The translations under genes were made by a program, and so were the position numbers. Source: Patescibacteria group bacterium (GTDB lineage: Bacteria > Patescibacteriota > WWE3 > UBA101185 > 2-01-FULL-41-18). From it: a stretch of DNA of 64,000 nucleotides. The stretch spans positions 9,992 through 73,991 of the forward strand of contig JBBTST010000002.1 in the NCBI GenBank assembly GCA_038064575.1. Reading direction: 5' to 3'. Numbering within the stretch: the stretch's first letter is position 1; each line of letters begins with the position of its first letter. The notes below the pieces were generated by a model. That model saw only the letters and a list, made by a program, of their open reading frames with translations, searched no databases and was not told the origin of the DNA. Below, in pieces: positions 1-64,000 of this stretch.

Positions 1-308
1 CCAAGCGCATTTATTTCAAAATCTCTTCTAGGCTTTTCTACGGAAGTGGTAACAGCAACTTGAGCAGCCAAATGAAAAACCCTGTCGGCGCTTTTTAAGG
101 ACTCTTTTAATTTTTCTGGGTTTTTTGTTATGTCAATTTTCAGGAATGATAATTTTCTAGGAAATTTGCTGTTTAACCACCCCAAGTTTTTTTCAGAACC
201 GCTTCTTGACAGGTCGTCTGCCACTACAACCTCCTGTTTCTTTTCAAGCAATCTGTTTGCCAAATTGGATCCAATGAACCCAGCGCCTCCTATAATTATA
301 TTTTTCAT
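1..308 (-). CDS. NAD-dependent epimerase/dehydratase (SDR family), N-terminal part; gene runs off the window start
   Basis: Reverse-complement translation from the ATG at 308 gives MKNIIIGGAGFIGSNLANRLLEK..., with a Rossmann GxxGxxG motif typical of UDP-sugar epimerases and dehydratases. The + ORF 130..321 lies antisense to it. Confidence 0.75.
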   Translation of the reverse strand, partial: MKNIIIGGAGFIGSNLANRLLEKKQEVVVADDLSRSGSEKNLGWLNSKFPRKLSFLKIDITKNPEKLKESLKSADRVFHLAAQVAVTTSVEKPRRDFEINAL

Positions 309-359
309 ATATTTGATATAGTGTCTTGTAGATTATAAAACAGGTTATTCTCAAAACAA

Positions 360-2480
360 GTGTTTTTTATGACTTTTAAAGAAAACGGTGTTCAGAAAGT
401 TTTATACTTTTGTTGTTATACACTCTTTTTTTTATCTTTAATCCAATTATTTAATCATATAGGTAATAGGGAACTAGATTTGAATTTATTTTATAATTCG
501 GACTCTTTGTCACATCCTGTAATATTTAAGGATTTGTTTGAGGATGGGTTTTCCTATTCCGGCTGGATGTTTTCAGATTCTCCAGCCTTTTTTCCGGACT
601 TTCTGTTTTATTCCTTTTTCCGAATTGTCACTGGAAACTTTCTTCTAGCCTCTTTACTTAACAGTCTAGCCATTTTCTTGTTAATATTTGTTTTTTTTGA
701 TCTTTTGCTGCGGGAAATAGTTAATCAGAACTCCTACTTGCTGAGGTCTTTTGCGCTGCTAATTGGAACTTTGTTATCTGTGTTAATGGGTGTTGGTAAA
801 GGCTTTCTTTTTTTTGTTCTTTTTCTCTCCCCGGATTTTCATGTGGGTACGTTGGCAATTTCAGTTTGTAGCTTGGTGTTGGTTATGATTTTTTTGAGAG
901 GTGGAAAAAAAAGATATTTATACTTACTTTTCTTTATTTCACTGTTAGTAGGTATTTTTGACAGGCTTTGGGTTATCCATTTTGTTGCGCCTATTATGTT
1001 AGCCTCAACGCTATTATTTATGCTTGGCAAAAACTACAGATTGAGGTTGTTGTACATGTTGGTTGTAGTACTGAGCTCTTTTTTGTTGGGTTGGCTCATT
1101 TATAAAGTTATTGTGCCTTTTCCTACCTCCCCAAGTCTTAAACTGGACATAGCAGTTTTTTTAAACTTGTTAAGGGATATAAGGTTGTTGCTTACTAGTA
1201 AGTACCTAACCATTAATGTTGCGAGTGTTGATTACAGATTCAAAAACACGGTTTTTCCTTTTGTCTGGGTAATAATAATCACTTTTTTTTCATCCCTGGC
1301 TCTAATCTTAAAAAAGATATTAAAGAAAGAATTCTTGCATGTCCTTACCACTATGGACTTTTTCCTTATTTTTTATATTTTTTTGGTGATTTGTGACTTT
1401 TTAGGAACTGTTGTCTCAGGGCAGTATGTAGCCTTGACTCACTCAAGGTATTTTACGCCGCTTTTTATTTATTCAATGATTTCATTTCTGGTATTTCTAC
1501 ATTTTTTAATAAACAGACTTCAAAAAACCTACATTGCTATGCTTTGGGTATTTTTGATAGTGAATCAATTGCTTTTAATAAAGCCAGGACTTTCAACTAA
1601 CAGTTTTAAAAGCTATAAATCTTTGGTTAATTACAGACCACAAATTGTAGATTGTTTAGATCGGGCCAAAGAAACGTATGAGTTAAAGTACGGCTTGGCT
1701 GATTATTGGAATGCCCATCAAATAACAATGTTTTCTATAACAGGGTTAAGAGTTTATCAAATTCATACTTACTATCCATCTCCAAACCCTTATCACTGGA
1801 ACAATAATGTGGATTGGTATCTAGGAGATTTAAAGAGCAAATATGAAAAGCCCACATATAACTTTGTTTTACCAACAAGATTAAATGAAGAATATATTAG
1901 GTTTGGTTTAGGGGAGCCGTACAAAAAAATTTATTGCTCTTCACAAGAGGTTTGGTTATACTCAGGCGACACGGAAGAAAGGGTAAAATACGCTATCTCA
2001 CCCAGAGTTCTTTTCAGACAATTAAGACTGCCCGGAAATAAACTTCTTATGAACGGAGACGAACTCAATAGTGTTTTGCTTGACCCATATGAAATTTTGA
2101 GAGCTTCTCAAACAGCCAAAGTTGGTAACAGTTTAGTCGCTGATAACATGCTTGCCAAGCCCGGAAATGTTGTGCTCGGTCCATATTTTTACATAGAAAA
2201 TGGGATTTATAAGTTCACCCTGCTTTATAATAATGATGCGCTACAAGCTCAAGGAGGTCCAGTTTTGACAATATCTAAAAACTCAAAGCCAAATTTTCTT
2301 AAACTACCGTTATGGAGCACAAAGAGCCAGGATAGAAAGCTAGAAGGTTATTTCCAGATAGCATCATCAAAGATGGGTATAGGTAGACTGTATAGAACGG
2401 AAGATATCCAATTTAAAATATATCATAGCGGTAATAGTACTTTGAAATTAATTAGTCTTGAGCTTGAAAGAGTTAGGTAG
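360..2480 (+). CDS. Polytopic membrane protein, about 10 or more TM helices followed by a roughly 300 aa soluble C-terminal domain; putative GT-C-like glycan-modifying enzyme
   Basis: 706 aa ORF. The N-terminal 400 aa are very hydrophobic (F/L/I-rich helices) and the C-terminus is hydrophilic. The gene lies in the glycosyltransferase locus. No catalytic motif was recognised. Confidence 0.5.
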   Translation: MFFMTFKENGVQKVLYFCCYTLFFLSLIQLFNHIGNRELDLNLFYNSDSLSHPVIFKDLFEDGFSYSGWMFSDSPAFFPDFLFYSFFRIVTGNFLLASLLNSLAIFLLIFVFFDLLLREIVNQNSYLLRSFALLIGTLLSVLMGVGKGFLFFVLFLSPDFHVGTLAISVCSLVLVMIFLRGGKKRYLYLLFFISLLVGIFDRLWVIHFVAPIMLASTLLFMLGKNYRLRLLYMLVVVLSSFLLGWLIYKVIVPFPTSPSLKLDIAVFLNLLRDIRLLLTSKYLTINVASVDYRFKNTVFPFVWVIIITFFSSLALILKKILKKEFLHVLTTMDFFLIFYIFLVICDFLGTVVSGQYVALTHSRYFTPLFIYSMISFLVFLHFLINRLQKTYIAMLWVFLIVNQLLLIKPGLSTNSFKSYKSLVNYRPQIVDCLDRAKETYELKYGLADYWNAHQITMFSITGLRVYQIHTYYPSPNPYHWNNNVDWYLGDLKSKYEKPTYNFVLPTRLNEEYIRFGLGEPYKKIYCSSQEVWLYSGDTEERVKYAISPRVLFRQLRLPGNKLLMNGDELNSVLLDPYEILRASQTAKVGNSLVADNMLAKPGNVVLGPYFYIENGIYKFTLLYNNDALQAQGGPVLTISKNSKPNFLKLPLWSTKSQDRKLEGYFQIASSKMGIGRLYRTEDIQFKIYHSGNSTLKLISLELERVR

Positions 2481-2507
2481 ATGGTACTATACTGACAACT
2501 TATAATT

Positions 2508-5500
2508 ATGTTTAAAAGGATTTTATCAAAACTTGTTAAATTCTTAATATCTTTAATATCTATAGAGTTACTTTTACTTCTAATTTTTAATTTGTTAGTT
2601 TTTTTGGGACTGCTAATGTTTAAAAGTCAGCTGGCCTATGGGGATTTGCCACCTTTTCCAGAGTCTTATCAGACAGCTTTTGAAGACTTTTTTTATGTTT
2701 GGAAAAATTTTTCCTTTGGTTTGTATAGATATCCAGGACAGTTACAACCACTTCTGCAGGGTCTATTACTCCTTCTTTTTGGCAGTCCTGTACTTGCCCA
2801 AAAAGTTTATATGTTTTTCCTACCTGTAATGGCATTTTTGGGTTTTAAGTACCTGCTGAAAAGCTCTTATAAGAGTGTGAGCAGAATATCCGGTTTTATA
2901 ACGGCTTTCTTTTACGCCTACAGCCCCATTTTTATTCAGGAATTCATGGGAGGAACTCTATACTCCACACTGCTCGGCTTTGCGCTTTTTCCTGTGGTCT
3001 TTGCAAAGTCCATTCAGTTGTATGAGGATTTCAACCTAAGAAGAGTATTAATTCTGGCTCTTATTTTGGGAGGTATAGTATCTTTTTACCCGCATTTTAT
3101 TGTGATTTATTCAATTTCAATGTTTGTACCTTTTGTATTAGACGTTCTTTTAAATAGATTTAATAACTTAAAGATTTGGTTAGGGTTTTTTTTAGTGGGA
3201 GTATTGGTTATAGTGCTAAATCCTATTTTTGTGTTAACCAGCTTTAACCTTGTTAATACTTCTTCCGGTGTGACGTCGTCTTCTTTTTCAGCAAATGTAG
3301 AAAATTTTTTGAATGATGTTCATTACACTTATTATTGGAGCACATTTGGTAACATTTTTAGATTTGGAAATAATAATAGTCCACACGGTTATTCTGAGCA
3401 AAGTTGGTGGACGTATCAATTCTACGCGATTGTAACTTTTGTATTTGGTTACTGTTTTATCTTTAGAAGGAAAAAATGGAATGGGGTTTTTTGGTTTTCA
3501 CTATTTCCTTCACTTATCTTAATTATGGGCTTTGTGTATTTTACCCATTTAAACAAAACAGATTGGTTGTTTAAGTTGTTCTCCCCACTTATTCTTTTTA
3601 GAAATCCTGCAAAGCTAACTTATTTATCATTCTTTTTCTTTTCACTTCTTTTCTTTGAAGCTCTAAATTTTGTAGAATCCAGATCAAAGACAGCCTTAGT
3701 AAAATATATATTTTTTGTTCCCATAAGCATAAGTATCCTCATTTATATTTGGCCTGTATTTACACAGGATTTGAGCTTATCAAAGTACAGATCAGGTTTC
3801 ACTCTACCAAATGTTTATAAGGAAGTTATATCAAGAGTGGAGAAGGGTGAAGGCAGAAATTTTTGGTTGCCATCCTCTCATGAAAGCACCTCAATCAAGT
3901 TGGCGTGGCTTGATCAAAATAAGTTAGAATCTCAAATTGGAGTAAATCAATTTAGCGATGATTATTTTGTGGACGAAATCATCAACCCGCTAAATGCCTC
4001 TTTACTTAAGAGTAAGGAGCAAGAAATGAAAAACCTTCTAAATATTGCTCAGGTTAAAAATGTTATTTTGTTGAAAGACAAAAAAGACAACATATCAACT
4101 GAAACTTTATTTGGGTCTGGAAGTATTGTTGGTGGAAGCCAGGTTTTAAGTTCCTATTTGGATTTCCTGCCAAAACTTCATGACACAAAGAGTTATTCTA
4201 TTTATCATAATGATACTTACTACCCCACTTTTTTTGTTCCAGATACTTTTGCGTATGTTGATGATGATGCCGTCTTTAACGGGTTTTTGAATACAATAAA
4301 TCCTGAAGCAAAAATAGCTCTGATTAAGAGTAGCTTTTTTTCAAGCTTTCCTTCAAGTAGTTTTTCAGTGATTTGGCCTTCAAAAAAACACACCAACTTT
4401 GTAATGAGTGGCTGGGACCCGCTTTGGATTTGGCCTAGTGTTAGTGTAGATCCTAGAAATGAGGCTGTTTATAGCCTTGTTAGATTAAAAGAAAACTTCA
4501 TAAAATTAAAAAATTCAGATTTTTCTGAAAGAATTGAAACTCTTTTGTGGCTTGCTTCCAAAAGAGTTGAGGAAGTGTCAGAATTTAATATTACTCAAGG
4601 TAACTTAAGATCTAAGATTCTTGCAGAATATTATGCTTCCATGAGTGGGGGTTTTATTTTACTTGAGGGTTATCCTTCCAAAACTGATTCTAGATATCAA
4701 AAATTCTTGAGGAAATATTCTGAGTTTTTAAAGAGGGGATTAGAAAAAGCAAATGTTGATGAGCAGGATGGAGAGTTGGGTTCAAAACTACAGGCACTTT
4801 TAAAGGAAGCACAGAAAGTTACTTTAAAATTTGATTATAATTGTGGTCTAGACATTTGTTTTTATGGCCAGGTTCCAAAAAGCGCAAATTATGAATTAAA
4901 TCTGGGTTTGGAATATAAAGGACAAGAGCTTATTGAAGCTGGTGCTGTTTTGTCATCCGTTGGTCTAATGGGTGAAAAGGTTCTAGCCATTCCTCTTAAG
5001 AAGGGTCCAATTCAGAACTTGGGGGAAGTTTATTTGGAGAAGGACCATTATTATGAGCTTGAAATAGCGTTTCCTCCAGGAGAAAACCTTGTTTCAGAGG
5101 GGCCTTGGATTGAAGAAATTGAGCAGGCCCCGCCTGATTGGAATAAAATTGATTTTATAAAGACTGACTCATACCTTTTCCCACTTTTGAGTAATAAGAA
5201 ATACTCTAAGGTAAGTCAAGTTATGCACAAAAAAATAAAATCAATTAATGAAAAAGGAAGCTTTAGACTTACTTTTGATTATTTGTTAGATAATGGGGAT
5301 CTTGGGTATGCGGTGGTTCAGAGAGATAAGAACACAGGTAATTATATACAAGCTATGGGGGGCAGGGTTTCCCCAAATGTCAAAAGCTTTGAGAACTGTT
5401 TGAATGAAAATTGCTTTTCTACTCTTAATAAAACTTTCCAAACATCCGGTTTGGGGGAAGATGCTAGGGTAATCTTTTTTGTTGCTTCAAACAACAAGCT

Positions 5501-5993
5501 TTCTAAATTGGCGACTATAAAAAATGTAGCTCTAGAGCAAGTACAGGACATAGCAATGCATCTTAAAGCGGCCGGTTTTACTGATTACAAACCGTTAAGC
5601 ATTAAGCCAAAGCTAGTAAAATTACGCCCCTTTTTATACAAAGTAGAGTTTGAAGAATTAACTTCTGAAATACCAGTGGTTTTTAATCAAAGCTTTCACA
5701 GAGGGTGGAAACTTTTTAGAACTGACACATGCAAGGGGTGGATTGTGGGTTTTATTCCAAGGTGCAGGTATTTTTCTTCAAATGAATATGATGAAAACCA
5801 TACTCGCATAAACGGATTTGCCAATGGATGGGTAATCAAACCACAGGACTCTACAAACATAAGTTTTTATATAATTTTTGTACCCCAAATCCATTTTTTT
5901 ATGAGTTTAATCTTCAGCTTAGTAGTTTTGATAGTGTTTTTACTTATCTATTTAAGGAGGAAAACCTTTGAGAGAAGGAATTTATGGACTTAA
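2508..5993 (+). CDS. Giant membrane protein (1161 aa): N-terminal multi-TM domain, roughly 700 aa extracytoplasmic domain, C-terminal single TM anchor; YfhO-like or GT-C-like architecture
   Basis: Long ORF with about 12 N-terminal hydrophobic helices, a long hydrophilic middle region, and a terminal hydrophobic segment (FYIIFVPQIHFFMSLIFSLVVLIVFLLIYL) followed by basic residues. Confidence 0.5.
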   Translation: MFKRILSKLVKFLISLISIELLLLLIFNLLVFLGLLMFKSQLAYGDLPPFPESYQTAFEDFFYVWKNFSFGLYRYPGQLQPLLQGLLLLLFGSPVLAQKVYMFFLPVMAFLGFKYLLKSSYKSVSRISGFITAFFYAYSPIFIQEFMGGTLYSTLLGFALFPVVFAKSIQLYEDFNLRRVLILALILGGIVSFYPHFIVIYSISMFVPFVLDVLLNRFNNLKIWLGFFLVGVLVIVLNPIFVLTSFNLVNTSSGVTSSSFSANVENFLNDVHYTYYWSTFGNIFRFGNNNSPHGYSEQSWWTYQFYAIVTFVFGYCFIFRRKKWNGVFWFSLFPSLILIMGFVYFTHLNKTDWLFKLFSPLILFRNPAKLTYLSFFFFSLLFFEALNFVESRSKTALVKYIFFVPISISILIYIWPVFTQDLSLSKYRSGFTLPNVYKEVISRVEKGEGRNFWLPSSHESTSIKLAWLDQNKLESQIGVNQFSDDYFVDEIINPLNASLLKSKEQEMKNLLNIAQVKNVILLKDKKDNISTETLFGSGSIVGGSQVLSSYLDFLPKLHDTKSYSIYHNDTYYPTFFVPDTFAYVDDDAVFNGFLNTINPEAKIALIKSSFFSSFPSSSFSVIWPSKKHTNFVMSGWDPLWIWPSVSVDPRNEAVYSLVRLKENFIKLKNSDFSERIETLLWLASKRVEEVSEFNITQGNLRSKILAEYYASMSGGFILLEGYPSKTDSRYQKFLRKYSEFLKRGLEKANVDEQDGELGSKLQALLKEAQKVTLKFDYNCGLDICFYGQVPKSANYELNLGLEYKGQELIEAGAVLSSVGLMGEKVLAIPLKKGPIQNLGEVYLEKDHYYELEIAFPPGENLVSEGPWIEEIEQAPPDWNKIDFIKTDSYLFPLLSNKKYSKVSQVMHKKIKSINEKGSFRLTFDYLLDNGDLGYAVVQRDKNTGNYIQAMGGRVSPNVKSFENCLNENCFSTLNKTFQTSGLGEDARVIFFVASNNKLSKLATIKNVALEQVQDIAMHLKAAGFTDYKPLSIKPKLVKLRPFLYKVEFEELTSEIPVVFNQSFHRGWKLFRTDTCKGWIVGFIPRCRYFSSNEYDENHTRINGFANGWVIKPQDSTNISFYIIFVPQIHFFMSLIFSLVVLIVFLLIYLRRKTFERRNLWT

Positions 5994-6322
5994 TTGATAA
6001 AACAAAAACTTATCTGACAGTTACAAATATTGCAAATGCTTGGCTTTTGATTGTTGTTGTAGGTTTGTTTTTATTGTTCTTTACTCGGTTTTCTCCAATT
6101 TTAGTTCTAACCCCTCTTTTTTTGTTATGGTTTTTGCTGTTATGTATTGACCAAAAACTTTTTGTCATAAATTTGATACTTACTTTCCTTTCTCTAATTA
6201 TTGCACTAATATGTCTGCTGTTTAATTTTTTATTTGTTTCAGAAGCTATGTTTTATGCATTTTTTTTACACTGTGTAATACTTATTTTGTATCAGTTAAT
6301 AACTGTGCTCAGGGAAAACTAA
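5984..6322 (+). CDS. Small 4-TM membrane protein (GtrA-like size and topology)
   Basis: 112 aa, four hydrophobic helices. It overlaps the upstream stop by 10 nt and sits inside the glycan operon. Confidence 0.4.
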   Translation: MDLIDKTKTYLTVTNIANAWLLIVVVGLFLLFFTRFSPILVLTPLFLLWFLLLCIDQKLFVINLILTFLSLIIALICLLFNFLFVSEAMFYAFFLHCVILILYQLITVLREN

Positions 6323-6324
6323 TT

Positions 6325-7962
6325 ATGGCTTTTATAATTGGGGGTTTAGATGATCAGTTGATTCTTTTGGTATGGGCTAATGTATCAAAACTATTCTTTG
6401 CCTTTAATAACAAGGCTTTTTACGATTTCTTTCTGTATAAGGAAGTTTTTTGGCCTTTGCTAAAACCTTTTGAGACCAATGAGCCCATTTTATGGTTGGT
6501 TATGTCTTTATGCCTCTCCATATTTGGAATAAATTTTTATAACTTCTTTCTTTTGTTCACTCTTGCAGCAGCTTTTACAGCAAGTTTTTACCTTTTTAAA
6601 GAATATAAGTTTGGGTTACTCTATTCTGTTGTCTTTACTTTTTCTTCCTATACATGGTCTCATTTAGGAATACATCTGGGGCTCTCTCAAATTTGGCTAC
6701 TTCCAGTATTTTACAAGATTTTTCTGGATGCATTAAAACTTAAATCTTTTCAAATTAAAAAGTTTTTTATAAGTGGAGTAATCTTAGCGTTAATTGCTTT
6801 AACCGCCAATTATTTAGCCTTTTTTATATTGCTGTCATTGTTTGCTGGAGTAGTTTTAATAGTAATATTACCGTCTAAAATTAAACTCTTTCCGGTGAGC
6901 CTGTTGGTGAAGGGGACAATGGTAACCTTTGTAGTTTTTGTTTCCATCTCAATTGCTACTTTATACCCTTTCATAAAAGCAAACTACTTTGACCCCGCCT
7001 TGAACGGCCCTAAAGCACAAATGATGGTAATAGATAGACCACTTTCAGACTTTTTCACATTTAGTACAAGACCCTGGTACTTTTTTATTCCTCCGCCGAG
7101 TAACCCAATCTTAGGGGGGCTAGGTCAAAGAATGATCTCAACAATTAAATCAACTAACTATTTTCTTGCCGATGACTATTTTGAGGGCGAGCACGCAGCA
7201 AGTTTTTATGGGTATTCTCTTTATATACTATTTGGTACTCTCTTTATTACCCTTGTCAAGAAAAAAAAAGTTCCCAAAGAATCCATATTTTGGTTGCTTC
7301 AAGCGTTGGTACTTTTTTTAATAGCACTGCCCCCTTTTATAAGTTTGAACGGTATTAAAATCTATACGCCAGGTTTCTTACTCTTCAAGTTTTTCCCTAT
7401 GTTTAGGGTCTCTACCAGATTAGGAATCTTTATACTATTCTTTTGTATTCTTGCTTTGGCTGAGTTAATTAAGGTTTATTATCCTTTGGTAGTGAGAAAA
7501 AGACTTTTTGTTTTTTGTGTCTTTACGGCTTTTATAGTGTCGATTATTGAGGTTTTTGTTCCGGTAAAAATATTTAAATATGAAGATCCTCCTGACGTAT
7601 ATGTTTATCTAAAAGCTAAGACTGATGGATCTACCTTTGTAGTATTTCCTTATTCAAAAACAAAAGAAGCACTTTTTTGGCTTCCTGTACACCAGAAGTT
7701 TTTATTAAATCCCAGAGGTGCTTTTTTTAAAAATTTTTATTCTGAGACTTTTACTAAAGCTTTAAATACAAATGAAGGCATTTTTAAACTTAAGGATTAT
7801 AATGTTAGGTATCTTATTGTGTTTAAGAATTCAAAAGAAGCTGATTTAAAGGAAATATTAACTCATCCGCTTCTTCAACTGGAAGCAGAATTTGAAGATT
7901 CCTATCTTTTGTTGGTAGGGGAGGATACCATTTATTCCCATGCAGAGGTAAGAAGTTATTGA
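6325..7962 (+). CDS. Polytopic membrane protein, putative GT-C-like glycosyltransferase
   Basis: 545 aa with many TM helices, an internal hydrophilic loop (…ANYFDPALNGPKAQMMVIDRPLSDFF…) and a C-terminal soluble domain. Same strand and tightly packed with neighbours. Confidence 0.45.
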   Translation: MAFIIGGLDDQLILLVWANVSKLFFAFNNKAFYDFFLYKEVFWPLLKPFETNEPILWLVMSLCLSIFGINFYNFFLLFTLAAAFTASFYLFKEYKFGLLYSVVFTFSSYTWSHLGIHLGLSQIWLLPVFYKIFLDALKLKSFQIKKFFISGVILALIALTANYLAFFILLSLFAGVVLIVILPSKIKLFPVSLLVKGTMVTFVVFVSISIATLYPFIKANYFDPALNGPKAQMMVIDRPLSDFFTFSTRPWYFFIPPPSNPILGGLGQRMISTIKSTNYFLADDYFEGEHAASFYGYSLYILFGTLFITLVKKKKVPKESIFWLLQALVLFLIALPPFISLNGIKIYTPGFLLFKFFPMFRVSTRLGIFILFFCILALAELIKVYYPLVVRKRLFVFCVFTAFIVSIIEVFVPVKIFKYEDPPDVYVYLKAKTDGSTFVVFPYSKTKEALFWLPVHQKFLLNPRGAFFKNFYSETFTKALNTNEGIFKLKDYNVRYLIVFKNSKEADLKEILTHPLLQLEAEFEDSYLLLVGEDTIYSHAEVRSY

Positions 7963-7993
7963 AGCTTAGGCCAATTGCTTAGGCTTAAAGTTT

Positions 7994-9352
7994 ATGAGAA
8001 TGAATATTTATATTAAAGACTTGCTCCTTTTTCTGATGTTTTTCTCTGTACTTTTCTTTCCCTGGTTTATTGTAAATGGACTTAAGGTAAATGACCTAGA
8101 AATTCAAAGTGAAGATACAATCCCCGCACTCTTTTTACCTGTGGCACTTCTTAAAGATAAAACTATTTATCTTGATAACTACTATCAGATGATGTTAGAA
8201 AGGTATCCTCATCCTGATGATAAAAAGGCAACGTTGGGTTTGACGCCCTATTATTTAAGGAAAGTTGACAAGCATTATTTATCAGCATTTCCTATTATGG
8301 CTAGTTTATTGAGTATTCCTGTGTATTTTATTGGGTTTTTGTTGGGGGCAGACGTGTCATGGGAAAGCCTGGTGTTTCTATCAAGATTTTCAGCAGCTTT
8401 AATTATAGCTTTGTGTGGAATGCTTATGAAGAAAATAGGGGAATACTTTTTATCTAATAAGAAGGCAGCTCTGTTAAGTTTTGTGTTTGTTTTTGCAACC
8501 GTCAACTTTGCTTCAATTTCTCAGGCCTTATGGCAACATGGAGTATTAGAACTTTTCTCTCTTCTGGGGGTTTATTTTTTACTTAACTCGAATAAAAATG
8601 AAAGAAATCTGATACTTTCAGGTCTTTTTTTTGGTTTTGCACTGATTTCAAGACCTACAGGCATTTTACCTTATATTCTCTTGTACCCTTTTATTTTTAG
8701 CTTCTATAAATTGAAGGGTATTTCCAGATACTTTATTGGAAGTTTGTTACCTATAGCTTTCTTTCTTTTTTATAATCAAGTTTTTTATATGGGTATCTCT
8801 AACCAAGGTTATTCAAATCAAGTACTAGACAGCTGGAAAACACCCTTTTATTTAGGTTTTCTTGGAATGTTTCTATCCCCGAGTAAAGGTATATTGGTAT
8901 ATTCGCCAGTTTTTATTTTTTCTTTAGTTGGTTTTTATAGGTTATTAAAAGAAAATACCTATTCCAAGCTTGAGAAAAACCTTTTCATATTTGCAGCCAT
9001 AGTAGCCTTTTTGCATATAAGTATTGTTTCTATGTGGAAGCATTGGTACGGTGGATGGTCCTTTGGTTATAGGATGGCTTCAGATATACTTCCCTATCTT
9101 AGTCTTCTTTTGATTCCTTATTTTAGCTCAGAAATTTATGAGAAATCCAAAAAATATTTTTATGCAGTTTTAATTTGGTCTGTAGGAATTGAACTTATGG
9201 GAATAGCTTTTTTTGATAGTGTCTGGCATGCAGCTTATGATAGAGGGTATAAAAATCAGTGGTGGCTCTGGTCCCTGCAAAATAGTGAAATAGTCTTTAA
9301 TATTAAAAGAGTACTTGTTAAGCTTAAACTAATAAATGTAGTACTTCCTTAA
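7994..9352 (+). CDS. Polytopic membrane protein, putative GT-C family glycosyltransferase (ArnT/PMT-like)
   Basis: 452 aa, about 11 TM helices. The first periplasmic loop carries acidic residues near TM1 (…EIQSEDTIPALFLP…), as is typical of GT-C enzymes. Confidence 0.4.
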   Translation: MRMNIYIKDLLLFLMFFSVLFFPWFIVNGLKVNDLEIQSEDTIPALFLPVALLKDKTIYLDNYYQMMLERYPHPDDKKATLGLTPYYLRKVDKHYLSAFPIMASLLSIPVYFIGFLLGADVSWESLVFLSRFSAALIIALCGMLMKKIGEYFLSNKKAALLSFVFVFATVNFASISQALWQHGVLELFSLLGVYFLLNSNKNERNLILSGLFFGFALISRPTGILPYILLYPFIFSFYKLKGISRYFIGSLLPIAFFLFYNQVFYMGISNQGYSNQVLDSWKTPFYLGFLGMFLSPSKGILVYSPVFIFSLVGFYRLLKENTYSKLEKNLFIFAAIVAFLHISIVSMWKHWYGGWSFGYRMASDILPYLSLLLIPYFSSEIYEKSKKYFYAVLIWSVGIELMGIAFFDSVWHAAYDRGYKNQWWLWSLQNSEIVFNIKRVLVKLKLINVVLP

Positions 9353-9357
9353 AAGCA

Positions 9358-10938
9358 ATGAAGCTTAAAAAAAGATTTGATTTGGTTGTCCTAATACTTG
9401 TTTTTTTTGTTTTCTTGGTCCCTGTATTTTATCAATTAGGGAATGATTACACTAATGTGGATCAGTTTCTTTGGTATGAAAGGTCCTTAAACTTTTATAA
9501 AGCCCTAAGAAACTTTGATTTTGCAAATACTTATCAGAAATATCATCCCGGAGTGACTGTTATGTATTTGGTAGGTTTAGGTCAGTTAGTATTTTCAAAA
9601 GTAACTACTTTTTCTTCTGATTATAGCTTTGTGCCTTATACCTCTTTTCATCTTTATAATTTCTACACCAAGTTTTTTGTTACCTTAATTTCTTATCTAA
9701 CACTTTTTATGTGTTTTGTTTTAATTTACAGATATTTTGGAAAATTATTTGGATTATCTTTTATATCTCTTCTCCTATTAGAACCTTTCTTTTTAGCTAA
9801 TATTAGAAATTTACATTTAGACACGCTGTTAACCTCATTTATATTTGCTTCTTTTTTGACATGTGCCCTTTGGGTAAAGGAGAGAAAGAGGGGTTTCTTA
9901 ATTCTCAGTTTTATTTTTTGTGGTTTATCTTTACTAACAAAATCAATCGGGATTTTTTCATTAGTGTTAAATACTTTTGTGATTATCCACTCGAGTTTTT
10001 TCTTTAAGATCCGTAAAAAAGAGGCCTTAATAGGATTAGGATCCTTTCTAGTTGGATCCCTTCTGTTATTTGTGCTTTTGTTTCCTTCAATGTGGGTTGA
10101 ACCAATCAGAACAGTAAATAAAATGCTTTATGATGGGGTTATAGACACTGGGGTTTCCGGCGGGCATACTCACTACATTAATCAGATACGGATAAGAAAC
10201 CCCGGGCCTCAATTTTATTTGACTGTTGTCAAATACCGTTTTAGTGTCTACTACATTTATTTATTTTTAGTATCAGTATTGTTTCTTATGGTTTATGGTT
10301 TGGTAAGAAGGAAAACAGCCAATCAAACATTCCATTTTGCCTTTATGGCTTTGCTTTTTTTGGTTAGTTATCTATTAGTATTTTCCTATCTTGTAAAAAA
10401 AACGGACAGATACGTTTTAGTAATATACCCATTTACTGCTTATCTAATTGGTTATTTCTTTGAAGAATCCCACATTCTTAAAAAGTATGTTGGTAGGTTG
10501 GTGTCCAACTTTTTAATATTAAGTCTTTTTTTTATATTAGGATTCATTAATTTTAATCAAGTCAAGGCAGTTTATTCTGTATTTCCTAATATGTTTACTT
10601 TTTATAGTCCTTTTTTTGGCGGGATAAATCAAGCTAAAAAAGTTCTTTATCTTAACAGCGGGGGAACTGGTATGAGGGAAATAGCTGAATATCTAAATTT
10701 GCTTAATTTACCTGTTACTACCAGGGTTGGCTATTTTAATCCAGAAACTCTTCAACCTTGGACGCCTTTAAGAGTTGATAATCTGAGAGTAGAAGAGAAA
10801 AAGAAATATGATTTTATAATAATTCCTGATCAAAGAGGTAAAGAATTTACGCAAGGTTATAATCTAGTTTACTCATACAGAGTTGATACATTAAGATATT
10901 TAAGGGTTTATAAGAGAAAAACCCCTTCAGTTGAGTAG
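9358..10938 (+). CDS. Polytopic membrane protein, putative GT-C family (GT39/GT83-like) glycosyltransferase
   Basis: 526 aa. The N-terminal region (…DQFLWYERSLNFYKALRNFDFANTYQKYHPGVTVMYLVGLGQLVF…) resembles the first-loop and TM2 region of ArnT/PMT-type enzymes. About 11 TM helices followed by a C-terminal soluble domain. Confidence 0.45.
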   Translation: MKLKKRFDLVVLILVFFVFLVPVFYQLGNDYTNVDQFLWYERSLNFYKALRNFDFANTYQKYHPGVTVMYLVGLGQLVFSKVTTFSSDYSFVPYTSFHLYNFYTKFFVTLISYLTLFMCFVLIYRYFGKLFGLSFISLLLLEPFFLANIRNLHLDTLLTSFIFASFLTCALWVKERKRGFLILSFIFCGLSLLTKSIGIFSLVLNTFVIIHSSFFFKIRKKEALIGLGSFLVGSLLLFVLLFPSMWVEPIRTVNKMLYDGVIDTGVSGGHTHYINQIRIRNPGPQFYLTVVKYRFSVYYIYLFLVSVLFLMVYGLVRRKTANQTFHFAFMALLFLVSYLLVFSYLVKKTDRYVLVIYPFTAYLIGYFFEESHILKKYVGRLVSNFLILSLFFILGFINFNQVKAVYSVFPNMFTFYSPFFGGINQAKKVLYLNSGGTGMREIAEYLNLLNLPVTTRVGYFNPETLQPWTPLRVDNLRVEEKKKYDFIIIPDQRGKEFTQGYNLVYSYRVDTLRYLRVYKRKTPSVE

Positions 10939-10947
10939 TTTAAGCTC

Positions 10948-12045
10948 ATGGGATATTATAAAAACATGAATAAGCCTTTTTTAAAGAGCTTTATTAGAGA
11001 TAAAAGAAAAGTATTTTCTTTGACTCTTGAGGTTTTAGTTTTTGTCTTAATATCATATTTTTTTGGGATAGTTACAAAGGCCAATTATAAAGAGGCATGG
11101 GAGTTTGAGACCAGCGATATGTTTCATGAGTTCCAACAGGCTAATGATGTAAGAGCAGGGCTAAATCCCTATAAAAGAATTCTTTCAGGGGACCTGCTTA
11201 TTAATAAAAAATACGCAACATTATTTCCATTATATTACTATTTTTTGACCTTTGTTGGTTCTTTCTCAAATTACAATTTTGAGATTTTTATTGATCACAT
11301 AAGAACAGTACTTTTTTGGTCCGCACTTTTAGGGTCAGCTTTTTTATACATTTTTTTCAGACAGAAAAATATGAAAGTCCTTGGATTTCTTGCAGTGGTG
11401 CTTTTTTTATTTAATCGATGGAGTATTAATACACTTAGTGATTCAAAACAGGATTTTATAGCAATAGCCTTTTTGATAGTAAGTCTTCATTTCTTTAATT
11501 CAAAACAAAAACTAGCTTATTTATTTTATGGGCTTTCTCTTGGGATAAAGCATCTAGGCATTTTTGTGTTCCCGCTTTTTTTGACACCCTTTATTTATAA
11601 AGAACAAAAACCCAAAAAGTTTTTTTTAAGTTTATTGTTTTTGTTCCTTCCTGTTTTGATTCCAGCTCTTCCTTTTTTATTAAATGATTACAAAGCCTTT
11701 CTCTTTTCTATGCTGTTTTCCTTTACAAGAAAGCCCGCCACAACCAGCATTCCATTTGGTTATGAGAATCTGCTTATTTTGTATAATATTGGAGTTAAAA
11801 ATAATAAAGTAATCTACTACCTTATTCCTAGGATCCCATTACTGTTTTCAATGCTTTTAAATATTTATTTGTTATTTACAAAACGAATCCCTGTCTATTT
11901 TTATCCTGTTGTTTCCCTGTTTTTATTTATATCTTTTAATCCAGTCTTGTTTGATCAATATCTTACATGGGTTACACCGCTCTTGCTTATGGGTGTAGTA
12001 GAAGTATCTGCTGTCAAAAAGGAAAAGGTACATGGAAAAATATAA
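10948..12045 (+). CDS. Polytopic membrane protein (365 aa), possible DUF2029/GT87-like membrane glycosyltransferase
   Basis: Hydrophobic multi-TM ORF in the glycan locus. No definitive motif was found. Confidence 0.35.
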   Translation: MGYYKNMNKPFLKSFIRDKRKVFSLTLEVLVFVLISYFFGIVTKANYKEAWEFETSDMFHEFQQANDVRAGLNPYKRILSGDLLINKKYATLFPLYYYFLTFVGSFSNYNFEIFIDHIRTVLFWSALLGSAFLYIFFRQKNMKVLGFLAVVLFLFNRWSINTLSDSKQDFIAIAFLIVSLHFFNSKQKLAYLFYGLSLGIKHLGIFVFPLFLTPFIYKEQKPKKFFLSLLFLFLPVLIPALPFLLNDYKAFLFSMLFSFTRKPATTSIPFGYENLLILYNIGVKNNKVIYYLIPRIPLLFSMLLNIYLLFTKRIPVYFYPVVSLFLFISFNPVLFDQYLTWVTPLLLMGVVEVSAVKKEKVHGKI

Positions 12046-13330
12046 TATAGTTTGTCTCTCAAATCAGTTTTTTGACCAAGAGTTAAAAACCAATAAATGG
12101 CATATGATGACCAGGCTTTCAAGATTGGGGCACAATGTTGTTTTTGTTGATCCTCCAACAAGGTTTGCCAGGGTTAAACGACTTTTAAAAAGAGAGCTTT
12201 CTCTATTTCACTTTCTAATAGGGCTAAAAAGACATAACGGGGGGAACCTCCTTGTGTATACCCCAATTAATTTGTTTAACTTCAGTCCTTTTTCTATTTT
12301 TAATATTCTGGTCCAAACGCTTAGAATAAATACTTTTCTGAGAAGTTTTGAGAAAAGGAGAACTATTCTTTGGGTTTATCACTTTGACTATCCCGGTCTT
12401 GAAAAGCTCTTGAAAAGAATTAACTATGATTTGTTGGTTTATGATGTTGTAGATGAATATAGTTCCTTTCCTGAATATTTGGAGAAATCAAGTCTTAACA
12501 AGGGTCTTGTGAGAGTTATAGAGTCTTTTGATAACGCGCTAAAGATAAAACTTAACCAGGGAGGATTAAGCGGTAAGGCTTGGGTAAATTATAGAGAAAC
12601 CTTACTGTCAAAATGCTCAGATATCATCTTTGCTACAACTCCTGCGTTAGTAGAAAAGTTTAAGAAATTGTGCATGAAACTTGGGAAAAATGAGAACCTG
12701 GTGTTTTACACTCCCAATTGCGGAGATTACGAGAGGTTTAAAAATTCAAAATCTTACAAAAATGACCTCCCAAATGATTTAGGTACTATTCCCTCTCCTG
12801 TTATTGCAACCGCAGGAGCAATTGACTCCTATAAAATTGATGTGAAACTTATTGAAAAATGTGCAAGAAAGTATCCTCAGTTCTCTTTTGTTTTGATTGG
12901 GCCTAAAAAAGTCTCAGATCCTAATCTTGATCTGACTCAGCTTCTAGCCTCTCCAAACGTTTATTTTTTGGGAGAGAAAAAATTTCAAGATTTGCCAAAA
13001 TACTATGCTGGAATTGATTGTTATTTCATTCCTTACAAGCTAAATGATTATACTTTAGGTGGGTGTTATCCGGTTAAGTTTCATGAAGCGCTGTCTGTTG
13101 GACTTCCGGTAGTGGTTACCAACATGCCTGTATATAAAGATTTTGAAGACATTTGTTATATAGCCAAGTCAGACGAAGATTTTGTTAGTCTAATTGATGT
13201 TGCTTTAAGAGAAGATAGTGATGAAAGGGCAACAAGAAGAAAGATTGTTGCAAGCAAAAATTCCTGGGAAGTGAAAGTTGAGAAAGTTCTTAAGATACTT
13301 GAAGATTATGAAAGTACTGTCTCAAGATAA
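12032..13330 (+). CDS. Glycosyltransferase family 1 (GT4-like), cytoplasmic
   Basis: 432 aa soluble protein. The N-terminal region (…NIVCLSNQFFDQ…HMMTRLSRLGHNVVFVDPP…) and the C-terminal half (…YFLGEKKFQDLPKYYAGIDCYFIPYK…GLPVVVTNMP…) match the GT-B/GT1 fold pattern. Confidence 0.6.
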   Translation: MEKYNIVCLSNQFFDQELKTNKWHMMTRLSRLGHNVVFVDPPTRFARVKRLLKRELSLFHFLIGLKRHNGGNLLVYTPINLFNFSPFSIFNILVQTLRINTFLRSFEKRRTILWVYHFDYPGLEKLLKRINYDLLVYDVVDEYSSFPEYLEKSSLNKGLVRVIESFDNALKIKLNQGGLSGKAWVNYRETLLSKCSDIIFATTPALVEKFKKLCMKLGKNENLVFYTPNCGDYERFKNSKSYKNDLPNDLGTIPSPVIATAGAIDSYKIDVKLIEKCARKYPQFSFVLIGPKKVSDPNLDLTQLLASPNVYFLGEKKFQDLPKYYAGIDCYFIPYKLNDYTLGGCYPVKFHEALSVGLPVVVTNMPVYKDFEDICYIAKSDEDFVSLIDVALREDSDERATRRKIVASKNSWEVKVEKVLKILEDYESTVSR

Positions 13331-13417
13331 GCCTGGGTAATGATATGTACCTGACCACTACAGTATGTATAATATATTAAATGGGTCATAGTAATTAATT
13401 GTTGAAGGACATTAAAA

Positions 13418-13897
13418 ATGAAAAGACTGCTCTTTACCTCTTCCTTTCTTGCAATCATAGCCGGATTTATTTTGGTTAGCGGCGCAACGTGGGCTATTTA
13501 CTTTACCTACACTAATATCGCTCTGGAAAACATCACAACTCCCGAAGATGCCTCCATTCCCAACACGCCAGTTCGAGGCCCTCTCACCCTAAAGGCCCAG
13601 GCCGATATTATAAGAATTCACGCGCTTCGCATAGCAGGGGGTAAAACCTACGCCGAAATGCCGCGCCAGATACCAAAACTCGACGAAAAAGGCAACAGCG
13701 TGCTTGATGACAAAGGGAATCCCGTTATGACGGCCAACACGACACGTGATATTTGGGTCACGGCAACAACTCTTAGGACCGCGTTACATTTAGCTATTCT
13801 TACCTACGCTTTTTCAGGTTTTACGCTGTTGTTTGGATTAATTTCAATCTGGACAGGGGTTATATTCTTAGCCTTGAGTAAAAGAAAATTAAAATAG
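13418..13897 (+). CDS. Small membrane-anchored protein (159 aa) in a GC-rich island; unknown function
   Basis: About 50% GC against a roughly 35% background. Own TGnTATAAT-like -10 (tgtataat at 13366-13373) and an SD (gaagga) upstream. Predicted N-terminal TM (LLFTSSFLAIIAGFILVSGATWAIYF) and C-terminal TM (LAILTYAFSGFTLLFGLISIWTGVIFLAL). Confidence 0.55.
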   Translation: MKRLLFTSSFLAIIAGFILVSGATWAIYFTYTNIALENITTPEDASIPNTPVRGPLTLKAQADIIRIHALRIAGGKTYAEMPRQIPKLDEKGNSVLDDKGNPVMTANTTRDIWVTATTLRTALHLAILTYAFSGFTLLFGLISIWTGVIFLALSKRKLK

Positions 13898-14114
13898 CTT
13901 AGTCTTTTTGGGGTTTTCGCTTAAGCTCACTCCGATTACAATCGTAACAATCTGTCTGTCGTTACTACTCTCTATATAGCATAACGGCTTTCCTCGCGTA
14001 GCAGGAAGCTCCAAGCTTTAGCTTGGAGAGGAATGCTGCGAAATATGGTTCATATCTGAACTTTACAGTGTTCGGATTCGTTTTAGAACTCGTGTTCTTG
14101 GTATAATGATTTTA

Positions 14115-15242
14115 ATGGCAAGAATCCTTTTTGTTTCTAATTCTTCGAATCCGGGTGGGATGGAAAAGCACGTTAAAGATTTGGTTGTGGGTATGAGAAA
14201 AAAGAGGCATGAAGTGTTTGTATGGTGTCCTAGTGGCGTCATGGCAGACGTATACGAAAATGAGGGGGCTAAGGTAATTAGGCTTGCTATACAATTTGAT
14301 GTTGACCCCTTTTATATAGTTACCCTCTTTTACTTTCTTATAAGAGAGCACATTGATATAGTACATGCCCATGAGTTGAAAGCCGTTGTGAATTCGCATT
14401 TAGCGGCTTTTTTGGCAAGAGTAAAAGTTAGAATTTCTCACAGCCATACCCCAATTTCTACATGGAAGAAAGCGTTTTTAGGCTCAAAACTAACCTGTTT
14501 TTTTTACTCCACTTTTGTGAATATGTTTTCTACAAGAGAGCTGGCCTTGACTGAACAGATAAGAAAAATCAAGATAAAGGAAGGTATTAAGGCAGAAAAG
14601 TTGATAGTAATCCCGAATGGGATTGATACTAAAAAATATGATATTCCAAAGACGGTGCGTGAGGGTTATAAAAACGAGATTAAGTCCCGATATGGCGTAC
14701 CAAGAGATGCCTTTGTGCTTGGGAATTTATCAAGGCTTTCCATTGAGAAAGGGTATGACACCCTTATTGAAGCTTTTTCTCTACTTAAGGATCCCTCAAG
14801 TTATCTTTTTATAGGTGGGGGCGGGGTTTTAGAAGAAGTGATTTCTGGCAGTGCTAAGAAACTTGGGATATATGAGCAAACAATAATAACAGGACTTTTT
14901 GAAGAAGAAGATAAGGTCAAGTTTTTATCATGTCTTGATTTACTGGTTTTTCCAAGCCAAACAGAGGGCTTTGGTTATCTACCTTTGGAAGGTCTTTGTT
15001 TTGGACTTCCTGTAATTGTTTCTGATATTCCTGCATTAAAGGAGGTGTGTAGGGAATATGTTACTTATTTTAAAAAAGGAAATGCTTTAGATCTTACCGG
15101 CAAAATAAGAGAAGTGAAAGATAAACTTGGCTCTTTCACTTTTGAAGAAGTAGTAAGCTTTATTAACAAAACTTATTCACTAGAAGTGTTTTGGGATTCT
15201 TATAACAGGCTCTATGAAAATTCTCTTTCAAACAAGATTTGA
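14115..15242 (+). CDS. Glycosyltransferase family 1 (GT4)
   Basis: EGFGYLPLEGLCFGLPVIVSDIP matches the GT4 E-x7-E signature. An extended -10 (TGGTATAAT, 14099-14107) lies immediately upstream, so the transcript may be near-leaderless (ATG at 14106 or 14115). Confidence 0.8.
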   Translation: MARILFVSNSSNPGGMEKHVKDLVVGMRKKRHEVFVWCPSGVMADVYENEGAKVIRLAIQFDVDPFYIVTLFYFLIREHIDIVHAHELKAVVNSHLAAFLARVKVRISHSHTPISTWKKAFLGSKLTCFFYSTFVNMFSTRELALTEQIRKIKIKEGIKAEKLIVIPNGIDTKKYDIPKTVREGYKNEIKSRYGVPRDAFVLGNLSRLSIEKGYDTLIEAFSLLKDPSSYLFIGGGGVLEEVISGSAKKLGIYEQTIITGLFEEEDKVKFLSCLDLLVFPSQTEGFGYLPLEGLCFGLPVIVSDIPALKEVCREYVTYFKKGNALDLTGKIREVKDKLGSFTFEEVVSFINKTYSLEVFWDSYNRLYENSLSNKI

Positions 15243-16371
15243 CAGCTTTAAAAATACCGGTGGGGATACTCTTCAGCTTCTTAAAACTAAAGAGGAGCTT
15301 GAAAAACTTGGCTGTGAAGTTGTAATTGACTGCAATTATAAAATCAATTTAAGCACTTTTGATATTGTTCATGTTTTCCAACTTGATTGGACTCCCGAGC
15401 CGTATCTTCAGGCTCTTAATGCCAAAAGACAGGGGAAAAAAATTGTTGTTTCTCCAATTCATCATTCGGAAAAGGAGGTAGTTGAGTTTGAGGAAAGGGT
15501 AAGGTACAACTTCAGGATTCTGGCTAACATGTTTTTAAAAAAACAAGAGCAAAGAGATGTTTTAAAAAACATTTATAGATCAGTTTTTGATACAAGAAAA
15601 TTGTATCCAACCCTGCTTTCTGTGATAGAGGGTTTTAGAAATGAACAAAGGAGTGTGCTTAAGTTTTCAGATGCCGTTTTGGTACAAACCAGAAAAGAGT
15701 TGGAGGATATTAAGAGAGACTTTGAAATTGATGTTTACGCTAAAGGCTTTGTTATTCCAAATGGCGTGGGGGAGAAGTTTTTTTTGACTGAGCAAAGGAG
15801 TCAAGCTCATGAAACGCAGGTTTTGGGAGATGGTTATTTTTTGACTGTGGGAAGAATAGAACCCAGGAAAAATATTATTGCAATTGTAAACGCTGTTGAT
15901 TCCTTGCGTAAGAAAAGTAACCTAGACTTGAATTTAGTAGTTGTTGGAGCTATGAATAAGAACAATTGGGATTACTACTATCATTTTCTTTCAAGAATAA
16001 AAGGTATGTCTTTTGTTAAACATGTAGAACGAGTTCCTTATGATAATATGCCTGGTCTTTATAGAAAAGCTAAAGTTTATGTTTCAGCCAGTTTTTTTGA
16101 AACAAGCGGGCTAACACTCTTGGAAGCAGCCGTTTGTGGGTGTCAGGTTGTTGCCAGAAATGGGGATACAGGAGAAAGAGTAAGGGAGTATCTTCTTGAT
16201 TTTCCATTTTACTGTGATCCTTTTAGTATGGCTTCAATAAGCGATGCTTTGTATGAGGCTTTAAACTCCAAAAAGAAGACTTTCTCCCCTTTGGGCATAG
16301 AAAAATTCAAATGGAGTGCTGTAGCTAAAGAAACTCTAAGCATCTATAATGGACTTATTGGACGGGCATAA
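15214..16371 (+). CDS. Glycosyltransferase family 1 (GT4)
   Basis: FFETSGLTLLEAAVCGCQVVARNGDTGERV is a GT4 C-terminal motif. Overlaps the upstream gene by 29 nt. Confidence 0.8.
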   Translation: MKILFQTRFDSFKNTGGDTLQLLKTKEELEKLGCEVVIDCNYKINLSTFDIVHVFQLDWTPEPYLQALNAKRQGKKIVVSPIHHSEKEVVEFEERVRYNFRILANMFLKKQEQRDVLKNIYRSVFDTRKLYPTLLSVIEGFRNEQRSVLKFSDAVLVQTRKELEDIKRDFEIDVYAKGFVIPNGVGEKFFLTEQRSQAHETQVLGDGYFLTVGRIEPRKNIIAIVNAVDSLRKKSNLDLNLVVVGAMNKNNWDYYYHFLSRIKGMSFVKHVERVPYDNMPGLYRKAKVYVSASFFETSGLTLLEAAVCGCQVVARNGDTGERVREYLLDFPFYCDPFSMASISDALYEALNSKKKTFSPLGIEKFKWSAVAKETLSIYNGLIGRA

Positions 16372-16377
16372 ATTACT

Positions 16378-19300
16378 ATGTTTTTTTCTGAACTTTTTCT
16401 AGTAATATCAATTTTTGTTTTGTGCCTGTTTTTGGCTCATGAAGACTTGCGCTCAGCTTTTGTCTTCTTACTTTTAGTATCACCTCTTCTACACAAAGAA
16501 GTATTTAGTCTTGTTAGGTGGGACTTACTTCCAATAAGAATTGTAATGCTTTCTATTTTGTTTGTATGTGGGGTTAAGTTTATATTTTTTGTAAAAAAGA
16601 AAAAGCTTTCTCAGATGAAAGAGTACATTAATGATCCACTGCTTATTCTTTTATGCCTCTTGTGGGGGATAAGGCTCCTTTCTCTGATTAACTCTAAGAA
16701 TCTTGGAGCAAGTCTTTTGATTTTTTCATTTTTTACAACTATGGTTTTTCTTTACATTCTTATAGTTTATCTTTCAAAAAAGTATAAAGAGAAATTTGTT
16801 CTGACAAGCATTAAGTTTTATAGTTTGGTTTCTTTGGCTACAGCAATTATTGCCCTGTTACAGTTTTATCTTGACTATAAGTACAAAATAATTTTTGGGG
16901 CTCTTTGGAGAATACCGGGAAAATTATCCAGGGTAGGATCAGTTTTTTGGGATGTAAACCATTATGCAGGTTACATATCCGCTATGATTCCCATAGTAAT
17001 AGGATTGATGTTAGCCTCTAAGACGCTTTTTTCCAGACTATTTTACGCAATTTCTGCCCTTATTATGACAATAGTTTTGCTTTTAACTAATTCCAGGAGC
17101 GCTTGGATTGGGTTTGCGGCAGCTATTACGTTAATTGCTTTAAGAGTGTTTATTCAAAAGTTTGGTTCAAAAAAATTACTTCTGGTTTTTACTCTTATTG
17201 CTGTTGTTTTTGTGTATGGACTCAAGGAATTTAATATAAAAGAGAGTGTGTTTAGAGAAAAGATTAGATCCTATTTTCAATACAGGGGAGACTCATTTGC
17301 CAGCCATTTTATGCTCTTAACGGGTGCTTATCAGATATTTGAGAGCCATCCAGTTTTGGGAGGAGGATACGGAAGCTTTTTTGAGCATTTTAAAGATACT
17401 CCTGTTGCCGCTACTTATTACGCAAGAGATCCTGCAGCTCTTTCAGGAAGAGTTCCGGCTCACAGTATTTGGGGGGAGGTTCTTTCAGAAACAGGATTTG
17501 TTGGATTCACTATATTTGTACTGTTGGTTTTGTTTATTCTTGGAACTGTTTATTACTCCTCAAGAGTTCTTGAAAGTAAAAATAGCATTGGCGAATCAAA
17601 TATGATTTTTTCGTTTGGGTCGGCAATTGTAGCGTTTTTGGTATCCGGTATATTTTATTCCTACAATGCTGAATTCTTTTTTATAATTTTATTTTTAACG
17701 TTTGTTTATGCAAGATTGGTTCTTGGTGAAAAATATGATCCTTTTATTATCTTTTCTTATATTTCTCAGAAAAAAAGTTTTTTGGGTGTGCTGATTCTAC
17801 TTATTTCTACTTTTCTAATTTTTTCAGATCTTGAGAGAAACCATCTAATTCCGTGGGATGAAGCTATATATGCCAAAGTTGCAAAGAATATGGTTAAGAA
17901 CAAAGAATATTTTACTTTGTTTTGGGATTCGTCAAAACCCTGGTTTGAAAAACCACCGCTTTATATGTGGTTTTCGGCACTTTTAATACATGTTTTTGGA
18001 GTCTCGGGTTTTTCTGCTAAGCTGCCTTCAGCAATTTTTGGACTAGGGACGCTTGGTGTTGTCTATATGATTGGAAGAAGACTGTTTGGCGGTTTGACGG
18101 GTTTTTTGGCTGCCATTAGTCTTGTTTCTACGGTTTACTTTTTAAGATATTCAAGAATAGGAATGTTAGATGTTTCAACTACATTTTTCATAGCTTTAGC
18201 TTTGTATTTTTATTATTTTTCTTTAGATTCAAAGGAGGGAAGGTTTAGGTTTTTAGCCTATATATTGAGTGGCTTATCCTGCGGACTTGCTTTTATGACC
18301 AAAGGAGTTGTGGGTTTACTTCCAGTTTTTGTTATTTTAGCCTCAGAAATTTATTTATTGATAACAAAAGAGAAAAAGTTAAATCTTAAATCTTATTGGC
18401 ATTTTATTTTCTTTTTTCTTGTAGCATTTCTTACAATAGCTTTGCCATGGCATTTGTGGATGTTTGTTAAGTATAAATACACATTCCTAAACAGTTATTT
18501 TGGATATCATGTAGTAAAAAGAGTTACGGAATCTATTGAAGATAAGGGGCAGCCTTTTTTTTGGTACTTAGTTGTTTTAAGAACAAGCATGAGATTGTGG
18601 TTTCCGGTTCTGCTTGGTTCTTTAGGGGCTTTTGGCTTTTCAGTTTTGGGTAAAAAAGTTGGTGAAAACACTAAATTTAAGAGCGCGGTTTTCCAATTAT
18701 TTAAAGATTACAACTCCAGAAACAGTGTGTTAATTTTGATTCAGTTTTTGGTAATATTCTCCTTCTTTTCTATCTCCGTTTCAAAGATTATTTGGTATAT
18801 CACACCTTTGTATGTGTCTGCTTCTCTTTTAGTGTCCTACACAATTGTTTACTTTTATGAAAAAGTTTTGTTTAGGATAGATCCGGAAAGAAGGCTAGGT
18901 TATAAATTCATTCTTGTTTTCTTAACTGCAAGCTTTGGGCTTTTTTATCTATTTACTGTTAGACAGCTTGCTTACTTGTCCAATGACACAGGAGCTAAGG
19001 CAAGAATTATTATGGAAAAAGATAGGTTAGTTGGACTGTCTCCAAAACTTTTTTATGATAGGATAGAAAAGCCTTTGGCGGTTTACTATAGTGATGGAGA
19101 GATTCAGGAAATTGACTATACTCCGCTAGTTGATGAGATATCAGATGCCGGTTTTGGTGAGTCTATAGTTTTTATTACCAAGCAGTCAAGGTTTGATAAG
19201 CTTCAGACTAAATTTTCAAATATTACGCTTTTAGCCTCAGATGAAGAATTGAGACTTGGCATAGCCAAATCTGAGAAACAGTTATTAGATGAGGCTATTA

Positions 19301-19467
19301 TAGACCTGAAACTGAAAGTTGATCTAATCATGGACAAGTCTTTAGAGGAAGGCATTTCTTTGGAAGAGGGTAGGAATCTTCTGAATTATCAGAAAAATTT
19401 GGATATGTTAATAAAAATAAGAGAACAAAAGTTAAGTTCTTTTGATGAAAGTGGGGATAAGCAGTGA
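16378..19467 (+). CDS. Fusion membrane protein: O-antigen ligase/Wzy_C-like domain, PMT/ArnT-like GT-C domain, and a C-terminal soluble coiled-coil region
   Basis: 1029 aa. The Wzy_C-like signature …TNSRSAWIGFAAAITLIAL… sits around aa 235-255. A PMT_2/ArnT-like signature …ERNHLIPWDEAIYAKVAKNMVKNKEYFTLFWDSSKPWFEKPPLYMWFSALLIHVFGVSGFSAKLPSAIFGLGTLGVVYMIGRRLFG… sits around aa 485-570. The last roughly 150 aa (EKQLLDEAIIDLKLKVD…) are charged and coiled-coil-like. Confidence 0.7.
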   Translation: MFFSELFLVISIFVLCLFLAHEDLRSAFVFLLLVSPLLHKEVFSLVRWDLLPIRIVMLSILFVCGVKFIFFVKKKKLSQMKEYINDPLLILLCLLWGIRLLSLINSKNLGASLLIFSFFTTMVFLYILIVYLSKKYKEKFVLTSIKFYSLVSLATAIIALLQFYLDYKYKIIFGALWRIPGKLSRVGSVFWDVNHYAGYISAMIPIVIGLMLASKTLFSRLFYAISALIMTIVLLLTNSRSAWIGFAAAITLIALRVFIQKFGSKKLLLVFTLIAVVFVYGLKEFNIKESVFREKIRSYFQYRGDSFASHFMLLTGAYQIFESHPVLGGGYGSFFEHFKDTPVAATYYARDPAALSGRVPAHSIWGEVLSETGFVGFTIFVLLVLFILGTVYYSSRVLESKNSIGESNMIFSFGSAIVAFLVSGIFYSYNAEFFFIILFLTFVYARLVLGEKYDPFIIFSYISQKKSFLGVLILLISTFLIFSDLERNHLIPWDEAIYAKVAKNMVKNKEYFTLFWDSSKPWFEKPPLYMWFSALLIHVFGVSGFSAKLPSAIFGLGTLGVVYMIGRRLFGGLTGFLAAISLVSTVYFLRYSRIGMLDVSTTFFIALALYFYYFSLDSKEGRFRFLAYILSGLSCGLAFMTKGVVGLLPVFVILASEIYLLITKEKKLNLKSYWHFIFFFLVAFLTIALPWHLWMFVKYKYTFLNSYFGYHVVKRVTESIEDKGQPFFWYLVVLRTSMRLWFPVLLGSLGAFGFSVLGKKVGENTKFKSAVFQLFKDYNSRNSVLILIQFLVIFSFFSISVSKIIWYITPLYVSASLLVSYTIVYFYEKVLFRIDPERRLGYKFILVFLTASFGLFYLFTVRQLAYLSNDTGAKARIIMEKDRLVGLSPKLFYDRIEKPLAVYYSDGEIQEIDYTPLVDEISDAGFGESIVFITKQSRFDKLQTKFSNITLLASDEELRLGIAKSEKQLLDEAIIDLKLKVDLIMDKSLEEGISLEEGRNLLNYQKNLDMLIKIREQKLSSFDESGDKQ

Positions 19468-20628
19468 AATTGCAACCAAGGATAGAAAAGAGCTTCCTAG
19501 GTTTGAGAAAGCTACTCCAAAAACCCCAACAGTCTTAATCAAAACTAAGTTAAGAGTAAGTAGTATAAATATTTTCAATAGTTGAACGGTAAAAAGTACC
19601 TTTGTTTTATGAAAAATATAATATATGTTTTCCAAAAATGAGGAAGATGCCGTAAGGGCCGCGCTTATTGAAAGAATATAACTTAATTCTATTAAACTTT
19701 GATACTTGTCATTGAATATAAATTTTAATAAGGGTCCTGTTGCAGCAAGCATTACAAAAAGTGAAAGAACCAGATACACAAGCGGTAAAAAAACAGTTTT
19801 TGAGGTCAGTAGCCCCTTCTTTGTCTGTTGGGCGTTTTTTGGAAGGAAAACGGTAAACAAAGTTAAGGAAGCTAGTGAAAAAATAGTTGATATTTTTTCA
19901 GCCAAAGCAAAGGAGGCAACTTGAGTTAATCCTAAACTGGACTTGATCATTGTGCTATTTATCAAAGGTACTATAAGAATTAATGCTTGAGACACACCAG
20001 CAGGGGTTCCCAGTACAAGGAGCTGTTTTACCTTACCTTTTTCTTCAGACTCAGTCTTGGTTTGAATTGAACTGAGTGCTTTCTTGGAAAAAGCTAATGG
20101 AAATGCAACCAATAAAGAAGCCAGATAAAGAAGAGAGAACTGATAAAAGTTATAGGAAACAACTGAGGCTATGGCAAGTAATGCGAATACAGCTTTTACA
20201 ACTGCAGGCAGAAAGTTTATAAGAGAAGTCTTAAGAAAATCTTCTTTTAGTTGGAATAAGGCAAATAGGTAGTCGTTGATTAAATAGCCTATAAATCCTA
20301 AGGAAAGAGCAAAAAAAGTGTAAAAATCAGAAATTGAAAAAAAGTTGAGGAATGCAAAACACAAAACAAAAGCAACAAGGCCAAAATAAACCTTTAGTTT
20401 AAGAAGTGCTTTTGAATAGTCAGTTTTTTCTTGTATAGAGAGAGTAACAAACGCCGGAGTTGTACCAAGCTCTGTGATTTTGGCAAAGAAGACAAAGCTT
20501 GCTGTTAGTACAGCAAACTTAGCGTAGTCGTCTGTTGGAAGTAATCTTGCAGAGGCTATTAGAAAGATAAAACCCCCAATACCATTTGCTAGGTTGGATA
20601 CGCCAACCATGAGGAGATTTTTTGTCAT
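19432..20628 (-). CDS. Polysaccharide flippase (Wzx/MOP superfamily)
   Basis: About 12 TM helices throughout. The likely start is MTKNLLMVGVSNLANGIGGFIFL… (ATG at 20628); the ORF-track start at 20751 would overlap the divergent GT2 gene. The 3' end overlaps the upstream fusion gene by 36 nt. Confidence 0.65.
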   Translation of the reverse strand: MTKNLLMVGVSNLANGIGGFIFLIASARLLPTDDYAKFAVLTASFVFFAKITELGTTPAFVTLSIQEKTDYSKALLKLKVYFGLVAFVLCFAFLNFFSISDFYTFFALSLGFIGYLINDYLFALFQLKEDFLKTSLINFLPAVVKAVFALLAIASVVSYNFYQFSLLYLASLLVAFPLAFSKKALSSIQTKTESEEKGKVKQLLVLGTPAGVSQALILIVPLINSTMIKSSLGLTQVASFALAEKISTIFSLASLTLFTVFLPKNAQQTKKGLLTSKTVFLPLVYLVLSLFVMLAATGPLLKFIFNDKYQSLIELSYILSISAALTASSSFLENIYYIFHKTKVLFTVQLLKIFILLTLNLVLIKTVGVFGVAFSNLGSSFLSLVAISLLIPTFIKRT

Positions 20629-20683
20629 AGAGAAATCATAGCATTTTTGCCTAAAAGACCCTAAAAAAGGTAGAATTGTATGA

Positions 20684-21637
20684 ATGATCTCTTTAATATC
20701 CACACTTTTCAATGAAAATGAAAACCTGCAGTTGTTTCTTGATGATATCAAGAACCAAACTCAAAAACCTGAGGAGGTGGTTTTTGTTGATGCCGGTTCT
20801 ACTGATGGTTCGTTTGAGTTAATGGCAGGGAAGTTAAAAACACTAGTTAAAGAGGGTTGTAATAGATCTGAGGGAAGAAACCTTGCTATAAATGAAGCTA
20901 AAGGTGACGTTATTGCCGTTTGTGACGGAGGAACAAGACTTGATTCAAACTGGCTTAAAATTCTCACTGCTCATTTCAAAGATCCCAACATTCATGTGGT
21001 CTCAGGGTTTTTTAAACCGGATGCCAGAACCTTTTTTGAAAAATGTTTGTCTAGTGCCACAATCCCAATTTTAGAAGAAATAGAGGAGGAAAAGTTTTTG
21101 CCATCCTCAAGGTCTCTAGCATTCAGACGGCAAGTTTGGAAAGATGTGAAGGGTTATCCGCAATGGCTCCCGGTTTGTGAAGATTTAATCTTTGATATTA
21201 AATTGAAGAAGAACGGCTTTACCTTTAAGTTTGAACCAAAAGCTATAGTTTATTGGAGACCCAGAAAAAATATCCAGGCTTTTTTTAAACAATACTATAT
21301 GTATGCCAAAGGGGATGGGCACGCAAAGTTATGGTTTGCCAGGCATGTGATTAGATATACCGCTTATTTCACCGGCTTGCTTCTAATTTATTTATCTTTT
21401 AGCGTTTCCTTTTTGTGGCTGTTACCTTTTTTTGCAGCGCAACTTGGTTACTTTAGCAAGTTTTATTACAGATATATGGGGCATTTTGAACAAGATCCGG
21501 AGTATAAAATTGGCGCTGCGTTTCCTTTAATATCCTTTCTTGTTGTAACCGGGGATATTGCCAAAATGGTTGGCTATCCAGTGGGTATTTATGAGCGGGT
21601 TACTAAAAAGATTAAATTTGAAGAGTATAGAAAGTAA
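20684..21637 (+). CDS. Glycosyltransferase family 2 with C-terminal TM helices
   Basis: The N-terminal ISLISTLFNENENLQLFLDDI…VVFVDAGSTDGS fits the GT2 pattern (I-S-x-I-x-P-x-x-N-E … hhhhDxxSxD). The C-terminus is hydrophobic (FTGLLLIYLSFSVSFLWLLPFF). Confidence 0.75.
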   Translation: MISLISTLFNENENLQLFLDDIKNQTQKPEEVVFVDAGSTDGSFELMAGKLKTLVKEGCNRSEGRNLAINEAKGDVIAVCDGGTRLDSNWLKILTAHFKDPNIHVVSGFFKPDARTFFEKCLSSATIPILEEIEEEKFLPSSRSLAFRRQVWKDVKGYPQWLPVCEDLIFDIKLKKNGFTFKFEPKAIVYWRPRKNIQAFFKQYYMYAKGDGHAKLWFARHVIRYTAYFTGLLLIYLSFSVSFLWLLPFFAAQLGYFSKFYYRYMGHFEQDPEYKIGAAFPLISFLVVTGDIAKMVGYPVGIYERVTKKIKFEEYRK

Positions 21638-21639
21638 GT

Positions 21640-22560
21640 ATGGTAGATGTTTCAGTACTGATTTTGAATTATAAGTCTAAGGAGTGGGTTTGGAGGAATC
21701 TTACAGCTTTGAAGCAGTCAATTGAATATACTCAAAAGAAGAATGTTACTTTTGAGGTCATAGTTATTGATGGTACTGAGGGCGGTGACGGGACTTGTCC
21801 TATGGTATGGGAAAATTTTAAAGAGTTTTCTTGTTTGGACCTTAAGAAGAATTTGGGTTTTCCAAGTGGAAACAACCAAGGCTTAAAAGTGGCAAAAGGT
21901 AGGTACATTTTGCTACTTAACCCTGATGCATTAGTTGAGGACAACACACTTGCTCAAATGGTGGAGTTTATGGATTTAAGAACTGATGTAGGTGTTGCTA
22001 CCTGTAAGCTTGTGCTATTAAAGACGGGGAAAATTGATCCGGCATCCCACAGAGGTGTGCCTACCCCATGGGCTTCCCTTATGTACTATACTAAGCTTGA
22101 GGCAATCTTTCCTAGATCCAAGTTGTTTGGAGGGTATCATATGGGTTGGGAGGATTTAGAGAGAGAGCATGAAATTGGTGCGTGCGCAGGGTCATTTATG
22201 ATGATAAGGAGGCAGGCTTTGGAAGCTATTGGTGGAAAATTTGATGAAGCATATTATATGTATGCAGAGGATATTGATACCTGTTTTAGGATACTTAAAA
22301 AAGGCTGGAAGATAATGTATTATCCTTATGTTAAATGTTTTCATTATAAAGGGTCCAATTCTGGTATAAAAAAGGAAACTCAAAAAGAAACTTTGGTGAG
22401 TAAAGAGGGTAAGATTAAAGCAATAAATGCCTTTTGGGATGACAATAAGTTGTTTTTTAATAAACATCTTAAGTCCCATCTCCCGCTTTTTGTGACTTAT
22501 CTTGTGTATATAGGGGTGTATGTTAAGAAATGGATTGCGCTTAAGAGATTGCATGTATAG
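21640..22560 (+). CDS. Glycosyltransferase family 2
   Basis: VSVLILNYKSKEWVWRNL…FEVIVIDGTEGGDG…LLLNPDALVEDNTL shows the GT2 DxD-type organisation. Confidence 0.75.
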   Translation: MVDVSVLILNYKSKEWVWRNLTALKQSIEYTQKKNVTFEVIVIDGTEGGDGTCPMVWENFKEFSCLDLKKNLGFPSGNNQGLKVAKGRYILLLNPDALVEDNTLAQMVEFMDLRTDVGVATCKLVLLKTGKIDPASHRGVPTPWASLMYYTKLEAIFPRSKLFGGYHMGWEDLEREHEIGACAGSFMMIRRQALEAIGGKFDEAYYMYAEDIDTCFRILKKGWKIMYYPYVKCFHYKGSNSGIKKETQKETLVSKEGKIKAINAFWDDNKLFFNKHLKSHLPLFVTYLVYIGVYVKKWIALKRLHV

Positions 22561-22581
22561 TTTGGTATAATTTGTCAAAAT

Positions 22582-23733
22582 ATGACTTCTGAAATTAGAG
22601 TAGCAATTGTGCATGATGATTTGATTCAGTTTGGTGGGGCTGAGAAAGTGTTTATGGCTCTCCTTGATCTTTATCCTTCTGCTTCTGTTTATACCTCCGT
22701 GATCTCAACCGAATGGAAAGATATACTCCAGAAGAAAAAGATCAATGTTTCAACTTCCTTTATGCAGAGCCTTATAAATGCGGTTTCCTGGAATAGATTT
22801 TATTCAACTTTCTTATTTCATCTGATTGCCTTTGAACGATTTGATTTGTCTTCTTTTGACCTTGTAATTTCTTCCTCCTCAAGATTTGCTCATGGCGTAA
22901 TCACAAAGCCCGATACCAAACACATTTGCTATATGCATTCTCCTGGGAGAATGTTTTGGGAGCAATCAAAGTATTTTGAGAATGAAAAACTAAGTAAAAA
23001 TATCTTTGGAAGAATTGTTTATACTTTGGGTTCTTTTCCGTTGTCTTTTATGAGGCTTTGGGATTATGCCGCTTCTCAAAGAGTAGACATGTTTGTATCT
23101 AACTCTATAGGTGTGCACAATAAAATTACAAGATTTTATCAGAGAGATTCTTCTGTTATCTATCCTTTTTGTGATGTTTCTTACTTTACAGAGCAAGCTT
23201 CTGAGGAAACCGGTTCCAAAGGAGAGTATGGGGAGTTTTATTTGGTGTTATCAAGACTTATTTCTTGGAAGAAAATTGAGATTGCTATTGAGGCGTGTAA
23301 GAAAACAAACAACAAACTCATAATAGCGGGTGATGGTCCTGATAGAAAACGCCTTGAAAAGCTAGCTGGGTCAAACTGCACATTTCTGGGTTTTGTGGAT
23401 GAACCTCAGAAGAAAAAGCTTCTAAGAGATGCTAAAGCTCTTATTCTCACACAGGAAGAGGATTTTGGGCTAACAAGCCTTGAGGCAATGGCTTCAGGAA
23501 CTCCTGTAATAGCATATGGCTTAGGCGGTGCATTGGAAACGGTTGTACCGGGTAACACAGGTGAGTTTTTTTCTCCTCAGACGAGCGCCGCTTTGGCTTT
23601 AATTTTGGAAAAGTTTTCAAGGGATACTTACAAAAGTGAAGTCAGTTTAGCAAGAGCAAAGGAATTTGATAAAACCGTCTTTTTAGGTAAAATGAAGGCC
23701 TTGATTGAAAGCTTCTATGTACCCAAAAATTAA
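22582..23733 (+). CDS. Glycosyltransferase family 1 (GT4)
   Basis: EDFGLTSLEAMASGTPVIAYGLGGALETV is the GT4 signature. An extended -10 (TGGTATAAT at 22563-22571) lies just upstream. Confidence 0.8.
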   Translation: MTSEIRVAIVHDDLIQFGGAEKVFMALLDLYPSASVYTSVISTEWKDILQKKKINVSTSFMQSLINAVSWNRFYSTFLFHLIAFERFDLSSFDLVISSSSRFAHGVITKPDTKHICYMHSPGRMFWEQSKYFENEKLSKNIFGRIVYTLGSFPLSFMRLWDYAASQRVDMFVSNSIGVHNKITRFYQRDSSVIYPFCDVSYFTEQASEETGSKGEYGEFYLVLSRLISWKKIEIAIEACKKTNNKLIIAGDGPDRKRLEKLAGSNCTFLGFVDEPQKKKLLRDAKALILTQEEDFGLTSLEAMASGTPVIAYGLGGALETVVPGNTGEFFSPQTSAALALILEKFSRDTYKSEVSLARAKEFDKTVFLGKMKALIESFYVPKN

Positions 23734-24340
23734 ACGGCTGATGGATATAGCTATATCTTCAACTGCTCTTTTGCTATTTTTTCCTTTTGCTGCCATTTTG
23801 ATGCTTATGATTTTTATAGAAGATAAAGCCTCTCCAATATACCGACAACCAAGAGTGGGAAGGCATAGAAAGCTTTTTAGTTTTTATAAATTTAGATCTA
23901 TGGTGAAAAATGCGGATGAACTTTTATTTTCTAATCCCAGCTTTTTGGAAAGGCTTAGAAGCGGCAATCATAAGATGAAAGATGATCCGAGAATAACAAG
24001 AATTGGAAAATTTATAAGAAAATTTAGTATTGATGAGTTTCCTCAGTTTATAAATGTGTTGATGGGAGATATGAGTTTTGTAGGCCCAAGGCCCTTCAGA
24101 CCTGATGAACTTGAAAAATATGAGAAAAGTGGAAAAGTGTTAAAAGATGCCGTAGACAAGATTTTATCAGTTAAACCGGGAATTACAGGGCTGTGGCAAA
24201 CCGGAGGCAGGTCTGAACTCTCATTTGATGATAGGATTAATATAGAGCTTAAATATGCCACACATTGCTCTCTTATGTTGGATCTGTATATAATCTTTAA
24301 GACGCCGATTGCTGTCTTTCAAGCAAAGGGGGCCTTGTAA
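23717..24340 (+). CDS. Initiating phosphoglycosyl transferase (bacterial sugar transferase, WbaP/PglC C-terminal-domain type)
   Basis: KRLMDIAISSTALLLFFPFAAILMLMIFIEDKASPIYRQPRVG…FYKFRSM…DEFPQFINVLMGDMSFVGPRP is the hallmark of the Bac_transf family. The start may be 23705 or 23717. Confidence 0.85.
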   Translation: MYPKIKRLMDIAISSTALLLFFPFAAILMLMIFIEDKASPIYRQPRVGRHRKLFSFYKFRSMVKNADELLFSNPSFLERLRSGNHKMKDDPRITRIGKFIRKFSIDEFPQFINVLMGDMSFVGPRPFRPDELEKYEKSGKVLKDAVDKILSVKPGITGLWQTGGRSELSFDDRINIELKYATHCSLMLDLYIIFKTPIAVFQAKGAL

Positions 24341-24364
24341 TTAATCGTTAAGGAAAATGAGTCT

Positions 24365-26341
24365 ATGACAATCTCAAATTTTTGGAAACCGAGTACTAAT
24401 TTTAAACTTCCTTTTGGTACTGATTTTGAATCCCTTGATCCTAAGAGAAAAAAGCTATTGAAAGTTCTTGGTATAGTGGGAGCTTCGTTTTTTGCGCTTG
24501 CTTTGGTTGTTGCGATTCTTCTTTTTGTTTTTGTTATCAAGCCTTCCTTAGCCGTCTTGTCCCAAGTAAATAAGCTTAAGGAAGATCAGATGCTTGTGCA
24601 AAAAGCTTTTAAAAACCAGGATATAGATGCTATTAATCTGTCTTTGGAAACTCTTAAAAATGATCTGGAAACCCTAAGAAATGTAAGAGACGCTTCCTTT
24701 CCCTGGGCGGCAAAATTTGGACCGTTTGTGAATTATTACACTGATTCAAATCATTTTATTACTGCGGGAACCTTGGCCGTTGATGCACTTAAGGAATTTG
24801 TTGTTGTTGCTGAACCCTTTGCTGATGCTGCCGGCTTTAAGAAAAATGATATTGTTATTACTGATAGCAGTGCCCCATCGGGTTTTGCGGAGGCCTTTGC
24901 AACTTGGGTAAGAATAATGCCGGAGGTTGCAGGTAATATGGATGGGGTAATTGATAAGTTTGACAAGGTAGGTGATGAACTTTCTCTGGTTGATGCTAGG
25001 CGCTATCCGCAGTCTATAAGCGGCTTTCCTGTGAGATCAAACATAGAGGCTGCGCAGCAGTATTTAACACAGGCTTCTGAATATGGCCCAGATATTAAAG
25101 CTGCCTTAACTATAATACCTCCTCTCCTTGGGGTGGGTCAGGAAAAGAGGTACGCAATAATAATGCAAAACGATGCAGAGATTAGGCCAACAGGGGGTTT
25201 TTGGACCAATTATGCTACATTTAGGATCTTAAACGCAGCTTTAAACTCCGATTTCTCCTCCAAAGACATGTATTCAATGGATGAGATTATTGCAACCACT
25301 GATACCATTTACACATCTCCTTTCCCAAAGCCTTTGGCTCCTTATAGAGACTTTCTAAAAGTAGAGCATACTTATGCAAGAGATGCTAACTTTTCTCCTG
25401 ACTTTGTAACTGCAGTTGATAGCTGGATGTGGTATTACAAGTTTGTTGGAAGAATACAACCTCTTGAGGCAAAGCCAATCAATGGGGTTTTTGCTATTGA
25501 CACACATGTTATTGAAGAGTTGTTAAGAGTTACAGGTCCTGTTGATGTAAATGGGGTTTCCTACAGTGCCGACAATGTTGTTTTGGAACTTGAGAAAATC
25601 GCGAGTCTTGGTTTGAAGGAACAACAGGGTAGAAAGAAGGTTTTGGGAGATTTGATGGAATCCATGCTTATTAACATGTATAGGTCTGAGAGTAATTTGT
25701 GGCCAAAGTTTGTGGAAACTGGAATTAGGCTTGCTGTGGAGAAGCACGCTTTTGCCTATGTTTTCCCAACTCAGGATGAGCAGACTGTAAGAGCTCAGGA
25801 GCTTCTTGAAAAGTATAATTTTTCAGGTCGTATTCAGGAGACTAAAGGTGAAGATTATTCTTTTGTGGTGAGCACCAATCTTGGAGGGGATAAAACAAAT
25901 ACTTTTGTGACTAAGGAAGTGGAGCACAAGATTTTAGAGGAAAACGGTAAATGGGTTCATGATGTGACAATTGATTACAAATACGGACAGCCAAAACCTG
26001 GGTATGAACCTTTAGTCACTGTTTATAGAGACTGGATTAGGGTATATGCGCCTTTAGGAGCAAAGCTCTTGGTTTTAGAGGGAAGCGATGCAAAAACGGA
26101 AGCTGATACTGGGGAAGAAAGAGGCAAAGTGTATTTTGCGGGACATTTAACGCTTGCTCCAAACGAGTCAAAAACAATCAGATTTAAATATGAGTTGCCA
26201 GATGGTGTTGTAAAAAGTGGTTTGTATTCCGTCTATTTGCAAAAACAGGGTGGGACAAGTGATGACTTGCATAAAGTTACATTTAACGGCAGAACGATGG
26301 AGGAAAAACTTGTTACTGATAAGACTCTTACTTTCAGATAA
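24365..26341 (+). CDS. N-terminally membrane-anchored extracytoplasmic protein (658 aa), unknown function, last gene of the glycan locus
   Basis: Single N-terminal TM (VLGIVGASFFALALVVAILLFVFVI) followed by a coiled-coil segment and a large hydrophilic domain. No motif recognised. Confidence 0.5.
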   Translation: MTISNFWKPSTNFKLPFGTDFESLDPKRKKLLKVLGIVGASFFALALVVAILLFVFVIKPSLAVLSQVNKLKEDQMLVQKAFKNQDIDAINLSLETLKNDLETLRNVRDASFPWAAKFGPFVNYYTDSNHFITAGTLAVDALKEFVVVAEPFADAAGFKKNDIVITDSSAPSGFAEAFATWVRIMPEVAGNMDGVIDKFDKVGDELSLVDARRYPQSISGFPVRSNIEAAQQYLTQASEYGPDIKAALTIIPPLLGVGQEKRYAIIMQNDAEIRPTGGFWTNYATFRILNAALNSDFSSKDMYSMDEIIATTDTIYTSPFPKPLAPYRDFLKVEHTYARDANFSPDFVTAVDSWMWYYKFVGRIQPLEAKPINGVFAIDTHVIEELLRVTGPVDVNGVSYSADNVVLELEKIASLGLKEQQGRKKVLGDLMESMLINMYRSESNLWPKFVETGIRLAVEKHAFAYVFPTQDEQTVRAQELLEKYNFSGRIQETKGEDYSFVVSTNLGGDKTNTFVTKEVEHKILEENGKWVHDVTIDYKYGQPKPGYEPLVTVYRDWIRVYAPLGAKLLVLEGSDAKTEADTGEERGKVYFAGHLTLAPNESKTIRFKYELPDGVVKSGLYSVYLQKQGGTSDDLHKVTFNGRTMEEKLVTDKTLTFR

Positions 26342-26349
26342 TCATTAAC

Positions 26350-27102
26350 ATGAGGTCTACCAAAGTTGAGGGCATAATTCTCAAGTACAAAAATTATGAT
26401 GAGGCATCCAGACTTTTTACGCTTTTCACAAAGGAAAGGGGAAAGATAAAAGCTGTTGCTAAGGGTGTTAGGCGAATAACGTCTAAGCGTTCTGGGTCTT
26501 TGGATCTCATGAGTCATGTAAGAGTGTCTTTGGTAGAGACTAGGGGTTTACCCCTTATTACTGAAGTGGCTCTTGTTGATAGTTTTGATGCTCTTAAAGG
26601 GAATTTAAAAGATTTTAGCCTATCTTTTTCTGTGCTTGAGATTTTGGATAAGTTTTTTGAGGAAGAGGATCTTAATGAAGAAGCTTTTATGCTTACACTT
26701 GGGTTGTTGAGGAGGGCTGGTAGGTTAACGGGTCTTAAAAGGGAACTTTCATTAGCATATTTTCAATTTAAATTGCTTGCGCTTCTTGGGCTTGATCCAA
26801 TAACAAGCTTTTGTGTTAAGTGTATGAAAGATATTGATGGGCACTCTGAAAAGGTGGTCTTTAACCCCTCAGAGGGCGGTGTGGAGTGTCCTTACTGTTC
26901 AGGTGGGGTAAAGGGGCTTAGTCTTTTGAATGGTACGCTTAAACTTATTTCAGCAATCAAGACTACACAGTTTGATAACCTTGCCTTTGCTGTTATTTCT
27001 CCCGGAAACGTTTATGAGCTTGAAGAAATGATTAAAGTTCATATTGAAGCCAGTCTTAATGAAAAACTTGTTGCATCAAAAATTCTTGTTGGTTTAAAAT
27101 GA
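26350..27102 (+). CDS. recO: DNA repair protein RecO
   Basis: N-terminal OB-fold region (KVEGIILKYKNYDEASRLFTLFTKERGKIKAVAKGVRR) and a C-terminal Cys4 zinc finger (CVKC…CPYC). Confidence 0.8.
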   Translation: MRSTKVEGIILKYKNYDEASRLFTLFTKERGKIKAVAKGVRRITSKRSGSLDLMSHVRVSLVETRGLPLITEVALVDSFDALKGNLKDFSLSFSVLEILDKFFEEEDLNEEAFMLTLGLLRRAGRLTGLKRELSLAYFQFKLLALLGLDPITSFCVKCMKDIDGHSEKVVFNPSEGGVECPYCSGGVKGLSLLNGTLKLISAIKTTQFDNLAFAVISPGNVYELEEMIKVHIEASLNEKLVASKILVGLK

Positions 27103-27139
27103 CAAAATAAGGCAGCTGTGAAAAAATCAAAATTTTTAC

Positions 27140-27346
27140 CAGCTCATGCCTCTGAGAAAGACTTGACGCAGCTTTAATCTTTTTCTATAGTTTGGGAGGC
27201 TAGCGTTGAAGGGGTTGGCATCCCTGAGCTCCTTAATTTTAATAGAGGTGGTTTGGCGTTTGCCAAACAACAAGGATGGAACCGCGAAGAAACCTTCGTT
27301 CCTTGATCTAAGTGATTTTAGGTTAGGGAAGGAAGGTTTATTTTAT
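27140..27346 (+). promoter_or_regulatory. T-box-like leader upstream of glyQS; candidate translational (SD-sequestering) T-box riboswitch
   Basis: GGAUGGAACCGCG at 27274-27286 matches the T-box consensus GGGUGGNACCGCG, with a UGGA bulge that fits tRNA-Gly discriminator U73. A CCUUC at 27293-27297 is complementary to the SD GGAAGG at 27326-27336. GGC-A sits in a stem-loop at 27212-27222. Confidence 0.4.
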
Positions 27347-28723
27347 ATGCAAGAAGAGTTAATGAACAAGATTACAAGTCTTTGTAAAAGGCGAGGATTT
27401 GTGTATCCGACTTCAGAAATTTATGGGGGGTTTGTAAGTTCTTATGACTACGGGCCGTATGGAGCCAGCCTTCTTAGAAATATCAGAAACCTTTGGTGGC
27501 GAGAATTTATTGAAAAACGGGAGGATATGGTGGGGCTTGATTCGCAGATTATTCTCCATCCTAAAACTTGGGAGGCATCCGGACATGTTACTAGTTTCAA
27601 TGAGCCTTTAGTTGAAGATAAGGTAACCCACAAACGCTACAGGGCTGATCATTTGATTGAAACTTGGCTTAAGGTTAACAAGCCTAATGGCAATTTGGTG
27701 TCAGAAGACATGACTTTTGAAGAACTGGCTTCTTTTATCCTTGAGCATAAAGTAAAAAGTCCTGATGGGAATGAGATAACTTCACCAAAAAAATTTAACC
27801 AGCTTTTTAAAACGAGTGTAGGAGTGGTTGAGGGAGATAAATCTGAGGTCTATTTAAGGGGGGAGACAGCGCAAGGGATTTTTTCTAATTTTAAAAACAT
27901 ACTTGATTCTACGAGGATGAGACTTCCATTTGGAGTTGGACAGATTGGAAAAAGCTTTAGGAATGAAATTACTACCGGGCAATTTATTTTTAGAACTCTT
28001 GAGTTTGAGCAGGCAGAAATTGAATATTTTTTTGATCCTGAAAAGTCTGACTGGCAAAAGTTAATGACCGACTGGAAGGCTGCTATGTATACTTTTGTAA
28101 CCAAAACTTTGGGTGTTAGAGAAGAAAACCTTAGATGGCGAAGACACACTGATAAAGAGAGAAGTCATTATAGTAAAGATACATATGACCTTGATTACCA
28201 GTTTCCTTTTGGGTGGAAGGAATTATGGGGAATTGCGTATCGAACTAATTATGATCTGACACAACATGCTAAATTTTCAGGACAAGACTTAGCTTTTAGA
28301 GACCAGGAGTCTGGGAAGGTGTTTGTACCTCATGTTGTTGAACCAGCGGTTGGGCTTAATCGCTTGTTTTTTACGGTTTTAGCGGATGCTTATGTAGAAG
28401 AGGAAAGGCGCGTAGTGCTCAAACTAAAGCCTGAACTGGCCCCTTATAAGGTGGCAGTTTTTCCTCTTGTTGCTAATAAAGAGGAGCTGACCCGAAAAGC
28501 AAGGTTGGTTTATGACAATTTAAAGATGTCTGTGCCAACTTTATGGGATGCTAGGGGCAATATTGGAAAAAGATATTATGCTCAGGACGAGCTTGGAACC
28601 CCTTATTGTGTCACAATTGATTATCAGACTTTGGAGGATGAAACTGTGACTGTGAGAAACAGAGATACAATGGTTCAGGAGAGAGTTAATATGAAAGAAA
28701 TTCTTAGTAAGATTGGTTTCTGA
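27347..28723 (+). CDS. glyQS: Glycine--tRNA ligase (class II, dimeric GlyQS type)
   Basis: MQEELMNKITSLCKRRGFVYPTSEIYGG…YGPYGASLLRNIRNLWW… plus motif 2/3-like FRNEITTGQFIFRTLEFEQAEIEYF. The ORF-track start at 27206 would translate the leader and is rejected. Confidence 0.85.
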   Translation: MQEELMNKITSLCKRRGFVYPTSEIYGGFVSSYDYGPYGASLLRNIRNLWWREFIEKREDMVGLDSQIILHPKTWEASGHVTSFNEPLVEDKVTHKRYRADHLIETWLKVNKPNGNLVSEDMTFEELASFILEHKVKSPDGNEITSPKKFNQLFKTSVGVVEGDKSEVYLRGETAQGIFSNFKNILDSTRMRLPFGVGQIGKSFRNEITTGQFIFRTLEFEQAEIEYFFDPEKSDWQKLMTDWKAAMYTFVTKTLGVREENLRWRRHTDKERSHYSKDTYDLDYQFPFGWKELWGIAYRTNYDLTQHAKFSGQDLAFRDQESGKVFVPHVVEPAVGLNRLFFTVLADAYVEEERRVVLKLKPELAPYKVAVFPLVANKEELTRKARLVYDNLKMSVPTLWDARGNIGKRYYAQDELGTPYCVTIDYQTLEDETVTVRNRDTMVQERVNMKEILSKIGF

Positions 28724-28756
28724 GCAATTATAAGTGAATGTATATTAGACTGTCAA

Positions 28757-28792
28757 GATCTTTCATACCAACGCTGGTTGATATGAAAGATC
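28757..28792. terminator. Long near-perfect hairpin (16 bp stem with 1 mismatch, 4 nt loop) between convergent genes; putative bidirectional terminator or protein-binding palindrome
   Basis: gatctttcataccaac-gctg-gttgatatgaaagatc. There is no clear U-tract on either side. Confidence 0.4.
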
Positions 28793-28798
28793 AATAGA

Positions 28799-29140
28799 CT
28801 AAGGTGCATCTTCGAAGCTTCCACTATCCTTCAATGCTTCTATCAGAGACTTGATGCTCACTCCGAATAGCCTTAGACCAGGATGTTCGTTTTCTGAGAC
28901 AAGGATAATTTCAAAGCTTGCAGTTTTTGGCATACCTTGTTTCAGGGCTTTTAAACATGTTCCTTTAGGATTACGCTTAAATAAAAGTTCGACTTCAGGC
29001 CGGGTAGGCCAGACTATAACATCTGGGTGATCCTCATCCTCAACCAGTTGGATTGCTTCATACCTATTTTTCACTACTCTTATTGTAAAAAGGGCACCCA
29101 TGATGCTCCATCCTTTGTTTTGTAGGTTAGGTAAACCCAC
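28799..29140 (-). CDS. Hypothetical small protein
   Basis: 113 aa ORF (alternative start MGALFTIRV at 29101). Moderately elevated GC. No motif recognised. Confidence 0.4.
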   Translation of the reverse strand: MGLPNLQNKGWSIMGALFTIRVVKNRYEAIQLVEDEDHPDVIVWPTRPEVELLFKRNPKGTCLKALKQGMPKTASFEIILVSENEHPGLRLFGVSIKSLIEALKDSGSFEDAP

Positions 29141-29244
29141 CTTTCCAGTTTCATACGTTCGGAGGCGGGAGTTCTAAGTTAGATTATTTGCTTTATAACC
29201 CTTTATACAGATTAAGTCAATTCAAGACTTCGGGTTCTCTTTGT

Positions 29245-29290
29245 ATTGACAGTATTTCTACATTGGTTTTAAATGGTGATAAATGGTGAA
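29245..29290 (+). promoter_or_regulatory. Putative mra promoter (TTGACA-17-TTAAAT) overlapped by three 10-bp-phased direct repeats (aTTGGTttta/aaTGGTGAta/aaTGGTGAat); candidate MraZ operator
   Basis: The -35 TTGACA is at 29245-29250 and the -10 TTAAAT at 29268-29273. The tandem decamers at 29261-29290 lie 30 nt upstream of mraZ. Confidence 0.45.
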
Positions 29291-29320
29291 TAGGTAACAA
29301 TTAACGAACATTGAAAAGTT

Positions 29321-29752
29321 ATGATCATTGGAGAATACAAAAGTAAACTTGTAACTGGCAATAGAATAGCGTTTCCTAAAAAATTCAGAGATGAGTTAGG
29401 AGGAAAACTTATTGTCACAAGAGGGTATGAGGGGTGTTTGGTGATAGTTGATGAGAAGGGATGGAGCGGTCTAATTACTGATGCTGCCAAAGGTCCCTTT
29501 GTTTCTCAGTCTGTTAGAGACACTACCAGATTTTTGCTTGGCGGTGCTTTTGAGGTTGAACTTGATGATCAAGGTAGATTCGTACTGCCTCCGAATTTAC
29601 GTGATTATTGTGCAATCTCTGAAGAAGCTACGTTTTTAGGACTTGGAAGATGGGTTGAGCTTTGGAGCGCAAATTCCTGGGATGAAAGGAAAAAATACAT
29701 AGATGATCATAGCAGTGATTTAGGCGAAAAATTGGCCAACCTGAAGATTTAA
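29321..29752 (+). CDS. mraZ: Transcriptional regulator MraZ
   Basis: MIIGEYKSKLVTGNRIAFPKKFRDELGGKLIVTRGYEGCLVIV… shows the duplicated MraZ/SpoVT-AbrB-like fold pattern. It is followed by rsmH. Confidence 0.85.
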   Translation: MIIGEYKSKLVTGNRIAFPKKFRDELGGKLIVTRGYEGCLVIVDEKGWSGLITDAAKGPFVSQSVRDTTRFLLGGAFEVELDDQGRFVLPPNLRDYCAISEEATFLGLGRWVELWSANSWDERKKYIDDHSSDLGEKLANLKI

Positions 29753-30613
29753 ATGACTATTTATCACCAGTCAATATTAGTGGTGGAGGTAGTTGCACAT
29801 TTACAAGTGAAGAAGGGTGGAAAGTATATTGATGCCACTCTTGGTGATGGTGGGCATGCCATTGAAATTTTGAAATTGGGAGGAAAAGTTTTATCTATTG
29901 ATCTTGATCCAGACGCACTTGAAAGAGCAAAACAAAGAATAACTGAGCTTAATTTGGGTAGCTTTTGGCAATCCTTTGAGGGCAATTTCAGAGACATTTT
30001 TCAGATTGCCACAAATGCGGGTTTTGGAGAAGTTGAAGGAGTTATTTATGATTTAGGAACCTCTTTACTTGAACTTTCAGACCCAAAGAGGGGTTTTTCA
30101 TTTTACTCAGGGGAACCCTTAGATATGAGGATGAGTCCTAAACTGGGAGTTACAGCCAAGGATTTAGTTAATGCCCTTCCGGAAAAGAGTCTTGCTAAGC
30201 TAATTTTTACATATGGGGAGGACAGATTTGCAAACATAATTGCAAGAGCAGTTGTTAATGCCAGGAAAGAAAAGGATATTGTATCCTGCAAGGAACTTGC
30301 TGAATTAATTTATAGCGTTGTTCCAAGAATCAAGGGTGTTTCAATACATCCTGCAACAAAAACTTTTCAAGCGTTAAGAATTGCTGTTAATGATGAGCTT
30401 ACAAACCTTGAGGTTTCTTTTGGCGGGGCTGAGAAGCTTTTGATACCTGGCGGTAAACTTGTGGTTATTACCTTTCACTCTTTAGAAGATAAAATCGCAA
30501 AAAGCTTACAGTCCCGACTAAAAGAAGTAGCAAAAGTACTTCCCTCTGAGGAGGAAATCACAAGAAACCCAAGGTCAAGGAGTGCTAAAGTGAGAATTTT
30601 TGAAAAATTATGA
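29753..30613 (+). CDS. rsmH: 16S rRNA (cytosine1402-N4)-methyltransferase RsmH (MraW)
   Basis: YIDATLGDGGHA SAM-binding motif, in the mraZ-rsmH-ftsL order. Confidence 0.85.
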   Translation: MTIYHQSILVVEVVAHLQVKKGGKYIDATLGDGGHAIEILKLGGKVLSIDLDPDALERAKQRITELNLGSFWQSFEGNFRDIFQIATNAGFGEVEGVIYDLGTSLLELSDPKRGFSFYSGEPLDMRMSPKLGVTAKDLVNALPEKSLAKLIFTYGEDRFANIIARAVVNARKEKDIVSCKELAELIYSVVPRIKGVSIHPATKTFQALRIAVNDELTNLEVSFGGAEKLLIPGGKLVVITFHSLEDKIAKSLQSRLKEVAKVLPSEEEITRNPRSRSAKVRIFEKL

Positions 30614-30906
30614 AAATTGATCTGCCAAAGTTAATCTTTTTCTTACTTATCTTTACTACTATTGTAACCTTTCTGGGCAGGGTCCATGTTTTGAATGACC
30701 TTGCAACAAGAGGTTCTGATATAAAAAGCCTTGACGGCAAAGTTTTTGGTCTTTCTAAAGAGAATGAGGAGCTTAAAGAGCAGATTATGCTTCTTTCATC
30801 TCTGAATACCATCAAGGATAAAGCTCTGGCAATGGGTTTGATTGAAGATAACTCCCCAGAATTTTTAACTTCCCCAGTTACAGCTTCTGTACCTTCCGGG
30901 TTTTAG
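30610..30906 (+). CDS. ftsL: Cell division protein FtsL-like (small bitopic, coiled coil)
   Basis: 98 aa with an N-terminal TM (LIFFLLIFTTIVTFL) followed by a coiled coil (ENEELKEQIMLL). It sits between rsmH and ftsI. Confidence 0.6.
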   Translation: MKIDLPKLIFFLLIFTTIVTFLGRVHVLNDLATRGSDIKSLDGKVFGLSKENEELKEQIMLLSSLNTIKDKALAMGLIEDNSPEFLTSPVTASVPSGF

Positions 30907-30909
30907 GCT

Positions 30910-32724
30910 ATGCTAAAAAAGTTTGAGGTTAGAATTTATTTTGTTGAGGCCTTTCTTGCTTTGGGATTTGTCTTTGTTATCTTAAAACTTTTTTTCATTC
31001 AAGTTGTTCAAAATAAAGATTATTTAGCAAAAGCTAAAGATCAGCATTCCAGTGTGCGGGTTTTGCAAGCCAAACGAGGAGAAATACTGTCTTCAGATGG
31101 CTTTCCGTTAGCAACAAATAAGATAACTTATCTGTTATTTGCAGAACCTAAAGAAATTGAGGATAAAGAGGCGTATGCTAAGGCACTTGCGCCCATTTTG
31201 GTTGATAAGCCGAGTGAAAATGGCCTCAAAGGACTGTTTCCATCTGACGGATCTTCCCTAACTTCAGATAAGCTGGTTGAAACTCTTGTACTAAAAGAGA
31301 TCACTGAGACTGAAAAAAGAATCATTGAATATCTTTCTATGGATAAAGCGTGGGTGATGATAAAAAAAGGATTATCCAGAGAGGAAAAAAAGAAGGTAGA
31401 GGAGTTAAAATTGAAATGGTTAGGTTTTGAGGAAGAGCCTTTAAGGTATTATCCGGAAGGATTCCTTTCCTCCCACATTTTAGGCTATGTTGCGGGGGGC
31501 GACGCTTGGGAAAACCAGGGATATTTTGGTTTGGAGGGTTATTTCAATGGGGATTTAAAGGGCAAACCCGGTAAGATTTATGAGGAGTTAGGGGCTACGG
31601 GCAATATAATTCTATTAGGCGGTTTTAGAAAGATTCCCTCCCAGGATGGAAGAAGCCTTGTTACAACGGTTAGAAGAGATGTGCAATTTGTGGTTGAGAA
31701 GCTTCTGAGGGAGGGTGTGGAAAAGTATAGGGCAGAAAGCGGATCTGTTCTTATAATGAATCCAATTTCTGGAGATGTGATTGCGCTTGCAAATTATCCT
31801 ACTTTTGATCCTTCAGACATTGCGGATAAGGCTTTGGAGGCTAGTCCTGAGCTTAAAATATTGAAAAGAAATATTGTGATTTCAGATACTTACGAACCCG
31901 GTTCGATTATTAAACCTGTGACGGTGGCAGCTGCAATTGATTTAAAACTGGTTGATGAATATACCACTTTCAACGATGATGGTCCAAAGACTTACTCCGG
32001 TCACACAATTGATAATTGGAATGGCAAGCATTTGGGGATTCAAAACATCAGAGAATTGTTAGAAAAATCAAATAATATTGGTGCTTCATGGGTGGGAATG
32101 AAAGTAGGAGCAAAAGATTTGTATAGATACTTTAGAAAGTTTGGGTTTGGTGAGTATACAGGTATAGCTTTGGAGGGAGAAAATGCAGGAGTTTTAAGAG
32201 ATTCAAATGAATGGCGGGATATTGATCTTGCAACAGCAGCCTTTGGACAAGGGTTGTCACTGTCTGTGGTCCAGGTAGCCTCAGCTTTTTCTGTTTTTGA
32301 TAATGGTGGAAGGCTTGTTAAGCCTCGGGTGGTTTCAGCTATACTGGATGGTAAAAGAAGGATTGATGTTCCTGTTGAATATAAAAGGAAGATTATTTCT
32401 GAAGAAACGCTTGGAAAAATGAGGAAGTTATTGGTAAATGCGGTGGATGCCGGGGAATCAAGATACTTCAATGTAAAAAATTATACTATTGCAGGGAAAA
32501 CCGGAACTGCTCAAATCCCAATAGAAGGTAAATATGATCCTAATAAAACAAACGTGACTTTTGTTGGCTTTTTACCAAATGTTGAAAATAGCAAAAAGTT
32601 TGTGATGGTTGTTAAGCTTCAAACCCCTACATCAAGTATTTATGCCGCTGAAACGGCTGTTCCTTTATGGATGCAACTTCTGAAAGAATTAGTAAAAATT
32701 TATAAGATTCCACCCGACAGATAG
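30910..32724 (+). CDS. ftsI: Penicillin-binding protein 2/FtsI-type peptidoglycan D,D-transpeptidase
   Basis: N-terminal TM plus transpeptidase motifs SIIKP (SxxK), SNN (SxN) and KTGTA (KTG). Confidence 0.8.
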   Translation: MLKKFEVRIYFVEAFLALGFVFVILKLFFIQVVQNKDYLAKAKDQHSSVRVLQAKRGEILSSDGFPLATNKITYLLFAEPKEIEDKEAYAKALAPILVDKPSENGLKGLFPSDGSSLTSDKLVETLVLKEITETEKRIIEYLSMDKAWVMIKKGLSREEKKKVEELKLKWLGFEEEPLRYYPEGFLSSHILGYVAGGDAWENQGYFGLEGYFNGDLKGKPGKIYEELGATGNIILLGGFRKIPSQDGRSLVTTVRRDVQFVVEKLLREGVEKYRAESGSVLIMNPISGDVIALANYPTFDPSDIADKALEASPELKILKRNIVISDTYEPGSIIKPVTVAAAIDLKLVDEYTTFNDDGPKTYSGHTIDNWNGKHLGIQNIRELLEKSNNIGASWVGMKVGAKDLYRYFRKFGFGEYTGIALEGENAGVLRDSNEWRDIDLATAAFGQGLSLSVVQVASAFSVFDNGGRLVKPRVVSAILDGKRRIDVPVEYKRKIISEETLGKMRKLLVNAVDAGESRYFNVKNYTIAGKTGTAQIPIEGKYDPNKTNVTFVGFLPNVENSKKFVMVVKLQTPTSSIYAAETAVPLWMQLLKELVKIYKIPPDR

Positions 32725-32791
32725 GCTTGTATTCACTAATATATATTGGTATAATATATCCATCCAAAACTTTGGAAATAAGAATAAAAAA

Positions 32792-33124
32792 TTGGGTTAT
32801 TTGGGGGAAAACCTTGCAAAAGATTTTCTAGTGAAGAGAGGTTATAAGATTATGGCTCAAAACAGTCGTTTTGGTAGGAGTTTTGAGATTGATTTGATTG
32901 CATCTAAGAAAGGCGTTATTGTTTTTGTTGAGGTTAAAACCAGAAAATCTTTGAGGTACGGTTATCCGGAAGAAGCCATTACTTATAAGAAAAAGAAGAA
33001 CTTAGTGTTGGCATCCCAAATATATTTGGGTAAGGCAGCTGAGCAAGTTCAAGTCCGAATTGATGTAATAACTATTACCGTTTCTTGCGGGAAAGCTAAA
33101 CTTAGACATTTTATTGGGGTTTAG
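32792..33124 (+). CDS. yraN: UPF0102 family protein (YraN-like endonuclease fold)
   Basis: GYLGENLAKDFLVKRGYKIMAQNSRF…EIDLIA…VIVFVEVKTRK is the YraN signature. A TATAAT sits at about 32747 upstream. Confidence 0.7.
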   Translation: MGYLGENLAKDFLVKRGYKIMAQNSRFGRSFEIDLIASKKGVIVFVEVKTRKSLRYGYPEEAITYKKKKNLVLASQIYLGKAAEQVQVRIDVITITVSCGKAKLRHFIGV

Positions 33125-34148
33125 CAGAATTAAGCGTGGTGTTTTTATTATCTTTAGATTCAGGTTTTATGAGGCCGAGGCGTTCCTTCAGCTGGTTGTG
33201 AATTGGGGAATAGTCGTTGTTTTTGGCAACAAGGACCCAGGCGCCTCCATAGTCAGACATGGGTGGATTATAAAGATAATCCGAATTTACAAAAAAACTC
33301 TCAACTGTATAAGTATCTTTTTCAGGGTAATAAGCCCATAATAATTCGCTTTCTTTCAGGGTCAGATTTGTTGACATTCGTTGTGTAATAACCTCATAAA
33401 ATTTTGTGAGGATGAATGGGTTGAAAACGCTCTTTGGAGTTAGAATAGCGTTTGGCAACGCTTTTAGAATTTTGTGCTGTCTTTGCATTCTTTTAAAGTC
33501 GCTCCCTTCTCCGTTGTTGCCATGTCTTGACCTGGAAAGGACAAGCGCGCTTTTTCCGTCTATTGTTTGTATGCCTTTGTCAAAATTTACTGTTATGTAA
33601 GTTTTTGTGACATCATTTGGATATGCTGAGTCTGTGAACGCAGTCTCCAAGTCAACTTCAATGCCCCCCAGGGAGTCAATAAGCCATACCAGGTCCTCGA
33701 AATCGCACTGAATGTAGGCGTTGGGGCTTATTCCGGTAATACCTAAAAACGCCTTTTGCATGTCTTCCCAACCACCGTTTACAAAAGTGGCATTAATTCT
33801 TCCCCCGTTTATCCAAAGGTCCCTTGGTACAGAGGTTAACACAACTTTTTTTTGAGACTGATTAACAGATAGTAGAACCATGATATCTGTTCTAAAGGCA
33901 GTTTCTGCTTTATGTCTCCTGTCTATCCCAAGAAGAAGTATGCTAAACATCTTATCCTTTCCTATCTTAAGTGGTATTTGTGGCTCAGGTGATGTGTTTT
34001 TGGCCAGGTCTGAACTATCTTTTGGAGATATATCAAGGGGATAGGTAAAAGGGACATTTTTCATTAAAACTGCTAAGTAAATGACAGAGCTTATTAATAG
34101 ACTAAGAAGGAGTGTAAATCCAAACAAAAAAAGGGGTTTTTTAAACAT
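33111..34148 (-). CDS. LytR-CpsA-Psr (LCP) family cell-envelope polymer phosphotransferase
   Basis: N-terminal TM; FSILLLGIDRR…RTDIMVLLSVNQSQKKVVLTSVPRDLWI is the LCP core. Confidence 0.8.
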   Translation of the reverse strand: MFKKPLFLFGFTLLLSLLISSVIYLAVLMKNVPFTYPLDISPKDSSDLAKNTSPEPQIPLKIGKDKMFSILLLGIDRRHKAETAFRTDIMVLLSVNQSQKKVVLTSVPRDLWINGGRINATFVNGGWEDMQKAFLGITGISPNAYIQCDFEDLVWLIDSLGGIEVDLETAFTDSAYPNDVTKTYITVNFDKGIQTIDGKSALVLSRSRHGNNGEGSDFKRMQRQHKILKALPNAILTPKSVFNPFILTKFYEVITQRMSTNLTLKESELLWAYYPEKDTYTVESFFVNSDYLYNPPMSDYGGAWVLVAKNNDYSPIHNQLKERLGLIKPESKDNKNTTLNSAKPQ

Positions 34149-34215
34149 ATCACAGAATTGTAACAGAGGTGGCTAGGTGGTTGAAGTTTTAAGTTTGAGA
34201 ACCTATTATTCAAAC

Positions 34216-35598
34216 ATGCTTAACCCGACCGTTTTCAGAAATTATGATATTAGAGGTATTGTTCCTGATGAGCTCACAGAATTGTCAGCTGAAGAGATAG
34301 GTAAAGCTTTTGGAACTTTGGTTCAATCAAAGTATGGAAAGAATATAGTAGTAGGGCATGATAATAGAAAAACTTCTGCGCCACTTAAAGATAAATTTGT
34401 ATATGGGCTTATGAGTACAGGTTGTAATGTTACAGATATTGGGTTAAGCCTAACTCCAATAATTGAGTTTCTCACATTTGAAAAAGAGTTTGATGCCGGT
34501 GTTATTGTTACTGCCAGTCATAATCCAAAACAATTCAACGGGTTCAGGTTTTGCGGAACTAAAGCAGATCCTTTATATGGTAATTCTATACAGGAAATAA
34601 AAAGTACTATCGATACACAAAATTATAAAAAATCTATGGGGTCGGTAACTTATGAAGATCTTTCAGAGGTGTATGTAAAATATATGGTTTCCAATTTCCA
34701 GTTTAATAAGAGGCACAGAGTTATTGTGGACTGCGGGAATGGAACATCAAGTGTAATTTCAATGAACATTTTTGAGAGACTTAACTTATCTGTTGTAGGA
34801 ATGTATTGTAATCTGGATGGAGATTATCCTCACGGCACACCTGATCCTGAAAGCAATCTGTTTATGCAGGATTTGGCCAAAGAAGTTTTAAAGCAGGGTA
34901 AGGAGATTGGTATTGCCTATGATACTGATGGAGATAGATTTGGACTAGTTGATGAGAAAGGCACAATTTATTCCAATGATAAGATGCTTTTACTGTTTGG
35001 AAAATACATGTTAAAGGATAATCCCGGTGCATCTGTGATATACGATGTTAAATGTACAGCTCTGTTGGAAGACAAAATCAAAGAGTTTGGTGGCGTTCCA
35101 ATAATGATGAGAACCGGACACCCTTATTTTATAGAGCGTATGAAGGGCGGCGCCTTACTTGGCGGAGAGTTTTCCGGCCATATCTACTTTTCTGATAAAT
35201 ATATGGGGTTTGACGATGGCATTTACGCCTCCTTAAGAGTTATTGAAATTTTGGATAAGGAGGATAAAAGCTTATCTGAATTAATGAGTGCTTTTCCTAA
35301 AATGTACCACACTGAGGAATTGAAGTATCCATGCAATGATAATGAAAAAGAGGCTTTGATTGAGAAGATTAGGGAGGTTGTAAAATCGAATCTTTCTATA
35401 GTTAGGGTGGATGAAACAGATGGGATAAGAGCTTATCTCAATCAAAATACCTGGTTTTTGGTCAGAGCATCCAATACCTCTCCTTATCTTTCCTTGAGAT
35501 TTGAATCCCAGAGGGAGAAAGACTTAAATGACGCTTTGATTTATATTGAAGGACTTTTGCCTAAGTTTCAAAGACCTTTAGAAATACTATATTCATAG
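34216..35598 (+). CDS. Phosphomannomutase/phosphoglucomutase (alpha-D-phosphohexomutase family)
   Basis: Active-site GVIVTASHNPKQFNGF and the sugar-binding loop GGEFSGH. The start could be 34177 or 34216 (MLNPTVFRNYDIRGIV). Confidence 0.8.
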   Translation: MLNPTVFRNYDIRGIVPDELTELSAEEIGKAFGTLVQSKYGKNIVVGHDNRKTSAPLKDKFVYGLMSTGCNVTDIGLSLTPIIEFLTFEKEFDAGVIVTASHNPKQFNGFRFCGTKADPLYGNSIQEIKSTIDTQNYKKSMGSVTYEDLSEVYVKYMVSNFQFNKRHRVIVDCGNGTSSVISMNIFERLNLSVVGMYCNLDGDYPHGTPDPESNLFMQDLAKEVLKQGKEIGIAYDTDGDRFGLVDEKGTIYSNDKMLLLFGKYMLKDNPGASVIYDVKCTALLEDKIKEFGGVPIMMRTGHPYFIERMKGGALLGGEFSGHIYFSDKYMGFDDGIYASLRVIEILDKEDKSLSELMSAFPKMYHTEELKYPCNDNEKEALIEKIREVVKSNLSIVRVDETDGIRAYLNQNTWFLVRASNTSPYLSLRFESQREKDLNDALIYIEGLLPKFQRPLEILYS

Positions 35599-35647
35599 GT
35601 ATCAATGTGATTGAAATTGTGGGCTAAGAGGCTATAATTCATAGAGT

Positions 35648-37909
35648 ATGAAACCTGCCAATCTATTGTGGTTTAAAGAAATTAGGAAGAAAGATATCCC
35701 GACTGCCGGGGGAAAAGGGGCAAATCTTGGAGAAATGTACTCAAACTCAGTTCCGGTGCCTAATGGGTTTGTTATTACCGCACAGGCTTACTTTGATTTT
35801 ATTGAAGCTACTTCACTGAGAAATAAAATTCTAACAGAGCTTTCGGGGCTTGAAATAAGTAATAGCAAGGCTTTGATAGATGCCTCAGATAAGATAAAAA
35901 CAGCTATATTAGCAGCGGAAATGCCATCTTCATTAAAAGATGAAATTAAAAACTATTATCATGAGCTTTGTGGAGAGTTTGATAGAGAGGTTGCCGTTAG
36001 ATCCTCTGCTACAGCTGAAGACTTACCCGATGCCTCTTTTGCAGGGCAGCAAGAGACTTATTTGAATATAATCGGGTATGAAGAGGTAGTTAAGGCAGTT
36101 CAAAGGTGTTGGGCCTCCCTTTTTGAGTCGCGAGCAATCTTTTATAGAACGGATAAGGGTTATAACCATATGAAAGTAGGAATTGCGGTCCCTGTGCAAT
36201 TAATGGTTCAGAGTGAAACATCTGGCATAATGTTTACCGTAAATCCCATAACCAATGACCAGTCAGTTATTTCAATTGAAGCTGCTTTTGGGCTTGGTCA
36301 GCCTATTGTTTCAGGAGAGGTTACGCCTGATCAATTTTTGATTAAAAAAGATACTTTTGAAATTATTTCAAGAGAGTTGTCAAAGCAGACTTGGCAAATG
36401 ACAAAGAGCGGAAACATACCTGTATCTAAAGCATACCAGGAAACCCAAAAGCTTTCCGATACTTTTATTGTTGAGCTTGCTAAGATAGGCAAAAGAATTG
36501 AAGAGCATTATGGTTTCCCATGTGACATAGAGTGGGGACTTGAAAAAGGAAAACTATATATTGTTCAGTCTCGCCCTGTAACAACGCTTAAAATGAATAC
36601 CGATGATACTTCCCTTCAAATTGACGTTATAAATGAAAAATTACTGCTTGAGGGTCTTGGAGCTTCTCCCGGTGTAGCCTCAGGGCCTGTGAGAATAGTT
36701 AAAGATCCATCTGAGATAGGAATTGTTAAGAGTGGGGATGTGCTTGTTGCAAAAATGACAAACCCGGATTATGTCCCGGCAATGAGAAAGGCCGTAGCTA
36801 TAGTAACAGATGAAGGAGGAAGAACTTCACATGCCGCAATTGTGAGTCGTGAGCTTGGAGTTCCCGCTGTGGTTGGGACACAACATGCAACCGTAATGTT
36901 AAAAGATAAGGAGGTTGTCACTGTTGATGGGTCTAAGGGAAAGATCTATGAGGGTGATGTTGTTAAAGCTCATAAAGAAGAGGAAGTCAAAATTGATACA
37001 TCTTCTCTTAAAACTGCTACTAAAATATATGTGAATCTGGCAGAGCCCGATTTTGCCGCCGAAATAGCTAAGCGCAATGTTGATGGGGTGGGTTTGCTTA
37101 GGGCGGAGTTTATGATTGCCCAGATTGGGGAGCATCCCAGAAAATTCATCAAAGAAAAAAGACAGAAAGAATTTGTTGATAAGCTTGCCGCCGGTTTACT
37201 TGAATTTGCCAAAGCGTTTAACCCCCGTTCAATCATTTATAGGGCTACGGATTTTAGAACAAACGAATACAGAAACCTGAAAGGCGGGGAAGAATTTGAG
37301 GGGGAGGAGCCAAATCCAATGCTAGGCTTTAGAGGGGCTTCCAGGTATATTGCCGATCATGAGGTTTTTGATCTGGAGCTTGAAGCTATTAAAATTGTCA
37401 GAAATAAAAACGGGTTCAAGAATCTGCATTTGATGATTCCCTTTGTGCGTACTGTTGGGCAGTTAAGAGAAGTTAAAAAGTTTGTTTCTGCAGCCGGTTT
37501 GAGACGGGGCGGGACGTTTAAATTTTGGATGATGTGTGAAATTCCCTCAAATGTGATTTTACTTGAGGATTTTATTGCGGAAGGGCTTGATGGCGTATCA
37601 ATTGGATCGAATGATTTGACTATGTTGATTCTTGGGTGTGATAGAGATAATGAATTGGTGTCAAATGTTTTTTCAGAGCTTGATCCGGCAGTGTTGTGGG
37701 CTTTAGAACGCGTGATTACAACTTGTAAGAAAAACAAGGTGACATGCGGAATTTGTGGTCAGGCTCCTTCTGAATATCCGGAACTTGTTGAAAAGCTGGT
37801 TGATTGGGGTGTAACTTCAATTTCAGTAAGTCCTGATGTAATTGATAAAACCAGAAAGATTGTGTATGACGCGGAAAAGAAGCTTGTGAATAAGAAGGCT
37901 AGGAAGTGA
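35648..37909 (+). CDS. ppsA: Phosphoenolpyruvate synthase (pyruvate, water dikinase)
   Basis: SSATAEDLPDASFAGQQETYLN, GGRTSHAAIVSRELGVPAVVG (phospho-His domain), NPMLGFRGASRY and MIPFVRTV are collinear with PpsA. Confidence 0.85.
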   Translation: MKPANLLWFKEIRKKDIPTAGGKGANLGEMYSNSVPVPNGFVITAQAYFDFIEATSLRNKILTELSGLEISNSKALIDASDKIKTAILAAEMPSSLKDEIKNYYHELCGEFDREVAVRSSATAEDLPDASFAGQQETYLNIIGYEEVVKAVQRCWASLFESRAIFYRTDKGYNHMKVGIAVPVQLMVQSETSGIMFTVNPITNDQSVISIEAAFGLGQPIVSGEVTPDQFLIKKDTFEIISRELSKQTWQMTKSGNIPVSKAYQETQKLSDTFIVELAKIGKRIEEHYGFPCDIEWGLEKGKLYIVQSRPVTTLKMNTDDTSLQIDVINEKLLLEGLGASPGVASGPVRIVKDPSEIGIVKSGDVLVAKMTNPDYVPAMRKAVAIVTDEGGRTSHAAIVSRELGVPAVVGTQHATVMLKDKEVVTVDGSKGKIYEGDVVKAHKEEEVKIDTSSLKTATKIYVNLAEPDFAAEIAKRNVDGVGLLRAEFMIAQIGEHPRKFIKEKRQKEFVDKLAAGLLEFAKAFNPRSIIYRATDFRTNEYRNLKGGEEFEGEEPNPMLGFRGASRYIADHEVFDLELEAIKIVRNKNGFKNLHLMIPFVRTVGQLREVKKFVSAAGLRRGGTFKFWMMCEIPSNVILLEDFIAEGLDGVSIGSNDLTMLILGCDRDNELVSNVFSELDPAVLWALERVITTCKKNKVTCGICGQAPSEYPELVEKLVDWGVTSISVSPDVIDKTRKIVYDAEKKLVNKKARK

Positions 37910-38145
37910 CCTGTTGGTTTTGGTCGATCATAACCCATCACAAATAAAACCTTTCCTTAGTAGCTGAAATAGAGGTACTCCCAGTTCAACTTACTTAACA
38001 GCGTAAACTTGGCTCAAAGAGGAAACTTATAAAAACATAAAAGCTTTCTTCAAGTCTTGGGAAGGGTATGTTGGAGATCAAACAGTATATGAGGACACAG
38101 CCGTTCCGGGCTGTTTAACATTAGATCCGATTAAGGGATAGCTTT

Positions 38146-38679
38146 TCAATCGAATACTGCCTTCATGATTAAGGTTGACTCCTCTTTGTTGAGTCTCGCT
38201 GATAGTCTGTTTAACTCATCAATATCGTTTATCCCAATTCCTAAACCGTTTTCTAATGTGTATAAAGTTATATGCGTAGGTTGAGCTTCAAAGCTCATCT
38301 TAAAAGCAGTTCTAAGATAGTCATACAACAGCTCGATGTTGCTAACTTTTACCGCTGCTATTAAAGAACTCCTGTCTTCTCGTTTTGCCATTCTTATTTC
38401 GTCTGAAAAGGCAGCAAATTTGATTGGTACCTTTGTAACAAATTTATCAACCTCAGAAAGAATTGTGCTTAGTGCCTGCTCCTTAGTTATTTTTAATTTT
38501 TGTGAGAGCAAAGGTATGTACTTTTTGGTAGCAAGTATACTAATATGAAATTCCTTTTTAGCAAAGAAGTTTATATTTTGGATATTTAAGGTAGCAATCG
38601 GTGATAATTCTATGGGTAGCATAATATAGCCTTTTGAATAGAATAAATCGCCATTTAGTCGGATTTTTGAGTCTTCCAT
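38146..38679 (-). CDS. Putative 2H phosphoesterase (LigT/ThpR-like RNA 2',3'-cyclic phosphodiesterase)
   Basis: 177 aa with two H-x-[ST]-x motifs about 90 aa apart (FHISIL and THITLY), in the size class of LigT. Confidence 0.4.
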   Translation of the reverse strand: MEDSKIRLNGDLFYSKGYIMLPIELSPIATLNIQNINFFAKKEFHISILATKKYIPLLSQKLKITKEQALSTILSEVDKFVTKVPIKFAAFSDEIRMAKREDRSSLIAAVKVSNIELLYDYLRTAFKMSFEAQPTHITLYTLENGLGIGINDIDELNRLSARLNKEESTLIMKAVFD

Positions 38680-38764
38680 AAAGTTATTTTAACAGCTGGT
38701 GATAGAAATTAGAATTAATTTCAGATTTATTTGATACAATATCCTTACTTACGGTAGGGGTAGT

Positions 38765-39847
38765 TTGATCAAAATTTCTCCATGTGTGGAGAAGACTTGG
38801 GTAAAACCCCAACCCCTACCCCAAGAAGAAATGACAATACAAGAACACCTCGAAGACAGATTAAAAAATACTTCAAAATATACGCCTTCCAATGAGGATA
38901 GCAAGATAATTAAGTACGAAGGTATCGAAACCTTTATTTACAGAAAACTTACTTCAACTAAGTTTAGAAAAACATCCGTTGATTCTGATTCCGAAAAAAG
39001 AGTTAAGAAGGCAATTCATTTAAATGTTTCAAACAACAGCCCAATTAAACTTACTTATCCTTTTGGTGCTTATAAAATTTGGAGAGTTCCAACCTACCCA
39101 AAGGTTGACTGGGCAGAGTTTTTAACAATTTCTTATGTTTGCAGATATGTGGCGCCAATTCTTGCCGCTTACAAACCGGGGGCAGAAATCACCTTTTCTT
39201 CTGATGATGTTGTGATAGAACTTATTGATAATTACCCAAGAAAAGATTTAGATGCTTATGTTTCTTCTTTTAGGGAGTTGTTGGCAGCCTTTGGTAACTA
39301 TTTTCCTGAAAACTTGAAGGTGGAATTGAAACAAGTTGTTCCCGACATTTACTCCTTGAGTGACTATAATAAGGAGTTGAAAGAGTTGTTTTCTATCCTC
39401 AAGGCCACAGGTTTGTCAGAAGAAAGGAAAGTAAAATTAAGAAAGGCCTTCGAGTTTAACTTCCAAAGAAAAGGAAAGGATGACCTGACTTCAGATCTGG
39501 ACTACCAGAAGGCCTTAGACGATTTGATGATCTATAGTGAGGTGTATTTACAGCTGACAAAGAGGCGAGCCTTTGTTCGAGGTGAAGACAAAGTGGTCTT
39601 ATTTTCTCAGAAAATTCCTAATGCGCTTGATATAGGATCGACAAGTGTGTCTAAAGCTAAGTTTTGGGTGGGCATGGGAGTGTTGGAGCAGGCCGAAGGT
39701 AAGTTCTACGATAGAATTATGACTCCAAAGCAGTGGGAGGAGAATAAAACCAAAGTGAAGTGGGTGAATACTAGTCTGATCGCATTACCTAATTTTGAGA
39801 AAATCCCTGTTTTTAATGAAAGATTTAATTTCCTGAAGAGTGAATAA
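38765..39847 (+). CDS. Hypothetical protein (360 aa), divergent from the 2H-phosphoesterase-like gene
   Basis: Long ORF with normal composition and no motif recognised. The start may instead be MTIQEH at 38831. Confidence 0.5.
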   Translation: MIKISPCVEKTWVKPQPLPQEEMTIQEHLEDRLKNTSKYTPSNEDSKIIKYEGIETFIYRKLTSTKFRKTSVDSDSEKRVKKAIHLNVSNNSPIKLTYPFGAYKIWRVPTYPKVDWAEFLTISYVCRYVAPILAAYKPGAEITFSSDDVVIELIDNYPRKDLDAYVSSFRELLAAFGNYFPENLKVELKQVVPDIYSLSDYNKELKELFSILKATGLSEERKVKLRKAFEFNFQRKGKDDLTSDLDYQKALDDLMIYSEVYLQLTKRRAFVRGEDKVVLFSQKIPNALDIGSTSVSKAKFWVGMGVLEQAEGKFYDRIMTPKQWEENKTKVKWVNTSLIALPNFEKIPVFNERFNFLKSE

Positions 39848-39991
39848 AATAGCAGGCTACCGTATCTTAATATGGTCAGAAAACCCTGATGAACTCCAAA
39901 AGGAGCTTCAACAGGTGAGTTTATAATCGTTTCCAGGACAGGAAGCTAGCTGCCAAACATTGTTTTTACTTCGCAAAACCTGATCTTTATA

Positions 39992-40195
39992 GTGAGTACT
40001 AAAAAAATAGTTTCAACGTTGGAAGAAGCCATTAAAATATTAAATGAAGTCGTCATTCCCCTCGAGGCTGTAAACATGAAACAAAAGTATGGAATGGGAA
40101 CACAGCTTTCAAAACTTTTGATTTTCAAAAAGGAAAACCCGATGATGGGAAGAAAAGTAAGACTCATACTTGTAGAAGAGGATTTGGGGTTTTAA
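39992..40195 (+). CDS. Small ORF (67 aa, GTG start) or non-coding transcript ending at a strong terminator
   Basis: A TATAAT sits at about 39925 and an intrinsic terminator at 40231-40266, which supports a roughly 300 nt transcript. The coding assignment is weak because there is no clear SD. Confidence 0.3.
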   Translation: MSTKKIVSTLEEAIKILNEVVIPLEAVNMKQKYGMGTQLSKLLIFKKENPMMGRKVRLILVEEDLGF

Positions 40196-40230
40196 AAGTT
40201 TACCCTCGCCTGTTCTAGCGGTAAAGGTTG

Positions 40231-40266
40231 GCGCCTGAAGATGTTTAAACATCAGGCGCTTTTTTG
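40231..40266 (+). terminator. Rho-independent terminator
   Basis: GCGCCTGA…(loop)…TCAGGCGC, an 8 bp GC-rich stem, followed by TTTTTTG. Confidence 0.8.
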
Positions 40267-40299
40267 TATTCTCTTGCTTAAAGCTTTGGTCAATTCAAA

Positions 40300-40563
40300 T
40301 TATTCTTCCAATTCCGGTATCTCATGGCCTGCTGCGACAAGGACTTCGTACAGTCTTTTTGCAGACTGAGGACCGAATTCTGGCACCATAGCAACCAAGC
40401 CTATCCACCCTTTTTCTTTGAGGATGGAGAGTACTTCATCCAAAGTCTTTAAATTACTTAGCATCCACTTGCGAGTTTTACCCGTTAATCTGGCAATCGT
40501 GGTGAGCTCATCAAGAGAATTATGGTTAGCTTTCGCTCGTCTTCTGGCCGAGTCTGTGAGCAT
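40300..40563 (-). CDS. Small helix-hairpin-helix (HhH) motif protein, GC-rich
   Basis: 87 aa. …LVAMVPEFGPQSAKRLYEVLVAAG… fits the HhH pattern (h-x-G-h-G-x-x-x-A). Local GC is elevated. Confidence 0.45.
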   Translation of the reverse strand: MLTDSARRRAKANHNSLDELTTIARLTGKTRKWMLSNLKTLDEVLSILKEKGWIGLVAMVPEFGPQSAKRLYEVLVAAGHEIPELEE

Positions 40564-40733
40564 GTGGTTTCCTTCCTTTCAGTTAGGATTTTAATTACAG
40601 TAGTAGCAAAGTTTAGGTATGTCAAATTGACAACTATCGGGTTTTGTCTACGCGAATAGAAGTATCTCTAAGATGTTATCAACTGTGCATTCTCATTTTT
40701 GTAAAACCTTGTTGCTCTGGTGCTATTGACGTA

Positions 40734-41321
40734 TTATCTGTCTATTGAGTGAAAGCTTTTAGGCCAGAGCATATTTTTAAATCGCTTTTTTTTATCAGTA
40801 TGTAGCCTTAGTTCCATAAGAAAAGAAGCAAGTTCCTTTTGCCTGAAAGCTTCGGGGTTATCAGAAAGCATTAAAAATTCGTCAAATGTAACAAGCATAG
40901 GTTTTATCTTTTCACCGGATTCGGGGTTGGGTGGTTGTCTTAATATGCAATTTTTTGCTAGATATATGAATATATTGAAAAATACTTTAGGGATAGGTTT
41001 AAATGTTTTCCAAAGGGTCCAATCGGCAGATTCATACCCAGTTTCTTCCAGCAGTTCTCTTTTTGCACCATCTAATGGATCTTCATCATCAAGTAATCTA
41101 CCGCCTGGTAGAGAAATAAATTTACCTGTATTAGGTTGTTCTTGTTCCAATATGAGAATTTTGTTCCCAATTGTTGCCAGAACTTGAGATGTGTCAGGGC
41201 GTTTGAGCACTTCAAATATCTCCTTTTTTCCATCATACATTTCCTGTTCCCATTGATATACATTGAAGATTCGGCCTTTAAAGACAAGTTTTGCGTTTGA
41301 AGGTAAACCTTTTTCTGTCAT
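40734..41321 (-). CDS. NUDIX hydrolase
   Basis: Nudix box GGRLLDDEDPLDGAKRELLEETGY. The start is likely MTEKGLPS (41321). Confidence 0.8.
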   Translation of the reverse strand: MTEKGLPSNAKLVFKGRIFNVYQWEQEMYDGKKEIFEVLKRPDTSQVLATIGNKILILEQEQPNTGKFISLPGGRLLDDEDPLDGAKRELLEETGYESADWTLWKTFKPIPKVFFNIFIYLAKNCILRQPPNPESGEKIKPMLVTFDEFLMLSDNPEAFRQKELASFLMELRLHTDKKKRFKNMLWPKSFHSIDR

Positions 41322-41438
41322 TGTTAAGTACATATTAACAAAATAAAATTTTCTTGACATAAAATCTTAATGTTAGGACGAAAGTTTTTATGGTATTGAT
41401 CGAAATGTTAAGTAGTACCCGAGCGTATGGGTTGCGTT

Positions 41439-41876
41439 CTATACTTTACTTGAACAATTAAACATCCATTGAACACCAAATTTATCAGTTAAAGATCCAA
41501 AGTAATCTCCCCAGAACATTTCCTGAAGTGGCATTTCTATCTTACCTTCTTCCGAAAGCTCTTTGAATAATCTGTCAGTTTCTGCTCTGGTATCCGGCTC
41601 AAGATTTATATACACATTATTTCCCGAAATTACTTTAAAGCCCATTGATTCAGGTGCATCTGTTCCCATGAGCACATGACCCCCGAGAATAGGAAGAGCT
41701 ACATGCATGACCAAATTTTTGTCTTCTTCCTTTATTGGCGGCTGCCCCTTCTGAGGGGGTATATCGGAAAAGTGGTTTATTACTCCAGCAAATTCAGTGC
41801 CAAAAACTTTTTTGTAAAACTTAAATGCCTCCTCAGTTTGGTTTTTGAAATTAAGGTAGGTACTTACTTTTGCCAT
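41439..41876 (-). CDS. VOC family protein (glyoxalase/bleomycin-resistance fold, PhnB-like)
   Basis: …FKFYKKVFG…MHVALPILGGHVLMGTD…FWGDYFGSLTDKFGVQWMFN is the PhnB/VOC pattern. Confidence 0.7.
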   Translation of the reverse strand: MAKVSTYLNFKNQTEEAFKFYKKVFGTEFAGVINHFSDIPPQKGQPPIKEEDKNLVMHVALPILGGHVLMGTDAPESMGFKVISGNNVYINLEPDTRAETDRLFKELSEEGKIEMPLQEMFWGDYFGSLTDKFGVQWMFNCSSKV

Positions 41877-42181
41877 AAAGTAAATATAGCAGAGCTGTCT
41901 TAAGTTACAAGCTAAAAGTGCGCAGTGTTCAGGACATACTATACAGTTTATGTATCATCAAGATTAAACAGTTTTTTGAACCTAAATAACAAAGGGTATA
42001 AGTTATTCTAAGTTCACGTAACATCCCGTACACTTTGGGTATCCTTTAATCGAGGCAGATTTCCCCTTTCTATAGGAAGTTCTGGTGTCCGCCCTTCGAA
42101 GGAGAAGTTGGAATAATCTTTGAATGCTGCCGTCAAATCTTCTGTTTGGTTTGGCATACAGTTGTATTATACTTTATTCCG

Positions 42182-43420
42182 ATGCCAAGGATTTCAAATA
42201 TTCATGCCCATAAAGTTTTAAATTCCCGTGGTAACTGGACAATCAATACGGAAGTTGAGTTGGAAGACGGAGCTAAAGGGCATGGGGAAATTCCCGAGGG
42301 GGCTTCAAAAGGAGGAAGAGAAGCTGTTTCAGTTAACCCGGAGTTGGCAGTTGAGATTATCAACGAGCGGCTTGGGCCTAATTTTTGCGGCGAGGAGGCC
42401 GAAAACCAATATAAAATTGACCAGCGTTTAATAGAGATTGATGGAACTCCAGATAAGAGTAAGCTTGGTGAGAACACTCTTTTATCTGTTTCTATTGCGG
42501 TTGCCAAGGCTGTGGCGCACTCGCGCAAAATTCAACTTTTTCAGTATTTATCAGAACTTTTTCAAACTAAAGAAATAGGCATTCCAACCCCTATTTTTAA
42601 TGTGATAAATGGGGGAAAGCATGCGCAAAACGATCTTTCTTTTCAGGAGTTTATGGCTATCCCATCGCGTTTCCTGCCCTATGACAAGGCTTTGGATATG
42701 GGGGCCAAAACCTATTTAACGCTTAAAAATCTTCTGGCGGAGGATGGTTTTGATATTGAAGTTGGGGATGAGGGGGGTTTTGCGCCTGAGAATTTGCATA
42801 CCAGGCAAGCACTGGATTTTATTGTAAAGGCTGCCAAAACTGCTCACTTTAAAGTTGAAGAGGAAATCTTTTTGGGGCTTGATGTAGCTTCGAACTCATT
42901 TTTTGAAAAAGGCTCTTATGTGGTGAAGGGTGAAAAGGTTAAATTTGATGCTTTCGCTCTTAAAAAGTTTTATGGTGAGCTTTTGCACGACTACCCTATA
43001 ATTTACATTGAGGATATGTTTATGGAGGAGGATCTTACTTCCTGGGCCGATTTTTACAAGGGGTATTCGGAGAAGTTGTTGATTGTTGGTGACGATTTAA
43101 CGGTAACAAATACCAAAAGACTTGAAACTGTTGCTGCTAAAAAGTGTTGTAATGCGGTTATTGTTAAGCCAAATCAGATTGGAACTTTAACCGAAACGTA
43201 TGAGTTTGTGAAAAAAGCTAAGGATCTTGGAATGTACACAATCGTTTCGCACAGAAGCGGCGAGGCCGTAGTTGATACATTTATAGCCGACTTTGCCGTA
43301 GCGGTTAATGCCGATTATCTGAAAGCCGGCGCTCCCGCCCATGAAAGAGTTGCCAAATATAACAAGCTTTTGGAGATTTACGGAGAGTTAAATGGGATTG
43401 AAGGCTACTGCAAAATTTAA
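42182..43420 (+). CDS. eno: Enolase (phosphopyruvate hydratase)
   Basis: MPRISNIHAHKVLNSRGNWTI… at the N-terminus, catalytic-region IVSHRSGE, and KPNQIGTLTE. The ORF-track start at 42146 is probably too early. Confidence 0.85.
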   Translation: MPRISNIHAHKVLNSRGNWTINTEVELEDGAKGHGEIPEGASKGGREAVSVNPELAVEIINERLGPNFCGEEAENQYKIDQRLIEIDGTPDKSKLGENTLLSVSIAVAKAVAHSRKIQLFQYLSELFQTKEIGIPTPIFNVINGGKHAQNDLSFQEFMAIPSRFLPYDKALDMGAKTYLTLKNLLAEDGFDIEVGDEGGFAPENLHTRQALDFIVKAAKTAHFKVEEEIFLGLDVASNSFFEKGSYVVKGEKVKFDAFALKKFYGELLHDYPIIYIEDMFMEEDLTSWADFYKGYSEKLLIVGDDLTVTNTKRLETVAAKKCCNAVIVKPNQIGTLTETYEFVKKAKDLGMYTIVSHRSGEAVVDTFIADFAVAVNADYLKAGAPAHERVAKYNKLLEIYGELNGIEGYCKI

Positions 43421-43496
43421 TCTTTTTGTGACCAATTTATTTTGATGTTATTATCCAGTCAAATTCTAAGTCGCTAAGAAAGGAAGAAACAGAAAA

Positions 43497-43754
43497 ATGT
43501 GGGATATACCAAGAAACTTTAAAGGGGAGGGAACTGATAATACTGAGCGTTACTTACTATCGCTTGGATTTACTAACATTAGCAATCATCCAAGTGATAG
43601 ATTTCTCTTAAAGGCTGAGCCTCCTGATGGGTGGAAGAGGGAAAAAGTAGAGGATGGCGAGTGGTTTGTAAGGGATGATAACAGAGAAGTGCGCTTTGTT
43701 ATGCACATCTGTTCTACCGCTCCCAACCGCGGCTATTGGCTTGAGGAGAAGTGA
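43497..43754 (+). CDS. Small hypothetical protein (85 aa), GC-rich
   Basis: SD aaggaag upstream and a terminator hairpin downstream. Composition is roughly 45-50% GC. Confidence 0.45.
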   Translation: MWDIPRNFKGEGTDNTERYLLSLGFTNISNHPSDRFLLKAEPPDGWKREKVEDGEWFVRDDNREVRFVMHICSTAPNRGYWLEEK

Positions 43755-43758
43755 AAAA

Positions 43759-43806
43759 TTTGGGATAGAGGAAAGGTATTGCCCCTATCCCAACTAATTT
43801 TCTTAG
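43759..43806 (+). terminator. Putative rho-independent terminator
   Basis: ttgggatagagg-(loop)-cccctatcccaa (about 11 bp stem, 1 mismatch) followed by ctaattttctt. Confidence 0.5.
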
Positions 43807-43849
43807 AACTTAAAGATAATTCAGCTTGAATTTATTGTAGAATCTAATT

Positions 43850-44989
43850 GTGGAATTGAAAGAAGAAATTCTTAAAATTGATCCAAATATTCAATTTGCA
43901 TTAAAAGTTGTTAAGAATGGGGAACTTGTTTGCTATAAGGGAGAGGCCTTTACACTTTTTTACCTTGCAAGTATTTCTAAGCTTTGTTGGGTTATCACAG
44001 TTCTTAATCTTTGCAGAGAAAAAAATTTATCAATAACGGAACCTATTGTTTCCTGTTATTTAAACAAAAATCTGTTTGAGGATATTTTTGATTATTGTGC
44101 TAAGGGTAAACCTGTAGACAAATTTGTAGAGCGAGATTTTTATTCTAAGCATGCGGTAATTCTGGGAAAGCTTAAAAACATCAGCTTAGAGTCTTTGAAA
44201 GCTCTTAAAAAAGCTGTAAAGGAGGAAAATTATCTATATCTTCTGGATCTTGTGGAACTTAGTATTCTAAATGAGGGGAAGGAGGAGCTTAAGGGCTTAA
44301 TAGCCAAAAAACTTGAGCGTGGAGATAAAACAAATTTTGGTAATTTTAGTATAAAAGAGTTAATTGATGTAACTCTTGGACCTTCAAGCAACCATTCGCT
44401 TTTGAATTTAAAGGATTTTTTGAAAGAGTTAGGTTATGAGATTCCAGCTAATGTGGTGCAGAAAAGAATGGAGGAGATTCTAGGTACTTATTTTTCTAAT
44501 AGTAAGCTTACCATTACAGGCTCAGACAAGGCTTCAAAGTGTGGGTATTGGAACTGCGGGACTTTTGATGAACTTTTTAAACTGTTTTACCTGCTAGCGC
44601 ATAAAGATAAAAGTTTAGGATTAATGGAGGAAGAGTATAAAGTCGTGATCGACTCCATGAAAGAAGTGGCTGATAGTAATATTGAGCTTAAGCCTTATCT
44701 TGTAGAGAAGAACTTTACATTCAGCGATTGCTTTGGAAAATCAGGATATTTTCCTAATATTGATTTGGAAGATTTTAAAAGTGCTTTTGTTAAGCAGAAG
44801 AAACTTGGTTTTAAACACCTGATGAGTCTTTGTTGTTTGGAAAATATATTAGTTAATGAAATATCTTTTGATATAGGTTATTTTGTAACTTATTTTCATA
44901 ATGAGGAGAATTCTGACAATTTACTTAGTGTTAAGAAAGAACTATCTGAGAAATTTAGAGCATTCTCCCTATCGGAGCTTGGCTCCTAA
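43850..44989 (+). CDS. Hypothetical protein with beta-lactamase/serine-hydrolase-like SxxK motif; GTG start
   Basis: 379 aa. FTLFYLASISKLCW resembles the beta-lactamase/PBP active-site helix (S-x-x-K). A possible KTG-like GKSG lies later. The motif spacing is atypical. Confidence 0.4.
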   Translation: MELKEEILKIDPNIQFALKVVKNGELVCYKGEAFTLFYLASISKLCWVITVLNLCREKNLSITEPIVSCYLNKNLFEDIFDYCAKGKPVDKFVERDFYSKHAVILGKLKNISLESLKALKKAVKEENYLYLLDLVELSILNEGKEELKGLIAKKLERGDKTNFGNFSIKELIDVTLGPSSNHSLLNLKDFLKELGYEIPANVVQKRMEEILGTYFSNSKLTITGSDKASKCGYWNCGTFDELFKLFYLLAHKDKSLGLMEEEYKVVIDSMKEVADSNIELKPYLVEKNFTFSDCFGKSGYFPNIDLEDFKSAFVKQKKLGFKHLMSLCCLENILVNEISFDIGYFVTYFHNEENSDNLLSVKKELSEKFRAFSLSELGS

Positions 44990-45019
44990 CTGGGGTTCTT
45001 CTCAATCAAGTTTATGGGT

Positions 45020-45790
45020 TTAGATTTTGTACGAGGCAAAGTCTTGGGCTAAAGGATTTTCCAGCGCGCACATTTCCTCTATTGTTAAGTTTTCCATAAA
45101 CCTCCTTAAGGCTCGCATAGAATTTGAATGGCAGGAGAGGACTACATTGATTTTTCTTTCTTTCATAAAAGGCAAAAGCTCTTCTAAAAAGAGTTTAACA
45201 CGTTCTTCCACCATTTTAAGGCTTTCGCCGTTTTTTGTCGGGAAGTCATAAGCTCGTCTATATTTTTCCTCAATTTTCTGATCTTTTAGGTATAACTCAA
45301 CCTTGCTTGTGCCTTGAAGCTCTCCATATGAGCGTTCAATTAGCCTGTCATCCAAGAGTACTTTATATGTTAAGTAAGCCTTGACAATCTCTGTTGGTTT
45401 TTTTGGATAAGCCGTTGAGATATCCGCCTGGGAAGCCTTACAAAGAGTTAACGTATCAGGTGGGAAGGACCAAGCTGTGTTTTCTGCCAGTACTAGATCT
45501 AGTGTTTGTATAGCCCTTTTAAGGGTAGATGAAACTGCAAGGTCAAAATTTTCATACTTTAGTTTATTGGCCAGTATTTTTGCCTGATCCTGCCCAAGTT
45601 TTGTAAGATCTGGGTCCCTCCAACCTGAGAAGTAGTACTGTTCATTGTCTTGAGACTGGCCGTGTCTGAAAACATATAGAATGGGGGGCGTTTTGGATGA
45701 GGTTTTTGGAAGAGGTTTTATGAAATCTTTTTTTGATATTGCCTCAATAGCCCTTTTAGTAAGTTCTTGATTGTTTACTAAGTCTTGCAT
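45020..45790 (-). CDS. Histidine phosphatase family protein (phosphoglycerate mutase-like)
   Basis: ILYVFRHGQSQDNEQYYFSGWRDPDLTKLGQDQA is the RHG catalytic motif of the PGAM/histidine phosphatase superfamily. Confidence 0.75.
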   Translation of the reverse strand: MQDLVNNQELTKRAIEAISKKDFIKPLPKTSSKTPPILYVFRHGQSQDNEQYYFSGWRDPDLTKLGQDQAKILANKLKYENFDLAVSSTLKRAIQTLDLVLAENTAWSFPPDTLTLCKASQADISTAYPKKPTEIVKAYLTYKVLLDDRLIERSYGELQGTSKVELYLKDQKIEEKYRRAYDFPTKNGESLKMVEERVKLFLEELLPFMKERKINVVLSCHSNSMRALRRFMENLTIEEMCALENPLAQDFASYKI

Positions 45791-45875
45791 AACTAAACGT
45801 TATTTTAACATAATAAACAGCTTCAAATTTCTGTGGGTTTAAAATTATTGCCTACTTTTATTAAAAGATTATAAA

Positions 45876-46676
45876 ATGGACGTAATGTCTGTTAATAAAC
45901 TCATCCCATTTTTTATTTTGCTTATTCTTATTGCAGGTGGGGCTTACTTTTATATTGTAGCCAAATCTCCAAACACACAAGTTAGAAGAGTTGATCTTGA
46001 TTCTAAATTGAATCTTGAAGTTGATGAGGAAAAAGACCTTAATTTAGTTATTAGTACTGACCAAACATACACTACAGCGTCAAAAAATTTTGATGTTAAA
46101 GAGACTTGGGTTGATAATACTCTTAATTTAACTATCCTAGGTTTTAAGGCAAGCTCAATTGGTTTAGATGTGATGACTAGACCAAGTTATAGAATACTTA
46201 TTCCCAGAGATAAGAAAGAAGTGGAATTAAATATTTTTTATAAGAAGTTGAAAGCAACGTACAAAGTGACAATTTCTGAAACTAAAGTTGTTATTGAACC
46301 TTTATGGGAGGCGGATTTTATAAGTCCCAAAAATTTGGTGTATTTAAGATCTCCGGAAGGAGTGGTAAGAATAGCAATGTTTTCAGACAGCAAACTCTAT
46401 ACAAGTAAAGACAGTGAGAACTTGTGGAAGGAACTAAGTCAATATCTTACCTCATATGGATGTAGCCCTTACGCCTTGGACGATAGTGCTTATACCAGCG
46501 CCTGGTTTTTTTTAAAAAACCCTGAAATAAAGCATTTTATATGTGCAGAGGACTTTAGGTATTACCCAAACCCTTTTGATGCTTTCTCTAGTAAACATTG
46601 TACGGAAAAGGAATCCACATGTCCTGTAATTACAAAGACTTTCTTTTCTGATAAGGTTAAGGAGATAGGTAAATAA
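45876..46676 (+). CDS. Hypothetical membrane-anchored or secreted protein
   Basis: N-terminal TM or signal anchor (LIPFFILLILIAGGAYFYIV) followed by a hydrophilic domain with several Cys residues. Confidence 0.45.
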   Translation: MDVMSVNKLIPFFILLILIAGGAYFYIVAKSPNTQVRRVDLDSKLNLEVDEEKDLNLVISTDQTYTTASKNFDVKETWVDNTLNLTILGFKASSIGLDVMTRPSYRILIPRDKKEVELNIFYKKLKATYKVTISETKVVIEPLWEADFISPKNLVYLRSPEGVVRIAMFSDSKLYTSKDSENLWKELSQYLTSYGCSPYALDDSAYTSAWFFLKNPEIKHFICAEDFRYYPNPFDAFSSKHCTEKESTCPVITKTFFSDKVKEIGK

Positions 46677-46688
46677 TAATTAATCTAG

Positions 46689-47309
46689 CTACTTGTTATA
46701 CCTTCTTATAATGCCTGTCACAACACCTTCAATCTTAACGTCTTTGGCAAAAATCGGTTGCATATTTGGATTTGCCGGTTGTAGCCTGATTGTATCCTTT
46801 TCTTTGTAATACTTTTTAAGTGTTGCAAACTCATTATCTATTAAAGCAACAACAATCTCCCCATTATTTGCCGTGGCTTGTTGAGCTATTACAACATAAT
46901 CACCGTCTAAAATACCTTCATCTATCATGGAGTCGCCTTTTACCTGCAGTACAAAGCAGCGTTTGACCTTGGAAACAAGGTCTGCGTTGACCATGATGGT
47001 TTCTGTGGGATTTTCAATGGCATCAATCGGCCTTCCCGCTGCAATGAAGCCAATAAGAGGGAGCTCGACGCCCTGTAGGGTAGTGGCTATTTTCTGATCC
47101 AGTACTTCAATTCCCCTCACAGCACCCTCAAAGCGGTTAATGACGCCTTTTTTGACTAGGGCTTGCAAGTGTTCGTGGACGGTTGCAAGGGAGGATAAGC
47201 CCATGGCGTTGGCAATTTCTTGAAGGGTAGGGGAATAGCCGGTTTTCTGGATGTATTGGGAGATATAGTCAAGGATAAGTTTTTGCTTTTTGTATAGTGT
47301 TATTGGCAT
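46689..47309 (-). CDS. lexA: LexA repressor (S24 peptidase)
   Basis: N-terminal wHTH (TLQEIANAMGLSSLATVHEHLQALVKKG), an A-G cleavage site (FIAAGRPID), and an S24 Ser/Lys dyad (VKGDSMIDEGILDGDYVVI…K). The start is taken as MPITLYKK (47309). Confidence 0.85.
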   Translation of the reverse strand: MPITLYKKQKLILDYISQYIQKTGYSPTLQEIANAMGLSSLATVHEHLQALVKKGVINRFEGAVRGIEVLDQKIATTLQGVELPLIGFIAAGRPIDAIENPTETIMVNADLVSKVKRCFVLQVKGDSMIDEGILDGDYVVIAQQATANNGEIVVALIDNEFATLKKYYKEKDTIRLQPANPNMQPIFAKDVKIEGVVTGIIRRYNK

Positions 47310-47418
47310 AAGACTACTATACCGAAATAAACCCAAACATGTCAATACTTCTTTGGACTTTTTAGGGTTTTTGTGCTAGCATGCATTGCAATTTCAAGAA
47401 TAGAAAGGAAAGGGAAAG

Positions 47419-47631
47419 ATGGACGGAGTGAATAAGGCTCTGGAGATCACTGCGCTTTTCAGCGTAGCCATGGGTATCGGGTTGATCCTATACCCATGGG
47501 TCACCCAGCCTGGACCAGTTGCGAACCCGGGCGTCACGGCCACATTTGCGGTTGTTGGCATTGCATTCCTCGTAGGAACCCTTCTAATCGGTATTGTAGG
47601 GATTCTAAGAGTGGGACTTATCCGTAAATAG
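47419..47631 (+). CDS. Small two-TM membrane protein (70 aa) in a GC-rich island; coding status uncertain
   Basis: The protein is hydrophobic (ITALFSVAMGIGLILYPW…FAVVGIAFLVGTLLIGIVGIL). The locus is about 50% GC and is followed by about 200 nt of GC-rich non-coding sequence ending in a terminator. The opposite-strand ORF (47394..47714) looks like junk. Confidence 0.4.
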   Translation: MDGVNKALEITALFSVAMGIGLILYPWVTQPGPVANPGVTATFAVVGIAFLVGTLLIGIVGILRVGLIRK

Positions 47632-47795
47632 CGCCTCACTGGGCTGTTTTGTAGCAAACTCACAACCACCCAAAGACAAGCGGATAAGAGGCACATAACG
47701 AGGGGTGTCCTCAATCAGACGGAAGCCTTGAGGAACTCATCGAACAAACCCTTGAAGTTGGTCTCGGGAGTGGGTATTGACACCAAACCGGGGAT

Positions 47796-47835
47796 GGGCG
47801 TTTATGCAGAAATGTATGAACGCCCTATTTTATTA
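47796..47835 (+). terminator. Putative intrinsic terminator closing the GC-rich island
   Basis: gggcgtt-(16 nt loop)-aacgccc followed by tattttatta. Confidence 0.4.
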
Positions 47836-47914
47836 CTTTACCTACAACAAAAACCACCAATTATAACCTATAGCTTGACTACGCAATCAATAATATGCTA
47901 ATATCAATCAACTT

Positions 47915-49144
47915 ATGTATAAAAACTGGGATCAACAGAAGAAGACTTTGCTTGATGTGATAGCAAAAGGTGAATGCGCTACTATACAAATTGTTGGCGG
48001 AACAAACTATTCCATCTTCTTTAGAAACATGCATTCTGACTTAATCCTTAAAAAAAGTATACTTCCAGTGTTTGTTGATTTGAACCACCTTTCTTATGTA
48101 AATTTGAGAAATATTCAAAACCTGGTTATTACAGGTTTTAGAAGGGCCTTAAATGAGAAGAGATACCCTTCTAGAGTAGAGTCAAACATTACCCCTCAAT
48201 CTGATTTGGCTCATAAAATTGAACAGTATTTAGAGGAGGCTTCATTAAGAAACCTTACGCCTGTAGTATTTATGGAAGATCTAGATGTGATTTTGAGCCT
48301 TGGAACTGAAGCTTTTGCGTACTTTGAAAGTCTTAGAAGGCTTTACAAAAAATGCTCATTTTTATATTTGTCAAAAACAAACTTGTCCCATCCGGACAAT
48401 GTTAAAAAATACAGGTTGGCTCCACACCTTTATGAAAATGTCATTTACATGCCTATAAAAGATGAAAGGTATCTAAAATCATTAGAAAAGGGCACTTCTC
48501 CTAAAACCTTCAAAAGAATATATTCTCTTACAGGAGGTATTGATTCTTTTTTTTCAGTAGCTATGGATCTTAAGAACAATCTTGTGCCCAGAGAAAGGAA
48601 AAATATTGAAAAACATATTATCAGTAATTGGCACTTAAGAAGTGAAGTTCATAAACTTTGGGACAGCTTAAGTCAAAGTGAGATTAAGGTTTTATGCCAT
48701 ATTGTTTGGGGAGTGAATGAGTTTGAGAAAGAGCTTGAGTATGATTTTAAGCACCTGCTAAATCTTGGAATAGTAGAAAAACATAGAAACGGTTTTAGGA
48801 TAGTTATTGGTTTGCTTAGGCTGGTTGGAGTTGAAAAAATTAATAAGTATGGTCTTACAGTTGAATTTAATAAAGATAAGTTTTTGGTGAATGGTACCAG
48901 CATTTCCTTGAACCTCTCTGATCCTGAGAGAAAGGTGCTAAAGCAATTTGTAACAAACAAGAATAAAATAGTGGCAAGAGGAGATATTGTTAAATCTATA
49001 AATAGCAGGGCAAAATCAAAAAACGGAGAGAGTATTGTAGAGCAAACTGTTTCTAGACTTAAAAATAAATTATCCGATGTTTGGATCAATCCTAACAATT
49101 TGGTTTCAGTTGAAGGTAGAGGTTTTATTTATAGGGAAGCCTAA
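47915..49144 (+). CDS. OmpR/PhoB-type winged-helix DNA-binding protein with an N-terminal degenerate NTPase-like domain
   Basis: The C-terminal LSDPERKVLKQFVTNKNKIVARGDIVKSI…ESIVEQTVSRLKNKLSD…LVSVEGRGFIYRE matches the trans_reg_C winged-helix pattern. The N-terminus has a P-loop-like IVGGTNYS and a Walker-B-like VVFMEDLD, but no canonical GKT. Confidence 0.55.
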   Translation: MYKNWDQQKKTLLDVIAKGECATIQIVGGTNYSIFFRNMHSDLILKKSILPVFVDLNHLSYVNLRNIQNLVITGFRRALNEKRYPSRVESNITPQSDLAHKIEQYLEEASLRNLTPVVFMEDLDVILSLGTEAFAYFESLRRLYKKCSFLYLSKTNLSHPDNVKKYRLAPHLYENVIYMPIKDERYLKSLEKGTSPKTFKRIYSLTGGIDSFFSVAMDLKNNLVPRERKNIEKHIISNWHLRSEVHKLWDSLSQSEIKVLCHIVWGVNEFEKELEYDFKHLLNLGIVEKHRNGFRIVIGLLRLVGVEKINKYGLTVEFNKDKFLVNGTSISLNLSDPERKVLKQFVTNKNKIVARGDIVKSINSRAKSKNGESIVEQTVSRLKNKLSDVWINPNNLVSVEGRGFIYREA

Positions 49145-51217
49145 TAAGTAAACTTTTGACATTGCCCTTGAAATGGCTACAAAGCTTTTAAATGCTCCTT
49201 CTATCTTGTCCTTCAGTTCCAAAGCATTAATGTTCAAGAAAAAAACGCTATCAAACTCAAGACCCTTGACTAAGTTTAAGGGTACCACATAAACGCTATC
49301 TTTTTTAAAGTTATCAAAGAACTGAGTTATTAACTCATGCTCAAGATTTGGGTTTTTAAGCTTTTTGGTCACAGACTCAGCATCTAAGTCATTTGTCAGT
49401 ATAATTCCTATTGATTTAAGCTCTTTTGCCCTGATACTTTTGATTTCTTTGGTAATATACTCTAAAGCTTCATTTAAATTTTTGAACTGTTGCTCAGTTG
49501 GTATGAGTCCATCTCTTGAAACGGGTTGAGGTAAATTTTGAGTTATCCCAGCTTTGATAAGTTCTTTTTTAGCTCTATCTATTATCTGCCTTGTAGATCT
49601 GAAACTGATTTGAAGATTGAAAGTCTTTGTTGAATCTGAAAATATTTCTATAACCTCACTCCAGTCTTTTATAGCTGTTTTTTTTGAAATGGATTGATTT
49701 AGATCGCCAAAAAAGTTGAAGCAGTTTTTGGTGGAGAAGGTTTTAACACACATATAGGAAAGAGAGTTAAGATCTTGTGCTTCATCTAAGAGTACCAAAT
49801 TATAGTCTTCACGATTTGGTAAAAAGCCTAGTTTATAACATACAAGATAAATGGCACTTAGATGATTTTCATCATAAGTATTGGGTTCAAAATTAAAATT
49901 TTGTTTCAGGAAGCTTAAATATTTTTCTTCTAGCTTAAAATCCCCTAAAAATGAAATTATGTTTTTTTCAAGGTAACCTAATGTCCTGACTCTTCTTTCA
50001 AGGTAGTCGCTTTTGCCCTCATATCTGATTTCTTTTTTTACTTCTCTTAGCTCCTCTTTTACTTCTGTTAAGAGAATTAAAATTTTGTCAAATATTGGTC
50101 TTTGGCTAAACCGGTCATAAATTCTAATTATATTTTTAAATTCTAAAGAATCCCTATCTGCCAAAATAGTGATTTCAAAATTGATTTTTGCATCTTGGGA
50201 TAACTTTAGAATAAACTGTTCCAGGCATTTTAAAAAATAATGAATATCATAAAATATGATATCTTTAGTCAGCTGAGCACTTATTTTTTTTTGCAGTTTT
50301 ATCTTATTCTGATCAAGAAGTTCTTTCAGATATTCCAACAAACTGGCCTTTTTAATGTTATATATATCAAGTTCAGGTAAGCTTTTTGACAAATAATTAA
50401 TGAGTACTTTGGATGTTGAGAGGAATAAAGTTTCAGAAGGTAAAATTTTGTCTTTAAAATTATAAAAAATATAAGAAATTCTGTGTATTGCAATAGTTGT
50501 TTTTCCGCTGCCGGCTACCCCTTGAACCAAGATATTTTCAAACGGGGAGTGTCTTATAATTTTGTTTTGATCCGACTGAATTGTTTCTATTATGTCCTCA
50601 AGCCCACCTCCTTTTTTGGCTTCAAGTTTAGACAGCAGGAATGCGTCCTTGCTAATGTTATCAATTAAGCTGTCATCATAAATGTTAATTATTTTTTGAT
50701 TTTCTACTTCTATGGTACGCCTAATGTCTAAGTCACAGTTTAAGGTTTCATCTTTATCAAGTGCGTTAAAAGCCGTTCTGTCAAAGCTTACATGCTTTGT
50801 TGCAAACGCGAAGTTATAGTAAAGGGAGGCAATTGGGGCTCTCCAATCTGTTATGCCAAGATTCTTTTTGTACCCGGAAAAACCCATTTTTCCTATGTAG
50901 TGTGTTTCTGTTGAATTGTCTTTATAAAGGTGTACATCAATTCTTGAAAAGTAAGGGTTATGCAGAATTTTTGTGAGTTTTTCCAGGTATTCTTTTCTTT
51001 GCCTGTAGCCTTTTCTCCCCATTGCTTTGATAGCAATGCCCATGGACTCAATAACATCATCTCTTTTTTTTTCTTGTGAGGCTTCTTTTATGTCTTCTTC
51101 ATACCTTTTGTACAAGTTGGATAGAGCAGTTTCTTCACTTTCAATAAAGCCATTTAGCTCTTGTAACCGCTCTATTAAAGCTTCATTTTCCACTTTGTAA
51201 ATTTCATCTTTGCTCAT
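49106..51217 (-). CDS. helD: UvrD-family helicase, HelD-like (DNA helicase IV-type)
   Basis: HelD signature NPYFSRIDVH…YIGKMGF…ITDWRAPIASLYYN, Walker A GVAGSGKTT, LLDEAQDLN, and a C-terminal KGLEFDSVFFL. Confidence 0.7.
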   Translation of the reverse strand: MSKDEIYKVENEALIERLQELNGFIESEETALSNLYKRYEEDIKEASQEKKRDDVIESMGIAIKAMGRKGYRQRKEYLEKLTKILHNPYFSRIDVHLYKDNSTETHYIGKMGFSGYKKNLGITDWRAPIASLYYNFAFATKHVSFDRTAFNALDKDETLNCDLDIRRTIEVENQKIINIYDDSLIDNISKDAFLLSKLEAKKGGGLEDIIETIQSDQNKIIRHSPFENILVQGVAGSGKTTIAIHRISYIFYNFKDKILPSETLFLSTSKVLINYLSKSLPELDIYNIKKASLLEYLKELLDQNKIKLQKKISAQLTKDIIFYDIHYFLKCLEQFILKLSQDAKINFEITILADRDSLEFKNIIRIYDRFSQRPIFDKILILLTEVKEELREVKKEIRYEGKSDYLERRVRTLGYLEKNIISFLGDFKLEEKYLSFLKQNFNFEPNTYDENHLSAIYLVCYKLGFLPNREDYNLVLLDEAQDLNSLSYMCVKTFSTKNCFNFFGDLNQSISKKTAIKDWSEVIEIFSDSTKTFNLQISFRSTRQIIDRAKKELIKAGITQNLPQPVSRDGLIPTEQQFKNLNEALEYITKEIKSIRAKELKSIGIILTNDLDAESVTKKLKNPNLEHELITQFFDNFKKDSVYVVPLNLVKGLEFDSVFFLNINALELKDKIEGAFKSFVAISRAMSKVYLLGFPINKTSTFN

Positions 51218-51348
51218 AGGTAAATTTTAAGTTTATTTGTTCAAATGACAAGTCTATCTTGATTTGCTGTGTTACAATATGATCGCAGCGTGTACTTATG
51301 GGAAAAGGCTCCTCTTTTTTTCTTTTTTATTCCTGGTAAACTTCCAAT

Positions 51349-53421
51349 ATGTTTGTGTTATCTTCGGATTTTAAGCCTACGGGAGATCAACCCAAAGCAA
51401 TTGAGGCTCTAACCAAGTGGTATTTGGAGGGTGTATCAAATTCCGTTCTTCTTGGAACAACCGGATCAGGCAAGACTTTTTCAGTGGCCAATTTGATCCA
51501 AAATGTTCAGAAGCCAACGCTTATTATTTCTCACAATAAAACATTGGCGGCGCAGCTTTACCAGGAGTTCAGGGATTTTTTTCCTGACAACGCTGTTGAG
51601 TATTTTGTGAGTTATTATGATTATTATCAGCCTGAAAGTTATATTCCACAGACGGATACTTATATTGAGAAAGATGCGGATATTAACGAGGAGATTGATA
51701 AGTTAAGACTGTCTGCAACAAATTCTTTAATTACCAGAAAAGATGTAATAGTTGTGTCTTCAGTATCATGTATCTATAACATAGGCTCACCAACTGAGTA
51801 TTCCAAAGCTATGCTTGAACTTAGAGTGGGTATGAAAATTCGTACAGTAGATATGCAAAAAAGGCTATCTCAGATTTATTATGAAAGGTCAGATTTTGAT
51901 TTTAAAAGAGGAACATACAGAGTTAGAGGAGAAAATGTTGATGTGTACCCGGCTTATGATGATTTTTGTGTGAGACTTACAGTTCTTGATGATAAGCTTA
52001 CAGATATTGGCTATTTTGATCCGTTGACAGGAAATGAGATTAGAGTTGTAGACCAACCGTTTGAAAGACAGGGAAGTTCTATGAGGGCTCTAACACAAGA
52101 TGAAAAAGACTATCTGGTTCATAGATATAGAGATAAAAGTTTTACAATAATATTTCCCGCCAAACACTACATTACTGCTGAGGATAGAAGGGAAGGTGCA
52201 ATTAAACAAATTGAAGCCGAGTTAGTTGAGAGGCTAAAGGAGTTAAGGTCACAGGAAAGAAATATTGAGGCCTACAGACTAGAACAAAGAACCAATTATG
52301 ACCTTGAAATGATTAAAGAAATTGGATATTGCAAAGGAATAGAGAATTATTCAATCTATTTTGATGGAAGAGAGCGGGGGAGCACACCTAATACACTCAT
52401 TGACTTTTTTCCAAAAGACTACCTTTTGATAATTGATGAGTCACATATAACGGTTCCTCAGGTAAGAGGAATGTATAACGGTGACAGATCAAGGAAGGAG
52501 ACTTTAATTGAACATGGGTTTAGACTGCCTTCAGCGCTTGATAACAGACCACTCAAATTTGATGAGTTCTTGAGAAAAACTAAGCAGGTGGTTTATACCA
52601 GTGCTACGCCTTCCGCTTGGGAATTATCTTTATCTGAAGGCCATATTGCACAGCAGTTGATAAGGCCTACAGGGATTATGGATCCCAAAATAACTGTTCT
52701 TCCCACAAAAGGGCAGATTGAAGACTTGCTTAAAAGAATTAAGCTACGTGTTTCCCGTAAAGAGCGTACTTTGGTTACAACTTTAACAAAGAGAATGGCT
52801 GAAGAATTAGCCTCCTACTTACTTGAAACGGGGTTGAAGGCAACTTACTTACACTCTGATATTGAAACCCTTGAGAGGACGGATATTCTTGATAGCCTAA
52901 GAAGAGGAGATTATGACGTGCTAATAGGAATAAATCTTCTAAGGGAGGGATTGGATCTTCCTGAGGTTTCATTGGTTGCCATAATGGATGCGGATAAGGA
53001 GGGCTTCCTGCGATCCGATACATCTCTTATACAAACTATGGGAAGAGCAGCTCGTCACATAATGGGAGAGGTAATCATGTATGCAGATAATGTAACGGGA
53101 AGTATGCAACGCGCCATTTTTGAGGTTGAAAGGAGAAGAGAAATTCAAGATGCCTATAATCAGGAACATGGTATTGTGCCCTCTGCAATTCATAAACCAA
53201 TAAGAAAAAGACTTGTAGATATTGTGCTGGAAGAATCTGAAGATTTAGGGAAGAGGAAAATTGAAGAGACAGATTATGCATTCCTATCTCCGAGCGTGTT
53301 AAGAAAAGAGATAAAAAGGCTTGAGCTTGAGATGAAATATCAAGCGGACAATTTAAACTTTGAGGATGCTGCAAAACTGAGAGATGAAATTAAAAAAATC
53401 AGAAAGTATTTAATTCATTGA
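51349..53421 (+). CDS. uvrB: Excinuclease ABC subunit B
   Basis: DFKPTGDQPKAIEALTKW…LLGTTGSGKTFSVANLIQ, helicase motifs, and a C-terminal UVR domain (FEDAAKLRDEIKKIRK). Confidence 0.9.
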   Translation: MFVLSSDFKPTGDQPKAIEALTKWYLEGVSNSVLLGTTGSGKTFSVANLIQNVQKPTLIISHNKTLAAQLYQEFRDFFPDNAVEYFVSYYDYYQPESYIPQTDTYIEKDADINEEIDKLRLSATNSLITRKDVIVVSSVSCIYNIGSPTEYSKAMLELRVGMKIRTVDMQKRLSQIYYERSDFDFKRGTYRVRGENVDVYPAYDDFCVRLTVLDDKLTDIGYFDPLTGNEIRVVDQPFERQGSSMRALTQDEKDYLVHRYRDKSFTIIFPAKHYITAEDRREGAIKQIEAELVERLKELRSQERNIEAYRLEQRTNYDLEMIKEIGYCKGIENYSIYFDGRERGSTPNTLIDFFPKDYLLIIDESHITVPQVRGMYNGDRSRKETLIEHGFRLPSALDNRPLKFDEFLRKTKQVVYTSATPSAWELSLSEGHIAQQLIRPTGIMDPKITVLPTKGQIEDLLKRIKLRVSRKERTLVTTLTKRMAEELASYLLETGLKATYLHSDIETLERTDILDSLRRGDYDVLIGINLLREGLDLPEVSLVAIMDADKEGFLRSDTSLIQTMGRAARHIMGEVIMYADNVTGSMQRAIFEVERRREIQDAYNQEHGIVPSAIHKPIRKRLVDIVLEESEDLGKRKIEETDYAFLSPSVLRKEIKRLELEMKYQADNLNFEDAAKLRDEIKKIRKYLIH

Positions 53422-53507
53422 CCTTGGCCTTTCAAAAAAATATAATCGCATCAAGTTCAATCCAATTATAGAAACTGAAAAGTGATTTTCCTGCCTGCTT
53501 TTAAGAT

Positions 53508-55907
53508 ATGGTGAGGAGGGTGCTGCCTAAAAACATAAGAGAACAAATATTTAACTCAATTTGGAACCTGCCTGTTTTACTCTCAAACTTTCTAGTTGAG
53601 GGGTTGTTTTTTATTCAGGATAAGCTTACTTCCGATTATTATTACATGGCCTCAAATTTTACTAAATACTTGGTTAAGATTAAGTTATACACTTTACACT
53701 CTTTTAAGAAGTTTAAAAGTGTGAGTGTGAAAGGTCTCTTAAGAGTTAATCTTTCTCCAAAGCATTTTTTGATTGAATGGGTTAAAAGATATTCAAAAAA
53801 TATTCTAAAGATAAAAAAAAGGCTGTTGAGCTTTAGGTTCCATCTTAAAAGACTTAATAAAAAAAAGGATAAAAATAAACAAACAAAATATTCTAAAATC
53901 AGGAACACTATTAGGAGAAAGAGAGTTCCAAGATGGTTTATATGGTCTATGTTTGGATCTATTACAACAATTATTTTTGTGGTTTTGCCATTAAGCTTAT
54001 ATATTTGGTTTAAAAGCCTTCCTAAGCCTGAATTAATAAATGAGAGTATTACAAAGTGCACTAAGCTTTTAGACAGAAAGGGTAAATTGCTATATGAGAT
54101 ATGCCCTGAAAAAAGAAGTGATCCCATAGAGCTTAGCCTAGTTTCCCCTTTTGCAATTAGTGCAACTATAGCAATAGAAGATGCTGATTTTTACAAACAT
54201 AACGGCTTTAAACTTTCAAGTATATTAAGAGCTGCTAATGAAACGTTCTTTAAAAAAAACCTTCAGGGGGGATCTACTATAACTCAGCAACTTGTGAAAC
54301 TTTCTTTACTTTCACCAGAAAGAACATTTTCACGTAAAATTAAGGAGCTAATTTTGGCTATTCTTGTTGAGAAGAAATATTCAAAGGACGAGATATTAAG
54401 TCTATACTTAAATAACACCCCATATGGGGGAAATCTGGTGGGGATTGAATCTGCTGCTCAGAAGTTTTTTGGAAAGAAAGCTCTTGATTTAGACTTATCA
54501 GAAGCGTCATTACTTGCGGGTTTACCTACAGCTCCCGGTATTTATTCTCCCTTTGTTTCATTAAGTTTGGCAAAAGATAGGCAAAAAATTGTTTTGGACA
54601 GAATGCTGACGCTTGGGCTAATTTCACAAAAAGAATTGGAAGATGCTTATTCTAAAGAATTGCAATTTATAGAACAGGGAGATTATATAAGAGCACCGCA
54701 TTTTGTTGATTTTGTTAGAGGAGAATTAGAAAGAGCATACGGATCAAGATATGTTAACTTTGGCGGGTTAACAGTGATAACCACACTTGATTTAGTTACT
54801 CAAGAGAAAGTACAAGAAATTCTTGAAGAAGAGCTTGCAAAAATAGAAAATCTGAGAGTTTCAAATGGGGCTGTGGTTGTGCTGAGTGCAAAAACGGGTG
54901 AGATAGTGTCCATGGTTGGATCAAAGGATTATTTTGATATTGAGAATAATGGGGTATTTAATGCATCGATTGCGTATAGACAACCCGGATCATCCATTAA
55001 GCCTGTAACATATGCCCTTGCGCTGACAAAAGGCTTTAAAACCACCAGTTTGATTGAGGACTCGCCGCTTTCTATCAAAGATGGTAACTCTTATTACACA
55101 CCTGTAAATTATGACGGTAGGTTTCATGGAAAAGTGACCCTAAGACAAGCGCTGGCCAATTCATACAATATACCAGCGGTTAAAGTTTTGATGAGTTTAA
55201 AGCTTGATGATATGGTGAAACTTGCAAAAAACATGGGACTTCAAACATGGGAAGCTGATGGAAATTATGGTGTTTCCCTGACCCTAGGAGGTAAAGAAAC
55301 CAGGCTGTTGGATTTAACCAATGCGTACGCCACGTTTGCCAGAAGGGGCCAATACACATCAACAAAAGCTATTTTAAAAGTAACAGATGGTAAAGGCTAC
55401 ACAATATTTGATAGAGATTATCTACCTTTAGATACAAAAAAAGCTTTGTCGGCAGAAGTTTCTTATATTGTTACGGATATTCTTTCAGACAATGGTGCAA
55501 GACTTCCGGCGTTTGGAATGAATAATTTTCTGAGTGTACACAATCATAGAATTGCTGTTAAAACAGGAACAACAGATAATAAAAGAGATAACTATACGTT
55601 AGGTTATACACCTTCTGTTGCGGTGGGGGTGTGGGTTGGAAATAATGACAATTCTCCTATGAATCAGGCACTTGCTTCCGGCTTAACCGGGGCAGCTCCT
55701 ATTTGGAATAGGACGATGAGTTTTGTGCTAAATGATAAACAACCGGAAGATTTTGATGTCCCACCCGGTGTTGTTGTTAAAACATACCCGGAGTGCGGTA
55801 ATATCAGAGAGGTGTTTCTGAAGGGAACTGAGGCAAGAAGTTTAAACTGTTTTAGTGGTGAGGCTAAAAAAGAAGACAAAAATAAGAAAGAAAAGAAGAA
55901 GACTTAA
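53508..55907 (+). CDS. Class A penicillin-binding protein (PBP1A-type bifunctional transglycosylase/transpeptidase)
   Basis: GT51 motifs IAIEDADFYKHNGF and GGSTITQQLVK; transpeptidase motifs SSIKP, SYN and KTGTT; N-terminal TM after a basic N-terminal extension. Confidence 0.8.
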   Translation: MVRRVLPKNIREQIFNSIWNLPVLLSNFLVEGLFFIQDKLTSDYYYMASNFTKYLVKIKLYTLHSFKKFKSVSVKGLLRVNLSPKHFLIEWVKRYSKNILKIKKRLLSFRFHLKRLNKKKDKNKQTKYSKIRNTIRRKRVPRWFIWSMFGSITTIIFVVLPLSLYIWFKSLPKPELINESITKCTKLLDRKGKLLYEICPEKRSDPIELSLVSPFAISATIAIEDADFYKHNGFKLSSILRAANETFFKKNLQGGSTITQQLVKLSLLSPERTFSRKIKELILAILVEKKYSKDEILSLYLNNTPYGGNLVGIESAAQKFFGKKALDLDLSEASLLAGLPTAPGIYSPFVSLSLAKDRQKIVLDRMLTLGLISQKELEDAYSKELQFIEQGDYIRAPHFVDFVRGELERAYGSRYVNFGGLTVITTLDLVTQEKVQEILEEELAKIENLRVSNGAVVVLSAKTGEIVSMVGSKDYFDIENNGVFNASIAYRQPGSSIKPVTYALALTKGFKTTSLIEDSPLSIKDGNSYYTPVNYDGRFHGKVTLRQALANSYNIPAVKVLMSLKLDDMVKLAKNMGLQTWEADGNYGVSLTLGGKETRLLDLTNAYATFARRGQYTSTKAILKVTDGKGYTIFDRDYLPLDTKKALSAEVSYIVTDILSDNGARLPAFGMNNFLSVHNHRIAVKTGTTDNKRDNYTLGYTPSVAVGVWVGNNDNSPMNQALASGLTGAAPIWNRTMSFVLNDKQPEDFDVPPGVVVKTYPECGNIREVFLKGTEARSLNCFSGEAKKEDKNKKEKKKT

Positions 55908-55964
55908 GCCTTTGGTTTACCCTTTACATCACCCGAAGAAATACCATATAATGCTCTTTGTTTT

Positions 55965-58913
55965 ATGAGCTACCTAAATAAAATTATAGTAAGAGGAGCC
56001 AGGCAGCATAACCTTAAAAACGTTGACCTTGAAATTCCTAAAAATAAAATGGTGATTTTTACAGGAGTTTCAGGTTCAGGTAAGTCCTCCATGGCAATGG
56101 ATACCATATACGCAGAAGGGCAAAGAAGATATGTGGAGAGTCTATCAGCTTACGCAAGGCAGTTTTTAGGCATAATGGACAAACCGGATGTTGATAGTAT
56201 TGAAGGCTTAGCACCCGCAATTGCAATTGACCAGAAAACCACTTCTCATAATCCTCGTTCTACAGTTGGTACTATTACGGAAATATATGATTTTTTCAGA
56301 CTTCTGTTTGCTAGAATTGGGCACCCTCACTGTCCAAATTGTGGAAGAGAAATAAAACAACAGTCTTCATCAGAAATTACACAAAAAATCTTGGAAATGA
56401 CTCCTTCCAAACGAGATAAAAAAGGTTTGAGAGCTCTTATTCTTGCTCCGCTGGTTAAGGATAGGAAAGGGGAGTATTTAAGCCTTTTTGAAAATTTAAA
56501 AAAGCAGGGTTATAGACACGTTAGAATAGACGGGAATATAAAAGTCTTATCAGGTGATTTGGGACTTATCAAGACTAATAAACATACAATAGAACTGGTT
56601 ATAGATAGAATAGTGTTGACCTCAGAAGTTATTGAAAGAAAAGACTTTTATTCAAGGCTTTTTTCATCAATTGAGGCTGCTCTGAAGTTTGGAAATGGTT
56701 ATGTTATTGTAGGTTTTGTATATGACAAAAACCTGGAGTTTCCAGAATTTCCCACTGAGTTTGAGGACCACCTGTTTTCTGAGCGATTTTCTTGTCCTAA
56801 TTGTAATATTTCTCTTCCGGAATTAGAGCCTAGAAGTTTTTCATTTAATTCTCCCCATGGTGCATGCACTTTCTGCGGTGGGCTTGGTACAACTCTTAAG
56901 ATAGATCCCACGCTCATTATTAATCCTAATCTTTCTGTTTTAGAGGGGGGTGTATTTCCATGGGCAAATATGGTTGAACATAATACTTGGATGTTAAAAA
57001 TTTTAGAAGCTGTAGCTTTGGAGTTTAAATTTTCACTCAAAGAGCCAATTAAAGACATGTCAGAGAAAAATAAGAAGGTTCTCCTGTATGGGGTAGACGA
57101 AAACTTCAGAATAAAAGTTAAGTCTGAAGGAGGGGGTTCTTACAACGCTCGTTTTGAAGGTGTAATTCCAAACTTGGAGAGACGGTACAAGGAAACTAAT
57201 TCAGAGTATATAAGAGGCGAAGTTGAAAAATATATGTACAAGGAACCTTGCAAAGACTGTCTAGGTGCAAGACTTAAAAAAGAGGCCTTATCAGTGGTAA
57301 TTGATAACTTCAACATTTTTGATATCTCCTCAAAACCTATAGTAGAAGTATCAAATTGGATAGATGCTATATTTTCAAAAAAGATTATTGGAGAGAGGGA
57401 ATCAAAAATTGCAACACCCATAATAAAAGAAATAAAAACCAGACTTACTTTTTTACTTGACGTTGGGCTTGATTATTTAAGTTTAAGCAGGGCTTCTGCA
57501 ACTTTAGCGGGGGGAGAAGCTCAAAGAATAAGGCTTGCTTCTCAAATAGGGTCCGGTTTATCCGGAGTTTTGTATGTGTTAGATGAGCCATCAATTGGTC
57601 TACATCAAAGGGATCAAAAAAGGCTTATAAAAACACTTCATCACCTGAGAGATCTTGGAAATACAGTTCTGGTTGTTGAACATGATATGGAAACAATGCT
57701 TGAGTCTGATTATATTGTTGATTTTGGTCCTGGTGCCGGGGAACATGGTGGGGAAGTAGTTGCTATTGGCACACCTGAAGAACTTAGAAACAATGCCAAG
57801 TCTCTGACAGGACTTTACTTAAGCGGAAAGCGCAAAGTTGGAGATGAGAAGCTTTTACTTAAAAGTGATTTAAGACTTAAGTTTTCAGATTCTTTGGTAA
57901 AAACAGGGAAAGAAATTCAAATTAGTGGTGCAAATGGGCATAATCTTAAAAATATCACTGTAACTTTTCCTCTGGGAAAGTTTATTTGTGTTACAGGGGT
58001 TTCAGGAAGCGGTAAATCCACGCTTGTAAATGAAACTTTATACAGAGCCTTAAGACAGGAATTTGGGTTAAAAAATGAAGAAAAGGCTAAGGAATATAAA
58101 AGTTTAATAGGCGCTTCACAAATTGACAATGTAATTGCGATTGACCAGTCTCCAATAGGAAGAACACCAAAGTCCAATCCAGCAACTTATACAAAAACTT
58201 TTGATTTCATCAGAGATCTTTTTTCTCAAACTAATGAAGCCAAGCTCAGAGGGTATGAACCCGGAAGGTTTAGTTTTAATGTAAAAGGGGGAAGGTGTGA
58301 AGCCTGCAGAGGTGAAGGTCAAATTAAGATAGAGATGCAGTTTATGCCGGATGTTTATATTAACTGTGAGGTGTGTGGGGGAAGAAGATATAACAGGGAG
58401 GCTCTTGAGATATATTATAAAGCTAAGAATATAAGCGATGTTTTGGATATGACAGTGGAGGAATCGTTAGAATTTTTTTCTAACATCCCACAGATAAGAA
58501 ATAAACTTGAAACTTTATATGATGTAGGGCTTTCATACCTTAAGCTTGGGCAACCAGCTCCCACTCTTTCAGGAGGAGAAGCTCAAAGGGTAAAGCTTGC
58601 AACTGAGCTTTCCAAACGGTCAACAGGAAACACTTTTTATATTCTTGATGAGCCCACAACGGGACTTCATTTTCATGATTTAGAACGACTTATTGCAATA
58701 CTTAAAAGACTTGTTGCTAAAGGTAATACCGTTCTAGTTATAGAACATAATATAGATGTGATTAGAAATGCCGATTATATAATAGATCTGGGACCTGAAG
58801 GGGGAGATAAAGGCGGGGAGCTTATTTTTTGTGGTGATATAAACGAACTACTAAAAAATAAAAAATCACACACGGCAAAAGTGCTAAAAGAAGAACTACA
58901 AAGGACCCAATAA
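55965..58913 (+). CDS. uvrA: Excinuclease ABC subunit A
   Basis: NLKNVDLEIPKNKMVIFTGVSGSGKSS…, two ABC ATPase modules, zinc-finger Cys clusters, and the C-terminal SHTAKVLKEEL. Confidence 0.9.
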   Translation: MSYLNKIIVRGARQHNLKNVDLEIPKNKMVIFTGVSGSGKSSMAMDTIYAEGQRRYVESLSAYARQFLGIMDKPDVDSIEGLAPAIAIDQKTTSHNPRSTVGTITEIYDFFRLLFARIGHPHCPNCGREIKQQSSSEITQKILEMTPSKRDKKGLRALILAPLVKDRKGEYLSLFENLKKQGYRHVRIDGNIKVLSGDLGLIKTNKHTIELVIDRIVLTSEVIERKDFYSRLFSSIEAALKFGNGYVIVGFVYDKNLEFPEFPTEFEDHLFSERFSCPNCNISLPELEPRSFSFNSPHGACTFCGGLGTTLKIDPTLIINPNLSVLEGGVFPWANMVEHNTWMLKILEAVALEFKFSLKEPIKDMSEKNKKVLLYGVDENFRIKVKSEGGGSYNARFEGVIPNLERRYKETNSEYIRGEVEKYMYKEPCKDCLGARLKKEALSVVIDNFNIFDISSKPIVEVSNWIDAIFSKKIIGERESKIATPIIKEIKTRLTFLLDVGLDYLSLSRASATLAGGEAQRIRLASQIGSGLSGVLYVLDEPSIGLHQRDQKRLIKTLHHLRDLGNTVLVVEHDMETMLESDYIVDFGPGAGEHGGEVVAIGTPEELRNNAKSLTGLYLSGKRKVGDEKLLLKSDLRLKFSDSLVKTGKEIQISGANGHNLKNITVTFPLGKFICVTGVSGSGKSTLVNETLYRALRQEFGLKNEEKAKEYKSLIGASQIDNVIAIDQSPIGRTPKSNPATYTKTFDFIRDLFSQTNEAKLRGYEPGRFSFNVKGGRCEACRGEGQIKIEMQFMPDVYINCEVCGGRRYNREALEIYYKAKNISDVLDMTVEESLEFFSNIPQIRNKLETLYDVGLSYLKLGQPAPTLSGGEAQRVKLATELSKRSTGNTFYILDEPTTGLHFHDLERLIAILKRLVAKGNTVLVIEHNIDVIRNADYIIDLGPEGGDKGGELIFCGDINELLKNKKSHTAKVLKEELQRTQ

Positions 58914-60651
58914 GGGAAAAACTCTCTATAAGCATGTTAGCTTTGTTTGGTAAAGTTAATTGCCTACTCACTCCCTCAAAATCTTTGTAGTTTAAGTCAT
59001 AAGGTGTTTTAAGCGTTACATTAGCTTTTGCTAAAGGGGGCAGAATCTTTTTTTCCTCTCCCACTTCAAATAAGGTGTAATTTCCCACATTTTGAATTTT
59101 AAAGTTTCTTGATTTATTGAGTATTTTGACTAAGTTTAAAGTTAAGCTATTAAATCCAGAAACTTGATAACTATATTTGTCAGTCACAGTTGAGTCCTGC
59201 GCAAAGGAAATGTCTATTTGGGGTTTGTTTGTATTGCCGGTTTTATAAGAGCCTGCGGGTTGAGGGTACTCAGAAGATAGGCCCTTAATAACAAAAGTAA
59301 AATGATTGTTATCGAGTTTTGAAAAGTAATCAAGCTGTGAAGTAGAGCCCCAGGTGGGATCAACTTCCACCCATCCAAAATTTGGATCGTAGAACTGGGC
59401 CCACGAATGAAGAATGTCACCATCCTTTAGGTTGACTGACAAAGGATTCAGGTTATTCCTGGAATATGCATACCCGTTTATTTCCCTGGCCGGAATACCC
59501 ATGGCTCTTGAGATTGAAATGAACAGGTCTACATATTCCATGCAGATTGCATCTTTTGGATTTTTCAGAGCTTGCAGTGAGCCAAGTCTTTCAACTGTCT
59601 TATTCTCCTCTTTCTCGCTTTTATAGCTGAGAGTGGAAACAACATACTGATAGACCTTCTGGGCATTTTGTGCAACGTTTATGTTCTTGTCATACAAATC
59701 TTTAGAAATCTTTTTAACCTCCTCCGAGTCCTTATCCCAATACCTTTGAGCATTTGTGTAATCCTTTATTAAGCTTTTTGGTATATCTGCCATGTTTCCT
59801 CCATCAGAAACCGCGATGTTTTTATTGTAGATTTTAACGCTTCCTATTAAGTTGATATCCATAGTTTCATTGGGGAGGAGTTTATAAGAGGCCAAATAGT
59901 TTCCATCATTATCTACTCTTATATTTACAGGTTTAGGAGTCAAATCTATGTAAGAGATGACCTGTTTTCCCTTTATGTCCGGAGGCAGAGCAATTTCTTT
60001 GCTTGTTGAGGAAATAGTTTTATTTTCAAGTTTGAAACTAATTTTGTAGTTGAGTTTTTGATATTTACCAAAAGACGCACTTATTGAGGATTTTGATGTT
60101 TCCTCAGTGCTAAAAATGTAGTAGGTAAAGTTTTTATCCGTATTGAGACTGTATTTATCAGGAATAACAAAGGAAGGCTCTCCCAAAGTTTTAGGTACTT
60201 TGAGTATTATTTGATAGCTTTCAACGTTTTCATTAAAAGATACCTTGGGTATAAACAGCTCCGTAATATTGCCTATTTTTTCAGCTACGTCATTAGTTTT
60301 GTATTTTAGTTTCCACTTTATTTCAGAGCCTTCACCTATAATTTTGTCATTGAAATGGACCTTGATGTTGGTTTTGTCATCTTTTGATTCAACATCTTTC
60401 TCCATAATACCTTTTGAGTCTGAGGCTTCTATGTCATAAGGCTTCATGTTAAAAATTGAAATATTGTATTCAGATGCAAAAATCTTTTGGGTTAAATTTT
60501 TAATTGTTGTTTCTTGAGTTACCTGCGTTTCTCCTTTTTCCAAAACCTCATAAGTTATTTTATAATAAGTAGTAAAATCAGCAGCAGTGACATGTGGCTG
60601 AAAATAAAGAAAGATTATCAGAGTAATTAAGAAACTTAGTTTATTTTTCAT
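58822..60651 (-). CDS. Secreted, C-terminally membrane-anchored protein with transglutaminase-like (Cys-His-Asp) core
   Basis: Signal peptide MKNKLSFLITLIIFLYFQPHVTA. Core …DAICMEYVDLFISISRAMGIPAR…ILHSWAQFYDPNFGWVEVDPTWG (C, H and D in transglutaminase-like spacing). C-terminal TM plus HHKK. The 3' end overlaps uvrA by about 92 nt. Confidence 0.6.
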   Translation of the reverse strand: MKNKLSFLITLIIFLYFQPHVTAADFTTYYKITYEVLEKGETQVTQETTIKNLTQKIFASEYNISIFNMKPYDIEASDSKGIMEKDVESKDDKTNIKVHFNDKIIGEGSEIKWKLKYKTNDVAEKIGNITELFIPKVSFNENVESYQIILKVPKTLGEPSFVIPDKYSLNTDKNFTYYIFSTEETSKSSISASFGKYQKLNYKISFKLENKTISSTSKEIALPPDIKGKQVISYIDLTPKPVNIRVDNDGNYLASYKLLPNETMDINLIGSVKIYNKNIAVSDGGNMADIPKSLIKDYTNAQRYWDKDSEEVKKISKDLYDKNINVAQNAQKVYQYVVSTLSYKSEKEENKTVERLGSLQALKNPKDAICMEYVDLFISISRAMGIPAREINGYAYSRNNLNPLSVNLKDGDILHSWAQFYDPNFGWVEVDPTWGSTSQLDYFSKLDNNHFTFVIKGLSSEYPQPAGSYKTGNTNKPQIDISFAQDSTVTDKYSYQVSGFNSLTLNLVKILNKSRNFKIQNVGNYTLFEVGEEKKILPPLAKANVTLKTPYDLNYKDFEGVSRQLTLPNKANMLIESFSLIGSFVVLLLALLPCVIFYFLVVRLYHHKK

Positions 60652-60691
60652 ACTGAGCGTTTAAGCTTTTACTAATGATACAATAGCTTTT

Positions 60692-62020
60692 GTGGTAACA
60701 GCAACCTTAAAACAAAAAATTTCTAATCTACCAAAAACACCAGGTGTATATATTTATTATGATTATACAGGGAATATTATATACGTTGGTAAAGCAAAAA
60801 GTCTTAAAGATAGGGTAAGCTCATATTTTGTATCAGAGATTAGGCAAGGGGCTAAAACTGTTGAGCTTGTAAAAAAAATAACTGACCTCTCCTTTATTGA
60901 GGTTCAAAGCGAACTAGAAGCTCTTATTCTTGAGTCAAACTTAATAAAAAAATACAGACCTAAGTTTAACATTAATTTAAAAGATGATAAATCCTATAGG
61001 TATATTTTTATTAAAGATGAAAAAATTGATGGGGAGATTTTACCTGTAGTGGGGATTGGGAGAGAAAATATTAAAGTCCTGCATGGAAAGTATGATGTGT
61101 ATGGACCCTATCCGCAAGGCAGAGTTGTTACTGACGTGGTGCGCTCTCTAAGAAAAATCATACCCTTCAGAGATTGTTCATTGGGAAAATATAAAAGATA
61201 CCAAAGACTTGAAGCCCCGTGCTTGTATGGGCACCTTAAGCTGTGTTCAGCCCCTTGTGTAAATTTGATTACCAAAGAAAAGTACAGAAAAAGCATTTCC
61301 TATCTTAGAAAATTTTTAAGAGGTGGGTCTTCTACTCTCATTCAAAGCTTAAAAAAAAGCATGATTAAAGCTTCAGCCAAGGGAAAATATGAGGAGGCTC
61401 TTTATTTTAGAGATATTTTAAGAAAATATGAGTATGTAAGACAAAGAGTCTTTCTTCCGGAAAGTTACCTTGAAAACCCTAATCTTTCTGAAGATTTAAG
61501 AGAGGAAGCTTTGAGGGGGCTTGTTAGAATTATTCCCTCTCTCACTCAAAAACCAAGAAGGATTGAGTGTTATGACATTTCAAACATTTCAGGTACGATG
61601 GCAACCGCCTCTATGACTGTTGCCATCAATGGAAGACCCGTCAAGGAAAACTACAGAAGATTTAAAATAAAATCAAAAGCTACTCCTGATGATTTTGAAA
61701 TGTTAAGAGAAGTAATGGCCAGGCGCTTAGATAGAACTGACTGGGAGAAAGCTGATTTAGTGGTTATAGATGGGGGAAAAGGACAGGTATCAGCTGTGCT
61801 TAAGGTAATGGAAGTTAAAAATGTTTCCGTCCCTGTAATAGGCTTAGCTAAAAGATTTGAGACAATTGTTTTCAAGGATGCAGGAAAATTTTATGAAGTT
61901 AATCTTGCATCCCGCAGTGAGGCTTTGAAGCTTTTACAGGTTTTAAGAGATGAAGCTCACAGGTTTGCCAAGAAATATCATCACCTACTACAGCTTAAAA
62001 ATTTAGATTTGCCAAAATGA
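60692..62020 (+). CDS. uvrC: Excinuclease ABC subunit C, short form lacking the C-terminal (HhH)2 domain
   Basis: GIY-YIG (GVYIYYDYTGNIIYVGKAKSLKDRV), a UVR domain (YEEALYFRDILRKYEYV), the RNase H-like endonuclease domain (RIECYDISNISG…YRRFKIK…DGGKGQ) and EAHRFA. The ORF ends about 20 aa after EAHRFA, and 16 nt before the next gene. Confidence 0.8.
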   Translation: MVTATLKQKISNLPKTPGVYIYYDYTGNIIYVGKAKSLKDRVSSYFVSEIRQGAKTVELVKKITDLSFIEVQSELEALILESNLIKKYRPKFNINLKDDKSYRYIFIKDEKIDGEILPVVGIGRENIKVLHGKYDVYGPYPQGRVVTDVVRSLRKIIPFRDCSLGKYKRYQRLEAPCLYGHLKLCSAPCVNLITKEKYRKSISYLRKFLRGGSSTLIQSLKKSMIKASAKGKYEEALYFRDILRKYEYVRQRVFLPESYLENPNLSEDLREEALRGLVRIIPSLTQKPRRIECYDISNISGTMATASMTVAINGRPVKENYRRFKIKSKATPDDFEMLREVMARRLDRTDWEKADLVVIDGGKGQVSAVLKVMEVKNVSVPVIGLAKRFETIVFKDAGKFYEVNLASRSEALKLLQVLRDEAHRFAKKYHHLLQLKNLDLPK

Positions 62021-62036
62021 TAGTATACTTATTCTG

Positions 62037-62456
62037 ATGAAGGTTTTTTTGAGAAATATCCTTTTTAGTTACATAGTATTGGTCTTCTTGGAAATTCATT
62101 TTACGGGTATAGAAATAACCTTTGATATTCAGAAAACGCTTTTATTAATGGCTCTTGGGTTAGGAATTATAAATAGTTTTGCAAAAGCTCTTATTAAACT
62201 TGTGTCTCTTCCTTCGAGTGGGATCTTTTACTTGGTACTTAATTTTTTTGTTAATTTGGTGGCGTTTTTTATGTTAGATAAAATCCTGGTTTCCTTTAGT
62301 ATATTGGATTCCAATATAACAGGTTTGAAACTTTTAGAGCTTATGATAAATTACTTCAACGTATCTGTGTTTTGGAGCTATGTGATAGTATCAGGGGTGT
62401 TTAGTTTGAGCCTTTTCTTCCTGAACTTTTTATGTACTAGCGGGAAAAAGAAATGA
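62037..62456 (+). CDS. Hypothetical small membrane protein (4 TM)
   Basis: 139 aa hydrophobic ORF whose stop overlaps the secG start. Confidence 0.4.
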   Translation: MKVFLRNILFSYIVLVFLEIHFTGIEITFDIQKTLLLMALGLGIINSFAKALIKLVSLPSSGIFYLVLNFFVNLVAFFMLDKILVSFSILDSNITGLKLLELMINYFNVSVFWSYVIVSGVFSLSLFFLNFLCTSGKKK

Positions 62457-62674
62457 ATTTAACTTTAATTTTAATGCTTAGTCAAATAGTTTTAAGCCTG
62501 GTAATTATTGTCCTAGTTTTGTTTCAGTCTAAAGGAAAAGGGCTCTCACCGGCAATTTCAGGTGTTGGAATGTATAGAACTAAAAGAGGTTTAGAAAAGC
62601 TAATTTTTATATTAACTATAGTCTTTTCAGTGGCTTTAGTGATTAATTCGATAGCTTTTTTTGTTTTAAAATGA
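62453..62674 (+). CDS. secG: Preprotein translocase subunit SecG
   Basis: 73 aa, two TM helices with the Gly-rich loop LFQSKGKGLSPAISGVG…RTKRGLEKLIF typical of SecG. Confidence 0.7.
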   Translation: MNLTLILMLSQIVLSLVIIVLVLFQSKGKGLSPAISGVGMYRTKRGLEKLIFILTIVFSVALVINSIAFFVLK

Positions 62675-62676
62675 TA

Positions 62677-64000
62677 TGAAAGCAGAAATAGAAGGTGGTG
62701 AGCCCTTAATTGGAAGAGTTAGAGTATCCGGATCAAAGAATTCAGCTCTCAAGCTTATTGCTGGAGCTTTGTTTTCTAATGAGGATGTTGTATTAGAAAA
62801 TGTGCCAAGGGTAAGCTCTATACTGTCAGATCTTGAGGTTCTTAAATCCTTAGGTGTGTCTTTTTCCTGGGAGGCCTTGGGTAAGCTTAAGATCAATGCA
62901 AAAGACCTAAATCTTTCTGAGATACCTTTGGAGAGCAATTCCAGATACAGAACTTTGGCTCTTTTAACAGGTCCTCTACTGTACAGATTTGGAAGGGCCA
63001 GAATACCAAAACCTAGAAGCGAGCTGTTTTTAACCTCTCCCATAAACAGGTGGCTTGAGACTTGGGATAGCTTGGGCTTTTCTATTTTAGAAAGCACTAA
63101 CTTTTATGACATAGAATCAAAGAGGTCTCAAAGTTCAGAGATCAATTTTAAACTCAATACAGTGATGGGAACTGAAAATGCCATTCTTTCATCAGTTTTT
63201 ATACCCGGTACCACAACCATAAATAATGCCGCAGCTGAGCCGGAAGTTGATGACCTGGTAGCTTTTCTGAATGCTTTGGGAGGTAATGTTAAAAGAGTTG
63301 AAGAGAGAAAAATAATTATCAACGGGATGGCCACTTTTGAGGGGACTAAGTATACGGTTATGCCTGACAGAAGCGAGGTGGTTGCTTTATCTATAGCGGC
63401 ACTCCTAACAAATGGGGATTTAGAGATACAAGGTTCTACCTCATCAGATTTGTTACCGTTTGTTAGAAAACTTGAAGCTGTCAAAGCAAATTTTGAGTTT
63501 AAGGGGGATGTCTTAAGAATCTGGAAACATAAAAATGATGTTTTAGAGGCTGTTACAGTGGAAACGTCCCCATTTCCCGGTTTTACTACCGACTGGCAAC
63601 CGCTGATGACAGTTCTTTTGACTCAGGCTAAAGGTACAAGTTTTATACATGAAACCATTTATACTGACAGACTTTTATACACTAAGGACTTGAATAGAAT
63701 GGGAGCCAAGATAACACTTCTTAAGCCTTCCGAGGTTGGATTACAGCCAGTAATAAGTGAGGATTCTTACGATTTTGAGAAACTTGGTGAGCCCTTTACT
63801 GTAGCAAAAATTGAAGGGTCAACGCCTCTTAGAAGAGAGAGAATAAACGTTTCTGATCCCAGATTTTCAATAGCTTTGATACTTGCCTCCCTTTGTGCAA
63901 ATGGGGTTAGTGAAGTTCATAGTTTTGAGGCGGTTAATGACTTATTTGAAAACTTTTCAGAAAAGCTAAAGGCTCTTGGAGCAAAAATTAAAATAATTAG
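62677..64000 (+). CDS. murA: UDP-N-acetylglucosamine 1-carboxyvinyltransferase MurA (C-terminus beyond window)
   Basis: MKAEIEGGEPLIGRVRVSGSKNSALKLIAGALFSNEDVVLENVPRVSSILSDLEVLKSLGV is collinear with MurA, and the reading frame stays open to the window end. The minus-strand ORFs 62666..63097 and 63128..63484 lie antisense to it. Confidence 0.8.

Follow-up and report, generated by a model that had tools for sequence, protein, structure and literature searches.

A conserved gene locus for a putative wall-directed envelope glycan in the WWE3 lineage of Patescibacteria

What does a run of closely packed genes, rich in large membrane proteins and glycosyltransferases, assemble, and where does its product go? 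The window analysed here is a stretch of 64,000 nucleotides from a metagenome-assembled genome (MAG) of the WWE3 lineage (Katanobacteria, Patescibacteria), and the host is a groundwater bacterium with a tiny genome. The locus is interpreted here, with about an even chance of being right, as a lineage-conserved envelope-glycan assembly line of WWE3 that makes a Wzx-dependent, GT-C-finished and LCP-attached wall polymer; the most likely destination of the glycan is the wall, which is favoured, or surface proteins.

Layout and conservation of the locus

The region from 360 to 26341 comprises 18 closely packed genes (A to R; Table 1), 17 of which lie on the plus strand of the ORF map, with intergenic gaps of -29 to +31 nt save for those of 87 nt and 208 nt flanking I. 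This bears out an earlier reading made from the DNA letters (the sequence-only reading), which described near-uniform strand and overlapping or abutting genes up to recO. Its domain calls (four GT4 and two GT2 enzymes, an opposite-strand Wzx, a Wzy/PMT fusion and a PglC/WbaP-type transferase) were all reproduced by Pfam, which gave four Glycos_transf_1 proteins, two Glycos_transf_2, Polysacc_synt, Wzy_C with PMT/PMT_2, Bac_transf, DUF4012 and RecO across the locus. A hydropathy scan placed 6-11 TM segments in each of A, B, D, E, F and G, as expected of the polytopic proteins they had been called, and ~20 in the L fusion. Wzz, ABC transporter and sugar-nucleotide genes are absent within 360-26341, again as described, and a phosphoglucomutase/phosphomannomutase (PGM/PMM) family enzyme, possibly a sugar-activation step for the glycan pathway, is encoded 7-8 kb downstream. 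The remarks that this is not a textbook O-antigen or capsule cluster and that it is a large investment for a streamlined genome both stand.

Table 1. Positions of the genes of the locus and of neighbouring genes in the window.
Gene	Position	Strand	Length	Remarks
NAD-dependent sugar epimerase/dehydratase, 5' part	1-311	-	341 aa in full	divergent from main operon
A	360-2480	+	706 aa	candidate GT-C
B	2508-5993	+	1161 aa	predicted GT-C, AftD-like
C	5984-6322	+	112 aa	small hydrophobic protein
D	6325-7962	+	545 aa	predicted GT-C
E	7994-9352	+	452 aa	probable GT-C
F	9358-10938	+	526 aa	predicted GT-C, ArnT/PMT_2-like
G	10948-12045	+	365 aa	possible GT-C
H	12032-13330	+	432 aa	GT4
I	13418-13897	+	159 aa
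J	14106-15242	+	378 aa	GT4
K	15214-16371	+	385 aa	GT4
L	16378-19467	+	1029 aa	Wzy_C-PMT fusion
M	19432-20751	-	439 aa as ORF; 392 aa by gene call	Wzx-type flippase
N	20684-21637	+	317 aa	GT2
O	21640-22560	+	306 aa	GT2
P	22582-23733	+	383 aa	GT4
Q	23705-24340	+	211 aa	predicted initiating transferase
R	24365-26341	+	658 aa	DUF4012
recO	26350-27102			directly 3' of R; Pfam RecO
LCP (LytR-CpsA-Psr) family protein	33111-34148	-		LytR_cpsA_psr 4.6e-30; outside 360-26341
PGM/PMM family enzyme	34177-35598	+		PGM_PMM_I-IV domains

The epimerase at the window start, which the sequence-only reading took as the edge of the locus, turned out not to be one. Six-frame translation places its start codon at ~311 on the minus strand, reading off the window start (MKNIIIGGAGFIGSNL...), and the full gene carries PF01370/GDP_Man_Dehyd/RmlD_sub_bind (source contigs L028-L031). 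This gene opens a minus-strand glycan-modification block that extends upstream, outside the window, and the glycan locus runs ~9 kb further in that direction, with GT4, GT2, methyltransferase, acetyltransferase and radical-SAM genes on the source contig. On the other side, the LCP gene lies ~7 kb downstream of the locus, a linkage known from this genome, and its product is a candidate ligase joining an undecaprenyl-PP-linked product to peptidoglycan, in line with the role of LCP proteins in the attachment of wall polymers (PMC8035078). Penicillin-binding proteins (PBPs) likewise lie a short way downstream; the window holds two PBPs and mraZ/rsmH besides LCP, which shows that the host has a peptidoglycan wall and a polymer-attachment enzyme.

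The locus is conserved, not hypervariable, across the WWE3 lineage, a matter that the sequence-only reading had left undecided. The order E-H-J-K-L-Wzx, one to three variable glycosyltransferases, P-PGT-DUF4012-recO-proS recurs in ~30 metagenome contigs, and B-(C)-D-E-H-J-K-L-M in ~15 of 23 WWE3 genome loci. The core comprises 12 genes (B, C, D, E, H, J, K, L, M, P, Q and R) with 35-55% protein identity over dozens of contigs, and is anchored to recO-proS. Variation is found in the island between L and Q, which spans 1.1 to 9 kb among metagenome contigs and in this genome holds Wzx and N with O, and in the genome-specific insertions A, F, G and I.

Membrane and cytoplasmic-side enzymes

B is predicted to be a GT-C glycosyltransferase with AftD-like architecture, in which the N-terminal GT-C membrane module (~1-430) is followed by a large outer domain, partly helical and partly a CBM-like beta-sandwich, and then by a C-terminal TM anchor (1131-1149). 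Its AF2 model (pLDDT 65.6; TM core 70-90) matched AftD (6wby/6w98) over the whole length in a Foldseek search against PDB (E ~1e-5), followed by STT3, PglB, ArnT and AftA, and the beta-sandwich matched CBM28/27/4. CBM_4_9 is present in two of its homologues and a match to PF11847 GT-C_AftD (7e-4) in one, and G45-D46-L47 is invariant after TM1. Residues 28-593 of B are homologous to D at 97.5-99.2% in a profile comparison, and D is a short paralogue of the B membrane module that lacks TM1 and starts directly with the conserved IIGGLxDQ segment. D is likewise a predicted GT-C glycosyltransferase, from a family that no Pfam model matches: the top 22 PDB matches of its AF2 model (pLDDT 91.8, pTM 0.91) are all GT-C (STT3, DPY19, AftA, AglB, AftD, ArnT and PglB; E 1e-5 to 6e-3, TM 0.38-0.49 in Foldseek), followed by a sharp fall to noise. 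It has 40 homologues, all from Patescibacteria/WWE3 where named, and 23 genome loci.

C, which has four hydrophobic segments and no Pfam match, is translationally coupled to D, and a small hydrophobic ORF (80-135 aa) lies directly 5' of D in 12 of the 23 genome loci, often overlapping the D start. Aligned C-type ORFs share an LLW segment and a G..AE[KR]xA motif preceding the last TM. C may be a GtrA/ArnE-like lipid-sugar flippase analogue or a GacJ-like helper, or may supply in trans the TM1 missing from D.

L comprises a Wzy_C domain of the O-antigen ligase/polymerase/O-OTase family (~1-455), an ArnT/PMT-type GT-C (~470-860) and a C-terminal soluble domain. The Wzy_C (62 bits), PMT_2 (78 bits) and PMT (54 bits) matches each exceed the gathering score, the protein matches ArnT 5ezm at 3.9e-19, and the full-length fusion occurs in 129 metagenome stretches. 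In the Wzy_C half the invariant residues are H362-S-x9-G373-x-x-G376 with R240/R303/H310; in the PMT half they are D494-E495 (WDEAIY).

The PMT half of L links to three further membrane proteins in hhalign comparisons, in which two unrelated polytopic proteins (Wzx and Wzy_C) served as negative controls and scored 7% or less. F, whose PMT_2 match (25.6 bits) lies just under the gathering score of 26.1, is predicted to be an ArnT/PMT_2-like GT-C, as its family aligns with the PMT half at 98.7% probability (E 2.5e-16) and its family profile matches ArnT 5ezm (E 0.0068); F-like genes occur in a minority of loci, and F is an accessory insertion in this genome. E, a conserved core gene that 33 of 39 metagenome loci share (43-53% identity), is a probable GT-C with a suggestive profile link (76.6%; controls <=0.2%), with D41 invariant (with E40) after TM1 and a match to the NCBIfam LA_3751/LA_3752 putative glycosyltransferase family (E 1.3e-18, 67 bits, against a cut-off of 200). 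G, an accessory insertion with at least six TM segments, gave 53% as a single sequence (controls 0.2%), found no Pfam, NCBIfam or PDB match and no relatives in the metagenome scan, and is possible but unproven as a GT-C.

A has ~11 TM segments and a ~290-aa C-terminal outer domain, and was absent from every related locus compared, being specific to the version of the locus in this genome. It has no Pfam or NCBIfam match, and an exhaustive HMMER search placed it in a family of 1487 cluster representatives (E<1e-3), 40 sampled members of which gave no Pfam match. D48 is invariant just after TM1, and alignment at 75-82% with the F family and 66-72% with the B family (controls 0.3-6.5%, hhalign) makes A a suggestive GT-C candidate. 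Acidic residues directly after TM1 are invariant in A, B, E and L. The locus thus encodes as many as seven membrane glycosyltransferases, and several of these belong to previously undescribed families; the GT-C nature ascribed to the membrane ORFs by the sequence-only reading is supported by folds for B and D and by profiles for F and L, and is suggestive for the other three (A, E and G).

Among the cytoplasmic-side enzymes, H (Glycos_transf_1 2.8e-10) is a GT4 with a TuaH-like C-terminal half (2e-27, sub-threshold) found in 36 of 39 loci, and the GT4 enzymes J (Glycos_transf_1 3e-26, Glyco_transf_4 3e-19) and K (Glycos_transf_1 6e-20) are found in 39 of 39; P, also a GT4 (Glycos_transf_1 3.4e-27), is present in 32 of 35, and all four belong to the core. 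The GT2 enzymes N (Glycos_transf_2 5.5e-14; 1 of 35 loci) and O (Glyco_tranf_2_3 4e-16; 9 of 35) belong to the variable island. N has C-terminal TM segments at 232-250 and 278-296 and showed no similarity to GtrB/DPMS in PDB; as a possible membrane-linked polyprenyl-phosphate-sugar synthase it is a weak candidate. I, with TM segments at its N- and C-terminus and an outer loop between, is not conserved and has no counterpart among the related loci compared.

M, the sole gene on the opposite strand, is a Wzx-type flippase (MOP/Polysacc_synt, 1.5e-13) whose true start likely gives 392 aa (19432-20610); in 32 of 35 loci it comes after L, and in 28 it lies on the minus strand. Q (Bac_transf 1e-62, 211 bits; one TM) matches EPS_sugtrans (2e-74) and WbaP (1e-65) within the C-terminal catalytic domain, and is predicted to be a small polyprenyl-phosphate sugar-1-phosphate transferase of the PglC/WbaP catalytic-domain type, the initiating enzyme. 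R always adjoins it, and each is present in 30 of 35 loci. As the sequence-only reading proposed, R is anchored and extracytoplasmic, with a single N-terminal TM (40-58) and a DUF4012 domain (1.4e-18); it has no relative in PDB and may be an assembly or export auxiliary. DUF4012 shows enrichment in CPR and Gram-positives and has also been noted in the CPS/EPS cluster of Bifidobacterium (PMC6744442).

Destination of the product

In the favoured wall-polymer pathway, Q would initiate the glycan on undecaprenyl phosphate, the soluble GT4 (H, J, K and P) and GT2 (N and O) enzymes would extend it at the inner face and M would move the lipid-linked glycan outward, roles that follow domain evidence. 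Outer-face active sites would be provided by the L fusion and by additional GT-C enzymes, three at the least (B, D and F) and probably also A, E and G. The Wzy_C half of L may polymerise the flipped unit or transfer it en bloc, the GT-C enzymes may elongate, branch or decorate it outside the membrane with polyprenyl-phosphate-linked sugars, the CBM-like outer domain of B may hold the growing polymer, and the nearby LCP enzyme would finally attach the product to peptidoglycan. Monoderm bacteria offer precedents both for Wzx/Wzy with LCP and extracellular GT-C decoration and for large GT-C enzymes bearing carbohydrate-binding domains (PMC8035078), and WWE3 has no LPS pathway and unusually abundant glycosyltransferases (PMC3812714).

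Several observations count against the wall polymer: no chain-length regulator is present, the LCP gene stands apart from the locus, and N, which has the right shape for a donor synthase (GT2 with two C-terminal TM), is not conserved. Searches covering the locus, the remainder of the window and the upstream block recognised no polyprenyl-phosphate monosaccharide donor synthase, whether a GtrB/CsbB/Ppm1-like GT2 or a UbiA-type DPPR synthase. The outer-face glycosylation from lipid-linked donors proposed by the sequence-only reading thus has its GT-C enzymes, but the lipid-linked monosaccharide donor pathway was not found.

A rather unlikely alternative is general protein O-glycosylation, in which the Wzy_C half of L would be a PglL/PilO-type O-oligosaccharyltransferase acting en bloc on S-layer, pilin or other surface proteins, and the PMT half and other GT-C enzymes would add or extend O-linked sugars. 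The H-S-x9-G-x-x-G motif with Arg/His invariants is typical of ligase/O-OTase Wzy_C members (WaaL motif), so en-bloc transfer to protein or lipid suits this half at least as well as polymerisation. A sub-threshold match to a 'putative O-glycosylation ligase' model points the same way, as do the DE motif of the PMT/PMT_2 domain and the occurrence of a single Wzy_C protein in a locus that lacks both Wzz and another polymerase candidate; actinobacterial and eukaryotic PMTs add O-linked sugars to proteins. A conserved locus would also suit general glycosylation machinery, and Kantor et al. suggested that WWE3 may have glycoproteins or a glycosylated S-layer (PMC3812714). However, seven GT-C-type and six to eight soluble glycosyltransferases far exceed the needs of known PglL systems, the CBM-like outer domain and AftD-like architecture of B suggest a polysaccharide acceptor, an LCP enzyme is close by and the locus contains no acceptor protein gene.

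Less probable still is a membrane-anchored lipoglycan (lipomannan/LAM-like or glycosylated lipoteichoic-acid-like), which the GT-C enzymes would build on a glycolipid anchor with sugars from polyprenyl-phosphate donors, while Wzx and PGT would give a separate primer or cap. The top-ranking structures for B and D include AftD and AftA, an operon with several GT-C paralogues is reminiscent of the mycobacterial LM/LAM and AG machinery, and the GT4 enzymes match glycolipid-anchor synthases (IagA/BgsA, Mgs) weakly; yet none of these matches exceeds threshold, no donor synthase was found, and PGT, Wzx and the Wzy_C domain argue for an undecaprenyl-diphosphate-linked product.

A horizontally acquired, strain-variable capsule or O-antigen-like locus resembling typical Wzx/Wzy serotype loci is very improbable. 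The variable L-Q island, the insertions and a GC content of 0.31-0.35 over 1-12 kb, below the rest of the window, are in its favour, but the low-GC stretch coincides with Phe/Leu/Ile-rich membrane proteins (AT skew strongly negative), and the synteny of the 12 core genes largely refutes it. An ordinary cytoplasmic-GT cluster whose large membrane proteins act as transporters or as something else than glycosyltransferases is hardly credible: A, B, D, E and G lack Pfam matches and PDB sequence-profile searches gave nothing or noise, but the folds of B and D, examined as the sequence-only reading had asked for its GT-C claim, match GT-C with transporters only in noise (E>0.4), and profile links lead to ArnT/PMT, not to either control (Wzx or Wzy_C), refuting transporter identity for B, D, F and L and leaving it formally possible for A, E and G.

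The favoured wall-polymer pathway follows a logic similar to that of mycobacterial arabinogalactan assembly and of Gram-positive secondary cell-wall polysaccharides with multi-component transmembrane glycosylation. In WWE3, the 12-gene conserved core would make an invariant backbone, and strain-specific side chains would come from the L-Q island, the F and G insertion, A and the upstream block.

Organisation of the locus and its surroundings

The 18 genes of the locus (lettered A to R in order) lie on the plus strand in 17 cases and follow one another at distances of -29 to +31 nt, except for gaps of 87 nt and 208 nt flanking the 159-aa gene I, in agreement with the same-strand, tightly packed arrangement described in the sequence-only reading of 360-26341. 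Each domain named in that reading was recovered by Pfam (see table), and its report that Wzz is absent also stands, as no Wzz/PCP domain was found in any ORF with Pfam or NCBIfam; the DUF4012 protein R has one transmembrane (TM) segment, against two in PCPs. The epimerase that it took as the boundary of the locus is present, but is encoded on the minus strand, and glycan genes run on for approximately 9 kb upstream in the source contigs. This upstream block (L028 1-9940) encodes a radical SAM protein, two GT4 enzymes, a hexapeptide-acetyltransferase/methyltransferase fusion, a GT4, a GT2, a methyltransferase and the epimerase, giving a locus of at least 26 kb, or approximately 36 kb counting the block. 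The source contigs of both window and upstream block derive from Hainich groundwater assemblies. A comparable radical-SAM/GT/methyltransferase set precedes the cassette in the related locus L003.

Promoter and terminator counts in the locus region were not above those in shuffled sequence, so operon boundaries could not be drawn. The only plausible internal operon break is a terminator-like hairpin inside the 208-nt gap between I and J, around which terminator-like counts likewise do not rise above shuffles. GC content is 0.31-0.32, with strongly negative AT skew, at 6000-12000 (genes D to G) and 0.37-0.40 downstream, the low value probably reflecting the coding bias of Phe/Leu/Ile-rich membrane proteins, although two genes of this stretch, F and G, are also insertions particular to this genome.

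Features of the glycan locus and its surroundings (coordinates are window positions)
Feature	Position	Strand	Description
Epimerase	start near 311	-	window edge
A	360-2480	+	706 aa, membrane protein
B	2508-5993	+	1161 aa, membrane protein
C	5984-6322	+	112 aa
D	6325-7962	+	545 aa, membrane protein
E	7994-9352	+	452 aa, membrane protein
F	9358-10938	+	526 aa, membrane protein
G	10948-12045	+	365 aa, membrane protein
H	from 12032	+	Glycos_transf_1 (GT4), Pfam
I		+	159 aa
Hairpin	14054-14077		terminator-like
J	from 14106	+	Glycos_transf_1 (GT4), Pfam
K	from 15214	+	Glycos_transf_1 (GT4), Pfam
L		+	1029 aa, Wzy_C (62 bits) and PMT/PMT_2 (54/78 bits), Pfam
M	19432-20751	-	Polysacc_synt, Wzx-type flippase (51 bits), Pfam
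N	from 20684	+	GT2, Pfam
O	from 21640	+	GT2, Pfam
P	from 22582	+	Glycos_transf_1 (GT4), Pfam
Q		+	211-aa initiating transferase, Bac_transf (211 bits), Pfam
R		+	658-aa DUF4012 protein, single N-terminal TM, Pfam and hydropathy
RecO, ProRS	after R, in this order
mraZ, rsmH (MraW), class B PBP	29321-32724		head of dcw-like cluster
LCP (LytR-CpsA-Psr) family gene	33111-34148	-
PGM/PMM (phosphoglucomutase/phosphomannomutase)	up to 35598	+	divergent from LCP
ORF	38146-38679	-	177 aa, no Pfam match at E<=0.001
ORF	38765-39847		weak sub-threshold DIT1_PvcA match only
ORF	43850-44989		379 aa, no Pfam match at E<=0.001
ORF	45876-46676		266 aa, no Pfam match at E<=0.001
409-aa protein	47915-49144		only recognisable domain C-terminal winged-helix Trans_reg_C (residues 332-405); N-terminal 330 residues without domain match
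uvrB	51349-53421
Class A PBP	53508-55907		transglycosylase and transpeptidase
uvrA	55965-58913
609-aa transglutaminase-core protein	58822-60651	opposite
uvrC	60692-62020

Directly after recO and proS, the head of a dcw-like division and wall cluster adjoins the glycan locus, and the LCP and PGM/PMM genes are candidate attachment and sugar-activation partners of the locus. The PBPs, mraZ/rsmH and LCP encoded nearby indicate that the cell has a peptidoglycan wall and an enzyme class that attaches undecaprenyl-PP-linked polymers. The class A PBP gene lies between uvrB and uvrA. A search with Rfam over the full 64 kb gave no family, tRNA included, at gathering score.

Conservation across WWE3

Proteins identical to those of the window carry the annotation 'Patescibacteria group bacterium' and come from MAGs, and D has relatives almost exclusively within candidate division WWE3, the complete genome of RAAC2 (CP006914) being one carrier. 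Scanning genomes with the D family yielded 23 loci, approximately 15 of which keep the series B-(small ORF)-D-E-H-J-K-L-M in like order and orientation. Enough upstream sequence is available in 39 metagenome loci, of which all have K and J, 36 have H and 33 have E; the 35 with enough downstream sequence contain Wzx (32), P (32), Q (30) and DUF4012 (30), followed by recO (26) and proS (23). Synteny across related genomes, which had been named as the means of telling a conserved from a hypervariable locus, shows it to be conserved, and the reading as a hypervariable, O-antigen-like or serotype locus is rejected. The retention of gene presence and order across genome and metagenome loci instead describes a housekeeping-like conserved block with a small variable island.

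That island is the interval from L to Q, which ranges from 1.1 to 9 kb and holds varied GT4 and GT2 genes on either strand, N and O being part of it, while A, F, G and I are additions particular to this genome. E is replaced by F-like genes in 5 of 39 metagenome loci, which suggests that GT-C enzymes are swapped modularly around a fixed GT4/L core. Identity across loci is 35-55% for the core proteins and only 20-30% for B, as expected of an exposed domain. Loci L083, L085, L090, L092 and L109 have an F-like (PMT_2-type) GT-C gene instead of E before H-J-K-L, sometimes with a second L-like gene.

Membrane glycosyltransferase modules

The large polytopic membrane proteins of the sequence-only reading are confirmed as such by a hydropathy scan, which gave 6-11 TM segments (A approximately 11, B approximately 8 plus a C-terminal anchor, D and E approximately 7 each, F approximately 9, and G at least 6), with approximately 20 in L, spread over two fused modules. 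This conforms to GT-C_A enzymes (STT3/PglB, ArnT, PMT, AftA/D, Emb, DPY19), whose polytopic N-terminal module has approximately 7-13 TM helices. Their proposed identity as GT-C enzymes holds to differing degrees, B and D being assigned by predicted fold and F and the C-terminal half of L by profile, with weaker profile links for A, E and G. Four GT-C modules are secure (B, D, F and the C-terminal half of L); E and A are probably GT-C judging from sequence profiles, and G is possibly so. Pfam gave no match to A, B, C, D, E or G even at E up to 10, and the same search extended to I and to NCBIfam gave a single, sub-threshold NCBIfam match, for E. Sequence-profile searches of the PDB with family alignments of A, B, D and E and with G and R as single sequences were empty or returned noise, and only the F profile reached ArnT.

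The predicted structure of D (pLDDT 91.8, pTM 0.91) has GT-C enzymes as all of its top 22 matches in the PDB (STT3, DPY19, AftA, AglB, AftD, ArnT and PglB; E 1e-5 to 6e-3), followed by noise. The model of B has a pLDDT of 65.6 overall and 70-90 in the membrane core, and it is most similar to mycobacterial AftD, along its full length, with STT3, PglB, ArnT and AftA next. The helix pattern in both models is consistent with the hydropathy scan. TM-scores of B and D to solved GT-C enzymes are 0.37-0.5, which is likeness at the fold level only; at that level, and with no conserved WWDxG-type motif in the alignments, an N-oligosaccharyltransferase role for D or B, suggested by STT3 as top match, was rejected. 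A transporter reading of the two proteins was also rejected, since their fold matches are GT-C and, for D, transporters appear only at E>0.4, among noise.

B is predicted to have an AftD-like architecture, with a GT-C membrane module, a large outer domain with carbohydrate-binding modules and a C-terminal TM segment. The beta-sandwich of the outer domain resembles CBM28/27/4 in the fold search, and two B homologues have CBM_4_9. The AftD family model PF11847 (GT-C_AftD) leaves the window protein unmatched in Pfam and is reached by 1 of 16 family members, at E 7e-4. Residues 28-593 of B align with the whole of D at 97.5-99.2% (hhalign), which makes the two paralogues, B being a D-like module with a big outer domain and a C-terminal anchor added. 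D opens directly with a conserved IIGGLxDQ and is without the TM1 present in B and other GT-C enzymes. Just before D, 12 of the 23 genome loci encode a small hydrophobic protein (80-135 aa, four hydrophobic segments) whose ORF either ends at the start codon of D or overlaps it. An LLW segment is common to these C-type ORFs, as is a G..AE[KR]xA motif, and C itself matched neither Pfam GtrA nor any other model at E up to 10. C could supply TM1 in trans, act as a GtrA/ArnE-like flippase for a lipid-linked donor or serve as a GacJ-like helper, the GtrA-type flippase and GacJ-type helper being roles known elsewhere (PMC8035078).

L combines a Wzy_C domain (PF04932; residues 226-381, 62.2 bits against a gathering score of 31.7) with a C-terminal half that matches PMT_2 (PF13231; 77.9 bits; gathering score 26.1), PMT (PF02366; 54.5 bits; 22.7) and ArnT 5ezm (3.9e-19). 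In 10 orthologues, H362-S-x9-G373-x-x-G376, R240, R303 and H310 of the Wzy_C half are invariant, which we take to be the ligase-type Wzy_C motif. Wzy_C covers O-antigen ligases, O-OTases and some polymerases; this is the only such domain of the locus, and no separate Wzy polymerase was found. Scanning metagenomes with the L family gave 129 relatives that are full-length fusions of this type, and no description of a Wzy_C-PMT_2 fusion was found in the literature searched.

Among proteins without a structure model, F has an hhalign probability of 98.7% (E 2.5e-16) against the PMT half of L, scores 25.6 bits against PMT_2, just under the gathering score of 26.1, and as a family profile matches ArnT 5ezm at E 0.0068. 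For E the corresponding probability is 76.6%, and a match of 1.3e-18, under the cut-off, links E to LA_3751/LA_3752, a putative glycosyltransferase family of NCBIfam. G, as a single sequence, aligns with the PMT half of L at 53%; no homologue of G was found in the metagenome scan. The family of A aligns with F at 75-82% and with B at 66-72%. As negative controls, the Wzy_C half of L gave at most 7% with every profile and a 21-sequence Wzx profile at most 0.3%; because both of these polytopic controls score low, the intermediate values are not simple hydrophobic bias. Although a word-indexed homologue search with A returned only itself, exhaustive HMMER gave 1487 cluster representatives at E<1e-3, overturning its status as an orphan. 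Members of this family (proteins P0058-P0206) are mostly approximately 540 aa, the one named member coming from a Spirochaetia MAG, and none of 40 sampled has a Pfam domain. GT-C_A enzymes typically carry conserved acidic residues after TM1, in the first extracytoplasmic loop. Invariant acidic residues directly follow the predicted TM1 in four proteins of the locus, namely D48 in A, D46 in B, D41 (with E40 near-invariant) in E and D494-E495 in L; D has a near-invariant D10-Q11 but no TM1, and loop 1 of F shows no invariant Asp in 5 sequences.

A putative wall-polysaccharide pathway

The components present are an initiating phosphoglycosyltransferase (PGT), six soluble glycosyltransferases in the window, Wzx, a Wzy_C domain with ligase-type invariants and four to seven GT-C modules. 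With these, an undecaprenyl-PP-oligosaccharide would be made inside the cell and flipped, the Wzy_C half of L would polymerise or transfer the flipped glycan, the GT-C enzymes would lengthen or decorate it outside while the CBM-like domain of B binds the polymer, and LCP would join the product to peptidoglycan. Wall-polysaccharide assembly as the function of the locus has about an even chance of being right. The weakest link of the proposed pathway is the absent donor synthase, no GtrB/DPMS-like enzyme being recognised among N, O and the upstream GT2 by PDB structure similarity or naming models. N is a GT2 enzyme with a pair of C-terminal TM helices; it was present in just one of the 35 related loci and showed no detectable similarity to GtrB/DPMS structures or to the naming models.

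In mycobacterial arabinogalactan and lipoarabinomannan (LAM), a WecA-type primer enzyme, cytoplasmic glycosyltransferases, a flippase, the GT-C enzymes AftA-D and EmbA-C and an LCP ligase act in assembly. The present locus appears to share with this system a lipid-linked primer inside the cell and several paralogous GT-C enzymes outside, as well as the AftD layout of the giant protein B, whose best structural match is AftD, and an LCP gene close by. It differs in that B is not matched by PF11847, the initiator is PglC/WbaP-type rather than WecA-type, Wzx and Wzy_C occur, genes for a decaprenyl-phospho-arabinose or -mannose donor were not found, and the genome is that of a Patescibacterium rather than an actinobacterium.

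Gram-positive secondary cell wall polysaccharides (SCWPs) with multi-component transmembrane glycosylation, including those involving GtsABC of B. anthracis, CsdAB/CD/EF of L. lactis and GacI-J-K-L of S. pyogenes, likewise combine a Wzx/Wzy-type route on C55-P and attachment by LCP with external decoration of the polymer by GT-C enzymes that are PMT_2-type or Pfam-less (PMC8035078). Their small partners with 3-4 TM segments (GtrA-type flippase, GacJ) are similar to C in size and topology. There, however, each GT-C adjoins a membrane-linked GT-A that makes C55-P-sugar, whereas no conserved partner was recognised here, and those systems have neither up to seven GT-C genes per operon nor a Wzy_C-PMT_2 fusion. 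The logic of the locus appears closest to these two kinds of system, arabinogalactan/LAM assembly and the SCWPs (PMC8035078), while sequence-level membership in the AftD, GtrA/GtrB or Wzz families was not found.

A more specific form of the wall-polysaccharide reading, advanced tentatively and doubtful as a whole, is that B-C-D-E-H-J-K-L-M...P-Q-R constitutes a machine for a lineage-defining Katanobacteria (WWE3) wall heteropolysaccharide, largely extramembrane and arabinogalactan-like in logic, with three previously undescribed parts. These would be a new B/D family of GT-C enzymes, the short form of which lacks TM1 and is translationally coupled to a 4-TM C giving TM1 in trans or donor delivery; an obligatory Wzy_C-ArnT/PMT fusion coupling en-bloc transfer to single-sugar addition; and DUF4012 as fixed partner of the initiating transferase. 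In the literature searched, DUF4012 was found mentioned only as a family common to CPR and Gram-positives, in a Bifidobacterium EPS cluster (PMC6744442), and nothing specific was found on this cassette or on GT-C enzymes in CPR/Katanobacteria.

The main rival, a PglL-like general protein O-glycosylation system, is unlikely, and draws on the single Wzy_C, the absence of Wzz and the presence of a PMT-type domain. PglL/PilO systems of Neisseria, Acinetobacter and Burkholderia similarly combine a PGT, a few glycosyltransferases, Wzx and a single Wzy_C enzyme without Wzz, and the Wzy_C of L has the ligase-type invariant His/Arg, but those are diderm systems of a handful of genes with no GT-C_A enzymes, and the present locus contains no gene for an acceptor protein. 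A lipoglycan as the product is distinctly improbable. The C-terminal half of L and F are homologous to ArnT/PMT enzymes (GT83/GT39), with the loop-1 acidic motif retained in L, but CPR have no lipid A (PMC3812714), so the acceptor of L and F must differ from it. WWE3 have no LPS genes and unusually many glycosyltransferases, and a complete peptidoglycan pathway was not found in WWE3 RAAC2 (Kantor et al., PMC3812714); the locus as a peptidoglycan substitute is nevertheless rejected for the present genome, given that PBPs of classes A and B, mraZ/rsmH and LCP are all encoded in the window.

The individual parts of the locus are known and its overall logic has precedent in monoderm bacteria, with no established principle overturned; the new elements are its conservation throughout the lineage, its count of GT-C modules, its families that no Pfam model matches and the fusion. 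Gene order kept across WWE3 and the adjoining housekeeping genes argue against a serotype island and for a core function of the envelope. Testable candidates are two GT-C families unmatched by Pfam (B/D and the A family of approximately 1,500 cluster representatives), the widespread Wzy_C-PMT_2 fusion and the fixed PGT-DUF4012 pair, which are of use to research on CPR envelopes, GT-C enzymology and DUF4012. Most Patescibacteria (CPR) are uncultured, their genomes measure approximately 1 Mb and a life attached to host cells is assumed for many of them, which makes their surface central to their biology.

Follow-up and report, generated by a model that had tools for sequence, protein, structure and literature searches.

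What the analysed stretch of Patescibacteria DNA (64,000 nucleotides, hereafter the window) raises as a question is how a single small gene of deviating base composition came to lie between two glycosyltransferase genes of a low-GC operon. An earlier note on this DNA had offered two answers: the segment was either an insertion gained by horizontal transfer or a small regulatory or structural gene that is conserved and has unusual codon usage. Our analysis indicates that positions 13331 to approximately 14093 are probably a single-gene insertion, acquired horizontally by the lineage to which the window belongs. As an event, this is of an ordinary type; the gene itself comes from a large uncharacterised family. 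The host is a low-GC Patescibacterium with glycosyltransferases like those of WWE3-type genomes. The features of the locus are collected in Table 1.

Table 1. Features of the insertion and of the genes on either side of it, in window coordinates.
Feature	Start	End	Strand	Details	Basis
GT1-type glycosyltransferase gene	12032	13330	+	432 aa; native; 34.9% GC	Pfam Glycos_transf_1
Lineage-specific inserted segment	13331	14093	.	~0.76 kb; 42.9% GC	gap comparison with relatives
Promoter-like -10, TATAAT	13368	13373	+	TG abutting at 13366-13367	read from sequence
Shine-Dalgarno-like GAAGGA	13404	13409	+	8 nt before ATG	read from sequence
ORF for 159-aa two-TM membrane protein	13418	13897	+	GC 45.2%, GC3 46.9%	
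Long imperfect hairpin in 3' spacer	13997	14040	+		MFE and centroid fold
Terminator-like hairpin	14054	14087	+	8 pairs (3 G-C), then TCGTTTTAGA	terminator scan
Extended -10 of GT4 gene, TTGgTATAAT	14098	14107	+	7 nt before ATG 14115; outside insertion	
GT4-family glycosyltransferase gene	14115	15242	+		Pfam Glyco_transf_4 and Glycos_transf_1

The main evidence for an insertion comes from the orthologous operons. Four contigs of relatives (L092-L095), fetched as carriers of GT1 orthologs with 53-59% identity, were found to match the window in gene order as far as each contig reaches, and synteny was confirmed across five flanking genes with 44-59% amino acid identity. The shared order consists of membrane/PMT-like genes, GT1, GT4, a second GT1, a Wzy_C/PMT fusion of ~1010 aa and a convergent Polysacc_synt gene. 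These loci have 31-36% GC, and the 159-aa protein has no match in any of them. The gap between GT1 and GT4 measures 24 nt in L093, 25 nt in L094 and 13 nt in L095, while in L092 an unrelated TPR gene of 222 aa occupies the slot. The comparison with orthologous loci that had been suggested earlier thus shows the segment to be missing from the GT1-GT4 junction in all four relatives, and 13331 to approximately 14093 is therefore a lineage-specific insertion. Its left edge is the stop codon of the GT1 gene and its right edge lies just 5' of the extended -10 of the GT4 gene. Both junctions are 100% identical in five independent assemblies from different runs (two from ENA and three from Logan), which rules out an assembly chimera.

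The right junction is also informative about the downstream gene. In the alignment of this junction, the window and L092-L095 all have an invariant TTGnTATAAT 7-8 nt ahead of the GT4 start codon. This -10 is therefore ancestral and does not owe its presence to the insertion. The extended -10 that the earlier note had seen ahead of the next glycosyltransferase gene (TGgTATAAT at 14099-14107) is thus genuine as a sequence, while its interpretation as a re-initiation signal brought about by the insertion is not upheld. Gene callers give the GT4 gene 375 aa, and its start at 14115, which lines up with the relatives, is probably the true one rather than the start at 14106 of the mechanically defined ORF. 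Judged from the position of the -10, the GT4 mRNA is probably leaderless and would start at 14115.

Because the relatives are distant (GT1 identity of 53-59%), the comparison by itself does not prove a gain, for which composition and parsimony speak. If the lineage of the window is the outgroup, one ancestral loss gives the same pattern of presence and absence. The corresponding alternative, that an ancestral gene was deleted in the relatives and owes its high GC and GC3 to selection (expression or codon bias, or an mRNA constraint), has to be weighed against base composition and against the behaviour of the gene family. The distance of the relatives leaves some room for it, and it is confronted with four relatives without the gene, one of which carries a different gene in the slot.

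With regard to base composition, the whole window has 36.2% GC (sd 4.1% among 300-nt windows) and the operon around 13340-14100 has 33-35%. The earlier note had put 13340-14100 at about 50% GC; the shift was confirmed, but its size was not, as the segment has 42.6% GC and values of 50-51% are confined to 300-nt windows with starts at approximately 13450-13540, in the centre of the segment. Within it, the 87-nt spacer 5' of the ORF has 31% GC, and the 208-nt spacer 3' of it has 41.8%, a high value among the intergenic regions of the window. Peaks above 50% GC occur only twice in the 64 kb, in this segment and at 46.8-47.9 kb; the latter contains lexA and an ORF for a 70-aa membrane protein. When the ORF was compared with 587 overlapping chunks of 480 nt taken from 42 other ORFs of the window, its GC3 was found to be 0.469 against a chunk mean of 0.315 (sd 0.048; z = 3.2), a value reached by two of the chunks. 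GC2 was 0.45 against 0.336 (z = 2.8) and was reached by one chunk, overall GC gave z = 2.5, and GC1 was ordinary. The codon-usage distance of the ORF was exceeded by 11 of the 587 chunks. The sliding-window and codon-usage analysis thus shows the ORF to deviate from its host in GC, GC3 and codon distance.

The deviation of the ORF is real, and it is in part driven by amino acids (GC2) and in part synonymous (GC3). The GC2 part of the excess is due to amino acid composition and not to foreign origin, and would follow from a conserved family sequence rich in Ala, Thr, Pro, Gly and Arg. The raised GC3 may reflect a donor of roughly 43-50% GC and incomplete amelioration. Selection for expression, as invoked by the ancestral-gene alternative, finds a hint in enolase, the most GC3-rich housekeeping gene of the window, which suggests a mild link between expression and GC3. 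However, the GC3 of enolase is only 0.395, and expression-linked codon bias therefore cannot account for the 0.47 of the ORF; short stretches excepted, the GC3 of the ORF exceeds that of enolase and of all other genes in the window.

A homology search with the 159-aa protein, also suggested earlier, revealed a large family for which there is no curated domain model. At least 990 clusters of homologs, defined at 90% identity, were found in a collection of 5.8 billion proteins. The best 120 of these 990 show 63-75% identity over at least 91% of the query, have lengths of 154-184 aa (nearly all 154-170) and are unnamed or 'hypothetical'; the named sources among these 120 are Patescibacteria MAGs. 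The closest homolog is only 73-75% identical to the window protein, and the donor therefore cannot be named. The family spans Patescibacteria classes at 55-75% identity, with members of about 157-160 aa, and 102 loci were found in a scan of GTDB species representatives. Their record titles include Nomura-, Yanofsky-, Taylor-, Niyogi-, Sung-, Harrison-, Zambryski-, Terry- and Moranbacteria, as well as Peribacteria and two Microgenomates. The window protein belongs to this family by full-length similarity and by its two-TM/loop architecture. It carries the family motifs VRGP.TLKAQADIIR, (Y/F)AEMPRQ and RDIW.TATTL.TAL and, by definition of 'invariant' in that alignment, all 42 invariant columns of a 30-sequence family alignment with a mean pairwise identity of 63%. 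A search of the literature returned nothing on this family.

The very strong purifying selection that these values imply, together with the strong -10 that the gene carries for itself (a consensus match), would suit an ancestral gene. What speaks against it is the behaviour of the family in other hosts. Across a table of 88 family matches, the GC of the gene rises and falls with that of its flanks (r = 0.75), and in hosts of 33-35% GC the family genes have a GC of 0.32-0.38 and a GC3 of 0.15-0.30, so that nothing intrinsic to the family holds its GC at 45%. For a host of 34% GC the regression gives a GC of 0.38 and a GC3 of 0.27, against 0.452 and 0.469 for the window copy (z = 2.4 and 2.9). 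No loci depart from this regression more strongly than the window copy and L001, the latter with the opposite sign (-0.11). The hosts of the nearest homologs (68-73% identity) mostly have 43-48% GC, with one exception at 56%. Moreover, nowhere does the family keep to one genomic position, and its gene neighbourhood was different in every genome examined. Of the second reading in the earlier note, the conservation of the family is therefore borne out, while conservation at the same position is not. The deletion of an ancestral gene is in our opinion improbable, and horizontal acquisition is supported by the empty orthologous slots and by a GC and GC3 that deviate from both the host and the family.

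Several observations suggest that the gene is exchanged between genomes. Within 'Nomurabacteria', identities of 0.61-0.71 (with one near-identical pair at 0.99) are not above the mean to other members, 0.61. Pairs with 82-83% amino acid identity occur in hosts that are 12-21 GC points apart, and such an identity is also shared by copies from a Peribacteria and a Taylorbacteria MAG; one MAG carries two family copies at 72% identity. In non-syntenic pairs, DNA similarity of 75-86% extends from 0-31 nt before the ATG to the stop codon or just before it, while in close relatives it runs on through the gene flanks. The similarity of non-syntenic pairs is thus confined to the coding sequence, and the gene therefore moves without recognisable shared element ends.

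Concerning the protein itself, the transmembrane helices at both ends of the 159-aa ORF that had been described before were supported by hydropathy and by the helices of an AF2 model, while a basic middle was not found (11 K+R against 10 D+E). On the Kyte-Doolittle scale, the windows that exceed 1.6 begin at residues 1-13 and at residues 123-137. The AF2 model (pLDDT 84.8) comprises a long helix 2-36 (TM1), a conserved coil PVRGP, a helix 55-72, a small beta-hairpin 84-106 and a long helix 108-156 (TM2). The protein is thus predicted to be a helical hairpin with two TM helices and a conserved loop of about 95 aa. On the positive-inside rule only (MKR... and ...KRKLK), the loop would face outward and both termini would be cytoplasmic; almost nothing lies on the side of the termini, where the predicted cytoplasmic tails are a few residues long. 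No match was obtained in Pfam, NCBIfam or PADLOC, the sole PHROGs match was insignificant (E 0.088), all matches of a PDB sequence search had E 0.6-0.8, and Foldseek of the model against PDB and BFVD gave nothing significant.

Relatives outside the Patescibacteria were found by a profile search of 1.84 billion cluster representatives, which yielded 535 distant relatives at E<1e-3, some of them from Actinobacteria. A further search with one of these relatives showed that many actinobacterial ones go by the legacy name 'aromatic ring-opening dioxygenase LigA' in NCBI and UniRef; examples come from Cellulomonas fimi, Sanguibacter antarcticus, Micromonospora peucetia and Georgenia, and they likewise have no Pfam or NCBIfam model. 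Alignment of the family with these proteins by hhalign gave a probability of 99.6% and an E of 2.5e-24 over 148 columns, and the two groups are thus remotely homologous over their full length, in a large family of monoderm bacteria. They share TM1, E.IT.P.DA, V.GP.T, the AQA.II..H.L helix, GKTYAE and TM2, and in both the genes are monocistronic and stand in variable neighbourhoods, those of the actinobacterial homologs being uninformative. Identity between the groups is only ~30%. A variable linker of the actinobacterial proteins is replaced in those of Patescibacteria by a conserved insert that forms a beta-hairpin, PKLDENG.PVLD..GKPVM, and sequences vary far less within the Patescibacteria branch (55-75% identity) than within the actinobacterial one. 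No dioxygenase-related Pfam domain was detected in the members scanned, the window protein included, and the actinobacterial relatives gave only sub-threshold matches in the TM regions, apart from one borderline DUF6479. To judge from these sequence comparisons, the 'LigA' label is a misnomer. The true LigA, the alpha subunit of protocatechuate 4,5-dioxygenase, was considered for the window protein and rejected, no Pfam or NCBIfam match to it being found.

As for the signals around the ORF, the TATAAT of the -10 proposed in the earlier note was confirmed, but the spaced TGn was not; the TG abuts the hexamer directly, and 13366-13373 reads TGTATAAT rather than TGnTATAAT. A consensus promoter scan gave a single promoter-like site here, CTGACC-16-TATATT at 13351-13378, and TAnAAT is present within 120 nt upstream of the gene in 51 of the 76 family loci. 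The Shine-Dalgarno element was found as described. Downstream, the hairpin at 14054-14087 is likely to represent the end of the inserted transcription unit, although as a consensus match the terminator scan is weak, with three sites found against 1.8 expected in the region.

A separate question is whether the 208-nt spacer at 13898-14105 has a role of its own. The functional element might be an RNA encoded there (a small RNA or a cis-regulatory leader of the downstream glycosyltransferase genes), the ORF being incidental. The spacer does contain the perfect 8-bp core ctccaagc/ttta/gcttggag noted earlier, with its arms at 14009-14016 and 14021-14028 around a TTTA loop, that is, at 14009-14028 rather than 13995-14020, and within the 44-nt hairpin at 13997-14040. 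This hairpin is not followed by a T-run, and its inverted repeat also appears as a blastn self-match. With fold z-scores of -1.8 (+ strand) and -2.9 (- strand), the spacer folds only marginally better than shuffles, and the earlier description of about 200 nt of structured non-coding sequence is not convincing on these values. The relatively high GC of the spacer among the intergenic regions of the window would also fit an RNA. In the covariance scan that had been suggested, Rfam gave nothing in the window at gathering score; at permissive thresholds the only match of note was HgcC (RF00062) at 13908-14051, with 20 bits against a gathering score of 50, and its E of 0.012-0.044 applies to the short stretch searched. 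The match is weak and full-length and depends on a similar terminal hairpin and GGAA/UUCC helices, but HgcC is an archaeal family and no other instance was found near the family genes.

Other comparisons also argue against an RNA. When the spacer was compared by blastn (word size 7) with the window and every locus fetched, no homolog was found, either beside the ~75 other family loci or elsewhere in the window, and k-mer enrichment 3' of 76 family genes returned T-runs only. The gap 3' of the family genes has a median of 55 nt, and a long spacer is therefore not a family trait. The relatives have no such leader; the promoter stands 7-8 nt before the GT4 ATG, and in the window it is kept 3' of the spacer, which therefore is not the 5' leader of GT4, provided that this promoter is used. 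The ORF, by contrast, is extremely conserved as a protein. An RNA as the functional element thus seems to us very unlikely. In our reading, the spacer forms the untranslated 3' part of the insert, and it may be left-over donor DNA. A pseudogene remnant in the spacer was also considered and rejected, as its six-frame translation gave no similarity to any of the loci.

Regarding function, the predicted cytoplasmic tails are too short, at a few residues, to be the functional part, which must therefore be the membrane hairpin together with the conserved extracytoplasmic loop. That the gene lies in a glycosylation operon is due to the chance of its insertion and is uninformative in this respect. 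Genes for heavy-metal efflux or its regulators lie within 3 kb in approximately 16 of 76 family loci, with a P-type ATPase in eight, a CsoR-like repressor in five, an HMA-domain membrane protein in five and ArsR in four. Genes for SHOCT, DsrE, TspO and cupin proteins also recur within 3 kb. The neighbours were identified from their sequences, precomputed Pfam labels being available for SHOCT and DsrE only. By a rough estimate, the association with metal genes is about tenfold over chance for such small genomes, and it may equally reflect a shared residence in variable genome regions. That the protein acts in envelope or metal stress, on the outer face of the membrane, is a guess, and on balance a doubtful one. 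The fuller proposal, that the family is an often exchanged accessory gene, moving as a bare promoter plus coding sequence into permissive intergenic slots and kept by unusually strong purifying selection for the interaction of its outward loop with a conserved envelope or metal-stress component shared by monoderms, is more doubtful still.

The event itself is routine: one gene of deviant composition inserted into a variable operon for surface glycosylation. It nevertheless draws attention to a very large family without a Pfam or NCBIfam model, whose remote relatives in Actinobacteria are wrongly named as a dioxygenase. We believe that this family is a reasonable target for curation, and functional work would be possible in culturable Actinobacteria. 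The locus also offers a clear case of a reduced CPR genome gaining a gene where an ancestral internal promoter protects the site, and bears on how small genomes may take up accessory genes without disruption of operons.

In the sequence of events that we propose, DNA would have been inserted into the short gap between GT1 and GT4, directly 5' of the ancestral internal promoter that would drive the downstream genes. The slot lies just upstream of this promoter and therefore tolerates foreign DNA, as is also seen in L092 with its other gene. The insert would be a self-contained transcription unit with its TATAAT -10, Shine-Dalgarno element, 159-aa ORF and a 208-nt spacer with two hairpins. If the gene is indeed often exchanged, the route may be natural transformation with illegitimate or microhomology recombination, or else an unrecognised site-specific one. 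The latter is hinted at by L001, where a 34-nt direct repeat (33 of 34 positions identical, spacing 685 nt, z = 26) flanks a gene whose GC is 11 points below that of its host. In a scan for flanking repeats at all loci with shuffles, L001 alone was strong, while L023 and L008 were marginal.

The L001 copy, together with the layout of the window copy (a single gene of deviant GC with its own promoter and a terminator-like end, both predicted), could also be taken to suggest a defined mobile cassette with a dedicated recombination system, of the integron type, a phage moron or a miniature element. However, integrase, transposase and phage genes are absent near the segment, whose neighbours are glycosyltransferases, and there is no tRNA within the 64-kb window. 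No significant direct or inverted repeats flank the segment, nor were significant repeats found at most other loci. A repeat noticed by eye, CTGAcCacTACAGT (13351) and CTGAaCttTACAGT (14058), was not significant against shuffles and was rejected, as was a likeness by eye of the window spacer to the L001 repeat. Viral and phage collections (IMG/VR viral contigs and GenBank phages) contained no family member, and a plasmid search with the family gave one remote match on an actinobacterial plasmid. Finally, the end of similarity at the borders of the coding sequence in non-syntenic pairs does not suit a cassette with ends of its own. A defined cassette of this kind is thus, in our view, highly improbable.

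A comparison with known systems is instructive in this respect. The insert resembles an integron cassette as a small single-ORF unit found in varied genomic contexts, but unlike such cassettes it has its own putative promoter and neither an integrase nor a cassette array, and attC core motifs (RYYYAAC, GTTRRRY) are absent from both strands of 13331-14110. Phage morons, known from lambdoid phages, are autonomous promoter-gene-terminator units between conserved operon genes, often with deviant GC. The insert differs from them in its location in a chromosomal glycosylation cluster rather than a prophage and in having no viral homologs in the collections searched. It resembles them in being a single gene with a predicted -10 and a terminator-like end, placed between adjacent operon genes, with a composition unlike that of its flanks and absent from collinear relatives.

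The slot between the glycosyltransferase genes GT1 and GT4, which in the window holds the family gene (encoding a 159-aa membrane protein with two transmembrane helices), seems to be a place where additional genes land repeatedly. In L092, one of four relatives' contigs (L092 to L095) with collinear operons lacking the family gene, the slot is filled by an unrelated 222-aa TPR-repeat gene (2663-3331). Gene content also differs among relatives elsewhere in the operon: a tblastn search (1e-10) of L092 to L095 returned no counterpart of the 365-aa ORF, which has no Pfam match, and L094 and L095 gave no match to the PMT_2-like gene (9358-10938). At 30% GC, the 365-aa ORF is compositionally not distinct.

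The motif TTGnTATAAT, located 7-8 nt upstream of the GT4 ATG, is invariant in all five genomes (the window and L092 to L095), and this sequence conservation suggests an operon-internal promoter giving rise to a leaderless mRNA. In the window, the mechanical ORF start of GT4 (14106) falls within the -10 hexamer, and therefore the true start is probably 14115.

A second GC peak of the window, reaching 52.7%, was observed at 46689-47914, where the lexA gene is divergent from a short ORF of about 52% GC. The latter had no match in Pfam and PADLOC scans and is followed by a non-coding stretch of about 280 nt with roughly 45% GC. The region may be another islet, either foreign or unusually constrained.

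Features of the glycosyltransferase operons and of the second GC peak
Feature	Sequence	Position	Strand	Remarks
365-aa ORF	window	10948-12045		multi-pass membrane protein; part of the operon
TTGnTATAAT to GT4 start	window	14098-14117
TTGnTATAAT to GT4 start	L092	~3320-3343
TTGnTATAAT to GT4 start	L093	~7295-7317
TTGnTATAAT to GT4 start	L094	~7305-7327
TTGnTATAAT to GT4 start	L095	~7200-7222
LexA gene	window	46689-47345	minus	Peptidase_S24 + LexA_DNA_bind; GC3 0.44
70-aa ORF	window	47419-47631	plus	seemingly strongly hydrophobic

Among the loci carrying the family gene in other genomes, that of L001 (GCA_030647415.1, JAUSKB010000026.1) is flanked by a 34-nt direct repeat (4918-4951 and 5603-5636; CCGCCGCTCGCTACYACTCGCCACCCAGCAAAAA), which may have arisen as an att-like duplication or may be a local repeat. 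The gene has only 45% GC, against 56% for its host, and L002, a short Logan contig covering the same locus, terminates at the second repeat copy. Furthermore, we counted about 16 of 76 loci, including L014, L019, L024, L037, L042, L066, L075 and L077, in which genes for heavy-metal P-type ATPases, CsoR-like, ArsR-like and HMA-domain membrane proteins are no more than 3 kb away from the family gene.

At the sequence level, a clear example of similarity restricted to the gene across differing contexts is offered by L034 (3001-3483) and L038 (1781-2263), which share 86% DNA identity limited to the CDS, extending from 5 nt upstream of the ATG to 14 nt short of the stop, with unlike flanks. A remote homolog was also found on a Curtobacterium plasmid (NZ_CP126261.1, 137279-137509; 43% identity across 48% of the query), where it is annotated as 'aromatic ring-opening dioxygenase LigA'.

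Follow-up and report, generated by a model that had tools for sequence, protein, structure and literature searches.

The leader of the glycyl-tRNA synthetase (GlyRS) gene in the window, meaning the whole 64-kb stretch of DNA analysed here, carries a glycine T-box at positions 27197-27304 of the forward strand, to which all window coordinates below refer. Judged from sequence and modelling, this glyS leader is probably a working yet minimal T-box riboswitch, in which a competing hairpin would act as a transcription terminator and would also bury the ribosome-binding site. The identity of the element as a glycine T-box is secure; an earlier note on this DNA had proposed both the T-box and its specificity for tRNA-Gly, and the GGC specifier and UGGA bulge described below bear this out. 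The notable result is the reduced architecture of the element, together with the spread of that architecture across Patescibacteria and Chloroflexota.

Identification of the T-box

The Rfam T-box model RF00230 matched 27197-27306 with 50.4 bits, at an E-value of 3e-10 in a local search and 4.5e-8 across the whole window, and in E-value mode it was the sole Rfam match in the 64 kb. At the gathering threshold the whole window gave no Rfam matches, and only E-value mode reveals the element; the RF00230 search suggested in the earlier note did return the family, but at a score below the gathering score of 93 bits. The shortfall is due to two large deletions, one of distal Stem I and the other of Stem II together with the IIA/B pseudoknot, while alignment is good over the base of Stem I, Stem III, and the antiterminator. 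A covariance model built from 42 relatives with the window sequence left out (model R2) gave 68.7 bits and an E-value of 1.3e-16, as the single match in the window. Resemblance to the T-box family is far beyond chance. Two other types of leader were considered and rejected: leader-peptide attenuation, as a run of glycine codons is absent, and a glycine riboswitch, as an Rfam match to one is absent.

Architecture of the leader

A promoter-like site, TTGACG-17 nt-TATAGT (27163-27191), was predicted by a consensus scan with 10 of 12 matches, and the transcript likely starts at about 27197-27199, at the foot of Stem I. From 27197 the leader reads AGGCUAGCGUUGAAGGGGUUGGCAUCCCUGAGCU, followed by a linker of 17-18 nt, Stem III, and AAGGA-UGGAACC-GCGAA-GAAACC-UUCGU-UCCUU.

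Stem I, as delimited by the RF00230 alignment, is reduced to 35 nt (27198-27232), and both of its helices, the basal (27202-27204 with 27228-27230) and the upper (27210-27214 with 27221-27225), covary in relatives. Between them lies a putative K-turn, with a 3-nt bulge, GUU (27205-27207), followed by GA and faced by GA on the 3′ strand to give tandem G.A/A.G pairs (27208-27209 with 27226-27227); a UGA...GGA/UGA pattern is conserved here in the alignment. The stem is closed by a six-nucleotide terminal loop, UUGGCA (27215-27220), which displays the specifier GGC (27217-27219) flanked by U27216 and A27220. The earlier note had seen GGC followed by A in a stem-loop, and the two do fall together at 27217-27220, upstream of the GlyRS gene and in the terminal loop of the hairpin at 27210-27225. 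The distal part of Stem I, with its AG bulge and distal loop, is absent, with 6 nt replacing 76 positions of the RF00230 model, and the same holds for all relatives.

Stem I is followed by a single-stranded linker (27233-27250), which ends in a conserved purine stretch of the AGAGGUG type in the RF00230 alignment. Stem II and the Stem IIA/B pseudoknot are absent, 1 nt replacing 40 model positions, and the linker is unstructured. Stem III (27251-27268; GUUUGGC-GUUU-GCCAAAC) was placed by both the RF00230 and R2 alignments, and all six of its modelled pairs are changed on both sides in relatives.

The antiterminator or antisequestrator (27272-27304) was recovered by RF00230, by R2, and by folding. 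It consists of helix A1 (27272-27276 with 27300-27304) and helix A2 (27284-27288 with 27295-27299), both of which covary in relatives, and a 7-nt bulge, UGGAACC (27277-27283), whose UGGA is complementary to the tRNA 3′ end UCCA; the pattern AGGA-UGGAACC-GCGAA...UUCGU-UCCU spans 27273-27303. The T-box core named in the earlier note, GGAUGGAACCGCG, is found where it was placed, at 27274-27286. Its sole mismatch is an A in place of G at 27276, and a U in place of C at 27300 restores the pair, giving helix A1 as AGGA/UCCU in the window versus AGGG/CCCU in relatives, and the compensatory A27276-U27300 pair argues against a decaying relic.

Contacts with tRNA-Gly

Among 43 copies of the small T-box, the specifier is GGC in 39 and GGA in 4, preceded by U in 42 and followed by A in 41, and UGGA is invariant in all glyS-linked relatives. 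In canonical Firmicutes glyQS T-boxes, recovered with the same DNA pattern, the base before GGC is C or A instead of this U. No tRNA genes were found in the window or within 10 kb past each end; the tRNA-Gly(GCC) of a related MAG (L017) has discriminator U73 and the anticodon loop UUGCCAA, and its CCA is not encoded. From the sequence of that tRNA, pairing is possible between GGC and GCC and between UGGA and UCCA. The loop sequence UGGCA is moreover complementary to U33-GCC-A37 at five positions, and it is proposed that an extended loop-loop contact of this kind could make up for the absent contacts at the elbow and through Stem II.

Small T-boxes in related genomes

Relatives were drawn from the 80 species-representative genomes with the closest GlyRS. 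With a strict core pattern, 20 of these had a T-box before glyS, all with UGGA, and a covariance model (R1) extended the count of small T-boxes upstream of glyS to 35 of the 80, in Patescibacteria and Chloroflexota. The structure of R1 was set by hand and refitted with Infernal, RNAalifold on a raw MAFFT alignment having given a wrong consensus. MAGs labelled as CPR that carry the element are L001, L002, L025, L033, L056, L057, L060, L061, and L080, and its carriers in Chloroflexota belong to Ardenticatenaceae, Promineifilaceae, Anaerolineae, and Caldilineaceae. Common to all is the small layout of a K-turn, a helix of 3-5 bp, and GGC in a terminal loop.

All helices covary across the 42 relatives analysed without the window. 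In these, 92.7% of alignment cells are paired, compared with 39-46% after a shift of partners by 1-3 columns; fitting of the alignments to the model works in its favour, but these shifted controls are far lower. Changes on both sides were counted in 257 cells and affect 18 of the 23 pairs, and none of 500 shuffles reached the observed value. RF00230 scores the small class at 34-50 bits (relatives 34-40 or less), or does not reach an E-value of 1e-3, against 86-115 bits for canonical T-boxes caught by the metagenome pattern. As the scores are so low, pipelines that apply the gathering score would miss the small class.

Three layouts were seen downstream of the antiterminator. In the first, found in most relatives, a hairpin followed by U5-8 lies well before the start codon, and in L001, L002, and L026 an SD is absent between this terminator and the AUG. 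The second is the layout of the window, and is shared by L140, L144, and L113, where an SD-like 3′ arm and U6-7 are followed directly by the GlyRS AUG; L108/L139 and L156 have the same combined layout before other ORFs. The third is a sequestrator without a U-run, in which GGAGG and AUG follow, and comprises the second tandem copies of L081, L088/L094, L117, and L128, plus L154. In L081 and L088, whose GlyRS is 75% identical, this copy has the same CCUUCGUCCCU...AGGGAGGAGG design as the window with the U-tract absent.

The competing hairpin

Folding predicted a 22-bp hairpin of -29.5 kcal/mol at 27290-27339 as the OFF state, compared with -12.5 kcal/mol for the antiterminator. The hairpin uses the 3′ strand of the antiterminator, and since the 15 nt at 27290-27304 are common to both, the two folds are mutually exclusive. 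Its 3′ arm contains an SD-like purine tract, AGGGAAGGAAGG (27325-27336), which ends 10 nt before the AUG. The earlier note had paired CCUUC (27293-27297) with the SD, and this stretch does face GAAGG (27332-27336) within the hairpin. Pairing of the SD-like stretch also holds in the predicted folds, with a probability of 0.085 that AGGGAAGGAAGG is unpaired in the unconstrained ensemble, and folding with and without constraint, as that note had advised, leaves the tract paired in the OFF fold and free in the ON fold, GGAAGGAAGG being released when the T-box fold is enforced. In the window, the OFF fold is favoured over the ON fold by about 19 kcal/mol; such gaps, taken from a noisy scan, fail to separate terminator-type from SD-type copies, as both have values of about 15-20 kcal/mol.

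Between the hairpin and the start codon lies a U-rich tract, UUUAUUUUAU (27337-27346), a candidate terminator tail. Its d'Aubenton-Carafa-type tail score of 4.83 falls in the top 0.85% of window positions on this strand, in a window of 36% G+C, and is above those of the pre-start spacers of 17 other window genes (1.6-4.0); T-box terminators of relatives score 4.85-6.0 and U-less copies 2.0-2.4. The claim of the earlier note that a strong terminator hairpin with a U-tract is lacking is not supported, and its description is wrong in missing this tract, which stands directly 3′ of the hairpin. As in Bacillus glyQS, a hairpin and then a U-tract precede the coding region, and the structure is a predicted terminator. 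A simple terminator scan made no call on the hairpin, because the stem has an internal mismatch, and folding and the tail score were used in its place. Weak points of the hairpin as a terminator are two A residues that break the U-tract and a long stem with a weak A-U/G-U upper half.

Proposed mechanism and alternative readings

Transcription would start at about 27197, and Stem I would fold first, its K-turn and 4-5 bp helix presenting U-GGC-A in the terminal loop, followed by Stem III and then by the T-box antiterminator. In the ON state, the anticodon of uncharged tRNA-Gly(GCC) would pair with GGC, A37 and U33 of the tRNA may pair with the U before and the A after the codon, and the free tRNA 3′ end UCCA would pair with the UGGA bulge, stabilising the antiterminator at 27272-27304. 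RNA polymerase would then go on to transcribe glyS, leaving both the AUG and the purine tract open. When uncharged tRNA is lacking, 27290-27304 would instead pair with 27325-27339 in the much stronger 22-bp hairpin, which would be mainly an intrinsic terminator, the decision being made during transcription, and which would also bury the ribosome-binding region in those transcripts that escape termination. The hairpin is read as mainly an intrinsic terminator because the U-rich tract, and then the AUG, directly follow it. A hairpin that combines termination with burial of the ribosome-binding region is the best reading of the leader, and its two effects are inseparable by sequence alone.

The earlier note had preferred translational control of the Actinobacteria ileS type to termination. 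In such a purely translational T-box, transcription would always read through and the hairpin would only sequester the SD, reversibly; for the window this is unlikely. The half of the claim that stands is that AGGGAAGGAAGG is well spaced from the AUG and paired in the OFF fold. The half that does not is the exclusion of a terminator, as UUUAUUUUAU has the tail score of true terminators and most relatives have plain ones. An extended anti-SD, CCUUCGUYCCU, is common to the second T-box of L081, L088, L117, and L128, where GGAGG and then AUG follow, a U-run is absent, and the tail scores only 2.0-2.4; the U-less copies of L081 and L088 favour translational control in that sub-lineage. A passage in PMC7583486 likewise ties a short Stem I to translational control. 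Against this, an SD-like motif was found within 20 nt of the start codon in only 3 of 18 well-defined window genes (starts 2508-55965). Initiation led by an SD is therefore not general here, and Shine-Dalgarno pairing seems to matter little to the organism, a point that bears on claims of SD sequestration in this lineage. The purine tract is forced by its complementarity to the T-box 3′ strand and would appear automatically. Furthermore, an OFF advantage of about 19 kcal/mol would be hard to reverse at equilibrium, although U-less relatives show a similar gap. Assignment to the ileS type fails because Stem II and the IIA/B pseudoknot, which are essential there, are absent.

A purely transcriptional T-box, whose hairpin would do no more than terminate and whose SD-like tract would simply result from complementarity and be irrelevant to translation, is quite improbable. 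It would suit the SD-poor genome, the majority of relatives in which hairpin and U-run lie far from the start codon, and the three (L001, L002, and L026) that lack any SD between terminator and AUG. In the window, however, the hairpin ends 8-11 nt before the AUG, inside the ribosome footprint, where it should hinder initiation with or without an SD, and the AGGAAGG at -17 to -11 is among the few good SD matches in the genes checked. That the element is a decaying relic, a chance look-alike without regulatory function, or a real N-terminal extension of GlyRS is very improbable, for although its RF00230 score is under the gathering threshold, several of the closest relatives (L082-L087) lack a T-box, and a database entry (P0001) lists a 505-aa ORF, the E-values range from 1e-8 to 1e-16, all functional positions are kept with the one change compensated, the alternative hairpin is intact, and the 47-aa extension is aligned by none of the homologues, which are 446-471 aa long.

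Comparison with known T-boxes

Among the closest known systems is the Bacillus-type glyQS leader (RF00230), the simplest transcriptional T-box studied. The window element shares with it the GGC-A specifier, the UGGA bulge, the K-turn at the foot of Stem I, the absence of Stem II and IIA/B, the presence of Stem III and the antiterminator, the downstream GlyRS gene, and a competing hairpin that is the more stable fold and leads into U residues. It differs in lacking everything above the specifier, namely the AG bulge, the distal loop, and the tRNA-elbow platform. In the small class, a terminal loop of 6-9 nt, not an internal loop, presents the codon, and the base before it is a conserved U, as against C or A in canonical copies. 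The window hairpin also contains the ribosome-binding region, unlike that of the Bacillus type.

The actinobacterial ileS T-boxes (Sherwood et al. 2015, as cited in parts of PMC7583486 and PMC11297988) are likewise described as having a Stem I without the elbow module and an antisequestrator whose 3′ strand is an anti-SD pairing with an SD-like tract. In these, according to the same passages, a Stem II (S-turn) and a IIA/B pseudoknot hold the anticodon, and both are absent in the window, which moreover specifies glycine instead of isoleucine, belongs to another phylum, and has a U-rich, terminator-like tail after the hairpin. Sections of PMC7583486 and PMC11297988 state that transcriptional T-boxes generally need a long Stem I with an elbow-binding module, for fast capture of tRNA, and that short or ultrashort Stem I is found in translational ileS T-boxes, in which Stem II and IIA/B compensate and are essential. 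As worded in those sections, the rule that either an elbow platform or Stem II is needed counts against the best reading, since the window RNA has neither.

Full-text searches found no literature linking T-boxes with CPR or Patescibacteria, in agreement with the earlier note, which was aware of no description of T-box regulation in CPR-like lineages. The same searches found no description of a minimal T-box class, with the older key literature incompletely covered and an earlier description possible.

The GlyRS gene and its context

The gene under the T-box encodes a single-chain, class II type glycine--tRNA ligase of 458 aa, starting at ATG 27347 and ending at 28723, as delimited by the lengths and alignment starts of its homologues, which carry Pfam domains PF00587 and PF03129. 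The longest ORF begins at TTG 27206, runs through the leader, and would give 505 aa. GlyRS homologues are 446-471 aa long, and their alignments begin at residues 1-9 of the ATG 27347 protein; none aligns the 47-aa extension. From the lengths and alignment starts, the extension from TTG 27206 is an annotation artefact, as the earlier note had suspected, and homologues that align through 27206-27346 as protein, which would have spoken for an extension, did not appear. The public-database GlyRS (P0001; window 27206-28723) is listed at 505 aa, which is 47 residues too long, with the extension translated through the riboswitch, and the sole 505-aa database entry is the window ORF itself.

Upstream, recO ends at 27102, and the gene order DUF4012-RecO-GlyRS-MraZ is common to the closest relatives. 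The best GlyRS matches with names are to Amesbacteria, Woesebacteria, and 'Patescibacteria group', followed by Chloroflexota at 65-68% identity, and identical proteins are present in Hainich groundwater assemblies. Among the 20 largest window ORFs there were no other synthetase genes with which leaders could be compared. Many low-G+C MAGs with GlyRS 67-72% identical (L003, L004, L006, L009-L011, L016-L018, and others) are labelled 'uncultured Gammaproteobacteria' or 'Pseudomonadales', and these labels look like placeholder or wrong taxonomy.

In L082-L087, whose GlyRS is 74-78% identical and whose gene order is the same, the T-box is absent at all six loci, and the spacer between recO or another neighbour and glyS is only 8-66 nt in most. 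From this absence it follows that gain or loss of the element is frequent, even within this narrow clade.

Significance

These small T-boxes may, tentatively, constitute a third architectural class, of about 90-135 nt and without either an elbow platform or Stem II and IIA/B, in which tRNA-Gly would be held only by a loop-loop contact of up to five pairs and a 4-bp acceptor contact. Such a class would mostly drive transcription terminators. It would often precede glyS in Patescibacteria (Microgenomates and Paceibacteria groups) and Chloroflexota while escaping the Rfam gathering score, and with it T-box regulation would be reported in CPR for the first time. Current models, as presented in parts of PMC7583486 and PMC11297988, hold that a T-box needs a second grip on the tRNA, either at the elbow through distal Stem I or at the anticodon stem through Stem II. 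A widespread natural family with neither grip, located before terminators, would directly test this second-grip rule, and would supply a minimal tRNA-charging sensor of 90-110 nt for structural work and engineering. It would also mean that a tRNA-sensing RNA controls at least one synthetase in CPR bacteria, whose genomes are tiny and whose known regulators are few. Standard Rfam-based annotation overlooks the small class and lets ORF callers run through the leader.

Variants among the relatives

Tandem T-boxes are known, for example in the Bacillus thrZ and trp leaders. Similarly, two small glycine T-boxes in series were found in L081 (2505-2743), L088 (1890-2130, equal to L094), L110, L117 (1908-2189), and L128 (1053-1388). 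In these tandem loci, the first copy leads to a hairpin and U6 terminator and the second to a hairpin without a U-run, in which a strong GGAGG just before an AUG is paired, whereas the single copy of the window combines both features. The specifiers of L128 are GGC in the first copy and GGA in the second, and the two copies may for this reason sense different tRNA-Gly isoacceptors; L117 has GGA in both. Between the second T-box and glyS, L081 (2775-2945) and L088 (2162-2332) contain a 56-aa ORF (MTEKLNWDSILREIV...AAAANAYYIWVPIFLKK) with protein-level conservation, many synonymous changes, and a hydrophobic C-terminal half. This ORF is the gene directly under the SD-sequestering copy, and the window has no counterpart of it.

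Still smaller T-boxes of about 87-91 nt, which lack Stem III as well, were found in L002 (248-338), L003 (9675-9761), L081 (2505-2594), and L110 (894-981); they are reduced to Stem I, a linker rich in purines, and the antiterminator, with a clear terminator downstream. In the Caldilineae-type copies of L012 (9730-9869), L067 (9729-9840), and L077 (5087-5195), G or A follows GGC, helix A1 has GGGG in place of AGGG, and the competing hairpin lacks a U-run; these copies may represent a translational or otherwise distinct sub-class. In L108 (4386-4521; equal to L139, 1640-1775), a UGGA T-box core with the layout of terminator, SD, U7, and AUG precedes a non-GlyRS ORF (MEKKGTSQQNLSYLRHSCSHLLAAA..., possibly ThrRS-like). 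This element has no RF00230 match at E <0.01 and has ACC triplets in a large upstream loop, and could represent a small T-box with a different amino acid specificity. An extra conserved hairpin (CCACAGAGAACACAGAG...CUCUGUG.CCUCUGUGG) is present about 40-120 nt upstream of Stem I in L022, L024, L046, L047, and L063, placing it between promoter and T-box in several Chloroflexota leaders; CPR copies and the other Chloroflexota copies lack it.
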